Source: Marsupella aquatica (Eukaryota > Plantae > Marchantiophyta). From it: a stretch of DNA of 64,000 nucleotides. Where the stretch lies: contig OZ316897.1 of the NCBI GenBank assembly GCA_973895155.1, positions 6,399,327-6,463,326 on the forward strand, given 5' to 3'. The notes under the pieces were generated by a model that ran no database searches, was not told the DNA's origin, and saw only the letters and a list, made by a program, of their open reading frames with translations. A program made the translations under genes and the position numbers. Below are positions 1 to 64,000 of the stretch, one piece after another (position 1 is the first letter of the stretch; every line of letters begins with the position of its first letter).

Positions 1-23
1 GGTGCATGATTATGTGCACTTAC

Positions 24-258
24 ATGACACAGTTAAGATGGTGTTTAGAGAACAAGTTTCAGATGACAGAAGTGCCCAGGATAATAAAACCCAATAACAC
101 TTTATGACACAGTTAAGATGGGTTTTACCAAAGAATCTCCAGATGACAGAAGTGCCCAGGTTAATATTCCAATAACTCTTTAATGACACAGTTCAGATGG
201 GGTTTACAGAAGAAATTCCAGATGACAGAAGTGCGCAGGTTTATGAAAACCCAACAAC
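24..258. repeat. Tandem repeat, 3 degenerate copies of ~79-80 bp, inside a CFAP61 intron
   Basis: ATGACACAGTT(A/C)AGATGG...CAGATGACAGAAGTGC(C/G)CAGG recurs at 24, 104 and 183. Confidence 0.85.
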
Positions 259-938
259 ATAGAATCTGCTAGAGAATCTAGATGTCATTTACAGGGATTG
301 ATAAACGGTATTCTCGCATCACCAAACAAAGTAGGAATTCTGTCCAATTGGGGTTTACGAATGTTCCAAGTAAAATGAGTTCATGGAGATGGATCGTTAG
401 TGCCTTAGCAATAATTCCTCTTAACTGAAGTAACGAGTCAACGAGAATTTGAGTATATTTGCTCCCAACGATGAGGAATTCGCTATTTCCTTGTAATTTG
501 CAGAAATCATCCCTAAGAGACCCAGGCAACTGTCCTGACAGTCTTGCATTGACAGCTTTGAATTCCAGCCTGGTATGCACTCAGTCAAGAAGGGTGCCTG
601 CACTTTTGGTCACCTCACTAATGGTAGAGCGGTAAGACAAGTACACAAAAAGGTGAGTACCATCCTTCAATGAACCAGATGGGTTCTTCATAATCCCTAG
701 TCACAGAATTCACCTATGAAGCTAAAGCTGACAACACCACTACGAGTTAGTGTGGTGTGGAAATGGCCTTAAGAAAGGTGCCCTCAAAGTCTTGGGGCTC
801 ACACTGGGTTGCATAACCTCTCCATGGGATCTTGAGTAGCATGAAATAATTAGTGATCTCATTCTTCTGGTAGCTCAACTAGTAGGTGTTAACAAGTCGG
901 AAGACATGTTTTAGAGGAGGTTATGACAATAAGTGTAC

Positions 939-3900
939 CTTATGAATGGCCCGGAAAAGGGGGAGATCAACTTGTTGTTTGTTGCCTGTCACGAGCGTCG
1001 AGCAAGGGACTTTCAGTTTTCTTTCAGGTCTCTCCGACTTATCCATCACATGGATACTTTTGAGAACCTCTCTATGGTCTACCATGGGTACCTTGTGGAT
1101 AGGACACTTGGGATGTTCCAGCAATTCTTCCAGTGCTTCCACAGGTTGTAAGGCCTTGGCAGCCAACTTCTCCAGAGATGTAGGAACCAAGCTCATTCCA
1201 TCTAGGTTTTCATCAGGGACAAGATCCTGAAACTCCAGGGCATTGATCCAACCAGTAGTTGCGTCCATCTCTGCATGTATCAACTTCATGCCAGACTGGA
1301 TAGATATACCCGCCTGAATCAATGTTGCCAAAATCATCTGAGAAGTCTCCGTATCTCCCAAACACTTAGTGACTGATGTTTGTATACTTACAGTTTCAGG
1401 GTGCACTAGTAGCAGATTCTTCCCTTCCAATCCTTCCTTCAGAAGAGCTTGAATGGCACCGAACGCACTCAGTGTTGCCCCATATACGACAACAGGACAA
1501 ATGCTATCTGCCTTACCAGCAGCAGAGGCTATAGCTCTTTTCACAATCTCAGGAGCGTTCAAAAGAAGTTCATCGATCTTGACAACCCCTCCTTCAAGTT
1601 TACACATCATGGATTCCTGGAGACTTTGCTTTGTCTGATCTTGTAAACCAGAACTCAACACGAGCCAATCATAAGGGAGATCCTTACCAGTTGAGAGGTG
1701 GACAGTACGGCCTTTTCGGTTGATGTCTTTCACCATAGCCTCGATAATTTTAATCTGACAGTCTAAACCTAGCTTTGGAAAGGAGTACTTAGGACCTAAG
1801 TCTGCAACAAGAGAGTTCAAAGAGGTGGATGAGAGATCCTGGAAGCCGACTCCAGACACCATCATTAGATTCGTGAACTGCAATTCATGGGATGCAAGGA
1901 GCTTATGGAGGAAACCTGCTGTTGTAGTTGAGGAACCCACAACAACGACGCGGGCATTTATGACTGTTTTGTACCGGTACAAGTTCCTGCGGGTTATAAC
2001 ATATAGTGCACAATCAAATCCATGATAATAACCCCGTCGTCTCTGAGGAATAGCTGACGTAAATTCTGCTTCTTCTCTTGGACTATCCATAGTATTACTG
2101 TGGTGATCATCTTCAATAGAGAGGAGGTTATCTAGATTATCTCCGGTTGGGTCACTCTTTCCTTCTCTAATCGCTGTGACTTCTTTGTTTTCAGGTTTAG
2201 GCATATCCTTTGTACTCTCAGCTTCAGTTTCCTTTCTTGGACCAGGGCTGGCAGCAGGAATGTCTTCGTGAGTCTTCTTCTGGACACCAGATTCACCGTT
2301 GTTTTCTTGGTCAGATTTAATAGTAGAGTTGTCATGTCCTTTTGCAATCTCAATCCCTTCTGCTATAGAACTTTCAGGCGAACCACCTTGTTGTTTCATG
2401 TCATTTTTCTGGGATTCGAAGGTAACAAAATCTTTCTCATGGTCTTCAGCATTGTGATGGGCAGTCATTTTGTCACCTGCTTCAGGAACACCTTTTATAT
2501 CGTCCGCCTTACGGATACTGACTTCTTCATTGGCGATAGACACATTTTCGATCTTCGTTTGTTCCTTGGAGGAGAAGCCCTGTCTAACCCCCTCTGCGGC
2601 AGTTGCAACGATATTCTGATTGTCATCTTTCTTAACATGTCCACGCAGAGGCTTCTGGCTGTCAATGGAGGAAAACGTTTTCCCAATTTCGGATTTTTTT
2701 TGTGGTGTACTTGCTGTAGTGGCAGTTTTACTAGAGCTACTTTCTGCTGAAATATTTTCCCCTTCTTCATCGTCCTCAGGAGGGGGTACCGTCCAGTAAC
2801 AAGGAGGTGCCATGTGCGCATGTTGTCTTCCTGGAAGGAGGATCAGATCCTCAAGGATATCTGGCAGTTCCATGAGTGGAAAGACAGGATAATAGATGAT
2901 ACTTTTTCCGGTTTGACGCATAATCTCTTGTAGGAAGAGTCGACTTCGATAACGATATACCGGGTTAAGAACATGGAGAAGTATGGTAGCATGGTTCTGA
3001 AATGGATGGTGCTCCAAATGTATGAGCGATCGCAGATCAAAATGACTGGCGATTTCCGCAACAGGAGCAATGTTGTCAAGTATGGCGAACCCAACTATTT
3101 GATTACTTAGGACAAGAACCATGTTTAGCCCTGCAAAGCAACCCATACAGCAGCATGTTGTCATAAGAACTTTAGAAGGAAAGCAGAAAATTACCTCTGT
3201 ACTTGATATTACTGACTTGTTCTAACCTAGAGTCACAACTATCCCAACAACAGATATCCAACTAGTAATAGATATAGCCTGTTCAACAGACGGGAGATTG
3301 AGTAGCGGGCTGAAATAAAGAAACCATCTCTAGCAGTATGAAAGCTTGCAGTGTCTAGTACTTGCATTTTCCACAAATCACGCTGAAACCTTACTTTCTG
3401 CTGGTGGACTGAAAGCAATGTCCAAAAGTATGTCCTTGTCTACAAAATTGTCCACTAAATCGGCCAGCGAATCCTTGTCGTCTGGTTTAAGGGACCTGAC
3501 TGCAAATCCCTGTCAGATCAACCCATGGAGTTGGTATACGACACATGGACGTATAGTGTATAAGTCCAAAGTTATATCATGAGAATCTGTTCAGGAGGAA
3601 GCCTTACCGGAGATAGGGCATCAACGTGAAGTAGATATAAACAACGAGTGTCAGCTGAGAGCTCCTCGTCTTGGTTAGAAGCATTTAGCCTTGCTGGAAC
3701 ACGATAGAAGAAATGAAGAAGAGGATGATATGTTGAAACATATGGCAGAGTCACCAAACAAAACTCCTTATTCAATTTCTGCATCCATATTTTAGAGAAT
3801 TAAAATAAAAGAGGCATGCATCTCAAGGATGGTTTTAGAATTCTGCAGGCAATGACATATCTCAAACTACAGAATCGACCCGAATTCTCAAAGGCGTAGC

Positions 3901-6900
3901 TACATCGTGAGCCAAAAGCAGACCTTGAGTGAGCATCCAGTGTCCAACATTGCAGTCTACCCGGCCTGCCTCAATTTTAGTTCCATTTAAACCCTTCCTA
4001 CGACACCTATATTCTGCTCTTAGTCCTGCACACATATTTTCCCCCGTGCTAATGAAATCTTACAATTTGAGTTTGAAAAACCCAAAATCCTTCACAAACA
4101 TCAATGCCACATTTGTCGAATTTTACAATTGTTGGATTCCCTCATCTGCGTGTGACATTCAAGTCTCATTGGAACATTGGATGATTTTTTAGTCCGGTTG
4201 AATTTAGCTCGTCACATAATGTGCAAAAGTAAATTGGAAGCTATTGAAGTCTAAAGCTTATCCTACCGATCATCAAGATAGGAAAACATCCTCATGCGTC
4301 AAAGATGGCAAATTTGATAGGTACTATGCTACATGCTGGGCACCAATTACCATGGCTAGGCATAGATCAAGACAGACAACGAAGTCCAACTAACTGAAAA
4401 ACAATTGACAAATTCTTTGTGGTCACGAATTGCATCTTAAGTCATATATTGTGACACTCGTGGCCGTTTTCGGGGAACGAAGCTGAAGGATTGAAGTGTA
4501 CTGAGAAAGCAAAATCAATGACGTCAATGGCCCGGTTCTCGTACTCCACGTCCATGCACAGCATAGTGATGCGAAAAGCATTTTCCGGCCATCGAATAAA
4601 TGTCTCAGTTGTAGGTTTTGCAGGCTCTTCTTCTTTCACTTCAGGCACTCCTGAAACGAATAACAATAGAATTTACAATTTCAGATTTTGGGCCTCATGC
4701 ACGTTAAGGCCATGTACCCGAAAATTGCATAATCAGTTGTCGCAGCATGTGACGAGCATGATGTTTTTGATGAAGATCTAGTGTTGCTAATCTGCGAAAA
4801 AAACGTAACAATCATAACTCACCACAAAAGTCTCAGCTCTGGTTGTATAGGATTTCATCATTGAAGTTCAATTGGTGAAGGGCATTTGATGAAAACATTT
4901 GCAGCTTCTCCCAATGACAGTCACAGGAAATAGAGATGCTTCACAATTAAATGAGGCTGAGACAGCTTAGATTTGTACTTCTGACTTTAATGTATCTATT
5001 GGTTACCTTCATCTGTTTCAGAAATTGCAGGAGCAAATGGATCGAATGCGAATGGATCCACTTCCTGTTCCGCGACCACTGAAAGTTTGCGCACAATTGT
5101 CTGCCAATGCCATTCAAATAATTATCAGCTCACCAATTTCAAATTGTAAATTGCAGTTATCGTTGAAATAGTTGATACGAAGCATGCCTCGAGAGAGTAG
5201 TTAAAAGTAACAATATCCTGTAATTTGAGGTTTCTCGGATCTTATGCTCCCAACTAGGAAATCTAAACAAAATTAAAGGCTATCAGCCGACTCACATCAA
5301 CGTATCAAGCAGGGAAGAAGATAACCATGAAAATGGTAATCGTTCCCCACGCTTTGTTTACATCTTCAAGCCACTGAATTCTGAATACATGCCCATGTGC
5401 TTTACACCTTAACTACTGGAACGTTTACGCTTGACAAGGAATGCCCCATGTCCTTAAAGGGATTACCTTTGGCATCAAGCCCTCAAAGCAGTCAAGATCG
5501 TAATTCTCATGAAGAGATGGAAGGTGCACATCAGATGTGAGGGCTATCGCACCCATGATTCTGTCCTTCACCTGAATCCCACCTGCCCAACACCTTTAGC
5601 TTTAGCATCATATTTCTAGCATAAGGAACTTCAAAACTCTGCACCAAAGGTCTGTGAATGTCTATTAAAATTGTCAACCTTGGCGTCATTGTAGAGAAGC
5701 CACAATCGTCTGACAGAAAAAACCAGAAAGCGACACCTGTCGGTTGGAAGTGCAGAATCTAAACCTGGGCGACAAAAACATTGTTTTTCTTATTTTGCGC
5801 AGCAATCAAGCGAGCCACAGCATATGGTTTTGATGGACAGGCTGATTCGGGAACTTGGGTTAGAGGTAACCCTCGTTGTTGTGCATGTTCAATGACAGGG
5901 GTCAAATCATCCTGGTCTTCCTCCCTTGCTCGCCTCATGAAAAGCTTAGGAAATATAAAACTGTAGACAGGCAGCGACATTGAACAAATATATACACGAG
6001 AAATATTAGTCCAGTACTAACAAATGTTTCAGAAGACTCCTCAATAGAGACACTGCACAGTGTCGAGGTCGCTGAATGAATGGAGGGACTTCTCTCCACA
6101 CTAGGGATCTATCACTTTCCCAAATGAGCTGTGAGGAAGCGGGTAAAAATGTTGCCATATCACTTAATGGATTTGACGCACAGACTCTAGCGGGGGAAAA
6201 ACGTTTATTCCTACCCTCGTAGAAACAAAGTAACAATTTATTTTCACAACAATGTACGATGCTTGGTGCATGAGCTTGCTGGCAAAAACAAAGTACCAAG
6301 CCATTCAGAGAAGGAAATGACAGACCTCCGTCTGCAAGCACAGACTGAAAGCGTGAAATCTTGTTTCTGATAACAAGCTATAGGCTTCAAGAAGCTCGTG
6401 AGACATCCAAACTCAAACGAGCCTGCATTAATACAAAACGGCATTGAAGGAAAAATCATGTAACGTTACGGCGTTTGTTGATTTACAGAGAAAGCGAACA
6501 AACGGAAATTCACAAAACTTTAAGCTACGTAATGAAAGAATACCGCAGAGGTCTTTTTTTAATGGTTGAGCCAAATCCTTACTAATTCAATCCCCAAACC
6601 CTAAGTGAAATCAAAAGATTATTGTGAAGGCACTTTGTTCCCAATCTTGTTTCCAGGGTATCTAAGGCACAAGATCTATGCCCAGCTCTTTAAGAGATGT
6701 CCAGCGGAGTAAAACATATGGGCACCTTACTTGTTTGAAGAATGACCATAGTGTCGTGTGAGAGAACTAGTGCAGCTGACAGCATGGTTTTATGGAGAGT
6801 TTGCTCTTGTTCACTACCAACAGGCGCCACATTCGTACATAATGCCGTCCACAGTAACATCTCCCTCTGCAAATATGAACAGCTCAATTGTTGAGATTTC

Positions 6901-9162
6901 AGCATGTGAGTTCTGATGAATCAAAACTGCGGGAAGAGCATCTAAGGTAATTCTAGTAACTGGATTTTCTTTCTAATCTTTATGGGTTTGGCACAGTACT
7001 TTGTGCAGTCCATGACATAATTTCGCCAATCTTGTTTGCTGTTTTGCAACTCGATTCCCATGCAATCAGGGATACTGTATGACGAGGGTGATAAAAAATG
7101 TCATTGACGACACTGGTCCTCACCCTTGTCCCGCTGTAAACAACATTCAATGTGACTGCAAAAGATGGCTTCTTTAATGTCTGACAATGACTGCTGGAAA
7201 TGCACTTGAAACTTGTAGAGAGGAAATAATCATGGAGCAAAGTGGAGAAGTTTGTACACGATAACCAAGGTCTAGAGCTGATTGTACTGCCCAGCGTCCT
7301 CCTTTGTCTGACAGATCACGCGGGAATCCTGGAGGAATCGTCGCCATTGGATTGTCATCAAATGCCGCAAAGGCAACCATCTTGTTTTCGGCCGTGAACG
7401 CGACCAACGAGTAGAGGGATATCTCACTGCATCCAGCACAACTCAGCTCATTGTCATACCGAACCATTAGCTACCAGAGACAATCAAAGTATCAAACATT
7501 ATCGTGACAAAAATATGGTCCCTCACTTACCATTTGCGCAGTATGACTCTGACAATGTCAAGGTACCCAAAAGAGTACTATACAGTAGTATGATTAAAAA
7601 AAGTCACGATCCAATCTAACAAGGGAACGAGGCTAAATAGGCTTTGACAACAGACAACTTACATAATCTTCTTGCAAGATGCCTATCACTGCCTGTGACG
7701 ACGACATTTCTCTGTGCGGACAGCTGCAACCCTTTAGGGAAGCCAATTCTTGAAGGCCCCAGGTGGACATGTGGTATTAGTATCCGTGGGTTTCAACACG
7801 GGCTGACGATTTGTCATTGTGTGATAGCACAAATTTTCGTGTGCCTCTTACCTTCAAACGATTATAGCTATGAATCCACTGAAAAATATATATCCAAAGT
7901 CGTTGTATTTACACCTACCAAGGGCCTGCTAGTACTAACTTACCAAATTTTCTACAATCGTAAACCATTTTTCAGTGAAGTGTTCTACAGAGACCCCCCC
8001 CAAACGCATCTATGCATGACTGCGAAATTTAAGATTCTAAGGAAACAAAACATCCACGTACAGGTTGACATATTGTGAAGGAATTCATCTTCCAAGTGCA
8101 TATAGAAACGTACCGTAATTGCACTGGCCTTACAGCGGTACTTACAACGGAAAAGAACAAACTGCTAATGAGACGTTTTGTCGGCAGTTTCCACTATTCC
8201 AATGGCTCAATGTTAATGGGCTGCTCAAATTGTACTGAAGCTCTACAAAGCTAGGATAATCTCGCTGTGATAGATCCTCTAGTTCTGGTCTGGAAGACGA
8301 AAACCTCTCCGAGATCAATACAGCATTACGGCCTTATGAACTGGAAACATTGACTGTTGTAATAATTAATCTTATTACAGTAATATCTCTTTCAAAACCA
8401 TCCCCCTTCACATGGGCAGGCACCATCATCATCAATGACGCAATTCAGGGTTAATCGTAGGGTCAGCTTAGTTTTTTAACAGCTCCTCTACCGCAGTTTA
8501 AGGTTTAGGGTCAGATTGACCGTGAAAGCCAGATTGACCTTGAAATTCCTGAAGTTTCATGGGTGGATGACTTGGAAGGCATGAAAACCTGGAAACAGGA
8601 TCCAACTGCCTCTGGCTGTCGAAGAAACACAGGAGAATTCCACGAGATTCTTAGAAGAGGGCTGCTCTAGCGCTTCTACCTGCACTACGGTGATTGCGCC
8701 GCGTGGCTGGGGTTGTTCAATTATTCCCCTGGCTACCTGTCGTTCAGCCAATGATGCCGAAACCAAGAGATATGGCTTTGAAGAGATTAGGCTAATTTAA
8801 ATGGTCATCAATCTTCTACCTCCCCTGTCAGAACGCTCGAAATTCTGTGCAATTCGGAAGCTTGGATTAGATTGCTTTACAAATACTACTGCGGAGATCT
8901 GTTTCATCAATGGGGTCGCCGTGATTAGAAGAAATGTTTTCATTAGCCTCTGAGAGGTATTGTCTCTTCGTGTGACTAGTTGCGGTACTAGACATGGGAA
9001 TTGACACGGCAGGAGTTCTGAAGAAATGACACACCACATTTTTGGTACGTCGATTTTCCCGAAGAGCTTCTCCAATGCAGGAATTTTTGGGTGTAGCATG
9101 GCCTGCACCATTTCAATATCCTCGTCTTTCGTCATCCTTACAGTATATCCGTCGAAATTCAT
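939..9162 (-). CDS. CFAP61: Cilia- and flagella-associated protein 61; 5' part, gene continues beyond the left edge
   Basis: Frame-consistent GT-AG exons read manually: 9162-9035, 7426-7258, 6866-6731, 6422-6326, 5960-5765, 5571-5467, 5100-5007, 4650-4502, 3778-3608, 3509-3395, 3130-939. CFAP61-like motifs: AFAAFDDNP, PKLFMRRAREEDQDDL, NAFRITMLC, FCLVTLP, LNPVYRYRSRLFLQEIMRQ, INARVVVVGSS..FL..L (FAD/NAD-binding-like) and LPYDWLVLSSGLQ. Confidence 0.88.
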
Positions 9163-10259
9163 CTTCGATGTTTTTCAGCACACAAGAAGTGAACTCAGAA
9201 TGACAAGATTTTGTCAGAGTTTCCGGTTGAGTGGATCAGGTTTTGCAATTGCGGACACAATGATTGATGATGGTAGCAATATTGATCGATGTGGTGACAT
9301 CACCCCCAGTCGTACCACCATTGCAACAAATTGCTCTAGTTGAAAACCCTATTTCATCTGGAAGTAACTATCGGACCGTCGCAACCCACTTACTCATCAG
9401 AACCTCAATGGCAATTGGGCCAATTGTTCAAATCATCGAACATTATAATGTTAAGGAAGAGCAGTGAGTGCTAGACACGCTGCGGATAACCGATTCCTCC
9501 TGTGTGGCATTCTCTTGCTTATGCCTTGCAAAACTTCCATGAATAGGTTTGGTCTGTCATTTTCTGTAGGTTTTGGGCCCTCTGGCAGTTTACAGTAGCA
9601 ACCACTCTCACATCATAGCATCTTCCAACAATCAGCACCAAATATTCACCTGGTTCACAAGAAGCGCAAGGTCCCAAATGAGGTTCACCTGCAGGAACTG
9701 TCCAATCTACCAAGAGAACCTACTAGAGAGAATCCTAAATGGAGGGAAAGTAGGCGAGTTCCACTTTAGTTTCAGAGGTGCAGTTTTTCCTTACAGGTAA
9801 TTGGAGCCAAACTCTAACCCAAGATGTGAGCTGACACTAATACAGAGAAAAAAAATGTGAGATTTTGGAACAAACTTCACTCATCTTCGTTGTTTAGTAC
9901 CCTAAGTGCTAGATCTGAGGGTCGTCCTGAAACTATGAAAGATCTTAAAGGTGTAGATTATATGTGTCAGATATGGATACTACAGACCTCCATTCAACCA
10001 GTGACTCCCCACCTTACCCTACATGGCCAAAGATTCCAAAACCCTGCAGAGGTGACTTAAAAAATGATGAGTTGGGCAGTAGAAGCTATGACATAGAAAT
10101 TTCTAGATTTCTGAAGACAGCAAATTTTCGGTCCTGATTACTAACCATGGGCGTCTTCAGACCTGGCCCTCAAACTGGCTACATATATCATGGTGAAGAT
10201 TGACTTCTCGTCAAAAATATCAATCAAGGAAGAGATATAGAGAGTTTAGTCTAGGGATA

Positions 10260-10385
10260 GTTAATATGGCCAACAGGTTTAGACTTCACTAAGACTCTCT
10301 TGTTTGTTTCCCTATGGACTGGTTAATATGGCCAACAGGTTTAGACTATACTAAGTCTCTCTTAAATGCTTCCCTATGGACTTGG
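10260..10385. repeat. Tandem duplication, ~62 bp x2
   Basis: GTTAATATGGCCAACAGGTTTAGACT...CTAAG.CTCTCTT...TTCCCTATGGACT occurs twice in tandem. Confidence 0.7.
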
Positions 10386-11359
10386 TCTATAGTGAAGTGT
10401 AATGCATGTCTCACATTGTGTCTACTACTAGTGTGTTTATTGGATGTTCTCATTTTCTCCTATATACCACAAGTCCCTTTGGAATTCCACCCCAACCCCA
10501 CCCCGACCCATAGCTATGCCCCATAGTCATAGTAGAGGGGGTTTACTCTAACCATAATGCTTCTCAGGAAAAAAGGTTACCTGTAAGGTTACCGGTGTGT
10601 AACCTTTTTTACTAGGTGCCACAATTTCCATAACCCTGTGCCCAGAAAGTATTGCCTGGTAATCTTATTTCTGGGCAGGTATTAAGTATGATATTAATTG
10701 TTTGGACTGGGGTTATTGTCTGAACCCTGTTCCCACAAAGCTAAAAAAATATTCTGGGTTGTCGCTGGTCAGCATTTCCTCAATTTCTGGTCACAAGGTT
10801 TACAGACTAGTAACCCCCGACCAATGGGTCATTACCCTATACATAAACCCTTATCCAACAGTAGCTTTCCATTTGCTTTAGAGTACTAGATAAAAGAACT
10901 GTAAGAGCTGAGTGGATAAACTGAACTCTCAACTCTCAAAGTGGACAAACCGAAAGTATGGTGAATGAAGCTGCCTCTTGCGATAGCTACAGTAGCAGCA
11001 ATGCCATGCGAGTCTATCCTATGATAAAATAATGGACAGACACGGCCAAAGGCTCAGAGAGACTAACGTGGCACGAAAATGTGAGAACCACATATCCGCA
11101 GGACCTTATCGTCTCAGCTCAGCTCAGGCGACGGAAGAGGAGGCCAGGGGGCACTCCTGTCGATTTCGCTCGTAGGAAGGACGATCAGCCTCCTCTCACT
11201 ACGGCACTGTAGGACGTCTTGGCCTCTCACCTCGATTCTGTCTGCCTCTTTGTTCGTCTCACTTTTGTGGAGCAGCAACATCGGCCTGCTGCTCGTGTGA
11301 TACTAGTATTGGTGTTTCTAGGGCAGGAGACTCGTAGAGGCTTGCGAGAATTGGGAGAA

Positions 11360-13028
11360 ATGGCGGCTTCGTGCGTTTCGGTGTCGTTGAGCACCAGGGG
11401 AGTTTTTGCTGCCGGAGTTGTTAGAGATAGTGCCGTCGCTGGAGGGAGGCAAACCGGGCGAGTTGCTCTGGCCGTTCCGTCGGTGAGCGGTGCGACCGTG
11501 GCTCTTACTGTGGCTGGTTTCGCTGGTTTGTCTTTTGGGAGTGGCAGGACCGGGAGGAATGCTGCCATCGCTGCTAGGGCGGCTGATTTGGAGGAAGGGC
11601 TAGATGAGTTGGATGTTTTTGATTCCTCACCTCCGCCTCCATCCCCTCCCGTGCAAGGCACGAAGCTGTACGTCGGTAACTTACCGTGGGGCGTTCACAG
11701 CAAGCAGCTCGCCGAGGTTTTCCAGGATGTCGGAAATGTCGAACTCGTCGAGGCAAGTTGTTAGAATTTTCGCAGCTGTTCTTTGCTGTTGTGTGTCTTC
11801 GTTGTTCAATGTTGGTTGGTTCAGGCATAGCCTAGAAGTTTAGATTTAGTTGTGCTCTGATGATGGTCACTCTTCCCCTGGTCGTCGAATCTATCTGTTT
11901 GTGAGCTCCGTTAAGAGGCGGAGCATACTGGGACGTCAATACCAGTTGTCGTTCATACTTGTCGTTGGTCCGTGTATGGCTAGCATGCTGTCTGAAGTCC
12001 TCCAGTGACCTCTTCCTTTGCCTTGTGTTACTCCGCAAGCATTTCGAGTGTACCATATTTCCCCAAACCAGCTGACTGGGATTCTATGGTATGTTCTGCA
12101 GGTTATCTATGACAGAGAGACCCAGAAAAGTCGAGGGTTTGCGTTTGTCACGATGAGCACTGTGGAGGATGCCGAAAGAGCCATCGAGATGCTTGATAAA
12201 CTTGTGAGTCATATCGTTTCCGAGACGTCGCTTGTCTACGAGGGATCTGGGTTAGTTTTTTCCATCTTTTGTTCCGTCTTGCGTTGTGTTATGTGCACTA
12301 AATTGTCTAGGTTAATCGTTGCAGGAGTTGGACGGGAGGACTATCAAGGTGAACTTTCCACAACAGAGGGATGGTCCCCGGACGAGAGAAGTCCGCGACT
12401 ATAACAGCAGGCCTCCTCGCCGAGAGGGTGGTTATGGAAACTACGGCTCCGAGAATAAACTTTTTGTTGGAAACCTGTCGTGGTCCGTCGATGATGTAAG
12501 TTTGGATACTCTCTTCCAAGAGTTTGGAAAGGTTCTGGAGGCTAAGGTGGTGTACGACCGTGAAACTGGTCGCTCGAAGGGCTTCGGTTTCGTCACACTG
12601 TCTTCGTCAGCTGAAGTCAATCACGCTATTTCTAACCTCGATGGGAAGGTAAGCAGTTAATGTTTTTCCTGGTTAATGCCGAAATATTTATTCATCTCTT
12701 GAATCTGTGTTCTACTGTGGATCTATCTCGTCAAGCTATACACCCTCTTTGGATCTGGAATATTAACTTCTATCTTTGCTCTGTCTCTAATGCTTTGGAG
12801 AACTCACTGGGCTATTTACTATCTTAGCGTTCGTACGCAATCATCTGCTTAACTCGCTCCGCTGCGTTTAGAATCCACTCTTTTTGATTACTTGATTATG
12901 TACTTCGTTGATACTCACTTTCTATGAATTTAACGGTTGTGCAGGAGTTCGATAAGAGACTTCTGCGAGTGAACCTAGCCGGCGACAAGCCACCACCAAG
13001 GGAAAACCGTTATGAGGAGAAATATTAA
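11360..13028 (+). CDS. Chloroplast ribonucleoprotein (cpRNP, CP29/CP31/CP33 family), two RRM domains, ~300 aa
   Basis: Exons 11360-11752, 12102-12203, 12325-12648, 12945-13028 (TAA). Ala/Ser/Val-rich transit-peptide-like N-terminus and an acidic linker. RNP2 motifs KLYVGNLP and KLFVGNLSW; RNP1 motifs RGFAFVTM and KGFGFVTL. Intron 1 has a GC donor. Confidence 0.93.
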
Positions 13029-13995
13029 GTGATGATCTTGGAGCGTCTGTAGAGCAAACTAGATACTAGTTGGTTCCACTTTTTTTGTCAGAACTTCGCG
13101 TTCGTTCGTAAACATAGAATGAGTTTGCAACGACATTTAGAGCGAAAAATTCATGGACAGCGAGAACGACGTCTTCAAACGTTCTGGGTCTCATAGACAA
13201 CCATCTTAGGTCTTTTATTTACTTGAATGTCTTATTTCTTAAATGATGTCATGGCCTTGTCACTTTGGCTTTTACCGAACAACTTGTCCATATCCTCGAG
13301 CTCTAGAATGTCGTTCATTGTAGATTTTGATGATGAATATTCCTTGTTGTGGAATTTGTCGACTTAATTCTGTTCGGATTCTCCTTGTCATGGTGCTTTG
13401 AGTCGAACACGTTTTTATTACTTATCATATCTTCCGGCGAATGCTAGTGTTGGCCTTTTCGTTCATCCGCGGGAAAATTTGACGCTCTAATTAGTCCGGT
13501 CAACTTTACCTCGATGCATTTTTAAAGTTCTGCACTGTCCTACCTGCGGGCAAGGAAGCTTGGAAGGTTTGTTTGTTGCTTCTTATGATCTTACCCACCC
13601 ACATTCATGGGTTTTCGTATACCTCAAGATTAACGAGGACGGGTTATAAGTTTGTCCGCTGAGTTTAGTTATATTTTGGTATGAGTTGCGAGCCATTAGT
13701 CTTAGTTACATCGAATTTGAGTGCATTTTGAAGTCAATTAAACCTCTACATGACCTGATTCTCACATCTGTACTTGTCTGTGAAATGTGGGTGTACAAGC
13801 TTGTCCCCACCTCTTTTCAATGTGGGAGACTAACCGATGATTACAAAGAACCATTTAGGATGCTCCAACAAGTGACTACAAGAAATCTTGCTACAAAATG
13901 ATTTTTTATTGACACTTATGTAGGGATTGTCCCCATTCCCGACTTTTCCAAAGTTCATTTATGATTGTTCCCCATTCGCTGCGTCTTCAAACTGC

Positions 13996-14175
13996 GTTCT
14001 TAAGACCTAGGCCCTGAAAGTGAGTACCTATTGCTAACGAGCATAATTAGTGTACTCAAGTCTAGAGTTCTTAAGACCTAGGCCCTGAAAGTGAGTTCCA
14101 GCTAACGAGCATAATTAGCGTACTCAAGTCTAGAGTTCTTAAGACCTAGGCCCTGAAAGTGAGTTCCTATTGCTA
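13996..14175. repeat. Tandem repeat, ~70 bp x2.5
   Basis: GTTCTTAAGACCTAGGCCCTGAAAGTGAGT starts at 13996, 14067 and 14135. Confidence 0.9.
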
Positions 14176-15499
14176 AGTACTAATATGATGAGCGTGGTCG
14201 GATCTGATACCGTACAGTGACAAGTGAAATAGATAAGGCTTAATGTATGATTGGATCGTTCACACTTTATTTAAAGGAAGACGGGAAGGAACCAAATGTG
14301 ACATTTCCATTCATATCGGAATGAACTGTCCATGCCATTCTGAATTGTCATGCCCCAGCATTCCGACGCAGTTTAAAGCATTATCGTGATAACCAGAATC
14401 TGCGCTCTTGGTACAAAAATACAATTTGAAGACACTCACTTGTACACTGTTCTGCGTCCAGCGAGGCCGTGGCAAGCATAGTTACAGCTCTACAAACAAA
14501 AATACTGGTGCAAGCACAGTCACAAAAACACTAAAAGTAAAATGTCCAAGCGCAATCACCACTCAAAAATCAGCTCAAGTAAGTCACGGCTCTACTATAA
14601 ACAAACATAACTCTGATAACGAGAGAAAGCATAAATCGACCAGATCAATTCCGACTGAATGGCAAATCACAAGTGCTACGCTCCTTTCATGTACAAAGGA
14701 ATCCAAGAACCCAGGGTTCATGGATCCGAACGTGGAAGACTACGGGTTCCTGCTTGATTAGTCCCGTCTTCCTCACTATCTGCTCAGATAAATCTCCAGT
14801 CTTCATTGTTGTCTTATTCATAATCACAACTGAGCTTATCTTATCCAGAGGCTAAACGAGCCGGATGATAACAAAATAACAGTCCCAGACTTATGACTAG
14901 ACATCGGAAACATCTGCTCTCTTAAAGAGCATCCCACAGGACCATTCGTCTGATTTGACGGCCAATCCTTCTCATTTGTACTCCTCCGGACTAATCCTGT
15001 TAATGTAATTTAATTCTGAACCCAATATAGCACCTGCATAACAACGACCATGTGATAGACTTTGAAGTCTACTAAAATAGAACCTTTACTAGCTCGAATT
15101 GTAACCCTAAACCTCAACAACACCGGCATCTAATTTCAGAACTAAGACTTGAATCAGTTGCTTTAAGTTAACACACTTGGGACGACAGTAGGTTACTAGC
15201 CTTCCGAACTTTGGGCAAGGAGGTTTCACAGAGATTACAAACCTCTCTCACTTTCTGGCTTGAACCAGTCTCTTGTGGCTTTGAAAGCCGTGCATGATAC
15301 ATTGACAAAGAGGAGGAGATTTCCGCTGCTTGCTTCTGCACAGTGCATTGCTCCCGAAAATACAATTCCGTTGCAGGCAGCCTTCAAAAGCCTCAGTCCT
15401 TGAATTTTCTCGAAGCCTCGAGCACACAGTTAGTGTGTGGGAAGCAAACAGATTTCCAAAACAAAGTCAACCACAAATAAGAGGCATTCGAACAGTAAA

Positions 15500-17018
15500 T
15501 TATCCTGCACCACCTCCATTTGGCCTTTTGAAGTATGCACCTCGCCCAGAATCTGGGTGGTGGTAACCCTTATGTCTGGTATCAATTGCACCCTGCCCAG
15601 CGCTTGAGACGTTTACATTATTGCTTTGCTCCTGCTTCGTAACTTCCCATCCTTTACAGCTACGTACAACGAGTTGCCCCATCTTTGCGACCCCGAACCC
15701 CTTTCAGCATGGCTGGAGCTGACCGCAGGTACGTTGTTGCGTTCTCTTCCTGATCTACTCCCACCTAGGACTTCCTTGCAGCCAAGATCGCTGATCGGGA
15801 CCAACACCAGACCTCGAACTTGAACTACCATAGCTCCTTGATGCTGGTAAATCAAGTTGTAAGGTATTATCAAAAGATAGTAAGCACGCCGTTGCGTGAA
15901 CAGCTGCAAGCACAGGTGGCAGCGTCTTTTGCGGATACTTGACCTGGCATACAAAAAGTGTTTTAAAAAAACCTTGCTCATGCTATATTAAAGAGAGCCA
16001 TCACAAAAGGACTTGGTCTAAATAATAGATACCTGTTAATTGATGTTCTTTTCAACTAACCAAATATTCAAACATCAATGAAGCATAAGAAGAATATCTT
16101 CGCGCACGAAGACAAGGTGGCACTAAATCTCTTGTGCAGTAGATAAATGCCATGCTCGACGACAATGGCCAAACCCCACCTTGAAAGCAAGAGCTGCAGC
16201 AATTCTCTCCCTTAAGCAATAAAACTGAGCAGCTTCAACCGCAGTTGCAGTAAAACGTAACCAGCGATCCACAACAACAGTGACATTCTTATCCGGTGAA
16301 GCCATACATGCCATCTGCCTCTCCGCTGCAGTCTTGACAGGCCGTTGCTTTGGGATGTCTTCATCCTCACTATCGTCAAACATGTCATCTTACTCCTCTT
16401 CATATTCCACTATTGGATCAGGAGGTAAAACCACCATCTCTGTAGAAATGAGTATTAACGGGTGCGGTTTAACTAAAGTACAATTCTTAATATAGACCTG
16501 AGCTTCTCCTCGAGTTATTTCATCGAAGACGAGCAGTAGATCATCTGTGGAGGCTTTCTTCTGAGGAATGCTACTCACAAGTTTGAAGTTCTCAGAATGT
16601 GGATGAATTCGAACTTTCTCTCCACGAGCGGTTTTTACTACTGCTTTCTGCCCATTCGGTAAGGGAGGTAAGAGAATCCCAACCATCGGATACATTCCTG
16701 CTACCAGTACAGCACGAACAATACCTGGATCCTTTGAATTGAGACTGCATGAATGAGATCCCTTCGGTATGAACCCTTTTTGAGCAAGCTCATTTTGAAG
16801 TTGTCTTCGCATACCAGCAAGCATGTGCATGGTGCCACCTGAAATGAAATACTGAGAACAGAAACGACCATCCTGACCCCTAGCTTTAGCTGCCTCCCAT
16901 CCATCAAAAGCTGCAATTACTGCCAGGTGATCACTGGAACCACCATAAGAATCGGCAAGTTCCTAGTGTTTGGCTAGATGAGCACGTTTAGTCTGATCAG
17001 GAGCCATTGGTAGAACAT
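15500..17018 (-). pseudogene. 3' fragment (HA2/OB-fold region) of a DExH-box RNA helicase, DExH6/HVT1/NIH (YTHDC2-like) type; 5' truncated, with nonsense codons
   Basis: Reads VLPMAPDQTKRAHLAKH*ELADSYGGSSDHLAVIAAFDGW...RAVLVAGMYP...KVRIHPHS...LLVFDEITRG...EYEEE*DDM...DRWLRF...LRERIAAALAFK, then an intron (~16159-15944), then VKYPQKTLPPVLAAVHATACLLSFD. In-frame stops near 16963 and 16390; no helicase core upstream. Confidence 0.8.
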
Positions 17019-17039
17019 ATGCTATGGATCCTTATGAGT

Positions 17040-18373
17040 TTCTTCACTCATGGTGTCTCATCGGTGTGTCTCGCATGTGATGGAGTGTGTGCCTCATGTT
17101 CCACATTTGTTGTCTAGTTTGAGCTATGGACTGTCTCTCTCATGTTCCATATTTGTTGTCTAGTTTGAGCTCTAGTTTGAGCTATGGACTGTCTCTCTCA
17201 TGTTCCACATTTGTTGTCTAGTTTGAGCTGACACTTTCTTACATGTTCATGGTATAGAGTGTGAAGGACCCATACAAAACATTGAGGATTGGACTTCTCA
17301 TAAATAATACACAATGATTTTCATCGTGGTAGACCAAAATTTTATTTGGAACCACAAAAAGTCATTCAAGTACATGTTTTGGTGAGCTGAAGAATAGGCT
17401 TCACATCAAACTCTACAATGAAAATAAAACATTGAAATACTCTAAACCTACCATGTACAAAAGGCAAAATAAACTGTACTCAAAATCTGCTATACCACTT
17501 GAAGATGCACCATCAACTATAAGGGGAGATGTAGGATCAGCACCAAACCAAAGATTGTTCTCCATGAGGTCCACAACTGTTGGGACAAAAGTCTGTTAGA
17601 AATTGACTTTAGTTCTTGGCTTAGTTAGTTTGGCCTTACTAGGGTTAGTTAACCCTGGATTACATTAGGATAAGATCCGTTTAGGTTAGGTCCACACATC
17701 TTGGCCCCCCGGGGTTATAGGTTGAAAGGAGAGCATTCGCTCCTTCATTCTTCACATGTACTTTTTCATGAGCTATGGCTCCTTCAGGAGTTTCTCCATT
17801 TGTGGTGTCTTGTTGATGTAATGTGAGATTGAGTGCGTTCATGTTCTGCATTGTTGTCTAGTCCGGAGCCGACTGTTTCTTACAAAGTCCTGGCTTTTGT
17901 GGGTCACACTGGCTCTGGAATTGGAGAGATTCTACCCTTCAACTTGGCCATCTCATTTTGCCTCCATGGTTTCAAGAAATTCCTTGTCTCACTATCAAGA
18001 TGCTCAATGAACAAGGTCATCATGTTCATGAATGTTTGAGTGTCCAAACCTCTCAAGCGCTCTAATCCTATTTGAGCCACTACTTGCTGAGCTTGGTCTG
18101 AAACCTTGAATGCATCTTCTTGGGCACTCCCTTTCTTTGCCATATACTTGACAATTTAGTTCCAATGGGCCTCTTGTTACTACCATTCCATAGAATTGAT
18201 ATTGTTTCTTTAGAATCTCAATTTCTGATTTGGCGTCTACCCATCTAGAAGGACAATTGTTCTCCTTATCCGCATCAATACGTTGTTTACTATTGAGAAT
18301 TTACAAATGTGGAACATGAGGCAGACACTCCATCACATGCGAGACACACCGATGAGACACCATGAGTGAAGAA
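17040..18373. mobile_element. Insertion bounded by 71-bp inverted repeats (foldback or non-autonomous element)
   Basis: 17040-17110 is the reverse complement of 18303-18373 with 1 mismatch. Internal short tandem duplication at 17113-17230. No clear target-site duplication. Confidence 0.6.
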
Positions 18374-18644
18374 GTTCCACTTATAAAGCGTCAACTACAA
18401 GCTAGAGTTGGGGCCTAGGCTTCTAGAGTGAAGTTTCTAGGCCGTAACTCCATGGCTCATCATGTGGATGGGAAAACTCATGACCATGTGTATGTCAAGC
18501 ATATATGATTTTTGTTATTATTTCTATTTACATTAATTTATGGCCACCATAACATATGTGCTAGAAAGAAGGATGTGCATAGAAAAGAATATGGTATGTT
18601 ACATATGATTATTACATGATTAAATGTTCCATTGTCAATGTGCT

Positions 18645-19020
18645 TCTGGTGAGCGTTTTTCTTGGCTATCCTCTTATGATGTGCACTTCCTCTTTCTCTC
18701 TTCTCTGGCCCTTGGTCTCGTCTGATGTTTTTGTACTGCTCCGATTGAGAGGGTGCGTTCCGTCATCATTGCGCTTTTGGTGAGCGTTTCTCTTTGCTAT
18801 CCTCTACTCAATTGAAAGATACTTCCTCTGCTGATGTGCACTTCCTCTCTCTATTCTCCTTTCTCTTCAGTATCCTCTACTCAATTGAAAGGTAATTCCT
18901 ATGCTGATGTGCATTTCCTCTCTCTAATCTTTTGGCCTTTGGTCTCGTGTCATGTCCGTGACTACTCCAATTAAGAGGGTGCATTCTGGTGAGCGTTTCT
19001 CTTCGCTATCGTCTGCTCGC
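18645..19020. repeat. Degenerate pyrimidine-rich tandem repeat
   Basis: TGGTGAGCGTTT(C/T)TCTT..CTATC and GATGTGCA(C/T)TTCCTCT each recur about 3 times. Confidence 0.6.
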
Positions 19021-20510
19021 TGCGTAAATTGGTAGTGTAGATTAGGAATATTTCATTGAGAGCGCACTTGTGTATAGTTATTCTCAATGGTGAATTAGGC
19101 CGGGCCTACTACTAAATGCAGAGTTGGTTACTCACGGTACCTTAAATGGTTTATGAAATAAAATTACAATATGTTTTTTTTTTGTTTTTAACATTCTCTT
19201 TCGTAAATTACAATATGTTTTACGACATGGCATCCTAAATGTTACCAAAAACTTGCAACAAACACAAAAGGATGAGTTTTTTTAATTTGAAAACCAATCC
19301 ATTTTTATTTGCAGTTCACCATGATGACATGGCATGCTGTGGAGTCTCTAATTTTAGAAGGGACCTCTAATGGGGACCATAAAGAACAGGTAGTTGGGGC
19401 TAGTAAATCTTGTTTGTAACATTGTGTGGCAATGTGAATGGATATTTAGAAAAAGAGTCAAAATGGCAGTCCGGAAAAGTACATGGGCTGCTACCCGCAA
19501 ACATATGGGAATTGGGGCGGGATTGGAGTGACCGGTGCAACCTCACTTTTTCACTTGGGGCCGGGAAGTTGCATGATCCAGGGCACCGTTGATCCAGGCC
19601 ACCGTTGCGGATGCTCGCGGATGCTCTAAGGTGGTCCCTAGTTTGCCCAGCTCGGCAAGTCCTCCATTTGCCAACTTTACATAGTTTTTGCCAACTTTGC
19701 ATGGTTGCAAACTAAGGAGGCAAATGAATGCTGGCATCCATTGTAAGATCCCTTAGGAAAGTCAGTGCGTGGCCCAGCGGTGGACTACTTCGCGTGACTG
19801 TGATCTCAAGCCCCAATTATTGACTGTGATCTCAATTCCAAGCAATCCCTAACAAGGACCTGCCGATTCGTGGACCAAATTGACGTCGTATTCGCGATTG
19901 TAGATCTTCTCGATGGAGCGTCACTGGGCAGTGGTGTGTTCAGCAAAGTTTAGCCACTGGCCTACCCACCAACAGATTGAATCGCAGCACTGAAGACGAT
20001 GTTGATGACCAGGGGTTCGAGATCAAGGTTCAGAGCGTTTCTTCCAGGGCGACCACTGTCCCGGATGTCTCTCGGGTTATCCTTTTTGAGGCATCCATGG
20101 AATAATACGAAGTTCGTTTTAGGTGTGGAACTGAGTTGTTAAGTCGTGGAGATTTATTGAACCAGGCAACTTTGTGAAGTAGGAGGGAAAATCGATCTCG
20201 TGAAGGCACTGCAGATATCTCATCGAACGGGAGGGATGGCCAATGAAGAAGCTGATTCTGCAGTTCTGTGGCGCTTTGAAAGGTGGTCCTTCGTTTTGAT
20301 CGCACGCGGGTTACTGTAGGCAACATTTTGAGAAGCTGACGAGTCTGCCGGATTTTGTTTCATTCTGAATTGTTGAAATTTTCGCCACATATTTCGTTCT
20401 TGGATGAGACCCTTGACATTATTGGCGTCTTGAGGCCGAAGAGTTCAGGGAGCCAAAGGATTTTAAAAGGGTGGTAGAGAAGCGTACATTCGCATAAGAT
20501 CGTTGTAATC

Positions 20511-22673
20511 ATGGAAAAGGTTATTGGATTGCTTAAGCCGAAACCGACACCTCAAGAGCAATTGAGGGAATGGCAGAGAAAGTTGAGACAGGAGACTCGC
20601 ATTATTGATCGGCAGATTCGTGGTTTGTGCTACCTCCTGCCCACAATACAAGCACAATTAGTACACTTAAACTTTTGTGCTATAATTCTGTATTCTCAGT
20701 CACGATCCCTCATCCACTGTAGTCCGCACTTACTCTCTTTCCACTTGTCGATTGATTATGTGACTGTCAATTCCGTTGTTGAAATCTGTTACATATACCA
20801 ACTGTGATTATTCCTGGTCCATTTAAATTACTGTGCTTAGTTGTATCTTGTCATTATGCAGTAGATGGTGATAGTTCTTTTATGAGTATCGGATTTCAGT
20901 CACTGTGCAGTTAGCGGTACCGTCAATCAGTAACATCGGTCCTCGTCTACTATTCTGCGAGGATCAGTCTGTTGAAGTTACTCGCCCCTAGTATCGTAGT
21001 TTAATATTGCATGGATGGGTCATGCGCAATTCCAGGAACCGATGTTCTGGTTGCCGAACAGGCTCACATGATTTATGACAAGTTAGCTGAATCCAGCTTT
21101 TGTATAAGAATCCCACACGTAGAGGACAAAAACTTTGGTCAAACTTTGATCGTTCACCTACTTTTATCCGATTACTAACGCCAGCATGAAGAAGAAGAAA
21201 AAGTCGATGAGGAAAAACTGAAGGGTAAGGTTGTTTTATCAGACATCCAAAGAGAGGAGAAAGGTGTACAAAAGTCTATCAAGGAGGCAGCAAAACGGAA
21301 CGATATGGGCTCTGCACGTGTGAGTTTGTTTTGGACTTATATTTCAACCTTTTTATCCACAGACTTATTTGGCGCTATCTATATGTTTAGGCGTTCAATT
21401 CATATCGGTTTTTTAGTTCATAGTTGAGTCACGGAGATGAAATGTTTGTCAGACTGAAGATCATAGTCAGATGATGTGTCTGCAATCCCACATGAAGACC
21501 GATTTTTTCCAGACCTTTTGGCAAACACTGTTTGTTTGCTCTGCTTTCTATAATTCGAATTGTTTAAGGTTTGAGCACACCTACCGCAACTTATTCGGGT
21601 CAGCAGACAAAAACGGGGGCGTCAGTTTGATCAAGTCTGATTTTCTGGGTCCGATTTAAAGTAATGGCTCCATTAACGAGTACCTGCTGGCAATTTGTTG
21701 TGTAGTCACTGGCAAGGGAGCTAGTGAATGCAAGGAAGGTTGTGAATCGACTTTATGAGAACAAAGCTCAGTTGAATTCAATCTCCATGCACCTGGGCGA
21801 AAGCGTTGGTATGTTGAGCTTCTTTGAGATGATTGTGGTGTGCTTGTTGATTGCCTGGTGACATGACCTAGCTTAGTCTCCTTGCAGTCTCTCGATGTTG
21901 ACTGTGAGGAATTCGTCCTTGTAATTTCGATTTTGCAGCCACAGTGAAGGCAGTGGGTCACATACAGAAGAGTACGGAGGTCATGACGCTGGTGAATGGG
22001 CTGTTGAAAGCACCGGAAGTGGCAGCAACGATGCAAGAACTCTCCAAGGAGATGATGAAGGTTTGGGTTGTTTATAGCATTTTCTGTACGAAACTGATCT
22101 GTGTGAAGACGATTTCCGTTTAGATGGAAGGAAATCTCCCTTTTGGCTTTGGATTCCAATTACAATTGTATGTGACGGAAGCAAGGTGGTAGAAGTAAAA
22201 TCTTAACGGGTTGTGATTCTGCTTTGTAGTCTGGAGTAGTGGAAGAAATGGTATCTGACTCGCTGGAGGCAGCTCTTGATTCTGAGGATATTGAGGAAGA
22301 GATAGAAGGGGAAGTGGATAAGGTTTTATCTGAGGTTGCGGGAGAGACTATTGCTCAGTTACCAGAAACTGCAGCGAGAAAAGAGAAGGAGAAAGTAGAG
22401 CAGCCAGGCATTAAAGAGGAACCTCAAGAAGAGGTACGTTACAGCATTGTCCCATTACATCATACATCATACGAGCTGGTCATTTCTGCACTACACGTAG
22501 GGCAGGTCTCCTTTTCAAATCGCTGTGGTAGTAACCCAATCGCCTTTTGGGGGTATTTTGTGGATGTGCTTGTTTATTGGGTGGGGTCACAGAAAGAGGC
22601 ATTGGCAGAAGGAGCTGATGATGACGCAGAACTTGAGGCTTTACGAGCTCGTTTAGCCAGTGTTCGATCTTAA
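20511..22673 (+). CDS. VPS24: Vacuolar protein sorting 24 / CHMP3 (ESCRT-III, Snf7 family), 232 aa
   Basis: Exons 20511-20622, 21243-21319, 21706-21808, 21939-22060, 22230-22433, 22593-22673, all GT-AG and frame-consistent. Sequence includes KPKPTPQEQLREWQRKLRQE, RLYENKAQLNSISMHLGE, MQELSKEMMK and a C-terminal ALRARLASVRS. Confidence 0.95.
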
Positions 22674-23567
22674 TGGAGGAAGGACCAATTAAGTAAGACA
22701 ATTTTGGAGTGCTCATAACGAATGATACACACCATGTGCATATAATATAGGTACCAGAGATCCTTTTCTATAGGCTGTTAGAGGATGTTTGTTTGCTAGG
22801 ATGCGAGAGCTCGCAACGTTAAATCACCCCGAGTTAAGGTCTATATGGGTTGTAAACCCTAAACCTAAATCAGACCTCGTGCCAGACTGGCCAGGGCAAC
22901 TCATATTGCCCAAGAGAATTCTGCAGTTAGTGAAACCTTTTGATTGTCCCGTCAGTACTATCTATATTGTACAACAGGCTAGGTTTTTCGTAGAAGTAAG
23001 AGTGACAGATGTTGTAAGATCCATTGGGCAGAAAAGAAGACAGTTTTCAGAAATGCAACAGAAGTCACCAATGACCAAGCGGACATTGGTATACAAACAT
23101 TCCGAAGTTTGAAGAATCCTACTGTGAGGATAGATTGGCAGTTTACTGGACCCGAAGTCTGGGATTCAAAAGTATTCAGACCTCCTCGCCCACACCTCAC
23201 CCTCACTAATTATCTCAGTAAAAAGAAACTTTTTTGAGCAAAAATTGATTGGTCGCGTATTATCGGAAAATATATATATAAATAATTGATGTTTTGCCAC
23301 TCGTAATCAAGATATTGGAGCTTCTCCGGCTAATAGATTAACAAGCGTAAAAACAGAAACAATTTCTGTAAGATCTGCTTCAACTTGTAAAAGTATGCTT
23401 TGGGTCTGTCAATTGTGTTATGGATGGAGTCCTACGAATGGCAATTTGGTAGAAATAGGTGAAGCTGAAATTATATGTTTCTCTCACTCCCTCACCTTCT
23501 CTGAAGTTCTTTGGTACAATTAACCAACTTTGTTTTCCCTGATGGGACGATTGTATCCCTTGTTAAG

Positions 23568-23795
23568 AATTTTTTATTGTTGTCCACGCTCTGACTTTGT
23601 CTCGTGAATGCTCACAAAACAGACCAAGGTGGTCCCATGCCTGATGCACAGGAAGAAAACGCAACCATGTACAGGAGCACATTCGTAATTTTTATTGTTG
23701 TCCACGCTTTGATTTTGTCTCGCAAATGCTGTCACCAACAGACCAAGGTGGTCCCAGCCCTGATGCTCGGGAAGAAAATGCAACCATATACAGGA
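23568..23795. repeat. Tandem duplication, ~118 bp x2
   Basis: TTTTTATTGTTGTCCACGCT...CAGACCAAGGTGGTCCCA...GCAACCAT.TACAGGA occurs twice. Confidence 0.8.
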
Positions 23796-24131
23796 ACCAG
23801 AACTGTACTCTGTGTTTCATGTACGATACCTCAGTTTCGAGACGGGTTTTGAGGTGCACTTAATCTTCACATTCTGCCCCCAACGAGAGTTGACCTGTAG
23901 AGTGAGCGACACGTAAAGTTACCATGGACACGTGGATCATCTCAGACTCTCTGCAATCACGCTTGCACGGAAAATTGCAATGATCGTAAACTCTGTAAAT
24001 TGACCTGATTGATTTTGGCCTTAGATATTTTGAATTACTAGTTATAACGTGTTTTTTTTAACCAAAGGGGATAGTTATAATAAAAATAAATTTAAAGAAG
24101 AAGAGACAAGCAACCATTGACTATATACTGG

Positions 24132-24698
24132 ATAGCATGTTCATCTCCGTTTTTTTGGTCTTCTATTGATATATAATTAATTTATTTTATTTTATGATAA
24201 AAGAAATAGGACATATAATATATATGCCAAGAAATTAATATCTGTTTATGAAGAGTGAATGACATAACACACACCATAAGTACATATGCAAAGAAAAGTA
24301 CATTATCACAAAAAAGTACAAAGGTACTAAAGAGTTGTGCACAGACAATACAAATTTTCACTTGCTTCTAGTAATAACATTCAACTCAATTAAAACCATA
24401 AATTTTGTAAAGGAAACCCCGAGAAGAACTCAGTACACCATATGTGCATATTGTTCAAATTCTTTTCTCTCACTCTCATGAGAAAAAAATAAATTCATTT
24501 CGTGATACGAAATGAAAGATTAGACACTTGTGAGGGGAGCCAAATACGTTCAAAATACTGTAAGTTCACTAGAATTAAAAGGGGTCCAAAAGTTTATTCA
24601 AAATAAACTTAATACAAATGATTCACCTTGTTAAGGCACATGAAAATGAAAATACAAGACAAAATTCAAAAGGTGGATTCACCATGTAGCAACTTCAC
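24132..24698 (+). mobile_element. AT-rich dispersed non-autonomous element, copy 1 (other copies ~33402-33922 and ~43936-44448)
   Basis: Starts TAGCATGTTCAT and ends GATTCACCAT(G/A)TAGCA(A/G)CTTC. Shares long blocks with the 43.9 kb copy (AAGAGTTGTGCACA, AAAACCATAAATTTTGTAAAGGA, GAGGGGAGCCAAATAC.TTCAAAATACTGTAAGTTCACTA). Confidence 0.7.
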
Positions 24699-27600
24699 AA
24701 TTGACTACAACTTTTTGATTGGAATTTTCACATCTACTAAAGTGGCAGAACCTCTGCAATTTCAAGTGTTTCACTAAATTATGGAGCATAGGCTCAAATT
24801 GTCAACAATGTGGTAGGTCTTACATTCATTGAGACCCTTATGTGCTCCATTAGGAGCCAAACCTCTGTTGTGTTAAACTTCAATACCATCTATGTCCCAC
24901 CCTCGGTGGATCTTATGAGTGTCAGCCCTGCCTTTAAGATGTATGCAACCAAGATGTTGTGCAGGGTGAGAAAGACTGTTTACTCAACCACACAGATGGC
25001 TGCCATCAAACACATCAACATCGGAAGTTGCATCCTCTACAACGTGGGACGGAGACTTGGGAATTATGTGATTTTGAAGTCCTCAAGATGGCTTGACAGC
25101 TCATTGCGGACACATATAAGAACATGTCTGGCCAGTGCCCACTTTGTTTGAGATGCAAACACCCCCCACAAGGTTGCCCGGGGTCCTCACTTCTTTTCTT
25201 ATGATTAATTGCACGCAAAGAAGTTAGGTTTTTTAATTCAGTTGCGCAGAAGACTTTAAAATTCTAGTTGAAGAAATATAGGGGTGTTTTAATCCAAGTT
25301 TGAGAATTATAAGAACTATATGTGTTTTTTAATTACAAAATGTGAGAACATTTCTACAATATTCCATAAATTTAGGGGTTAAAAACTAGTAAAATTTTAC
25401 TTTATTTTCACTTCACGCATTATATGGGACCTCCTTTGGAATGAGGCCCCTGAGGAAGGTCAAGAAAGCGAAGAGGTAACCCGTTGTAGTCAGGATACTC
25501 CATAATGAATAACCCATAAATTGTCGAAACTAAAATTTTCTGGTGTAATTGGTGTTCCTCAAGGTTTTGGGATTTGCATTTGCCCTATTTTGAGTTTTGT
25601 GTTTGTCCTCTTTGAACCAGTTGCTTCTACCCCGTTCAGTTGAGCGTAGGTGGAGGGGTCAGGCAGAGCAAAGTGCAAGCATAATGTAGTAGTGTCAAGA
25701 ACACGAGGCGGACAGGTGCGGGAGCACAGAGGCAGGCGATGAGTGCAGGCATACACAAGCGTAGCACAGTGGTGTCAAAGGTGTCAGGTAGATGGGCAAG
25801 GCAAGCAAGGTGGCCGTGTGATGAGCTTGGCCTGCTGGGTGTGCGCAGGCTGTTGGGCAAGGGTGAGGCAAGGGCACACATGCAGGTGCATGAAAGCAGT
25901 GGGACTCTGGGCTGGGGCCCACTAGTGGCACTCTTCTGAAGGAAAGCCATGCATGCAGCCACCTCCTTCACCTCCCCACCCCAACTTTCCTGGTATTGGC
26001 AGAGTAAAATTTGTGACTTGCAGGGAGTTTCCCCTCCTTTTCTCTTCTCGCCTCTTTGGTGTCCATGAAGGGGTACAATGAAGTCTCGTGTAATGGATTG
26101 TGCTTTCAGCCTTTTTTACTGTTTCTTAGGACCTTTAATGGTAACAAAATGGCAATGTCGAATATGAATGGTTCCATAAGTATATGTACTGCATTCTGAT
26201 TTCGAGAACCAAGTGTAGAGTTGACTCTTTCTGGATATTGTAGTCGGCAAGACTTTGGCCATCTTCAACTTTTCCAGCAAATATGAAATGGTGTTGCTTA
26301 GGAGGAAATCATTCTATATCCTTAATTTTGGTATTTCACCTGTTGACTATTCAAGTGGCCTGACCAAAGTGTGTTATTTGCATTGCATTGCTAGATCTAT
26401 GTACTTTTGGTTCCCCATGATTGATGCTGAAGAGTATCCAAACATGGTTTATCTATATGTTCGTCAGAAACATGATTTTTTTATCTATTTTTAATTCTAA
26501 ATTTTAAAGGGAAAATCTGTGAAACCCCACAGAAAGGGAAGAGTTAGTTACAACATTTGAACCCAAGACTTATCAATCTCCACTCAAGTGAGGTACCACA
26601 CAGCCATGCCTCTCTAGGCAAGAACATGGTTTTATCAACAAGTTGTAGGCAATTCACTCTTGATATCTAGTATGGATGAGGGTTTCATGCTATGTGTATA
26701 CTGTTGCTTCACCTGGAACCGAGGAAATGACACAATGAGTGGGAACTGATAATTTTAGGTTTGTTGTTGTTGGTGAGGCGACTGTATTTCATACTAACCT
26801 TGTTGATCAAAGGATGTGATAACAAAAGCAACACTTATGATGAGGACCCACAATGCTGAACATGTGTGGCTAGCAGCTAGGGTAAGGAGGTCATGCCTTG
26901 AATAGGTCAGACGTGGGATCCTTCCCACCAAGTCTGAATGGTACTTTGAGTTCCCTGTTGTTGCCAAGAATAACCACAGTCAGAGCAATTGTAGTAGGGG
27001 GTCATTTTTTTGTGTGGGCTCAACAAACCAAAAGTATGTTTGCTTTGCATCCTTTTGTGACAATTGCAGTTCATTGCAACAACAAATGCCTTTCTAGCTT
27101 CTATGCTAAATTGTACTGTTTATACAGTCTGCTAAATGGTTCTGTGTGTCTCATGTGTAGGCATGGCATGCCCTAAAATTTGAGCCAAGAAGCATGGGAC
27201 AGAGGTAAGCAACACAAGTGTAGTTGAGCCAGATGCTAGTAACTTCTCCACGAGTCAAATTTTCTGAAAGACAGTTCATTGTTGTACCATTTTGTGACGA
27301 TGGTGGGGGCCTAAACTCCTGTCAGATCTCTTACTTTGGGAACTCATGACTAACCTAACTAGGTCTGCGACTAAGATTAGCCCTAACTACAATGGCAATC
27401 ATAACTCTAGACCTAAGAGAAAATGCCTAACATCAAGCCTCCCAGGTGACTATCAATGGTAACATTTGTTTTAAGGTTGGGATAAATGTACATTCATTAT
27501 GTTTTGTGAGTAAAAACTCAACTTTGGAAAGAACCATGTTTTTGACAAAATTTGGCAGTTTGGTGGCCCAAAACACTGCTACAATAGTCTTTGATGCTGA

Positions 27601-28660
27601 GGCATCTACAATAAACATCTGGCCGCAATAAGGGGGGAAGAGGGAGAGCTATGGATGAACTCACAGCCAATGGCACCTTGCCACATGGCAGGGAGATGCC
27701 TGAACCAATGGGAACAAAAATCCTGTAACCCTGTTTGAGTTAGTAATAACCCTTCTCCAAAATGGGGGGACAGGTTGACAAATATTCTAATTTGAGGAAG
27801 AGTTTCCTAAATTTGGGTAATTTGGGGGACATGTTAATAAAATGCAATAAGTAGTTATTACATAAATTAGATAGATTAGATTAGGACAGGGAAGTGCCAT
27901 TGCCCAGGGGCCAGTCCGGTGACGCCTGGGTTGTGCCCTGACGCCGACATACAGGCATAGGTGGGGCCATTACTAGAGAGTCCCGGTAATTGCACATCAA
28001 AAGTGTGCACTCTACTGTATTGGCACAGTCCCACATGCTGGGACGCTACGCCCAGTTGTTTGGGAAGTATTTCTTGCACCTAAGTTCTTTCCGCCCGAAT
28101 TGCTTGTAAAGATCTTTCTGTTCAGGGCAACCTTGGGCACCCGGCTGACCTGCCCAGCCCATCTGCCCATACCTGCCATTATGCTGCCCAGCACCGCGGC
28201 TGCCCGTACGTTGCTGCCCAATCTTCCTCTGCCCGAACCTCGCCTGCCCGCAGTTCACCAAAAACATTTCGCCCCCCCTGCCCACGTTCTGAAGGGCAGG
28301 TACTCACATGCTTCGGACATGGATGGAATTTGAGTCAGGCACAGACGGAAAGACCGGGCAGCCCTGTGATACCTTCGGAACTGACTAGAACATTGCCGCA
28401 CACAATTCTCGTACCTCGAAGATAATCATATTTCCGTTGACGCTTGTCACGGTATGAAACAAAGACGGGTAGCAAAAGCACAAGGTAATTGTACCGGCTC
28501 GTCAAAGCATGACATCCGCGACCCGTGAACGTCTTTCTCCTCTTGTCTTTGTGCCCAGCTCTCAGTCCTATGTGTTTAGGGTTTAATGTCCCGCAATTTT
28601 GTAAGCCCTCGTCTCTGAAGAACCACATTCCATACCATTGCGAGGTTGTTGGGGGTCACT

Positions 28661-30134
28661 ATGGAAGCCGCAGAGCCCGTTTCAATTGCGTCCAATTGTC
28701 TCAAAGCAATTGAAGGGACTCATTATAGAAAGGTCCTGAATGCTAAGCACCTAAATAGGCTGGACTGGGATTGTGTCATTCCTGGGTGCCCTAGCGCGAA
28801 AACTTGGGCGAGGAAAGATCGAATCAACGAGCATTGGCGCCGGTGCCATAATGGGGTCGTTCAAATTACACAGCTTGGCAAGGGAGGGCGGAAGCCCGTA
28901 GACGGCAAGGAAGGGAGGAACGCCTCAAATGAAGAGATGCTTAAACTCATCCGAACCAGGCACGGCTTCTTTCCCTGGAGGTGGCAGCAAGCCAAGAGCT
29001 TGAAGCTTCAACAAGAGAAGAACTACGTGGTCAAGCAATTTCTCACCTGCCACTTGGGGTACCTTCAGCAGGGTCCTCCACCCCGCCCCGGCCCACTTCC
29101 TGCATTGTTGCTCGCGTTTGATGCTGTTGACCCTCCATATTTGGATACATGGGATCACCTTAAACACCACGTTTATAGGGTGTGGTTACTAGCACATTTG
29201 AAATTTGTGTTGTACGATCGTGGAGAAGAAGCGAAATCCTTCCGGGACTATATGGGATCGAGGCTCTCTGCATTGCATGACAGCCGGGCCGCAGTGAAGG
29301 GGGTGAAGAAAGTCGAGTCAGACTCCAAGCTTCATGCATTACAAAGTGTGGTGTCAGCTTGTCATGACCGAGGTGAACAATTGACTGAGCTACTCCGCGA
29401 AGCTCGGGCTTACATGGACGAAGCTGGTGCACGGTACTGGTATGATGCCTTCCATTCCGGTCCAGAGTGCGAGATAGAGGAATCTGCCACCATGAATTAT
29501 CTTGACTGGCGATTCAGCTCCTTAGGAAAGGAAAGAAAAATGAGCGTTGCCAAAACTGGAATTGCTCATCGCAGGAGGCGTCTTCTTGAATTAGGCGTGG
29601 ACGAGGACGAACGCACAGCAAAAATTCAGGTACCCGCTCAGTCTCCACAACCTCCGTTGTTTGAGAATTACACTTTACAACACGACCATTGCCAACGTAA
29701 TGAACACAGCCTTGTGGTTCTGCACTTATATTGGGTGCTTGCTATAGGGTAGGTTTACCGATGCCGAACAAGATCTCTCCGACGACGATGAGAAATTTAG
29801 AGCCCGTGTGAGCAGGTTTGAATTGCACCTGGAAGTCACCAAATTTGTTTTGGACAACCCAAAATTGAAACCAGCGCCTTTGGGGGTCTGGGCAGCTATA
29901 TTCCAAGTTGCCGACGGAGATTCCCGGGATGATAAGCTTGTGGTCAGTGCTAGTGAGAACCGCGGTTCCATGCAGTGGGAGCATAGGGCTCAGGCTTTTT
30001 TGAAAAGCTTATTGCAAGCCACCGATGTTGTTCCTTTGCGCCAAAGTAAAACCAAGCGAACCGGGGCGTTGGTTGGGCACAAACGAAAGAAGGCAACAGA
30101 TGGGACTAGGCGTTCGACACGAACTAAGCCATAA
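28661..30134 (+). CDS. Unrecognised protein with an N-terminal C2H2-like zinc finger, paralogue 1 (~451 aa, 2 exons)
   Basis: Exons 28661-29629 and 29748-30134; phase-0 GT-AG intron at AKIQ|GRFTD. Motifs DWDCVIPGCP..INEHWRRCH, GFFPWRW, DWRFS and NRGSMQWE are shared with the genes at 46.6 kb and 58.5 kb. Confidence 0.8.
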
Positions 30135-31608
30135 GGGCGGTGAAAAAAACTCCATACATGAACCATCTGCCTCATCAGCACTTTGGATCCAGACATATGT
30201 GAACCTGCGAGTCCATACTTACTACAATCGTAATGTTTCCAAACCTGAATTCTTACGTAGCGCAATCAAAACCAAGCCTGGATAATTCTGAGGCTTTGGA
30301 GCATTGCATCATTCTTACACGACCATGTGTCCAGATACTTTGAAATAGAACACAGAACCCGCATTCATACAAAAAAGCGTTCTCCATATTTCAAATCAAT
30401 TAAATGGCGAATGATAAAGTCATATTCATTCTGTCAAATCCCTCTGTGCGCCCGTGAACAGTGTGCGTATTCGGGTTATGTTTGTCAAATGTTTGCCATA
30501 ATCGTGGTATGTGGCATTTATTCCAACAGTTCGCCCTTTCGTATTGTTGGCTATTCGTATCGTACCGCGATGTTCAATGCAATTATTCATAATCGTGGTA
30601 TGGGGGATTCATCCATTTCCCGGTACACATATGTTATGGGATGGCCACGGAGGGTAAAGGTGGGTATCGCCGTATGTATGAATGTCTCCATAAAACTGTG
30701 CCAACAGCAAACTGGACGGAGTATGCAAAATTATATCACTGCAGACCTCGATATCTCTCACTTTGATCAGCGTTACATGTACAACCCTGTGCTTTGAGGG
30801 GAATCATGATCTACGCTTGCTTCACAGGGGATCGAAATAACGGTAAGCACAGACTTGCAATTTGGTTGTGTTTTCTGTCATGGGCCCTGTGTAGTGTATT
30901 ATTGTGATAGGTGCATGAAGCAGCTTTGTGCCGGAGCAGGGAACAGTGACATTTCAGTTCTCGTGTAATGAGATGAGAGGAGAGGAGAGGAGAGCAGGGG
31001 AGAGCTATAACTAACCTCTATCATTCTCCCCTTAACTGCTCTAAACTAGGCTTTCTCTAAAAGCTTCTTCCCTGTGTACTGATTGACACAGGGTCGTCAT
31101 CTCGGAGATTCCTACACAACCATTAAATGGCCCTTCTCCCTCCACTGCCATAGCCTTCTTGTCAAACTTGGTTTAGGAATATATGGCCTCCATGAATCTC
31201 GACCCTGTTCCTCATGGATCCCTTTTACTCAAAACCACTTTCTACTCGACAAGCGAGACCCAGCGCTCTTGTTGAGTACCTCATCAAGACTAATGTCTGG
31301 TTCTAGGACATGACGCTGAAGCTTAGGGTTTAGGGTGAACTAACCCATCCTTGTCCGATCCCCATAATCTAATTATTCACATTCACGAAACATTTGACGT
31401 GAAGAATTTGAGCCCGACAGTTCTTTTCTGGAAGCCGCAATAGCCTCTGCCATCACATGTAATATTAGCGTTTCATACCACGATGCGAAATTTCATGCCA
31501 TCAAATCAATGACTGCTCACAGTGCATTTCCACATTCCGACGTTTGACCTACGGCAGGGGCATGTTATGCATTACGTGTTGGTGATAATTTATCCAATCG
31601 TTCTCTCA

Positions 31609-32087
31609 TCGCTGTGCTACTTATCCTTCACTGAGGTCTACTGTAGTGTTCATGGTCGACAACATACATTTGATCTAATCAAACCGCGATAAATTGGATA
31701 CCAAAACTAAGTATCATTGTATGTCTACCACCCATCAGAGTCAAAGTCAGTATCATCATCATTCTGCGAGTCACTGGTTTGGCAAATGTCAAAATGCAAT
31801 TTGGAGAATTGAGTTACCACATTTCAATTGCGATTAAAAAATCAGGGAAACAACCCTGAAAAACAAAACTACATTGTAGTATCACAACACCAGTCGATAA
31901 AATCCGGCATCGTGTCCCTCGCTGCGCTACTTATCCTTCACTGAGGTCTACTGTAGTGTTCATGGTCGACAACATACATTTGATCTAATCAAACCGCGAT
32001 AAATTGGATACCAAAACTATGTATCATTGTATGTCTACCACCCATCAGAGTCAAAGTCAGTATCATCATCATTCTGCGAGTCACTGG
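31609..32087. repeat. Direct repeat, 169 bp x2 (31609-31777 and 31919-32087)
   Basis: Near-identical copies spaced 310 bp apart; they duplicate the 3' end of the adjacent minus-strand ORF. Confidence 0.9.
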
Positions 32088-32376
32088 GATGGTCGGCCTC
32101 ATGATGAGCTCTCGCCTCCTCCTTTGCTCTCTTCAAATAAAATTCCGAGCTCCTTGCGCGCTCCTTGCGAGGTTTCTTTACCGTCCGCTTACTGGGGGCC
32201 TTCTTGACCCGCAAGGCCCAGGCGGGACAAGGCACCGCTCCTTCTTGCTGCTCCAAAGGTGGTCGTGGAGTTGCCCGTTCTCCTGAAGGCTGCCCCTTAG
32301 TGGCAATATTAGATTGAGCTGCAGGGGCCTTGTCATGGCCTGCCTTTGCACCGTCCTTGTGGTTTGGAGGAGCCAT
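32035..32376 (-). CDS. Small low-complexity basic/acidic hypothetical protein (MAPPNHKD...DDDTDFDSDGW)
   Basis: Open frame with a Lys/Arg-rich NLS-like segment and an acidic tail; no recognised domain. Confidence 0.35.
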   Translation of the reverse strand: MAPPNHKDGAKAGHDKAPAAQSNIATKGQPSGERATPRPPLEQQEGAVPCPAWALRVKKAPSKRTVKKPRKERARSSEFYLKRAKEEARAHHEADHPSDSQNDDDTDFDSDGW

Positions 32377-33099
32377 GGAAGTGGGAAGGAAGCTAAAATG
32401 GAGCAGTGAGCAAGCACAAACTCCCTTGCCTGCAATGTGCTTAGGTTTGAGCACTGTGATAAACATTCACGAAGGTAGGCCACTTCCTATCGACAATTAT
32501 GTTGTGCAGAACCTCGTTCCTCTAGGTTTATATGCAATTGGATATAGGGTACAAATCTGAAGACCATCTTCGCATGTTTACGTTCTTGCATTGCGGAGCA
32601 TCGCAGAGCATTGCGGAAAGGCATTAGTGCGCGTCTATGTCAGTCAGTGCCAATCGCGTGTCGCGCCCAAACTGCTTAATACGTGAGATTTATAAATGTT
32701 GTCATGGTATGATAGTAGGACGGAGGTGTACGCCTTCACCCCTGCCGGTAATCACACATCAAAATGTGGCTGCATTCATTGATCGATAGACAAAAACTTG
32801 GGATATCACGGTATGCATGAGGTGTCGTACATAGTATGTGTCGTCATTTGATGTGCACCCGTCCTCACCTGGGCCAGCAATTGTGTCCAATAATCATAAC
32901 CATACCTTCATACTAAATCACGATCACGAGGCACTGCCGCTTAGGTTCCCTTCACATACCAATCGCCCCCATTGGCCGACACCTACCAGAATTGATGCCG
33001 AGCACACTTCAAAAAGTACTAATGTGCGACCTGCACTCATGGATTCACGGAATTCATGTATGTTCTTCACAGTATGACACTACACCTTAAATCAAGTTA

Positions 33100-33400
33100 A
33101 TCTTCCTCCCCTCATCTTTCTAGTACAACTCCTTGGGTCCACATACTCCCGAACAAGATTAGCTTATCTTTCTCCCTCATCTTTCCGTTACAACTCCCTG
33201 GCTCCACATACTCCCATAATAGATTAGCTTACCTTTCTCTCCTCATCTTTTGTATAGAAGTCCGTGGGTGCACATACTCCCACAAAAGATTACCTTATCT
33301 TTCTCCCATAAAACAAAGTCGGTTTAGGTACTTGGCTCAACATATTCCAATAAAACAAGCTGAATCTTTGCAATTTAACTTGTTGCTCCACATACTTCCA
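33100..33400. repeat. Degenerate tandem repeat, ~62 bp x4-5
   Basis: CCTCATCTTT...CACATACTCCC...AGATTA.CTTA.CTTTCTC recurs in tandem. Confidence 0.75.
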
Positions 33401-33401
33401 T

Positions 33402-33922
33402 ATAGCATGCTCATCCTGGAACATACTTTATTTTTTGTCTTGTAGTGATCTGAAAGTAAATAAAATATGAGAGCATAGAAGTGCTATTATATAAGTAAAG
33501 TGTCTGCCAAGAAAAGCACACTGACCAAGAAAAGGTACAGTCAAACAATGCTACGACTTAACTCAGGGTGCCTTATGAATGACACTCCTTTCAATAAAAA
33601 CCATAAACCTAGGAAAGAAAAACATGAGGAGAACTTAAGAGGCTATGCATTCATGTTCTTCAGCATCATTTCTCTCACTCGTGGTGGTGGAGCCTTTGGT
33701 TTCATCTCTAAGAAAACACATATTGTGAAAGGGGGCTGCCAAAATAAGTTCAAAACACTCTAGAGTACCTAAAACTAAAGGGGTCTAAAAATTAATTAAA
33801 AATGTATAGAATACAAAGGCTGCCCCTTGATAAGGCAGATTGAAATGAAAATACATGACACAGAAATCTCAATAAGACAAAATCTGAAATGTGCATTCAC
33901 CATATAGCATATAGCAGCTTCG
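33402..33922 (+). mobile_element. AT-rich dispersed non-autonomous element, divergent copy 2
   Basis: Starts TAGCATGCTCATCCTGGAACA and ends CATTCACCATATAGCATATAGCAGCTTC, matching the ends of the 24.1 and 43.9 kb copies. Confidence 0.55.
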
Positions 33923-34929
33923 AAATAGTAAGTTAACCCCTCATCTTTCTATTATAACTTGTAATTAGGTGATTATGAAGGGTTGAACTATAGAACTCCT
34001 GCTGGTAATCACACATCAAAACGTGACTGTATTCATTGACTGAAATAAAAAGAACTAGGGTTATCACGGTATGCAGGGATGTCGTACAACTTACATGGCA
34101 TATTTTGAGAAACTCTAAAACCCTATAGAGGCCCCTATAAATTGTAAACTTAATATTTTTGTAAGCTACTCTTAAATGGTAATAAGGTGTTTTCCAATAA
34201 GTTCAAAGACGGCCACATGTTGAAGGCTTGGACGGTCCGCTGTAAGCACCGCCCATGACCTCCCGCCCCTAACCCTAAACCCTATATCCTAAACCCTGCT
34301 TAGCCCCCTCTCCCCACAAAAGCGACCTCGAGGACGGTAACCAAGTGACGTCCCTGACGACCCTGAAGTAAGGCCGTCCAGGACGGCTCTATCCTCAACC
34401 CCACCGGCCGGCGACCTGCGATGATGTTTTCCCCCATGGACGTCCATATCCTTCAGGTGACGTCTTGGACGGCCCCGCGTAAAGCCGTCGGGGACGTCCA
34501 TCTTACAAAAACTAACACCGAGGGATGGGCTCGATGACTTGGTATTTTCTTTCTTGAAGGACGTCCATGGTGGCCGGTAGGGAAGGCGCCGGCTCCACAC
34601 TCAATGCGCACTCAGTAGGCCACCTTTTGGACTCGATTTTCTTTCTCTACATCCGCAGCTGCTTAGGGATGGTGCACCTGAAAGCTGAACGAAGTTTGTT
34701 AAGTGGTTAAGCCATACTGAATCGGTGAAGTTCAGAGATTTCTTGAAGTTCAGGAAGCTATGGATTTCCGAACTTCGCCCGATTAGTACTCTCTCACCAG
34801 TTCATCTTCTCAGTTTCTTTCTTCTCCAGTAGCATCGTGGCTACACCAGGACCTTGTCATTGGCAACCTGAAATCCCAATGTTTAGCCATTCAGGATAAT
34901 TGCATAGTCTTCTCTGATTTTCAGATTCT

Positions 34930-36717
34930 ATGGCTGCCCGAGTTCTACCAGTTAGTAAGAGCATCAGGGTGAATCTACCTTCTGACCCTGATGCTTATTT
35001 TCACCTCTTAGGCAACCTAGTTGAGATGGGATTGAGTCACTTGCTTTTTCTCCCATGGGACATGGTGCATGGATCCCTCATTGCAGATTTTCTTCGAGTA
35101 CCGAGCCCTGGTACTTTTAGAAGTTCCACTAGAGGTTCGACCAATGTTTGCACTCCTGCTATAGTTGCCGAGGTCTATCAGTTGAGTCAGGAGGGAGAGA
35201 GATTGTACTCCGTTGGGGAGGACTTGACTGCTCGCTACTTTCGAGGTGTCAGAGATCGGAGGACTAGTTGGAGGATTGATCAGTGCAGGAACCAGGAGTT
35301 AGCTCATTTGCTCCGATTCCTTGTACCCATTTTTCATCCTACCAAGCCCATTAGGGTTATGGTTTACTTAGCCAGTTCCATCATTGCTTCATGGACCGGC
35401 AAGAGGAAGATCAACTGGGCCCTAGTTCTTTCAGAGGTCATCGCCAAGCAGGTTGCGGTTGTCACTACTACTAGCCAAACTTATTTGACACCTTACTTGG
35501 CGCATGTCTACTGGACGAGACATTGTTTGTTACCAGTGGAGCCGAGCGATTGGAGGAGGAGAGTGAGACACTTTGAGCTTCCACAGCCAGAGTGTGCGAG
35601 AGAGCTGACTCCACCACCTACGACATCACCGACACCCCCAGTGCAGCAGGCGACACCACCAGAGGTACCAGGGACAACTTCTTCCACTTTTGTGACTTCC
35701 ACCTCTTCCACTTCATGGACTGATTTTATTGGTGATGCTGAGAGACTAGCTAGTGTGGCTGGTTTCAACCAGCATTTGGTTGCCGAGGCTACACGACTTT
35801 TGACCTGTACCCCATCCCAGTTACTTGATTGTATTCGGAGTTTGATTGCGGATCCTCGTTCTACTCCACTTCCCCCTGCCTCACCCTTAGTACCTTCCCC
35901 CCAGCCTGATATCCCTATGGATGTTGAGGAGCCAGAGGTACCCATAGTTGATGCATGTATTCCTCCTACATGTACACCCACTCCCGAGCACCTTCCTTCT
36001 CCCATCCCCGAGCCTTTACCACCTTCACCTGTACCCTCTCCCCTTTCATCCCCTTCCACTCAGGAGGCCACTTTACCACACTCTGATGTTCTATCTCCCC
36101 CCCCTACCAGGGAAGGAAATGAACCCATTCCCGAGCCTAATCCGAATACTGAGACATTAGAGCCCCCCAGTGTACCATTTCTAGCTCCTACACCTTTGAT
36201 GTCTCAGCATCCTATTGTCTCTTCTACTGCTGATATTGAGCCCCTTTTTGCTCTTCCTGCCGCGTTTGCTACCATGATCACTACACTGATTGACACACGC
36301 ATTCCTCTTGCACCACCCTTACCTCCACTGATGTTTGGTTCCCACTCGCTCCCTTTTGTACATACATATGACATGGTTCCTAGTTATCCTGGTATTTTAT
36401 GGCTTCCTATCGACAAGTTGCGCATGCCAGAGATTGAGGGTCCACAGTTGTGGAGTTGGGTTTATCATTGTAGAAAGGTCATTGCACCTATCCCTCTTCC
36501 AGCCCCGGACATTCCATGGCCCTCAGATTATTATGTTTGGATTGGACCGGATGGACATCCCATCCGGAAGACCAGTGACCCAGATCTGATGAGACTCCGA
36601 CAGGATATTTTTCGCCGACAGTATTTGAAGGGCAATAGGGCCAAAGGGAAGTTAGCACTTGGATTTGTAGCGAGTCTTCCCCTGATTGTAGTTGACCCTC
36701 CTCCTATTGTCTTATGA
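34930..36717 (+). CDS. Intronless 595-aa ORF resembling accessory ORFs of bryophyte LTR retrotransposons, with a Pro-rich C-terminal half
   Basis: Long uninterrupted ORF. N-terminal motifs LLFLPW, LRFLVPIFHPTKPIRV, GKRKINW and YLTPYLAHVY resemble TE-associated hypothetical proteins of bryophytes, from recollection rather than a search. No gag/pol or LTR seen. Confidence 0.6.
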   Translation: MAARVLPVSKSIRVNLPSDPDAYFHLLGNLVEMGLSHLLFLPWDMVHGSLIADFLRVPSPGTFRSSTRGSTNVCTPAIVAEVYQLSQEGERLYSVGEDLTARYFRGVRDRRTSWRIDQCRNQELAHLLRFLVPIFHPTKPIRVMVYLASSIIASWTGKRKINWALVLSEVIAKQVAVVTTTSQTYLTPYLAHVYWTRHCLLPVEPSDWRRRVRHFELPQPECARELTPPPTTSPTPPVQQATPPEVPGTTSSTFVTSTSSTSWTDFIGDAERLASVAGFNQHLVAEATRLLTCTPSQLLDCIRSLIADPRSTPLPPASPLVPSPQPDIPMDVEEPEVPIVDACIPPTCTPTPEHLPSPIPEPLPPSPVPSPLSSPSTQEATLPHSDVLSPPPTREGNEPIPEPNPNTETLEPPSVPFLAPTPLMSQHPIVSSTADIEPLFALPAAFATMITTLIDTRIPLAPPLPPLMFGSHSLPFVHTYDMVPSYPGILWLPIDKLRMPEIEGPQLWSWVYHCRKVIAPIPLPAPDIPWPSDYYVWIGPDGHPIRKTSDPDLMRLRQDIFRRQYLKGNRAKGKLALGFVASLPLIVVDPPPIVL

Positions 36718-37554
36718 CATTTGTACCTCATTTGCTAAACTTATTAGTGTATTGAGCTTTTACTACTTCACCACTTGCGTAGTTGAACGTTTACTACCCC
36801 TCATCTTTGTATCACTCCATACTGTGATGAATTTCGTGAATTTTGTAATATCGCTGACCGCACGGGGATATTCCTCTTGCTGTTCATGGACCCTGCCATG
36901 TTTGGGTGCTCCATACCGTGATGAACTTCATGAAGTATGTATTATCGCTGACCGCACACTGTATACTCCTCTTGCTCTTTATGGAGTTCATGTTGAAGTC
37001 TTTTACACAACTTCATAACCTCGAAAAGGAGAGGAAGATATATCAACTCCTATAATACACAGTTGCGCCACTTTTTAGAGTGGTCGTCATTCAAATATGC
37101 AGGGCACAAAAATTAAAAAATCTGACCAAGAGAAGGAATAAAACAAAATTGAATTATATTGAGTGTGAAATTTCCAAGCAAGAACTAAAGGGGAATTGGG
37201 AATGTCAGGGAATGCCAATACACAATAATCAAATATTTTATGGACCATCTATGTATAGTACTATCCATGCATACTAAGCCCCATGCATAGAAATAGTATT
37301 TTCCATGCCTAGACACAATTACCCCATGGTAATCTATGTCCTAGGAGGAGTTTAAATGATTACAAATATTACATAATGTAATAGAAAAGTTCAAACCAAA
37401 AAATAGTACAAAAGGCCTAAAGGGGGGGGGGGAGAAGTTAAGGTTTTCAAGGAATTACAAAATGAAAAATACTAAGACAAAAATCATTCTTGACTGGTTA
37501 TACTTTGTGGTTGTTTTACTCATTTTTTGCGCCCATTTTGCACAAGATTTTCTT

Positions 37555-37912
37555 AAGAACATCTTGGGCGACACCACATCTTTTTTCTTAAACAACAACG
37601 TCTTGGGCAACACAACATTAGTTTTTCTTAATGACATCTTAGATGACATGACATCTTTTTTCTTAATAACATCTTGAATGGGAGACATGACATCTGTTGT
37701 TCTCAACGACTTTTTGGCCGACATGACATCTTTTGTTATCACCGGCATCTCGGCCAACACGACACCTTTTGTTCTCACATCTTGGGCGACACAACATCTT
37801 AAGTTCCTTCTCAACGACCGATGACTTGGCCGACATGACATCTTTATTCTCAACAACCTCTTGGACGACACGACCTCTTTTGTTCTCAACAACATCAGGA
37901 ACGACATCTGTT
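37555..37912. repeat. Degenerate minisatellite (~30-40 bp units)
   Basis: GAC(A/G)ACATCTTTTGTTCTCAAC-like and TCTTGG(G/C)CGAC units recur about 10 times. Confidence 0.7.
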
Positions 37913-38758
37913 GTGCAATGCATGGGTATTGAGCTAGTGGAATGATAAAGACAACTACAATGGCACGCATGAGTCCAAAGAGAGATGAACTTGTGGAGTG
38001 ACGCCCTCTATCACTCCCCTAGTACTATGCAGAGTGAGAAGGAGGGAGGAATATAAGATGTGCATTCATTGATTTATAGACATCTAATGTGGTTTATCAC
38101 GATTGGTATGCTGCCCCATTTTCGTGTCCATTTAGCAGGATTGTTTGTGAGCACCCTTATGTAATTCGGAGCCTGCTTGTAATCATACATCAAAATGTGG
38201 CTCCATTCATTGATTGAAAGTCACATTACAAGTATCACGGTATGTAGGGGTTCCGTACATAGTATCTGTAATATTACATGGTCTACAGTGAACGATGTAT
38301 ACCTAATTGTTAAGCATTTATCGTCCCTGCTGGTAATCATACATCAAAATATGGTTGCAGTCATTGATTGCAAGAGAAAAACAAGGATTATCACGGTATG
38401 AAGTGGTACCGTACATAGTATATGTCATATTTTGATGCGTTTATCGTGGACTGGGCTAGCATGCTCCGTACTCTATTACGTGATATTATTGGGACGGTAT
38501 TACTTAGCGTGAATATTACGTTTACCTTGGCGGTACTTATCGCAAGTCGATAGCAGTGGAAGTGTGCACAATAGTTTTGATGCGGCGAGTAGCAGTTCTG
38601 TTTGCGGGCGCAGATACAGCTTCGACTTTGAGGCAACAGCTCCGACTTTGATTTGCGTGTGTTGTGAGCGATATGATAGCGCGGCCGCAGGCGGACTTGG
38701 AAGCAACGGGTTGAAGGCAGACGTATGCCCCTATCCGCGTTACCAACCTCTCCACGCC

Positions 38759-39412
38759 ATGGCTGAATGGACTCCACTCGCAGAATTTGAGGGTTGTCAG
38801 GCAGCTTCTAAAGGCAAGGACTTTCCACCCTCCTTGGTGTGGGCGTTCAATTATGTAGCCAGGCATCCATACCCACATAAATTTGTTTACTCTGCGTGTC
38901 CACAAACTTCATGCTCGAGATCGCTCGAATTCGGGCCGCAATGTGGGCATCGTTTACCGGGGGAACCAAAGTTTAGATTTGAGCTCGTTTTATTCGATGC
39001 AGTACACGGGGCGCGAAAACCCGTGCGGGCTAACATCTGGAAATGTGCCTGCAATTTGTTGAAGTGTACCCCATACGACTTCAATGTCTTGCCTGAGCTA
39101 GACCAGGTTCGTCTGGTACAGTCAGTTCTGCAGAATTGTCCCAAGATTAAAGTGTCACTTTCAATAAGAGATATGGAGTTGCATATTGAGCACCTGACGA
39201 TTATGGATGAGGGTTTGACAGTGCCACGTTCCCTACATGCTGGGTCCTCCAGTGCGAGGAGGCCCATCGCCAGGACTTCCACCAATGGTAAGGAGACTGA
39301 GTTGACTACTCCAGCTAAGTCTTCGTCAACTACTCCATCGAAGTCTTCTAGTGCAAAAAAAGTCCTCAGCAATCTTATAAAGGCATTGCAGGAGGCTGAT
39401 CTAGACGACTGA
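38759..39412 (+). CDS. RPA70 C-terminal (DBD-C)-like OB-fold protein with a zinc ribbon, ~217 aa
   Basis: FVYSACPQTSCSRSL..CGH..PKFRFELVLFD..VRANIW..ACNLLKCTPYDF parallels the RPA1-C pattern YxACxxCxKK..C..YRxxLxxxD..W..AxxLLG. Ser/Thr-rich tail. Confidence 0.6.
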   Translation: MAEWTPLAEFEGCQAASKGKDFPPSLVWAFNYVARHPYPHKFVYSACPQTSCSRSLEFGPQCGHRLPGEPKFRFELVLFDAVHGARKPVRANIWKCACNLLKCTPYDFNVLPELDQVRLVQSVLQNCPKIKVSLSIRDMELHIEHLTIMDEGLTVPRSLHAGSSSARRPIARTSTNGKETELTTPAKSSSTTPSKSSSAKKVLSNLIKALQEADLDD

Positions 39413-39831
39413 CCGCTACATGGCCGCTTATTCAAGTTTAGCGCAAGGGTGGACTTCGAAGGCGTAGGGATTTTTGTCAGTTTTGTAGGGACCCAGTGTG
39501 CCGAAGGTTGCTAACGAGGAGACTTCTGGGGATTTTTGTTTAGTTTGCACCAGGTTTATGATACTGAATACACACCGTGCTCGTGAATGATCAATACATA
39601 CCATGATTTTCGTCAGTTTTTTATAACTCAGTGACTGCGCGCCATATATTTTTGCATTTTCATGAGCAGCAAGCATGGGCCTTTTACCCTGCGCCGTGTT
39701 TCTCTTTGTGCCTGTATATCCCTTCATTGTACTACGGTGTTTCGCTATCGAACAAATAAAGTTTTGTTTTAGACAATGATAATGTCGGGTGGCAAACTTT
39801 GTGGATGCTTCGAGGTTTCATTCACAGGTAA

Positions 39832-39962
39832 TAGGATTGACTGTTTCCATAAATCATAGTATGTCCGAGTACCCAGTGAGGCGGAGAGACGGCATACACA
39901 GATACTAGGATTGACTGTAAATCATAGTATGACCGAGTACCCAGTGAGGCGGAGAGACGGCA
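39832..39962. repeat. Tandem duplication, ~74 bp x2, each with the motif variant ATCATAGTATG
   Basis: TAGGATTGACTGT...AAATCATAGTATG.CCGAGTACCCAGTGAGGCGGAGAGACGGCA starts at 39832 and 39906. Confidence 0.85.
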
Positions 39963-40181
39963 CCCGGCGCGCCAAAGGCTACTAACGACACGACGGTTGC
40001 TAATGAGGAGACTGATTAACTATGATCAAATGTATGACAATACATACCATGATAAAATTGAGTCTTGTCATCATATCACTTATTTCACATCGCACCCTCG
40101 TAGGACTCTTTATTTATGCATACCGCGGAAATGAAGTACAACATGCCATGCACTGGCCATTGCATCACAAACAGCAAGAAA

Positions 40182-41315
40182 CTACAGGGAGGAGGAAGAC
40201 TGAACGGATGACAGGTCCTCAAACACTAGACGCTCGTCCTCTCTCATCTTTCCTAAGATCTGCGAAGCAATCCTCCTTTTCTCGTCTCCTGGGGTGCCCC
40301 TACGTTTGTGGGTTGAAGTGGCCTGTGTACTACAATGGACACAGCCAAATGCACAGGGCTGACGGGGCCGCTTAGGCGAAACCTTTACCGGCGGGGTGAA
40401 AGACACAGCGTCTGAAGTGGCATCGGACGAATCACTGACTGGCTCCTCCAATTTTCCCTACGTTAAAACACGGAATTGTTACGCCACTGGGCATGCCATG
40501 AACAGTACCATGTCATAGCACGAGCAGTAACAATAAAAACTCATTTGGGCTTGTGAGGACAATAACATGCCATAGCTCGATCAGTAACAATCAAAATTCT
40601 TTGAGGACAGTAACATATCATAACTTACCAGCCTGATGGCTGCGGAATTCCCAATTTTGAAGCTGGGAAATGTCAGTTTCTCGTATATGTATTTGGCCTC
40701 TTCTTTCAGAAATGACTTCTTGAAAGTGCGCTTCCAGTTCTTGTAATGAAGGTCAGCCAAAGCAGCAGCTTCTCTTTGGAATGCCCAGTTTCCCCATAAG
40801 TCAGATGCTTCTATCACAGCAATGTACGCCAGCGCGCTCGAAGCCATTTCCATCTTGAACTTGACAAACACATCCTGCTCTTCTCCAGGAACAAACTTTC
40901 TGGAAGCCATGAAATCTACTGCATCCAAACCCCTCTCCGTCCTCCTCCACTCATCATCTGTCATACGGGGCATTGGGCGGCCATATGCAATCTTCCATCG
41001 GGCCATGCTCACCCAATCACTGAACAAATGCGACTGTTCTTTACCAGACTCAGTGATCCGGCGCTTCAAATCTTTGGCTGGGTCCAGCAGCTTGTCAATC
41101 CAAGTGTCCTTATCACCACCAAATAGTGTGATCTGTATGACAGAAATCAAAGCTGGAGGCACTGGTAGCGAAGGTTCATGAACATGATTCAATTCGCCAA
41201 CCCCAAGGCTGCCATCATAATAGAAACGGCGGAAGTAGTCCTTCTGCTCAGTTCTTTTCTTTTTCCACCGTCCGGCCAGGGTTAGTGCCCTTGGATGTGT
41301 TCCTCGGTCTGCCAT
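40182..41315 (-). CDS. Hypothetical spliced protein, possibly a distant member of the Zn-finger-like paralogue family lacking the finger
   Basis: Exons 41315-40629 and 40457-40182; phase-0 intron at AAIRL|GKLEE. Further upstream exons are possible (41282-42025 ORFs). Confidence 0.5.
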
Positions 41316-41623
41316 TGCTGTTGTAGGAGCAGGAGCTGAGAAGTAAGTAAACGCCCGTAGAAGGTAGCTGCAGCAGGATTGGCGAAGCAGCTGCAAAGCC
41401 CTGTGCTGTCGAGCCTAGTATTCGAAGAAGAAGTGAATGTAGAAGAGTTGAATGTAGGACGCAGCACTTTGAAGAAAAGCTCAAACTTTTGCGCAGCACT
41501 GTCAGCTTCGGGATGGAAGCGAACACTCCGCTTCTCTCTGGTAACCATGACAAGTTCTCGACAACATAGGGCAGGACTTGCACATAGGACATGGATTCGA
41601 ATTCTCGACGCCCTAAACGGAAG

Positions 41624-42025
41624 CTATTTGTAGTGGAGTGGCGGCTTCGGGGGCATTCCATACCATGATACAATCTCCCGGTACATATATGTTTCGTATG
41701 TTATGTGCATTGGTACCAGTATTGCACGTATATGGTATTGAACGTTTACGGTGACATCGGGATCCATTTCGTCAAGGGCATCGTATGGAACAACGTAATT
41801 CGCAGTGTAATCACCTGTTGACATTGTATTACAGGGATTCCATCCCGTTTCTTTATGTATGTCGTAGTATGGCTTTCTACATTCCATACGACTAATGCTA
41901 AACTGATCAGGGAAATTGTATAGGGTTCTAATAGCGCTCCTTGCTCTGCCCAGGAAATACAAACTGTTATTGTCACGCCAAGCACGAACTGATAGACGCC
42001 CCGTGATAGAGTTTTCTTTAGGCAT
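41624..42025 (-). CDS. Hypothetical protein or upstream exon (133 aa)
   Basis: ATG-initiated ORF with globular-looking composition; no recognised motif. Confidence 0.3.
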   Translation of the reverse strand: MPKENSITGRLSVRAWRDNNSLYFLGRARSAIRTLYNFPDQFSISRMECRKPYYDIHKETGWNPCNTMSTGDYTANYVVPYDALDEMDPDVTVNVQYHIRAILVPMHITYETYMYREIVSWYGMPPKPPLHYK

Positions 42026-42318
42026 GTATGTAGTTACGAGTCACATTAGGCAATTTTCAGCTACCACAATCCTTGCTGATTTTCCCGTGTACTTCTCTGT
42101 AGGGTCAACCTTTAATTGCATTAAAACTCATAAATGTTTCTCTCTTCACAACCCTTGTTGGTTCTCGGTTTACAACAAGTTTACGGCTCGATCGAAAACC
42201 CTGCTGGAAATCACACATCAAAATTTTGCTACATTCATTGACATTAAGAAAACATTTTGAGTTATCACGGTCTGCAAGGGTGTCGTCGTCCAAAAATGGG
42301 AGCTGCGGGCGACTACTA

Positions 42319-43067
42319 CACTGTTTACCATAGTTAGTGTTACTATGGAAATAGAGTGACACTATAAATAGTGTGAGTAACACTAATATGTGAATAGAGG
42401 AGTATTGGAGCTCAAATAACATTAATTATGGAACATACTAACATAGCACAAAAATCAATAATTCCTATGAAAACACATAATAGAATGCTTTATGAATGAA
42501 CTATTAATGTAAATCTCATGGTTTAGTTGGGCTCTCTCCATGGTCCATGCTATTGTCCAAAAATTCAACCAATTCCATACCATTTTCAACTCACATTCTT
42601 CACACCCAAATAGTGTGACTACTATTACAAACAAGATTCATGGTTTCATGCAACATTTTTGGTATCAATAGCCACTCCATAAATAATGTGAGTTGATTTC
42701 CATAATTAGTGTAACACTAATTGAATCACTCACAATCACTGTTAATACAGATTTCCTTGGAAATGTTTTTTTCATGATTTATTTAGATAGTGACCACTAA
42801 AACCCCGTGGCAAGGAAGAACAGAAAGAGTGATCCCATAACATACAATCAACCACCCCACCTGGGGTGCGGCAACAACATGTGATGAAAGCCCAGAAACC
42901 AGGCTGTCAATCTCAAACACAGGGATCTCAAGACCAGCAAGCCCCATTGGCCAGAGAAAGTCCTATCTGTTAATACAGATTTAGTGTTAGCAAGACTATT
43001 TCGAGAGGGATTCAATTTTTTGGAGCTACACAATTAGTGTTAGTAACACTAACTATAGTAAACAGTG
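42319..43067. mobile_element. MITE, 749 bp, with 27-bp CACTG terminal inverted repeats and TA flanks
   Basis: CACTGTTTACCATAGTTAGTGTTACTA (42319-42345) matches the reverse complement of 43041-43067 with 1 mismatch. TA on both sides; AT-rich, non-coding interior. Confidence 0.8.
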
Positions 43068-43140
43068 TACTTGGTTTGTCTTGGGGTTACCATGGTTAGC
43101 TCGTCAACTCCGGGGCGGAAACATGCACGTCAAAATGGGA

Positions 43141-43288
43141 CATATACGGTGTACGACATTTCTCCATACCATGATAGACCTTCGTATTGACTTTAAATCA
43201 CTGAATGCACAAAGTTTTCTGTGCATTCAGTGATTTAAAGAAATTAACCACGTTATCATGGTATGGAGGAATGTCGTACACCGATATG
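43141..43288. repeat. 148-nt palindrome/hairpin formed by two inverted copies of the motif-bearing module
   Basis: Perfect 21-bp inner stem (43191-43211 / 43220-43240) with an 8-nt loop. Outer 30-bp stem (43147-43176 / 43254-43283, 1 mismatch) contains CATACCATGAT / ATCATGGTATG. Confidence 0.9.
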
Positions 43289-43364
43289 CAACCGATATGC
43301 AACTTTTTTTGATGGGCACTTTGTTGGATATGAATAACGCTTTGACGATGGACGTAGGCATTAA

Positions 43365-43436
43365 GGGCTCGCAGCTCGATGGTAGTGCACTGGCGTTGTA
43401 CACGGGAGGTCCCAGGTTCAAATCCTAGCCAGTCCA
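43365..43436 (+). pseudogene. tRNA-like sequence (degenerate tRNA, possibly Thr-UGU derived, or a SINE head)
   Basis: 72 nt: GGGCTCG-CAGCTCGATGGTAGTGC (A box, D arm)...GTTGTAC loop...CCCAGGTTCAAATCCTAG (B box, T arm)-CCAGTCCA. Acceptor stem mostly pairs; anticodon stem pairs poorly. Confidence 0.6.
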
Positions 43437-43935
43437 TGTTGATGAGATTTGCAGCACAGTTACCCCAGAAACACCCGCGACCCATCTCACGTATCACATA
43501 CCCCCTACCATACGGGCCCGGTTGCGCGGTTAGCGTAGAGGAGGCTATGCAGCTTATCATGGAGTATCGAGCTGGTCACTACGGACCCATTCATGAGGAT
43601 GATGTTTAGCACTATCCATGCTTATTGATCACAGTATGATCCGACAGTCCTTGATTAAGATTCCACACGACGTTTCTCATAGTATGTATTTTAGGAGTTC
43701 ATCGTAGGCGTGAGATTGCAATGAAAATAATAGTGCCGTCACCTGAGGGAATCATGGTCATGAATAGTGACCCAATTCCATGCTTGACATGCACAGCTCT
43801 GGACAGAACCCATGTTTTGAATAGGATTGATTATGCAAACGGGGTGGATGAAAATGCACATAGTAAACCTGACTTTTACGCCCCTCTTCATGTTCTTCAC
43901 TCTCTTTCTCGAGGTCTAGGTTTATGGTTCTGATT

Positions 43936-44448
43936 TAGCATGTTCATGTTGGAACACGTCTTTTTTTATGGTCTTGTAGTGATATGTAATTTTATGATAA
44001 AAGAAGTAGGTAACTAGGTACACATAGAGTATATGCCAAGAAATAAGATCTCTTAATTAAGAGTGAGTGCCATAACACACAAAACCATAAATCATCATGC
44101 AAAAAAAACGAAGAAAGTATAAAGTTACTAAAGAGTTGTGCACATACAATACACGATTTCACTTCCTTCTAAGTAATGACAGTCAACTCACGTAAAACCA
44201 TAAATTTTGTAAAGGAGATCACTAGGGGAACTTAGTACACTAGATGTGCACATTGTTCAAACTCATTTCTCGAACATTTAAGAGGGGAGCCAAATACTTT
44301 CAAAATACTGTAAGTTCACTAAAATTAAAAGGGGTACAAAAGTTAATTCAAAACCACTTTAGTAAGGCACATTAAAATCAAAATACTTGACACAAAATCG
44401 GAATAAGGCAAAATGTGAAAGTTTAGATTCACCATATAGCAGCTTCAC
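43936..44448 (+). mobile_element. AT-rich dispersed non-autonomous element, copy 3
   Basis: Extensive block identity with 24132-24698 and the same termini. Confidence 0.7.
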
Positions 44449-46622
44449 GTGGTTCTGAGTAACTCACGTGTGGAGACAACGCTTTGTAAATCGATAAGCA
44501 GAGTAGATGGCATTTTGTAAAGGAATAAAGCACAAGTCCCTAAGCCCATCCAAACTATGCAGAGGAAAGATCATTTACTTCTATAATTTAATCCTAAACT
44601 ATAATACAAGGGTCTGCTCTTTTATAGAGTGGTTGTGATTTGAATTTGCAGGGTCCAAAAATGTAAACAATATGTGTCACCTTGACATCTTATGTTTTGT
44701 TCATGTTGCCATAATTTTTTCACTTCGACATCTTCATGTCGCCCTGAACATCATGCCCTTAACCTCTATATCTTTTCTCTCCTCTACTTCGCTTCCCCCA
44801 TCTTTTCCTCATCTTTGCATGATATTCTCACCTCACCATCTTTTTTTCATCTCGACATCTTTTCTACAGGTCTAGTGAGAGACTGTTGTAATTCTGAAAA
44901 TCCAGGGAAAAATCCACTAATATCAGATTGCATTACATAATGTGGATGCATGTAAATTTCTCTCCAATAGGTGCATGTGTATTTAGACTCTCCAATTTTT
45001 GTCAACCATACTATGTCAAAGTGAATGAGTGTACAATTAACTTCCCCCCCCCCCCCCATTCCAGGCCTCCACATATATTCTCCATTCAATCATCATAATC
45101 AAACACTAAAGTGCAATGCTTGGGGTTTTTTTTAACTATGTTATGTAATCCCTATAATACACCATTTAAGGGCTCTACACAAATATTTGAAGTTTTGGAT
45201 GATTGGACATTACTTGACAATATTTGAAGTTCTTGTTGATTGGTTTATAGCTAGTTTTGCATAATATCCAATCTCCCAAAACTTCAAATATTGTGAAGTA
45301 ATCCCCTTACTGGTTAATTAAGGGGTTATATAACATTACAGGGGTATAATAAAATATACCAGCATTGAAGTAAATACAAACAAAGCTTCTTCTCGGGCTA
45401 TTTGCGGCATGTGTGTATGAAAACATTACAATTGATATGTGTTAGCTGGCCTGGAGTAACAAGTTGTTGAACGTCCTTGTGTGCAACTCTTCGGAACTTG
45501 TGTATGAGAACTCGAAGTTGTGCTCCAGTGAACCCCATGTAAGCACTCGCTAGTTATGTATCAACCAGTTGCTAATTTGCTAGTCTCAACAATGTTGTAA
45601 TGGATGGAGCAATTGTAAAAAAAGAACACACAAGTACCTCCCCCTAATCCTCCCCCGCTTAACCTAAACCTACGTCCCTTTCCTTTACCACATCAAACAA
45701 CTTTCCTAATTTTTTGGCACCAAACAAATTTTGCGGGCTGTGGTCGAGGCCCTAGCAGCAAGACGGCCAAGCAGCAAGACGGCCTGCAGGGGGGAGCAAG
45801 ACATTTCTTTTTCACAGGTGGTGCCGTACAATGATTTGTGGAATCTGTTTTGTAGAAAATAACTCCAATGACTTTGCGTTTACTAGTCAAGTGTTCAGCT
45901 TCGACACTATTGGGACACCGCTATGAAGATGGATGGTGGGCATGCCATATAGTAGTTATTCTTAGCCCCTATGGGAGCTTCGTGATGTCTTTTTACAAGT
46001 ACCTAAGGTCATTTGGCTACAAGGGAACCAAAAGAACTACACATGCTCTACTTGTAGGACATGGAAAAAAATGTCATTTTCGTGCGATGAGTCTAGTGCG
46101 GCCAAAAATGCATTTCACAGACAGCCCTCCCGGTAAAATCAGAGATAAGAGATAGTAATATACATAGTTCACTCAATGATAAATTGAAGGCAATGTTGGT
46201 GATCATTGTATGGTCTCTCTCCGGACCCCCGTGTCCCCGACATGTGCAAAAATGATGACCGCCAAACTTTTGAAGCCGCAGCCACAAACTGCACGTGTAT
46301 GACACCCATCCATACCGTGATAACAATAGATTACCATATAGTGCCAAATCATAGTATGCCGCCACGACAGGTTATGAGATTTCCTATAACGACAGTTTAA
46401 TGCGGGACTATAACTCCTCGTACGAGAATCGACTAACAGTATAGTAAAAACCTGAAGCTTTCACGATGTGCAAACTCCTCCTACGAGCATCGACGAAGGG
46501 AACACTTAGAAGCTTGAGCTGCCGCGACCTGCAAAGGAGTCTTTCGTTTGGTGCAAATCTGCAACCCGGCATTACAAGCTGCAGACGGCGATCTTCCGTT
46601 CAATTTTCACAGGGTACGCGGT

Positions 46623-48030
46623 ATGGCCGAACGCAAGGCGCACCTGGAAGCAGTGGAAGGTCTTCATTTTTGAAAAGTGCAGAGTGCCCGACATCCAACA
46701 GTTTACGATTGGAAGTGCCTTATTCCAGGATGTCCCGCAACAGGCATATTTTCCAGGAAGGAGTACATCAACAGGCATTGGAGAGAATGCCCGGAACATC
46801 AGAATGAGGATTTGGTGCAGAGTGTGGTGTACGTGAAGCCAGGGAGGAAGAAGGTGGAGGGCGCCACTTCACGAGAGGCCACCACAGAAGAGATGATCAG
46901 GCTTTTCAGGGCCACCAATGGGTTTTTCCCTCACAGATGGCGTCGGTACATGTGTGGGGAACTAAATCGTCGGAGAGCACGTATTGTAGAAGAGTCCCTC
47001 ACTTTGCATCTAACTTATCTGCGCACTGGTTGTCCTCCATTGCCTACTTCAATGCCACACTTTTATCTTGCAATGCATGCATTGGAATTGCCATATCTGG
47101 AAGGGTTTGCAATGCTATACAGTCCACAGTTCAGAGTTTGGTTCACACGTCACCTTAGAATAATCCTGTCCGGAGCCAATATTCACCACTTCAGGGCCTT
47201 GATTGCCTCCAAAATCTCTGAATTGGCAGATGGTATGACCAGACAAGAATGGTTTGAACGGGTTAATGTGGAGTTGGGGCTGATTGGTTCAGCAGAAGGT
47301 CTTGTTGCAGTCATGCAAGAGGTGTTGCATGCACTGGGGCAGGGGAAGGAGTCAGTGGATGACATGTTTGAAGCAATGGTAGGATACATGTTAGCTGCAG
47401 AAAAGGCACTTTGGTATTTGTCATTCAGCAGCAACCCTGTAGAGACAATCCACCACACACTGCACCTCTCCTTCTACGACTGGAAATTTAGTGCAGAGGG
47501 AATGGAGTGAAAGAGGAGGAACGGGATAGAAGGTCTCAAGCACCGCATGCGTCGGCTACAGGCGCTCGGTATTGTCGAGAGTAAAGAGACTGCCACAATA
47601 GAGGTACAATAGACAGGGATCTGAAGATGTTCAAACTATGAATTTTGTGAAGAGTTTAGTAATTGTAATGGTATGTAATTGCAAGTCCACGAATCTAAAC
47701 TCGAATGTTTTATTTAATTTTGAGTAGGGAAAATTCGGAGATGCAGAGAAGGAGATATCTGACGACGACGAGAAATGGAGGCCAAGCTTTGATCCTGTTG
47801 ATATTCATTATGAGGTTGAAATGTATAGGTATGCCGGCCGAAATATAAGGTCCTATACTGAATGTTTGGCTGCATGGGTGAACAAAATCCCCCGCCCACC
47901 CGAGAAGCCTGGAAGGATAATTGTCCCTACAAACGAGAACAAAGGGTCACTAAGGTGGGAGATTCAGTATCGCCAGTTCCAGCAAAAATACGGGTTCACT
48001 CTTGTGGAAGCGCATCTGGGTAACTTCTGA
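46623..48030 (+). pseudogene. Zn-finger-like paralogue 2, disabled by two in-frame TGA codons
   Basis: ATG at 46623: MAERKAHLEAVEGLHF*KVQ...DWKCLIPGCP..INRHWREC...GFFPHRW...DWKFSAEGME*KRR...TATIE, then intron 47604-47727, then GKFGDAEKEISDDDEK...NKGSLRWE. TGA at 46671 and 47508. Confidence 0.8.
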
Positions 48031-48138
48031 ATTTCCCTGTCAGACTCCCAGTTATACCAACTACCTTACATTGAATTCATGAAATCCTTATAAACTTCTC
48101 GTGGTGTGTGCCAAGAACGGGGCTGAATACCACGTTTT

Positions 48139-48578
48139 CCCCGGTGCAGGGGAGGAGATGGGCCAGGATAGCCCGCAGCTTGATGACAGTGCCGGTATTG
48201 TGGTCGAAGATACCTCGAATTGCGCTACGCATGCACACTCGCCTCGCGGGGATATGCACAGTGGCTGCCCAACAGGTGGTGCCGCACAATGATATCCGAC
48301 ATTGTTTTGTGTTTATGTCGTGGTATGTTGATAGCGGAGAAGCCATTATGTATATGCTCCAATGGGGAAGGGACTCAAAACCGCATTTGCCCCGGTGCAG
48401 GGGAGGAGATGGGCCAGGATGGCCCGCAGCTCGACGACAGTGCCGGTATTGTGGTCGAAGATACCTCAAATTGTGCTACGCATGCACACTCGCCTCGCGG
48501 GGATATGCACAGTGGCTGCCCAATAGGTGGTGCCGCACAATGATATCCGATATTGTTTTGTGTTTATGTCGTGGTATG
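48139..48578. repeat. Direct repeat, 189 bp x2 (period 251), each ending in the motif variant GTCGTGGTATG
   Basis: 48139-48327 and 48390-48578 are near-identical. Confidence 0.9.
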
Positions 48579-49214
48579 ACGAGAGCATTGCTTGGATCTG
48601 ATGCGATACTCATTTTCCGAGCGAATCAGGATACATGGGCGGTGCGGCAGCAATCACTGGGGCTGTTGTAGAGGACGAGGCGTTAATCGGAAACATCACA
48701 CCCACTTTGACATACAAGCGCAGTATGTGGTGGTACCTAGGCTCGTGTTCCATGCCTGCTCGCACGTTCATTGTTGTTGAAGATTGGATATTCCTGTATT
48801 GGCATTGCTAGAAACCCACATCGTAGCATGGAGGACAACTCATGACAGAGACAAAGTGTCTCATGTTTTATTGCTATCTTATGTGGCTTAATAGGGAAGG
48901 TATTAGGGAAGGTACTTGGGTCAACGGAAGAGGCTTGCCACAAACGGGACCAGGGGCCCCAACACAACATTCAGGACAGCGAGCTGGGTGCCAAACAGAA
49001 GTGGCCCTTGGTGGAAATAGTACCCGAATCACCTCCACACGACGGCCAAAGAGGTGTGTACACGCAACTCATAGTGATACAGTATAAGAAAATGTGAGAT
49101 ATCATGGTATGAATACCGTCCCAGCGTGTTGATACCATGGTGCGTTGAGTCGCAGGTGTAGAGGTTGTCGATGGCACGAGTTGTGCACTATGCATCCCCG
49201 GCAAGGGAGGGGTT

Positions 49215-49676
49215 GTGGTGATGGGCAGGGGGGTGGTGAAGAATGCCATGGCGGCATCATTGAGCGAGGGAATGGCATATTTGCTGATACTGGAGTGGTC
49301 ATTCAAATCATGGTATGGCTCACCAGAGTGGGACATGGGTTTAGTGCCATGCGCTCAGAATTCGTATTCCTGGCTTGCACAAGGCAAGTTTGTGCATTGG
49401 CCATTACATTTGCTGTCGCCTTGTGAGGACGAGAACGGCAGTCACCTAGTACTACGTTTCCCGAGGCGGACATTCCTCATGCCCACTACAAAAGAGATAC
49501 CCGGGATGGATCGTGCACAGCGTCGTCACGAACTTTCGAAGAACATTATGCCCCACAAGTTACGTTCTGCAGGGTTTACAATCGAAGAAGAGCCCAAAGA
49601 GGTTGAGTGCAGCCAGACGTTTGAGGGGTTGATGTCGATATTGCACCTATCCCAGGGCATTGCAGATGATGATTGA
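49215..49676 (+). CDS. ORF or exon with a Tnp1/EnSpm (CACTA TnpA C-terminal)-like domain, paralogous to the 52.3-52.6 kb ORF
   Basis: LSEGMAYLLILE..GSPEWD..SYSWLAQGKFVHWPLHLLSPC aligns with the 52 kb ORF. The GxxIxWPxxLV ending is typical of TnpA-related domains. Confidence 0.45.
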   Translation: MVMGRGVVKNAMAASLSEGMAYLLILEWSFKSWYGSPEWDMGLVPCAQNSYSWLAQGKFVHWPLHLLSPCEDENGSHLVLRFPRRTFLMPTTKEIPGMDRAQRRHELSKNIMPHKLRSAGFTIEEEPKEVECSQTFEGLMSILHLSQGIADDD

Positions 49677-51234
49677 CACATGTAAAGCATAAACTATGAA
49701 TAAAGTCTCCATTTTTGCTATCACATTTCCCAGCAACAAAATGGAGGTCCCGGTCCACTCCTCCCAAGAGCAGTACCTCGTGTGCTATTGCAGGGAGATG
49801 CAAAGCGCTTCCAGGGATTTACATCCGTCCATTTGTGAGGCTGGGCTCGAATAGAGCCTTGCATTCCTGATGTGATGTCTCCACTATTGCGGTCAGCAAG
49901 AGTGGTCGATGATTGTATGCCCCACTTACATTCTCGCATTAGCAATTGAATTTGCTCCGAGAGCTCCTATAGCGATCAATAATGTATTGGTTGTGGACGC
50001 CCAAATTTATAGCCCCACGAACTGGCACATCATCGACCTTGCCACTTAATGGACATGAATGAAACCCTGTGCAGAACACATTTTGTGGCGGACGACGCCT
50101 GAAAAGATCGCTCGAAAGATGTACAATTGTCTCGGACAATTATGTGGAGCACTTTATGTCATACCGGATGTACATGACAATTGTATGCCCCACTTACATT
50201 TTTTGAATTAGTTCTGTGTGTGTAAAGGAGCACTTGGTAATATCATGGTATGTAAATACGACGGCCGCAAAGATCGTGTATGATTCGCGTCAGGGGAGGG
50301 GGTGGGGAGTTAGTACGTGGCCTAAATTGCGCATCGGGACAGGGCATATGCGACACCCAACATCCATACCAGGATAAACGTCGGGAATATATTTAAGTCA
50401 TTCACTGCACCAAGCAATGATACGTAACAAACTGCCGTATGCCATCTGGCAATAAAATACAGATGCCAACGATGACAATTCTGATTTTTTTACATGGGAG
50501 TGAGCAAAAGAGTTCACACTAAAGGAATGAAAGTGCCTTGGGGCACAGGTGAGTTTCAATCCGCCCCTAAACTATGGTACTAACATGCCATAGTACAATT
50601 CTAATATCAAGGTGATTGGAAGGGATGTGAGTTGACACGTGACTGTAATGGTCCAAGAAGACAATCTGATGAGACCCCAATGTTACTTTTGGACATATGT
50701 TTAGGGTTTAGGGTTTACCCATTCAAGTAAAGTAAACTTATAGAAAAACAAGAATACAAATTAGAGTTTCCAGTTGAAAAGACGCTATTTGTAGTAAAGT
50801 GGGAAAAGGGTATTGAGCTGAAAACTAAATTATGAAACTGCTATATGGCGAATCCAGCGGCCAGTTCATTACCTAGGGTAAGTACACACAAGTACCTCTA
50901 CTGGTGTTCATGATTACTTTTAGTTTCATCTGTTATTTTACTCTTGTACCTTATGCGCAAATTGTTGAATCTCACTCTTCCTAATGAATAACCTGTTTAT
51001 ATTTGCCACCAAAAAATTAGCAAAGTGGAAAAAGGCTATTGAGCTGATAAAAAGTATTAATATTTTTTTGAAATCTCTCTATGAAGTATTTGTTACTACA
51101 TAGTAAGTTCTTTTTTGCAATAACCCTATAATCGACCAATGACACAATCACTGGCCCCAAGCATAAAATGGCCACAACAATGACATCTTTTTTCACATCC
51201 ACATCTATCGTGCAAATCCACTCCTAATGAATAA

Positions 51235-51629
51235 CCTGGATAATGTGTTTTCCTTACGGAGGCTGGCTTGGAGTAAGAGGAGACAGCCTCTTCGGATTCA
51301 ACATAAAAGGCGGTCCTTTGGATGAGGCCGGCCTGGATGACCCTGCTCGGAGGCCGTCAGGGACGTCGCCTGGTTGCCGTCCATACCGTGATTTCCAGGA
51401 CTTCAAACTACACATGGCATAATCCAATCAAAGCCACTCCACATCCTGGATAATGTGTTTTCCTCACCTCTTCCACATTGGGGGGTAAAGACGAGACAGC
51501 CTCTTCGGATTCAACATAAAAGGCGGTCCTCTGGATGAGGCCGGCCTGGACGACCCTGCTCGGAGGCCGTCGGGGACGTCGCCTGTTTGCCATCCATACC
51601 GTGATTTCCAGGACTTCAAACTACACATG
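51235..51629. repeat. Direct repeat, ~185 bp x2 (period ~210), each with CATACCGTGAT
   Basis: 51235-51416 and 51445-51629; motif at 51382 and 51595. Confidence 0.9.
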
Positions 51630-52261
51630 TCACAGATACCTTTCGTCAGAATCATAGTGAGAACTTATATTTTCATTTACTCTTTGTAATTATCATAGTG
51701 AGACTTTATTTATGTGTGGCTGATGCGACAACGCTTAGGGTAAATGAAGGGGATGGATATAAAAGGGAAGGGGACAATTTGTTTTTTAGAAATCTTTGTT
51801 TAAAATGACATCTATTTTTTCCTTACTCTAGGGAGACTAACATACGCTCATTCAAAGATTGTCGTATGCCAATCTGATCGTTCTTTCTAAATATGGGATT
51901 AATGTCATCAATCATGTTTCTTGAATGGAGAGTCTTTCACAATGTATTTATGCAACTTGTGTCCAAGGCAAGCGCAATGCTATCCACTGAAATACACAAA
52001 TAACAACACAGCGAGAAACCATGAGCTATGAGCAAAGCAAAACATGCATTCGCAATGTTCGACATTCTTCGGAGGGGAACATCAGCTGGTCACTACTTTT
52101 TACAGCCTGAAAAGGTCCAAGGCAACTACTGGACGGATGGCCCGACCCCCATGAGCTCTGAAAATACCCCCAATACCGGCCCGCAAATGGAGCGACCAGT
52201 GGGGATGCTCTAAGAAAACATTCCCTCGACGCCCAAAATAGCTACAATACTATGGAGCCAG

Positions 52262-52630
52262 CTAGCTGACGGGAACGACCGGATATAGATTGTCAACTTC
52301 TGAAGGATGAGGTTCAGGGACTATGAAGCGTGGCCTGCAAGGAGAGGGCACAGTCCTCAATCCGATATGCCCACGGGGTGCGCTTTTACAGGGCGATACC
52401 AGACTCAGTGGCCAACGTATTTTGTTCCCCACCCGCAGGTTCTTGTAGAGGCACCCCTGCCTTGACAGAGCTGGATCCCAATCGGGTCCTCCGGTCTGCA
52501 CAGTTGATGGAAGTTCGAGAAGTTTGACATAAACAAACCCTTCTCCTAATAGCATATTTCCCTTCCTTCTAGAACTGATTTCCATGTGAGGGTCAATAGA
52601 CAAACCCTTAGCCCTCCCAAATAACCGACT
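52262..52630 (-). CDS. ORF or exon with a Tnp1/EnSpm-like domain, paralogous to 49215-49676
   Basis: LFGRAKGLSIDP...LGEGFVYVKLLE..GGPDWD..LYKNLRVGNKIRWPLSLVSPC. Confidence 0.45.
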   Translation of the reverse strand, partial: SRLFGRAKGLSIDPHMEISSRRKGNMLLGEGFVYVKLLELPSTVQTGGPDWDPALSRQGCLYKNLRVGNKIRWPLSLVSPCKSAPRGHIGLRTVPSPCRPRFIVPEPHPSEVDNLYPVVPVS

Positions 52631-53103
52631 TTTGTTAGTGGGGTCAGTTCAGCGTTCCATGGAGAACAGGGCGCAAGAGCAGCCCACCATGAATTCCACG
52701 ATTTTTCCGTTGCTCTGCCATGCGTCCCACGTTGTGTCTGCATGAAATGTGAATTCTCTTTAGTCAACAATGCGCGTCATCACATGAATCCATACCGTTG
52801 ATAACAATCATTTTAACACTAAAATCAAAGAATGCGCTATGTAAAGTTGTACTTTAGTCAGTTACTCAGTTGGGCTTACATGTCGGGGTTATGCCGAATC
52901 TGCTTCGAAAGCTTGGTGCCTCCAACCAGCTGTTATGCGCCGCCTGCAAATCCCAAGCGCCAGGAATACGCTCATCTGCCCATGGAAACAACACAGAGTA
53001 AGGACTTTGCTATCGGCAATTTATGTAATGGAAAACAAGACCAATGAGATGAGAACGTTAGGCCATACAGACCAAGCCATGCTTTCAGACCCAGGTTTCC
53101 GTC

Positions 53104-53853
53104 TCAGGCAAGCCTGCCGTGCGCCTTCGTTTGCGTGTTGACATACTGATCCTCAACGCGGTTTTTAAAAACACTTAGAAACTCCGGTACGGATTGAACC
53201 ACCCCATCATCAAGGCATCGCTTGAGACTGCTCAACCTTGGAGCCACCCAACCCAAGAGAAACCTGTCTGCAAATGGGTCTCCGTAATCGGGAGTAGCAG
53301 CACCTTTTCTTGGCCACTCCACGAGGTATATATTATTACCCGAACTACTGCGCATAAATTTCACCGGGCTGTCGTCAACGATGACAGTGTAGCGATATCC
53401 AAATTCGGGCCATTTTGCTGCGATGAGGGCCATGGGTTTCAGCATGATCCGTTGAGACGACCCCGGATAGCAGTAGCCCGAGGAGTAAACATTGTCTTGG
53501 CAGAGAATGAACCTGAACAGGTTTACTGTCACATGACCAAAAACCCCCTCCAATAACGACATCACATTGTGTGATGCAGCACATGACCAAATCCCAACCG
53601 TAAAATGCTCCAGCAACCAATACACAAATCGAAGACAACCTGGTCGCAGTCTACATTGTCCCCGACTACACATGATAAAACCATCTTCTTGCGTGCCGTC
53701 GCGTCGCCTTTCCCATAGCGTGCCAGAAAGGTCCAGCATAACTAGTACGCCTGCATCCGGATTGGCTATGGTTACACTCAGGACACCTCGGGATGGGCAT
53801 AGGTTGTGTCCATAGAAAGCCAACAGCATACTATGATACCTATTGAAGAGCAT
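53104..53853 (-). CDS. FCP1/NIF-domain HAD-superfamily phosphatase-like protein (intronless)
   Basis: LVMLDLSGTL (motif I, DxD altered to DxS), LRPGCLRFV.WLLEHFTVGIWS, FILCQD and TVIVDDSPVK. The true start may be a downstream ATG. Confidence 0.8.
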   Translation of the reverse strand: MLFNRYHSMLLAFYGHNLCPSRGVLSVTIANPDAGVLVMLDLSGTLWERRRDGTQEDGFIMCSRGQCRLRPGCLRFVYWLLEHFTVGIWSCAASHNVMSLLEGVFGHVTVNLFRFILCQDNVYSSGYCYPGSSQRIMLKPMALIAAKWPEFGYRYTVIVDDSPVKFMRSSSGNNIYLVEWPRKGAATPDYGDPFADRFLLGWVAPRLSSLKRCLDDGVVQSVPEFLSVFKNRVEDQYVNTQTKAHGRLA

Positions 53854-53890
53854 CCCTCATATCATTAAACCGGGGTCCATTGTCTGCGTC

Positions 53891-55640
53891 TGGACCATTC
53901 ACCATATCACTGGACCACCGGGCAAATTGAACTCGTCAAAGACAAAACGATGCCCGAATTTCTCCATTGCCTACGTACCAGGCTGCGTTGAAGGCGACGG
54001 GGGGTCGGTGTCCGCGTCTGGACCAGGATTGCCACTTGGACCGCGCGGGGGTTCCGCACACAGAATCTAGGATCATACCATGATAATCAATCCAGTCCAT
54101 TCTGCATATCACTGGACCACAGCGCCAATTGAAGTGGTCAAAGACAAAACGATGCCCAAATTTCTCCGTTGCCTATGTACCAGGCTGCGTTGAAGGCGAC
54201 GGGGGGCCGGTGTCCGCGTCTGGACCAAGATCGCCACTCGGACCGCGCGGGGGTTCTGCACACAGAATCCAGGATCATATTGTGATAATCAATCCAGTCC
54301 ATTCTGCATATCACTGGACCACAACGCCAATTGAAGTGGTCAAAGACAAAACGATGCCCGAATTTCTCCGTTGCCTACGTACCAGGCTGCGTTGAAGGCG
54401 ACGGGGGGCCGTTGTCCGCGTCTAGACCAGGATCGCCACTTGGACCGTGCGGGGGGTTCTGCACACAGAATCCAGGATCATACCGTGATAATCAATCCAG
54501 TCCATTCTGCATATCACTGGACCACAGCGCCAATTGAACTGGTCAAAGACAAAACGACGCTCGAATTTCTCCGTTGCCTACGTACCAGGCTGCGTTGAAG
54601 GCGACGGGGGGCCGTTGTCCGCATCTGGACCAGGATTGCCACTTGGACCGCGCGGGGGTTCTGCACACAGAATCCAGGATCATACCGTGATAATCAATCC
54701 AGTCCATTTTGCATATCACTGGACCACAGCGCCAATTGAACTGGTCAAAGACAAAACGACGCCCGAATTTCTCCGTTGCCTACGTACCAGGCTGCGTTGA
54801 AGGCGACAGGGGGCCGGTGTCCGGGTCTGGACCAGGATCGCCACTCGGACCGTGCGGGGGGTTCTGCACACAGAATCCAGGATCATACCGTGATAATCAA
54901 TCCAGTCCATTCTGCATATCACTGGACCACAGCGCCAATTGAACTGGTCAAAGACAAAACGACGCTCGAATTTCTCCGTTGCCTACGTACCAGGCTGCGT
55001 TGAAGGCGACGGGGGGCCGTTGTCCGCATCTGGACCAGGATTGCCACTTGGACCGCGCGGGGGTTCTGCACACAGAATCCAGGATCATACCGTGATAATC
55101 AATCCAGTCCATTTTGCATATCACTGGACCACAGCGCCAATTGAACTGGTCAAAGACAAAACGACGCTCGAATTTCTCCATTGCCTACGTACCAGGCTGC
55201 GTTGAAGGCGACGGGGGGCCATTGTCCGCATCTGGACCAGGATCGCCACTCGGACCGCGCGGGGGTTCTGCACACAGAATCCAAGATCATACCGTGATAA
55301 TCAATCCAGTCCATTTTGCATATCACTGGACCACAGCGCCAATTGAACTGGTCAAAGACAAAACGACGCCCGAATTTCTCCGTTGCCTACGCACCAGGCT
55401 GCCTTGAAGGCGACGGGGGGCCGGTGTCCGGGTCTGGACCAGGATTGCCACTCGGACCGCGCGGGGGTTCTGCCCACAGAATCCAGGATCATACCGTGAT
55501 AATTAATCTAGTCCATTCACCATACCAATGGACCACCGTGCAAAATGAACTCGTCATAGACAAAACGACGCCCGAATTGCTCGTTGCCTACGTACCAGGC
55601 TGCTTTGAGGGCGACGGGGGGCTGTTCTCTGTTGGTGTTC
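53891..55640. repeat. Tandem array of 202-203 bp units, 8 full copies plus a partial ninth; each full unit carries CATACCRTGAT or a variant
   Basis: Anchor CATATCACTGGACCAC at 53903, 54105, 54307, 54510, 54712, 54915, 55117, 55319 and, degenerate, 55521. Confidence 0.97.
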
Positions 55641-55800
55641 CTGGATCGTCTATTGTCGCATTTGGATCGGTTGGTCCGGGATGAACTACCGCCATACTCA
55701 GAGCGGCCAAGGTTTCTGTGAACCACACCCACACGCATACCGTGATAAGAATATACACCCTAGACAACATCATTAATAGGATTTGGCCATTTAGGAATAT

Positions 55801-56849
55801 TCATGAATGGAACGGAACTAAACTATCCTTATGCGTGAATGTCATACCTGAAGCAAGTTCATGAGGGGAAGATGCCTCAGTCCCTATAATTGGGTTACTT
55901 TTCATTGCACGACGATGCTTCCGAGGTGTGCCAGAGTCAACATCAGATTGCTTTTTTTTTGAGGATCTCGCCCTGCTTCGGATTTCACTAGTGCGCAAGC
56001 CTTCGGACCCTGGGTCTGTAACGTGCCCGGGTTCCTTCGTACGCAAACTCCGACCTTTTACAACTTTCGAACGTGCGACTGTCTTTACCAATTTGTTTCG
56101 GACGCTGCTTCTTTTAACAACAGGGACAGAGGTTGTCCCCTCACAGGGGGTTGTGAGTTCATTGTTATCTACAGGAAGGCTTCTGTTCCTTCTAGTCCGC
56201 TGCGCAACTTCAGGTTCGGCGGCCACTGACCCACGTCTGGATGCTTTGTCTGTGCCAATGATGAATGATGGCGTTTCTGTTGTACCCAATATGTCTTCCT
56301 CTTTCTCGACTCCGTTTTGATGATGCTCACCTGAACCGCTGGTTCGCTGCTCACTTGGGCGCCCTTCCTCTTCTTCCCTCCACCCACGGCCACACCTAAT
56401 GTGAATACAAATAATTAGCACCCTGGTTCAGAATCATATAACTACGGTAGGACCGATAGAGCTTCATAATGCAAATAGTGTGAATGTTTAGTACCTCTTA
56501 TTGGGCGAGAAATTGGTAGCTTGTTAGCCCTGACTTCAACTCCCGTTGCGTCCACTCGGATATGCACTGAGTCATCTACTTTAATATACACGATCACTCC
56601 AAAGTCTGGGTTATTGGGGCAAAACTCTTGTACAGATAGCCAGAGAAAGGAAAAACAAAAGATCCTGGGTGGTATCCTCGTGTACCATCCATATGCATAA
56701 CCGAACCAGGCAAGAGGTGGAACTATGACTACCCGGCCTAACAAGGTGCCAGTCCCTACACCTTTACCTCTTCTCGTCCCTAAATTTTTGTAATTTCTGT
56801 TCAAACCAGATGCCACAGATATTTGTTTGTGAAATAGAAGGGATGCCAC
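55801..56849 (-). CDS. Probable spliced hypothetical gene with a basic, disordered C-terminal region
   Basis: Adjacent same-strand ORFs of 135 and 206 aa with plausible splice sites; no recognised domain. Confidence 0.3.
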
Positions 56850-56893
56850 ACGGTTGGGTTAATTATACAAGTGATGTAGTAAGTTGAACTACA

Positions 56894-58553
56894 TCAGAAC
56901 ATGATGTGAGGCTCGAGTATCCGGTTTTTGAACAAAACTGCGTATACATCTTTGTCCCCGGTATGCAATCTCTCTGCTCTAGCAAATTCACCGATGCAGG
57001 TTTCACAATACTTCAACGTACCTTTGTCAACCAACATTTGAAGCTTTTCCTTAACATATGTCTGGAATCCGTGTTCCCACTGGAGGGATCCAAGGTTCCC
57101 CAGTGGCTCGATGTGGAGCACTTTGTCCTGCGTGCCACATTCATCTGTCTCTGGAAGGCCTTCACCCCATTCAGTGAGTTCTGCCGGCCTCAAGTGCGGG
57201 TTTTCCAACACGAACGCCCGAACCTCTTGAAGGATGTCCACTGCTTTAACGGATGGTTTGAACTCATAGTCCAGCTCCGACTGATCGATTTCCGAATCAT
57301 AGAACCTACCCTGCTCAACCAAACAACACTCTTCGATCATGACCAGCGTACTTGTCATTTACCGAGGCTATCCAAAATCTGCAGTCGACCCCCAATATCT
57401 GTGACCCCCATTATGTATAATATGCTGTCATGTGATGACATTCGATACCTCAAATATCGTACAGGATGGATTGTTTGCAGAGTTCATAAGTTGGATTTTG
57501 TGTGAAGGCCATACGCGATTGAATAAAGACCCATAATATGTACATGCTTAATGTGGGGCACGCATCGAGGCTTACCTGTTCATCCGCAACCCCCGGGTCC
57601 TCCACGATGCCGAGAGACGCGAGTTGTTTGGCCCGAATGGCTCTGCCTGTTTGGGCAACGACAAGTTTCTTCTTTCTGCCCAGAGCACTGAATTTCCAGT
57701 CCATAAACTTCAAAACCAATGCGTCGTGCAGCTCGGCGGACGGCGCAGCATTGAAGGAATCGAACCAGAAATAATTTTCAGCATCCTCCATGTAATCCAT
57801 CGCCTCCTTCAACAACTCGGTGAGGTCTGGATCCACGCCCTGTTGCGTAAAAGCTGATACAACTCTGCTGAAGCATGTCAGCATTTTTGTCATTCCTGCA
57901 GCTGCCTTTTTCCCCTCCCTCGTCGATACGGAATGCTTGTGCATAGTTTGCATGGCTAGAAATTTTTTCCTCACGTGGTCTCGAAAGAGACGGTGCTGTG
58001 GATCTTGAAGAACAAGCTTCAAGTGCGCGGTGAGCCACACTCTGTACTGAGGGTGCTTCAAGAGCACGGTATCGCCCAAATAAGGAAGATCGAGAGCAGC
58101 AAAACAAACGAGCAGGTCAGGAACTTCCGAAGGTGCCGAAGGTGCCCCCCGTTGCAGGTATCTAAGATGACGAGTGAGATATTCTTGGACAATTCTTTTC
58201 TTCTCTCCCTCTAGCATTGACATTTGGGCTTGCTGCCACCTCCACGGGAAGAATCCAACAGTGCATTTCACAATTTCGAATTTCTTCCGGGTTGCGGCAA
58301 TCACGTTCTCCTGGTTTCGCCTTCGATTTTCTTCTTCGCTCAACTGTGGTGTATTCCCAGATTGGTGGCACTTCAACCAATGATCGTTAATGCCCTTCAC
58401 TGTGGTGTAAGCCTTCCCTATCGGACAACCTGGAATGATGCACTTCCAATCTAGTTTAGTTGGCTGTTTGCAATTGCGAACCCTGGTGTAATGCATCCCA
58501 TCTTCTGCTTCCATGCAATCGGTTCTAACTCCACTTGCAATTGGAGTCGCCAT
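56894..58553 (-). CDS. Zn-finger-like paralogue 3 (~464 aa, 2 exons)
   Basis: Exons 58553-57576 and 57310-56894; phase-0 intron at ADEQ|GRFYD. Motifs DWKCIIPGCP..INDHWLKCH, GFFPWRW, YRVWL, DWKFS and NLGSLQWE. Confidence 0.8.
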
Positions 58554-60305
58554 GACTGCCAATGAAAACCTACACTAAGAAAGTTACCCTGCTGGCTGAA
58601 ATTGGTTATCGGAGCACGAGTGGGCACAGGAAATGGCAACTTGTGGAAGCACGCCCTTTGACCGCAGTGTCAAGACCACTGAGTCCGGAAATGTAGTGAC
58701 CATCGTAATCCCCTAAACAAGGTTGTGCTTCTTTTGGTACTTCTTGCCACTCCCCTGTCATCTGTACTTAGGGCACGGACATGACATCTCTCGGAGCCAG
58801 AGGTTGGCACGGCGAGACATTTCCATACCGTGACTTACGCCGAAATACATTTCCGGCGCCGCAGTAATGCAGCACTAACGTCACGGTATAACAAGCCCAA
58901 TAGCCCTGACGGTAAGCACGCAGCACAGTGTGGTAAGATACGCTATGCATTCATTGATATGGTACAGAGACATCAGTATATCATGGTATGGACGTTTGGA
59001 CGGATGCTAGTATGGTTGGAGGTTTTTGAGGGGTTAGGGTTAATGGTTCTCGCGACAACGTTCCAGAAGCGTTGGGCGAAGCCCCTTGCAGACCCTAAAC
59101 CCTGGCCATAAAACCCCTACATAACAGATAACTGATAGACCCCCTTTGTCCTGAGCGCCGTGTAGAGGGCGGTGTTAATTACCATTTCTGTCGAGGCACC
59201 GAACATTGCCCACGGGCGTCGTAAAGCACCCGACCTCGCATCAAAGATTTATGGCCTTACTAAATCCAGTATCCTGGTATGACAGCAGGCAGACCAAAAT
59301 ATGAGGACGGCTTGGTGTGGACCAAGATTTGGTCCGTGCAATACGTCCATCATAGCCCTCGTCCAGGTTTCATGACCTGTCATTAAATGAATGATAGCCC
59401 CCTTCACCTGACTGCCTAATCTCCGCTGTTATTGCCTTTTGTCGTCATGGGCGGTGGCTCTGTCGCCCATGATAGAGCCGTCGCCACAGTCAGTGATAAC
59501 CATGCCATTATGTATTTATTATCATGGTCTGGGGCAGCCCCCAACCTCGACATGAGCACGCCATTATTTTGATCCAAGTTAAAGTTGAATGGATGCCCCC
59601 AATGCCTGACCGCCTAGTGGAGGACTCTATTATTGCCGTTTGGCGTCAGGGCGCCGAGCATTACCAATGGGTGCCTCTTCGCAGCGTTCCCCAAGCTCAG
59701 TGATACCTGTATCTTTATATCACTATTATGGTATGGAGATGGCCCAACCAAGAGACGAGGAGGACACCCTAAACCCGGGAGTTAGTCCGTGCAAAACCGA
59801 GAGATGAGGATGGCACCTCGGCTGCCACGGGCAACACGACAATATTTTGCGCTATTTTTCCTTCATAGACCATCCGTGTTCATATTCATAAAAACACCCA
59901 AGTAAGATTATACATATACATATGTGAAACTGTGATGGAAACCAAAATGGGCCCCTTAACAATTTCAGAAAGTATGCACGGAGAAAATTACAATTGGAAT
60001 TGACAAAATTGTGGGTGACATTGCAGCTAAACACTATTCATTCATATCTGGGAATTCTGAAGCAAAGTGTTTGTTCCGTCGCTTATCCCTGTTGGCACTA
60101 GCCTGAAGGAAATGTCTCCTAAGACTATATTTGTCCTTGCACTTCTGCTTGCCCTTCCTTGGCCGAAAACGGAAATTGGACGGTTCATAACCAGGATTCT
60201 GCTGGTCTGACACTCTTCTATAGGGCATGTATCGCTCACCTAGACGAGTGGACTGGGTCCTCGGCGCTTTCCGCATATTGCCACACATCTTCTCAACCCA
60301 GCTTT

Positions 60306-63300
60306 TCATTCGCACACGGGTGTGAGAGCACCGAGGGGCCAGTCTCCTCCAAATGTGTCCGGTGGAAGAACAGAGTCAGGATCTGTAAGGATGAGGCGGG
60401 TATCTTTCAGTCTACCATTGACTGCTCTCAACTCGTGGGCAACAAGAGCCTTCAATGCCGGGTTCATGAGGACGTAACCCTGAATTTCCTTCAATTGCAT
60501 CTCGTACTCGCCGTTTACTTTGTCACAATCTGTCGACGGTAACATGTTGGAATCTGCATTGCATGATGAGCCAATTAGACTTTATGTGGAACTGAGTACA
60601 TGTGAGAGGAACTTAATTTTATACTTCAATAAAACAATGAACATTAGTAATAGTTGTTGGGTCTAGCACAACCTACCACGTGGTACAGGCAAGGGCACAA
60701 CCTCCGTGGGGCGGGGTGGGAAGGCGTCACCAACGTCAGAATTGTCAAATGACAGAGGGTCATGCACATCGAGAGGCAAATTTTCAGAGGCGGGTTCATT
60801 GAGATCAATGGTAATGCCCAATCGCAATAACTCAGACATGCCACCACGGATACCGCCATATCTCAATCCCAAAGCTACTCGGATGTTCGTCTCTGAGTAC
60901 CCAAGCACACGCAGCACGAGGACCTACAGCAAACGCATGACAACGTTAGAGGTACGTAGTCCTTCAACACATGAACAGGTTAGGGGTATTTAAACCGTAA
61001 ACACATTAACATCGCTATCCAAATTCATGTGAATTACCTGGTGCTTGCAATAGTTGCCTTGCAAAGACCAATAGCACTGGCAGGAATTGACGTCATTCCT
61101 CCAATGGACACGGTATACCACATTCCTCGATACGGATTTTACCAATGCCGTTGTTGCAGACAACGGAGCAGGAGGCCATTCCACTGACTTGACGTCCATA
61201 TTCCTCACCTTCATGATCACGTTCATTACATACATATCCTTCTTTTTGTTGCTAACCTGACCCCTGGCCTTCTTTTTAGCCTTGTACCAAAAATGTATGC
61301 CTACGTCATTGTGGAGGGTGTCACACAACTCATCGACCCTTTTTTTGTCAAGATTCCGTTTCCTTGGGAAAATAATGGACTTGAGGATGGCGTGGTATGA
61401 CTCAAGCGAGTTGTTTGTATCCTGATTATTCCTCGCCACTGCTCTCCTCTCATCTCGTATCCACATGTCTGTGCCGATCCCACAAAGTAAATAATGAAAC
61501 GAACATCAGCAATCATCGGGGAAAGGACACAACTGGGAAAACTATTATGTTACAGTCACTATAAAAACAATCTGCATCTTTGCATAGTGCGAGAGAGAGG
61601 AAACGGTGGAATGGTACTTACGTAGGCACCCCATCCACTCCCCTTGAAAGTATTGGAGGAATTTTTTCTCTGTCCAGAATGTCTGGAAGAAGGTAGTCAG
61701 CTTTCTCTGAGCTGACCGTTCCACACATTCCAGTTCATGTAGGGTTGGGTCGACATGCAATGTGCTGCCAAATATTATATCCTCCAACGCAACATTCATT
61801 TGTGCACGTCGGTCATGAGACTGGACGAGCTCAAGCAATTTGGTCGTCCATGCCTTGCGGACATGGTATATACACAAGAATATGGGAATGTCGGGAAAAA
61901 TAGTTTTGATAGCTGCTCTTTCGTTATCAGCACAGTCAACCATGAAGCAGGAGGGTTTCCAACCAGGGCAGGCAAGTTCAGCTGCTGTCTTCACAACATG
62001 TAGAAACTTCACAATATCCTCTATTTCCTCCTTTTCAAGGATGGCATACGCAATGGGAAGCCCATTCTCGTATTCGTCAAACACCATAATGGTGTACAGC
62101 GGATACTGCTTACAAGAAAATGGTGAAAGGACATTAGAACGGGAGGATCACGGAGCATCGGAGCTGTGATTGCGGTGCTGTGATTGGCGCCCCGCGTCTG
62201 AAGCAAAGATTACATTCGTGACATTCCAGCAAAAAAATTCACCATGAAAGGCCGAAAAAACATAACGTTAGGGGTGAAATTGAGGATATGAACCTTGTAC
62301 TTGTGAGTTCCGAATGTCCCATCAATTCCCAGACATCGACTATTCCCGTACTTCACCAGCCAGTCCAGCTGGAAACTTCTCTGTAATACTATTCGAAGGG
62401 GCTCCATTGGAGAGGGTTTTGGCTGATTGTATAAGAGAATACTCTCCGGGGTGGCTTGAATCCATAAATGTGTACTTGTAGCATCGTTGGGGTGCCTGCG
62501 AAAAGTCTCCCTGTCTAGTCCCTTCTTCACGTTTCCAATGTCATCCATAGTGATGTAATGGTCCCTGCAATCTGAGTGTTGATTTTCCAGCGTTGCATTC
62601 GAAGCGTGGAAAAGGGCCTTCGCAGCACGGTGCAGAATCTGCGTCGGAGTGGATCCTCTACGCAATTCGCATTCAATCCATCCCCTAACAGCACAAATAA
62701 CAAGTATCAGGAGATATGAACGCGTTAGGAGTAGAGCCATCTACATACCCTGATATTTTAGTACTAAAGCGTGCTTATTGGAGTATGTTGGTGCAAACTC
62801 GATAGATGGGAACCTGCAGCGGAAAGGGCCACCACTATCGCCTACGCATACGATGATATTTAAAACTATTTTCTGTGATATCCACGTGAGTCTGATGGAC
62901 CCCATGGTAGTTCGAATGAAAGGATGGTAGGAGGCATTTACCTGGCTTTGGACGAAAGGCTATGGGCAAATTCCGACGGAAGACCTCTGCATCGTGGATC
63001 ATCGCTACCATGGCAAGGCAAACCTTCCTTGTCTACTTGGTCTTTGGATTTGTATCTGAGTTCAATGACGCTTTCGTCGTGGATAGTCTCCAACTCATAT
63101 GCCTGAAATCTGCATTGGCACCCTTTGTGGTAATGGTCGTGGTCAGCAGACAGCTTGCTTCCTTTCCCTGTCTTGGGCTTGTCTTTGGGATCGGCAATAC
63201 TTTCGCTATTACACAATGGCGCCTTCCTGCGGTCAGGAGTCCCAAACTCACAGTAATACTGAATTTTACGGACCCACCTGTGTGGTCCTCCGACATCTCG

Positions 63301-63624
63301 TTTTTGCTTGGAGTCACGGGTGATAAAGCATGTCATTGCACGCGGGCATCGACTACCCTCACCCTTCACAAAGTCTTGTAACCTATCGGATGGAATATAA
63401 GCTCGGTCCTTTGAGTCCCAATTGAGATCATCGGCATTGAAAGGACCCTGCCTCCCAATCCTCTGCAGCAACAATGACTGTGGAGCGACAACCCTTTGTC
63501 TCTTTCCAGCCGCAGGTGTATTGGTGGGCAAAAAAAAAACTGCATTGAGACATTCCAGTCTATATTTTAGATGCGAAGTCTCACCAGATTCCGCCTCACC
63601 AATATTTGAAAATGCAATGTACAA
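60306..63624 (-). mobile_element. MULE (Mutator-like) DDE transposase with a SWIM zinc finger, spliced; 5' end uncertain
   Basis: Frame-consistent exons (~63.5 kb)-62942, 62684-62294, 62105-61622, 61468-61038, 60923-60677, 60553-60306. Catalytic-type motifs IDGTFGT, FMVD, CIYH and TNNSLESYH; SWIM CQC..GNYCKH. N-terminal AYIPSDRLQDFVKGE, YYCEFG and KGCQCRF resemble the At4g13970/At1g60560-type SWIM proteins. A possible frameshifted continuation runs to 60034. Confidence 0.88.
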
Positions 63625-64000
63625 AACTTTGAAACACAGAAAGGGGTTTTACCTTCTTGTACGTTATCCATTGCACACAGGATAGGAGCCCACCAGCGCA
63701 CCCTACAGCATGGCGATGGGCATGGACAATCCGGACTGCGATATTTGTAATTTTGAAAATTTTGTCACCGTATGATATCTTCGGAGGCAGGAATGCAAAT
63801 GGCAGAGGATGGCGACATTGCACTTATTGACGTTAGACCATCGGCGTTCGGAATTCGACAGATAATCGGCAATCGACAAACCATCCGCATTCCACTGATG
63901 AGAAGCATTCGGTTCTTCACAAGTCTTCCAGTAGTCGACTCCATTGTACATCCTGTTTGAGCTCGAAATCCTGTGTCAGCTCGGAATGGAAGAATCCGCA

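Follow-up and report, generated by a model that had tools for sequence, protein, structure and literature searches.

The 11-bp motif CATACCRYGAT is the stronger of the two halves of a site built as an inverted dyad, CATACCRYGAT-N19-23-RTCAHTGA, and this dyad recurs throughout the noncoding DNA of a large, mobile, multicopy Mutator-like element (MULE). The element occupies positions 27978 to 64000 of the window, the 64,000-nucleotide stretch of DNA analyzed here, and is at least 36 kb long, its right end lying beyond the window. We consider the chances about even that the dyad is a self-recognition site, bound by a protein of the element and thereby keeping it unmethylated and expressed, both the binding and the demethylation being putative.

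A two-part dyad confined to the element

Every one of the 28 exact sites given by the initial annotation was found at its position, as were all 14 of its one-mismatch sites, and the enrichment that it had claimed was borne out. Shuffled sequences contained on average 0.08 exact sites and 3.83 sites with at most one mismatch, against the 28 and 53 observed (the 53 comprising 28 exact and 25 one-mismatch half-sites, from 28446 to 62857), and none of 100 shuffles reached either number. The left part of the window is empty: no site precedes 28446, and no half-site, even with one mismatch, occurs in the 28 kb of gene-rich host flanking DNA. Confinement to the right half of the window was described correctly, but the right limit then proposed was set too early, as one-mismatch sites also lie at 62744 and 62847, both within an intron of the transposase gene. 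The same annotation placed many sites in unrelated flanks, which holds for many dyads but overstates their independence, since duplication has multiplied many of the sites: seven exact sites fall in a single 202-bp array, five sites are members of a single longer family, and duplicated pairs account for several more. With internal duplicates masked, 20 exact sites are left; an order-3 Markov model of this region predicts 0.096. Outside the 202-bp array, sites occur in both orientations at about 1.2 per kb.

By our own exon prediction, exons make up 36.6% of the element and hold only 2 of the 53 half-sites and none of 27 dyads. Like the motif of VANDAL/VANC systems, this one is specific to its element, as seen within the window, and concentrated in noncoding DNA. 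A metagenome scan with the full dyad returned 18 loci, which we take to be chance matches because each has a single match and none resembles the window at the DNA or protein level.

The AT-rich spacer of the dyad is most commonly 21 bp long. The second half, a pattern picked after the data were seen, was present 19 to 24 bp from the 11-mer at 19 of 41 deduplicated sites, compared with 0.41 expected. Scoring with a weight matrix, for which 23 of the 45 resulting dyads were training sites, gave 45 matches in the element and none in positions 1 to 27977 (null, 0.43). Dyads mostly stand singly and occur in both orientations. Within the five-copy family, identity is 96% and 87% in the two halves, 51% in the spacer, and 42% in the 30 bp on the other side. 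This conservation of the halves while the spacer diverged supports the earlier proposal of selection for a protein-binding site over simple duplication, binding itself being putative. The accompanying idea of methyl-C deamination is compatible with the variants GT, AT, AC, GC, and C6>T at CpG positions, but the change could have run in either direction.

Around the sites, CpG dinucleotides are better retained. The observed/expected ratio within 100 bp, with cores masked, is 0.88 versus 0.65 (P = 0.002 from 528 circular shifts, which overlap and hence are not independent) and 0.89 versus 0.71 without high-copy stretches. With distance from the sites the ratio is not monotonic (0.90, 0.72, 0.52, 0.64, 0.69), and the retention could come from promoters or younger DNA instead.

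Two other readings of the motif were rejected. The dyad is not a hairpin, as three positions between the halves lack pairing in 13, 20, and 18 of 21 dyads, and Rfam gave no match at gathering score in 27900 to 64000. In the array, GGTATG stands 21 bp from the acceptor and was for that reason dropped as a splice donor; sites are also found on both strands.

Extent and copies of the element

A left boundary at the GC step at 27888 has been superseded by one at about 27978, defined by contig junctions. Flanks differ there in all four public runs, coming loose before 27967 to 27984. In run X1, a single-flank contig with a depth of 16.9 stops at 28007 and a shared contig with a depth of 65 begins at 27978; in run X5, one contig tracks the flank up to 27977 and then departs. 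A discrete terminus is therefore common to copies at different loci, as in MULEs. Its first 25 bp (27978 to 28002, forward strand) match the consensus of internal end-like units at 18 of 25 bases, with no intact dyad behind them. The shared motif, the three paralogues described below, and the gene order in Calypogeia fissa together suggest that 27978 to 64000 is one unit, contig depth data reaching only 43999. High-copy repeats are nested within it. A 1,453-bp stretch carrying a 271-aa open reading frame (ORF) (40123 to 41575) is absent from other copies of the element, and a joint from 40122 to 41576 that skips it is present in three of four runs. Telobox-like words are also carried by the element.

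Encoded proteins

The element encodes a transposase of MULE type together with three paralogous members of an unnamed zinc-finger family. The multiexon transposase gene (60993 to 63648, reverse strand), whose intron after 62941 holds the two one-mismatch half-sites mentioned above, matches Pfam MULE PF10551 above the cutoff (E = 3.7e-11), which places it in the MULE superfamily, and has a SWIM finger below the cutoff (E = 0.013). Its translation offers candidates for the D, D, CxxH, and E residues. A homologue search with the N-terminal exon returned nothing.

Paralogue A (28661 to 30134, forward strand) has two predicted exons, 28661 to 29629 and 29748 to 30134. Paralogue B (46647 to 49676, forward strand) is interrupted by two in-frame stops, at 46671 and 47508, and dyads lie at 48317, 48568, and 49101 in introns between its predicted downstream exons. 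Paralogue C (52268 to 58553, reverse strand) is a predicted multiexon gene comprising a finger plus helical domain, repeat exons, a NIF-like phosphatase domain (E = 3.4e-8), and a C-terminal domain; C. fissa P0016 has counterparts of them in identical order. Named relatives of the family were found in this liverwort, where gene order is conserved and elements lie around CAM6096572/575, CAM6107233/239, and CAM6082029/031.

The zinc-finger family has no match in Pfam or PDB. An AlphaFold model of paralogue A built from 36 sequences reached a pLDDT of 89.8, replacing a poor model from 3 sequences (pLDDT, 51.5). With this model, Foldseek gave no match at an E value of 0.001 or better, and the best VIA Z score (7.8) covered the helical hairpin only; the fold search used the whole model, and the family may yet be a known one. 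The Atlas gave no usable match for homologue P0003, and a metagenome scan for loci of the family produced 56 pattern matches with none confirmed.

Dyads also stand on both sides of a 595-aa ORF (34930 to 36717, forward strand), part of which is common to higher-copy repeats. It had no family match in Pfam scans, and homologue searches with it came back blank; it could be PMD-like. Scans of 38 and 20 ORFs gave no Pfam match to DUF1985, DUF287, PMD, or Ulp1.

End-like units and local duplications

Seven dyads are contained in solo copies of the sequence that forms the end of the element, starting 36 or 47 to 48 bp inside, and the similarity halts exactly at the first-base position. All seven units run in the same direction, on the forward strand: 32740 to 32815 (dyad 36 bp inside), 33997 to 34073, two in tandem with a 154-bp period and a dyad in each (38171 to 38400), 42199 to 42274, 46125 to 46212 (dyad 48 bp inside), and 58904 to 58990 (dyad 47 bp inside). 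Many further dyads are free of such units. We rejected the idea that the units are nested insertions with target-site duplications (TSDs): within the window, none of eight ends had a TSD, nor was there a 9-bp repeat with an end-like neighbor.

Local duplications contain a site in 7 of 10 cases, compared with 1.4 expected (P = 1e-4). A 310-bp duplication (31609 to 32092) has a symmetric dyad in each unit (31680/31713 and 31990/32023), and a 150-bp palindrome (43141 to 43288; 83% identity) consists of two facing dyads. An array of 8.5 copies of 202 bp (53895 to 55626, reverse strand) is built from units of a predicted 75-nt exon and a 127-nt intron, with one dyad per predicted intron ending 21 bp from the acceptor. 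Of seven matched exons predicted in the array, five are 75 nt long and two are 76 nt; two of the seven repeat exons of paralogue C are frame-shifted in this copy. Multiplication of a motif by tandem repeats, including those in predicted introns of an accessory gene, is likewise seen in VANDAL/VANC systems.

Proposed role of the dyad and alternative explanations

We propose the following model for self-recognition. The dyad would first have been part of the family's end sequence, would then have spread inward, and would have been multiplied by tandem duplication. Its reader would be a dimer that contacts double-stranded DNA through two heads spaced by roughly three helical turns, and binding would recruit or imitate demethylation by the host, in the manner of VANC and TnpA. 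As the binder, we lean slightly toward the accessory zinc-finger family over the transposase because the real left end retains its first 25 bp but no dyad. The broken paralogue B, the frame shifts in exons of paralogue C, and the failure of the ORF scans to find a VANC-type domain count against self-recognition, as do the uneven course of the CpG ratio with distance and the mostly single dyads in both orientations, which differ from the same-orientation clusters of VANC21 motifs.

Alternatively, and less probably, the dyad may be a transposase site that serves transposition alone, with no role in silencing, the internal copies aiding transpososome assembly or the movement of submodules in a very long element. 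The seven dyads placed 36 or 47 to 48 bp inside end copies fit this idea, as does the absence of the 1,453-bp module from other copies. Excerpts from the literature point the same way: a transposase site is predicted at positions 34 to 64 of maize Mu (PMC10401008), there are known MULEs that carry internal solo terminal inverted repeats (TIRs) and lack a TSD, and the most conserved motif of one MULE family lies only in the internal TIR (PMC3310237). However, the real left end of this recently amplified element has no intact dyad, most dyads lack an end-like flank and are placed in introns, where transposition would not need them, no TSD accompanies any of the eight ends in the window, and CpG retention is left unexplained.

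Somewhat more unlikely still is a recruited host transcription or chromatin factor that binds the dyad, for instance for germ line expression. Noncoding placement, amplification, and CpG retention would suit any bound factor, and the telobox-like words indicate that host sites are present in the element. Against this, gene-rich host DNA in the window has no half-site at one mismatch over 28 kb, the site forms part of the end sequence of the element itself, and a long asymmetric dyad with a 19- to 23-bp spacer would be an unusual target for a plant transcription factor. The least probable explanation, neutral relics of old ends and a small repeat that nested insertions left behind and chance duplication spread, accounts for at least seven dyads in end-like units, the seven exact sites in one array, and the nested high-copy repeats, but not for halves still 87 to 96% identical where spacers and flanks are down to 42 to 51%, the 20 exact sites surviving duplicate masking, or duplications that favor site-bearing DNA (P = 1e-4).

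If self-recognition is taken to its full extent, the giant MULE of a liverwort-type plant would have evolved its own sequence-specific anti-silencing independently, with a new zinc-finger family of no known fold and a site that came from the element's ends and was seeded in introns. Each of the unequal halves might then have a different paralogue as its reader, and, as the variable positions are those at which methyl-C would stand for T, a silenced copy could still be recognized. We regard this complete scenario as tentative and rather doubtful. In the excerpts that we cite below, sequence-specific anti-silencing by DNA transposons (VANC, TnpA, AtMu1) is documented only in flowering plants. 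Should a plant with flagellated sperm prove to have a counterpart that relies on an unrelated protein and a two-part site, the strategy would have arisen more than once. The defined site and its two candidate binders lend themselves to direct tests in vitro or in Marchantia, and a new programmable tool for demethylation may come of them.

Comparison with known systems

On our best reading, the mode of action would resemble that of Arabidopsis VANDAL/VANC, the element itself probably being no VANDAL. The sections of PMC5735166 cited here describe a VANDAL21/VANC21 motif in introns and intergenic DNA, its spread by tandem repeats, local CG hypomethylation, and tandem peptide repeats in the accessory protein. 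Like VANDAL21 and VANDAL6 as portrayed in excerpts of PMC5735166 and PMC10398659, ours is a multigene MULE with a short noncoding motif in tandem repeats and an accessory gene in which exons and peptides are repeated in tandem. In contrast to VANDALs, it has no match to DUF1985, DUF287, PMD, or Ulp1 in the ORFs scanned; its site is a two-part inverted dyad, whereas VANC21 reads a 9-bp word in same-orientation clusters; and its candidate accessory protein belongs to an unrelated zinc-finger family in three copies. VANC is dicot specific and MAIN derived according to the cited part of PMC13547354.

The position of the site 36 to 77 bp inside end-like units recalls AtMu1 and maize MURA (positions 34 to 64 for MURA in the relevant passage of PMC10401008). 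According to the available portion of 10.64898/2026.08.24.746577, a MULE transposase is itself capable of activating cognate ends and lowering their methylation, and both MULE transposase and TnpA activate cognate copies via motifs. For AtMu1, binding was reported at TIRs, whereas here the sites are mostly internal and the real left end has no intact dyad. TnpA of Spm/CACTA, in the same source's account, is an accessory protein that reads a near-end motif and drives demethylation and activation, but Spm/CACTA is another superfamily, TnpA is confined to termini, and no TnpA-like domain was detected here. The tomato PM-ZIBP MULEs, as excerpted from PMC3310237, also have extra internal TIRs without TSDs, with a conserved motif in the internal TIR that is absent from the external one. 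They carry one or two extra TIRs; the present element has seven same-direction units and many free dyads, encodes a transposase, and extends over at least 36 kb; this size combined with seven internal units is unusual for a MULE.

Results

A direct scan recovered all 28 exact matches to CATACCRYGAT listed in the initial annotation (shuffle mean, 0.08; 0 of 100 shuffles reached 28), and 20 exact sites were left after masking of internal duplicates, against 0.096 expected. With up to one mismatch, the window holds 53 half-sites, compared with 3.83 expected from shuffles, including two one-mismatch half-sites, at 62744 and 62847, that had been overlooked. The reported confinement to the right part was borne out, all 53 lying at or beyond 28,446; words of the 11-mer rank first among 8- to 10-mers in that part, and none appears in the corresponding top lists for the left part.

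At 19 of 41 deduplicated sites the 11-mer is followed, 19 to 24 bases downstream, by RTCRHTR, a pattern picked post hoc, after inspection (0.41 expected). This second half repeats the 11-mer in inverted, degenerate form, giving a dyad, CATACCRYGAT-N19-23-RTCAHTGA. Among the 23 training dyads, the spacer measures 21 bp in 10, 22 bp in 5, 23 bp in 4, and 20 or 19 bp in 2 each, with an A+T content of 68% versus 54%. A two-part weight matrix yielded 45 dyad matches in the element, 23 of them the training sites, against 0.43 per Markov replicate. At three facing positions, 13, 20, and 18 of 21 dyads, respectively, lack a base pair, so pairing between the halves is not the conserved property; the dyad region of the element gave no Rfam match.

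Public contigs over 27,760-28,700 put the left end of the element at about 27,978, an approximate position because two loose ends match 8 to 11 bases of flank. In sequencing run X1, a contig of depth 16.9 with 0 differences follows the flank and stops at 28,007, 30 bases beyond 27,977, and a common contig of depth 65 starts at 27,978. Differing loose flanks attach before 27,967-27,984 in all four runs compared, and one contig of run X5 tracks the flank but diverges after 27,977, as expected of an empty site. Contigs with other flanks in runs X4 and X5 match 8 to 11 bases into the left flank (27967-27977), possibly through target preference or a slightly different element end. Across 24,000-43,999, single contigs within the element show few differences and exceed flank contigs in depth by a factor of 2 to 6 (in X1, 33 to 52 versus 17 to 20); contig depth reflects copy number only roughly. 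The segment at 40,123-41,575 (1,453 bp) is absent from other element copies in three of the four runs; it carries a 271-aa orphan ORF and begins about 40 bp past a dyad.

A multi-exon MULE transposase occupies 60,993-63,648 (Pfam MULE, E 3.7e-11). As the depth profile stops at 44,000, we infer that transposase and left end form one element from the shared motif, the paralogous genes, and the conserved gene order. By its transposase and left terminus the element is a MULE, with its right end beyond the window. A high-copy repeat family lies in the flank (24183-24661) and inside the element (33400-33909 and 43933-44441), and an imperfect palindrome (45138-45336, 76-79% identity) is devoid of the 11-mer. 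A word scan of either strand found 10 telobox-like words (CCCTAAAC) in the element, at 28574, 31324, 34273, 41611, 50565, 50699-50709, 58711, 59093, and 59767, against about 1 expected, and 3 further ones in the host part.

Our own predicted exons, which cover 36.6% of the element, contain two half-sites (of 53) and no dyad (of 27); both exonic half-sites encode S-W-Y-G and stand without a second half. A site is present in 7 of 10 hand-picked local duplications (1.4 expected; P 1e-4). Each unit of a 202-bp array on the minus strand consists of a predicted 75-nt exon with good splice borders and a predicted 127-nt intron bearing one dyad, 21 bp from the predicted acceptor; of the matched predicted exons, five of seven are 75 nt and two are 76 nt.

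After masking of motif cores, exons, and duplicates, CpG o/e is 0.88 within 100 bp of a site and 0.65 in other noncoding element DNA (P 0.002, from 528 overlapping circular shifts), or 0.89 versus 0.71 once high-copy stretches are removed; the trend with distance is nonmonotonic. Promoters or younger DNA could also produce this signal. The variable positions of the 11-mer are CpG positions, in keeping with methyl-C deamination, which the RY core had initially been said to fit; a protein accepting methyl-C instead of T would fit as well, the two being inseparable by sequence.

Besides the transposase, the candidate binders comprise three zinc-finger paralogues (28,661, 46,647, and 58,553) that share an N-terminal finger (C-x4-C...H-x3/4-C/H) along with a basic stretch and a long helical domain; two stops break the second gene in this copy. 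For the family, whose structure model is confident (pLDDT 89.8), neither Pfam nor Foldseek returned a match, and VIA gave no clear one. A word-indexed homologue search returned 2 matches, both from Calypogeia fissa, and a full profile search 39 at E ≤0.001; the 36-row alignment leaves out P0010, P0027, P0034, P0037, and P0039, judged unrelated, as well as P0006, P0013, P0016, and P0028, which are long or fused. Ten profile matches checked for origin comprise six from C. fissa and four metagenome proteins. This liverwort supplies the closest named relatives of the element proteins and has near-identical paralogue pairs on different contigs. Its model P0016 matches, in the order found in the window, the finger-gene C terminus, exon 2, the NIF domain, and the domain at 52,268, so a related multigene unit exists in C. 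fissa. The NIF-like phosphatase domain (53104-53856, minus strand), predicted to be fused to a zinc-finger protein, may be a pseudo-phosphatase, because DLSGT stands where the catalytic motif DxDxT is expected. Two paralogous C-terminal domains, 49149-49673 (plus strand) and 52265-52648 (minus strand), are 37% identical, have counterparts in C. fissa models, and gave no Pfam match.

The host flank is eukaryotic DNA. Its exons of a CFAP61 (cilia- and flagella-associated protein) gene (921-9174, minus strand), with PDB matches reaching E 1.7e-26, indicate a plant whose sperm are flagellated, and host genes at 11219-22673 match RRM, helicase OB-fold, and Snf7 domains. A 71-bp inverted repeat (17040-17110 and 18303-18373, 99% complementary, 1,192 bp between) is likely a small recent TIR element within a host intron.

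Discussion

The dyad is a real feature of this MULE. Within the window it is shown to be confined to the element, to avoid predicted exons, to have been amplified, to be linked to the element end, and to be accompanied by CpG retention. A putative protein very probably reads it on double-stranded DNA; such a reader would probably be encoded by the element, and its job may be to counter silencing. Taken together, an element-encoded protein reading the dyad on double-stranded DNA to counter silencing is an evenly balanced proposition. For the binder, we would name the zinc-finger family slightly more readily than the transposase. An independently evolved antisilencing system with a new zinc-finger family is a tentative and rather doubtful extension.

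Another reading is that the dyad serves transposition only, which we consider unlikely. Seven dyads start 36 or 47 to 48 bp inside copies of the element's end, all in the same direction; the true left end matches the consensus of these end-like units at 18 of its first 25 bases and has no intact dyad. The units (32740, 33997, 38171, 38325, 42199, 46125, and 58904) begin with CCC or a single-base variant of it, and no TSD was found at any of them within the window. The true left end starts with GAG, a difference that may protect the internal units from cutting. Binding of the dyad by a host factor is a fainter prospect still; the weight matrix found 0 dyads in 1-27,977. A neutral relic is the least credible reading, identity among the five closest units being 96% and 87% in the halves, 83% in the end-ward 33 bp, 51% in the spacer, and 42% in the other flank.

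We found no prior description of such a dyad in the literature, surveyed at overview level, and a repeat-library annotation may exist. The element is not assigned to VANDAL, because Pfam scans of the window ORFs found no VANC-type domain and VANC is described as dicot specific (PMC13547354); another report places VANDAL with Brassicaceae elements (PMC6446971). An element-encoded reader of the dyad would work similarly to VANDAL/VANC (PMC5735166, PMC10398659) and to TnpA and the AtMu1 transposase (10.64898/2026.08.24.746577). The dyad position inside end-like units is reminiscent of the MURA site (PMC10401008), the end-like units with dyads recall the internal solo TIRs of known MULEs (PMC3310237), and the conserved first 25 bp of the end resemble the footprint of an IS256-family transposase (PMC7780238).
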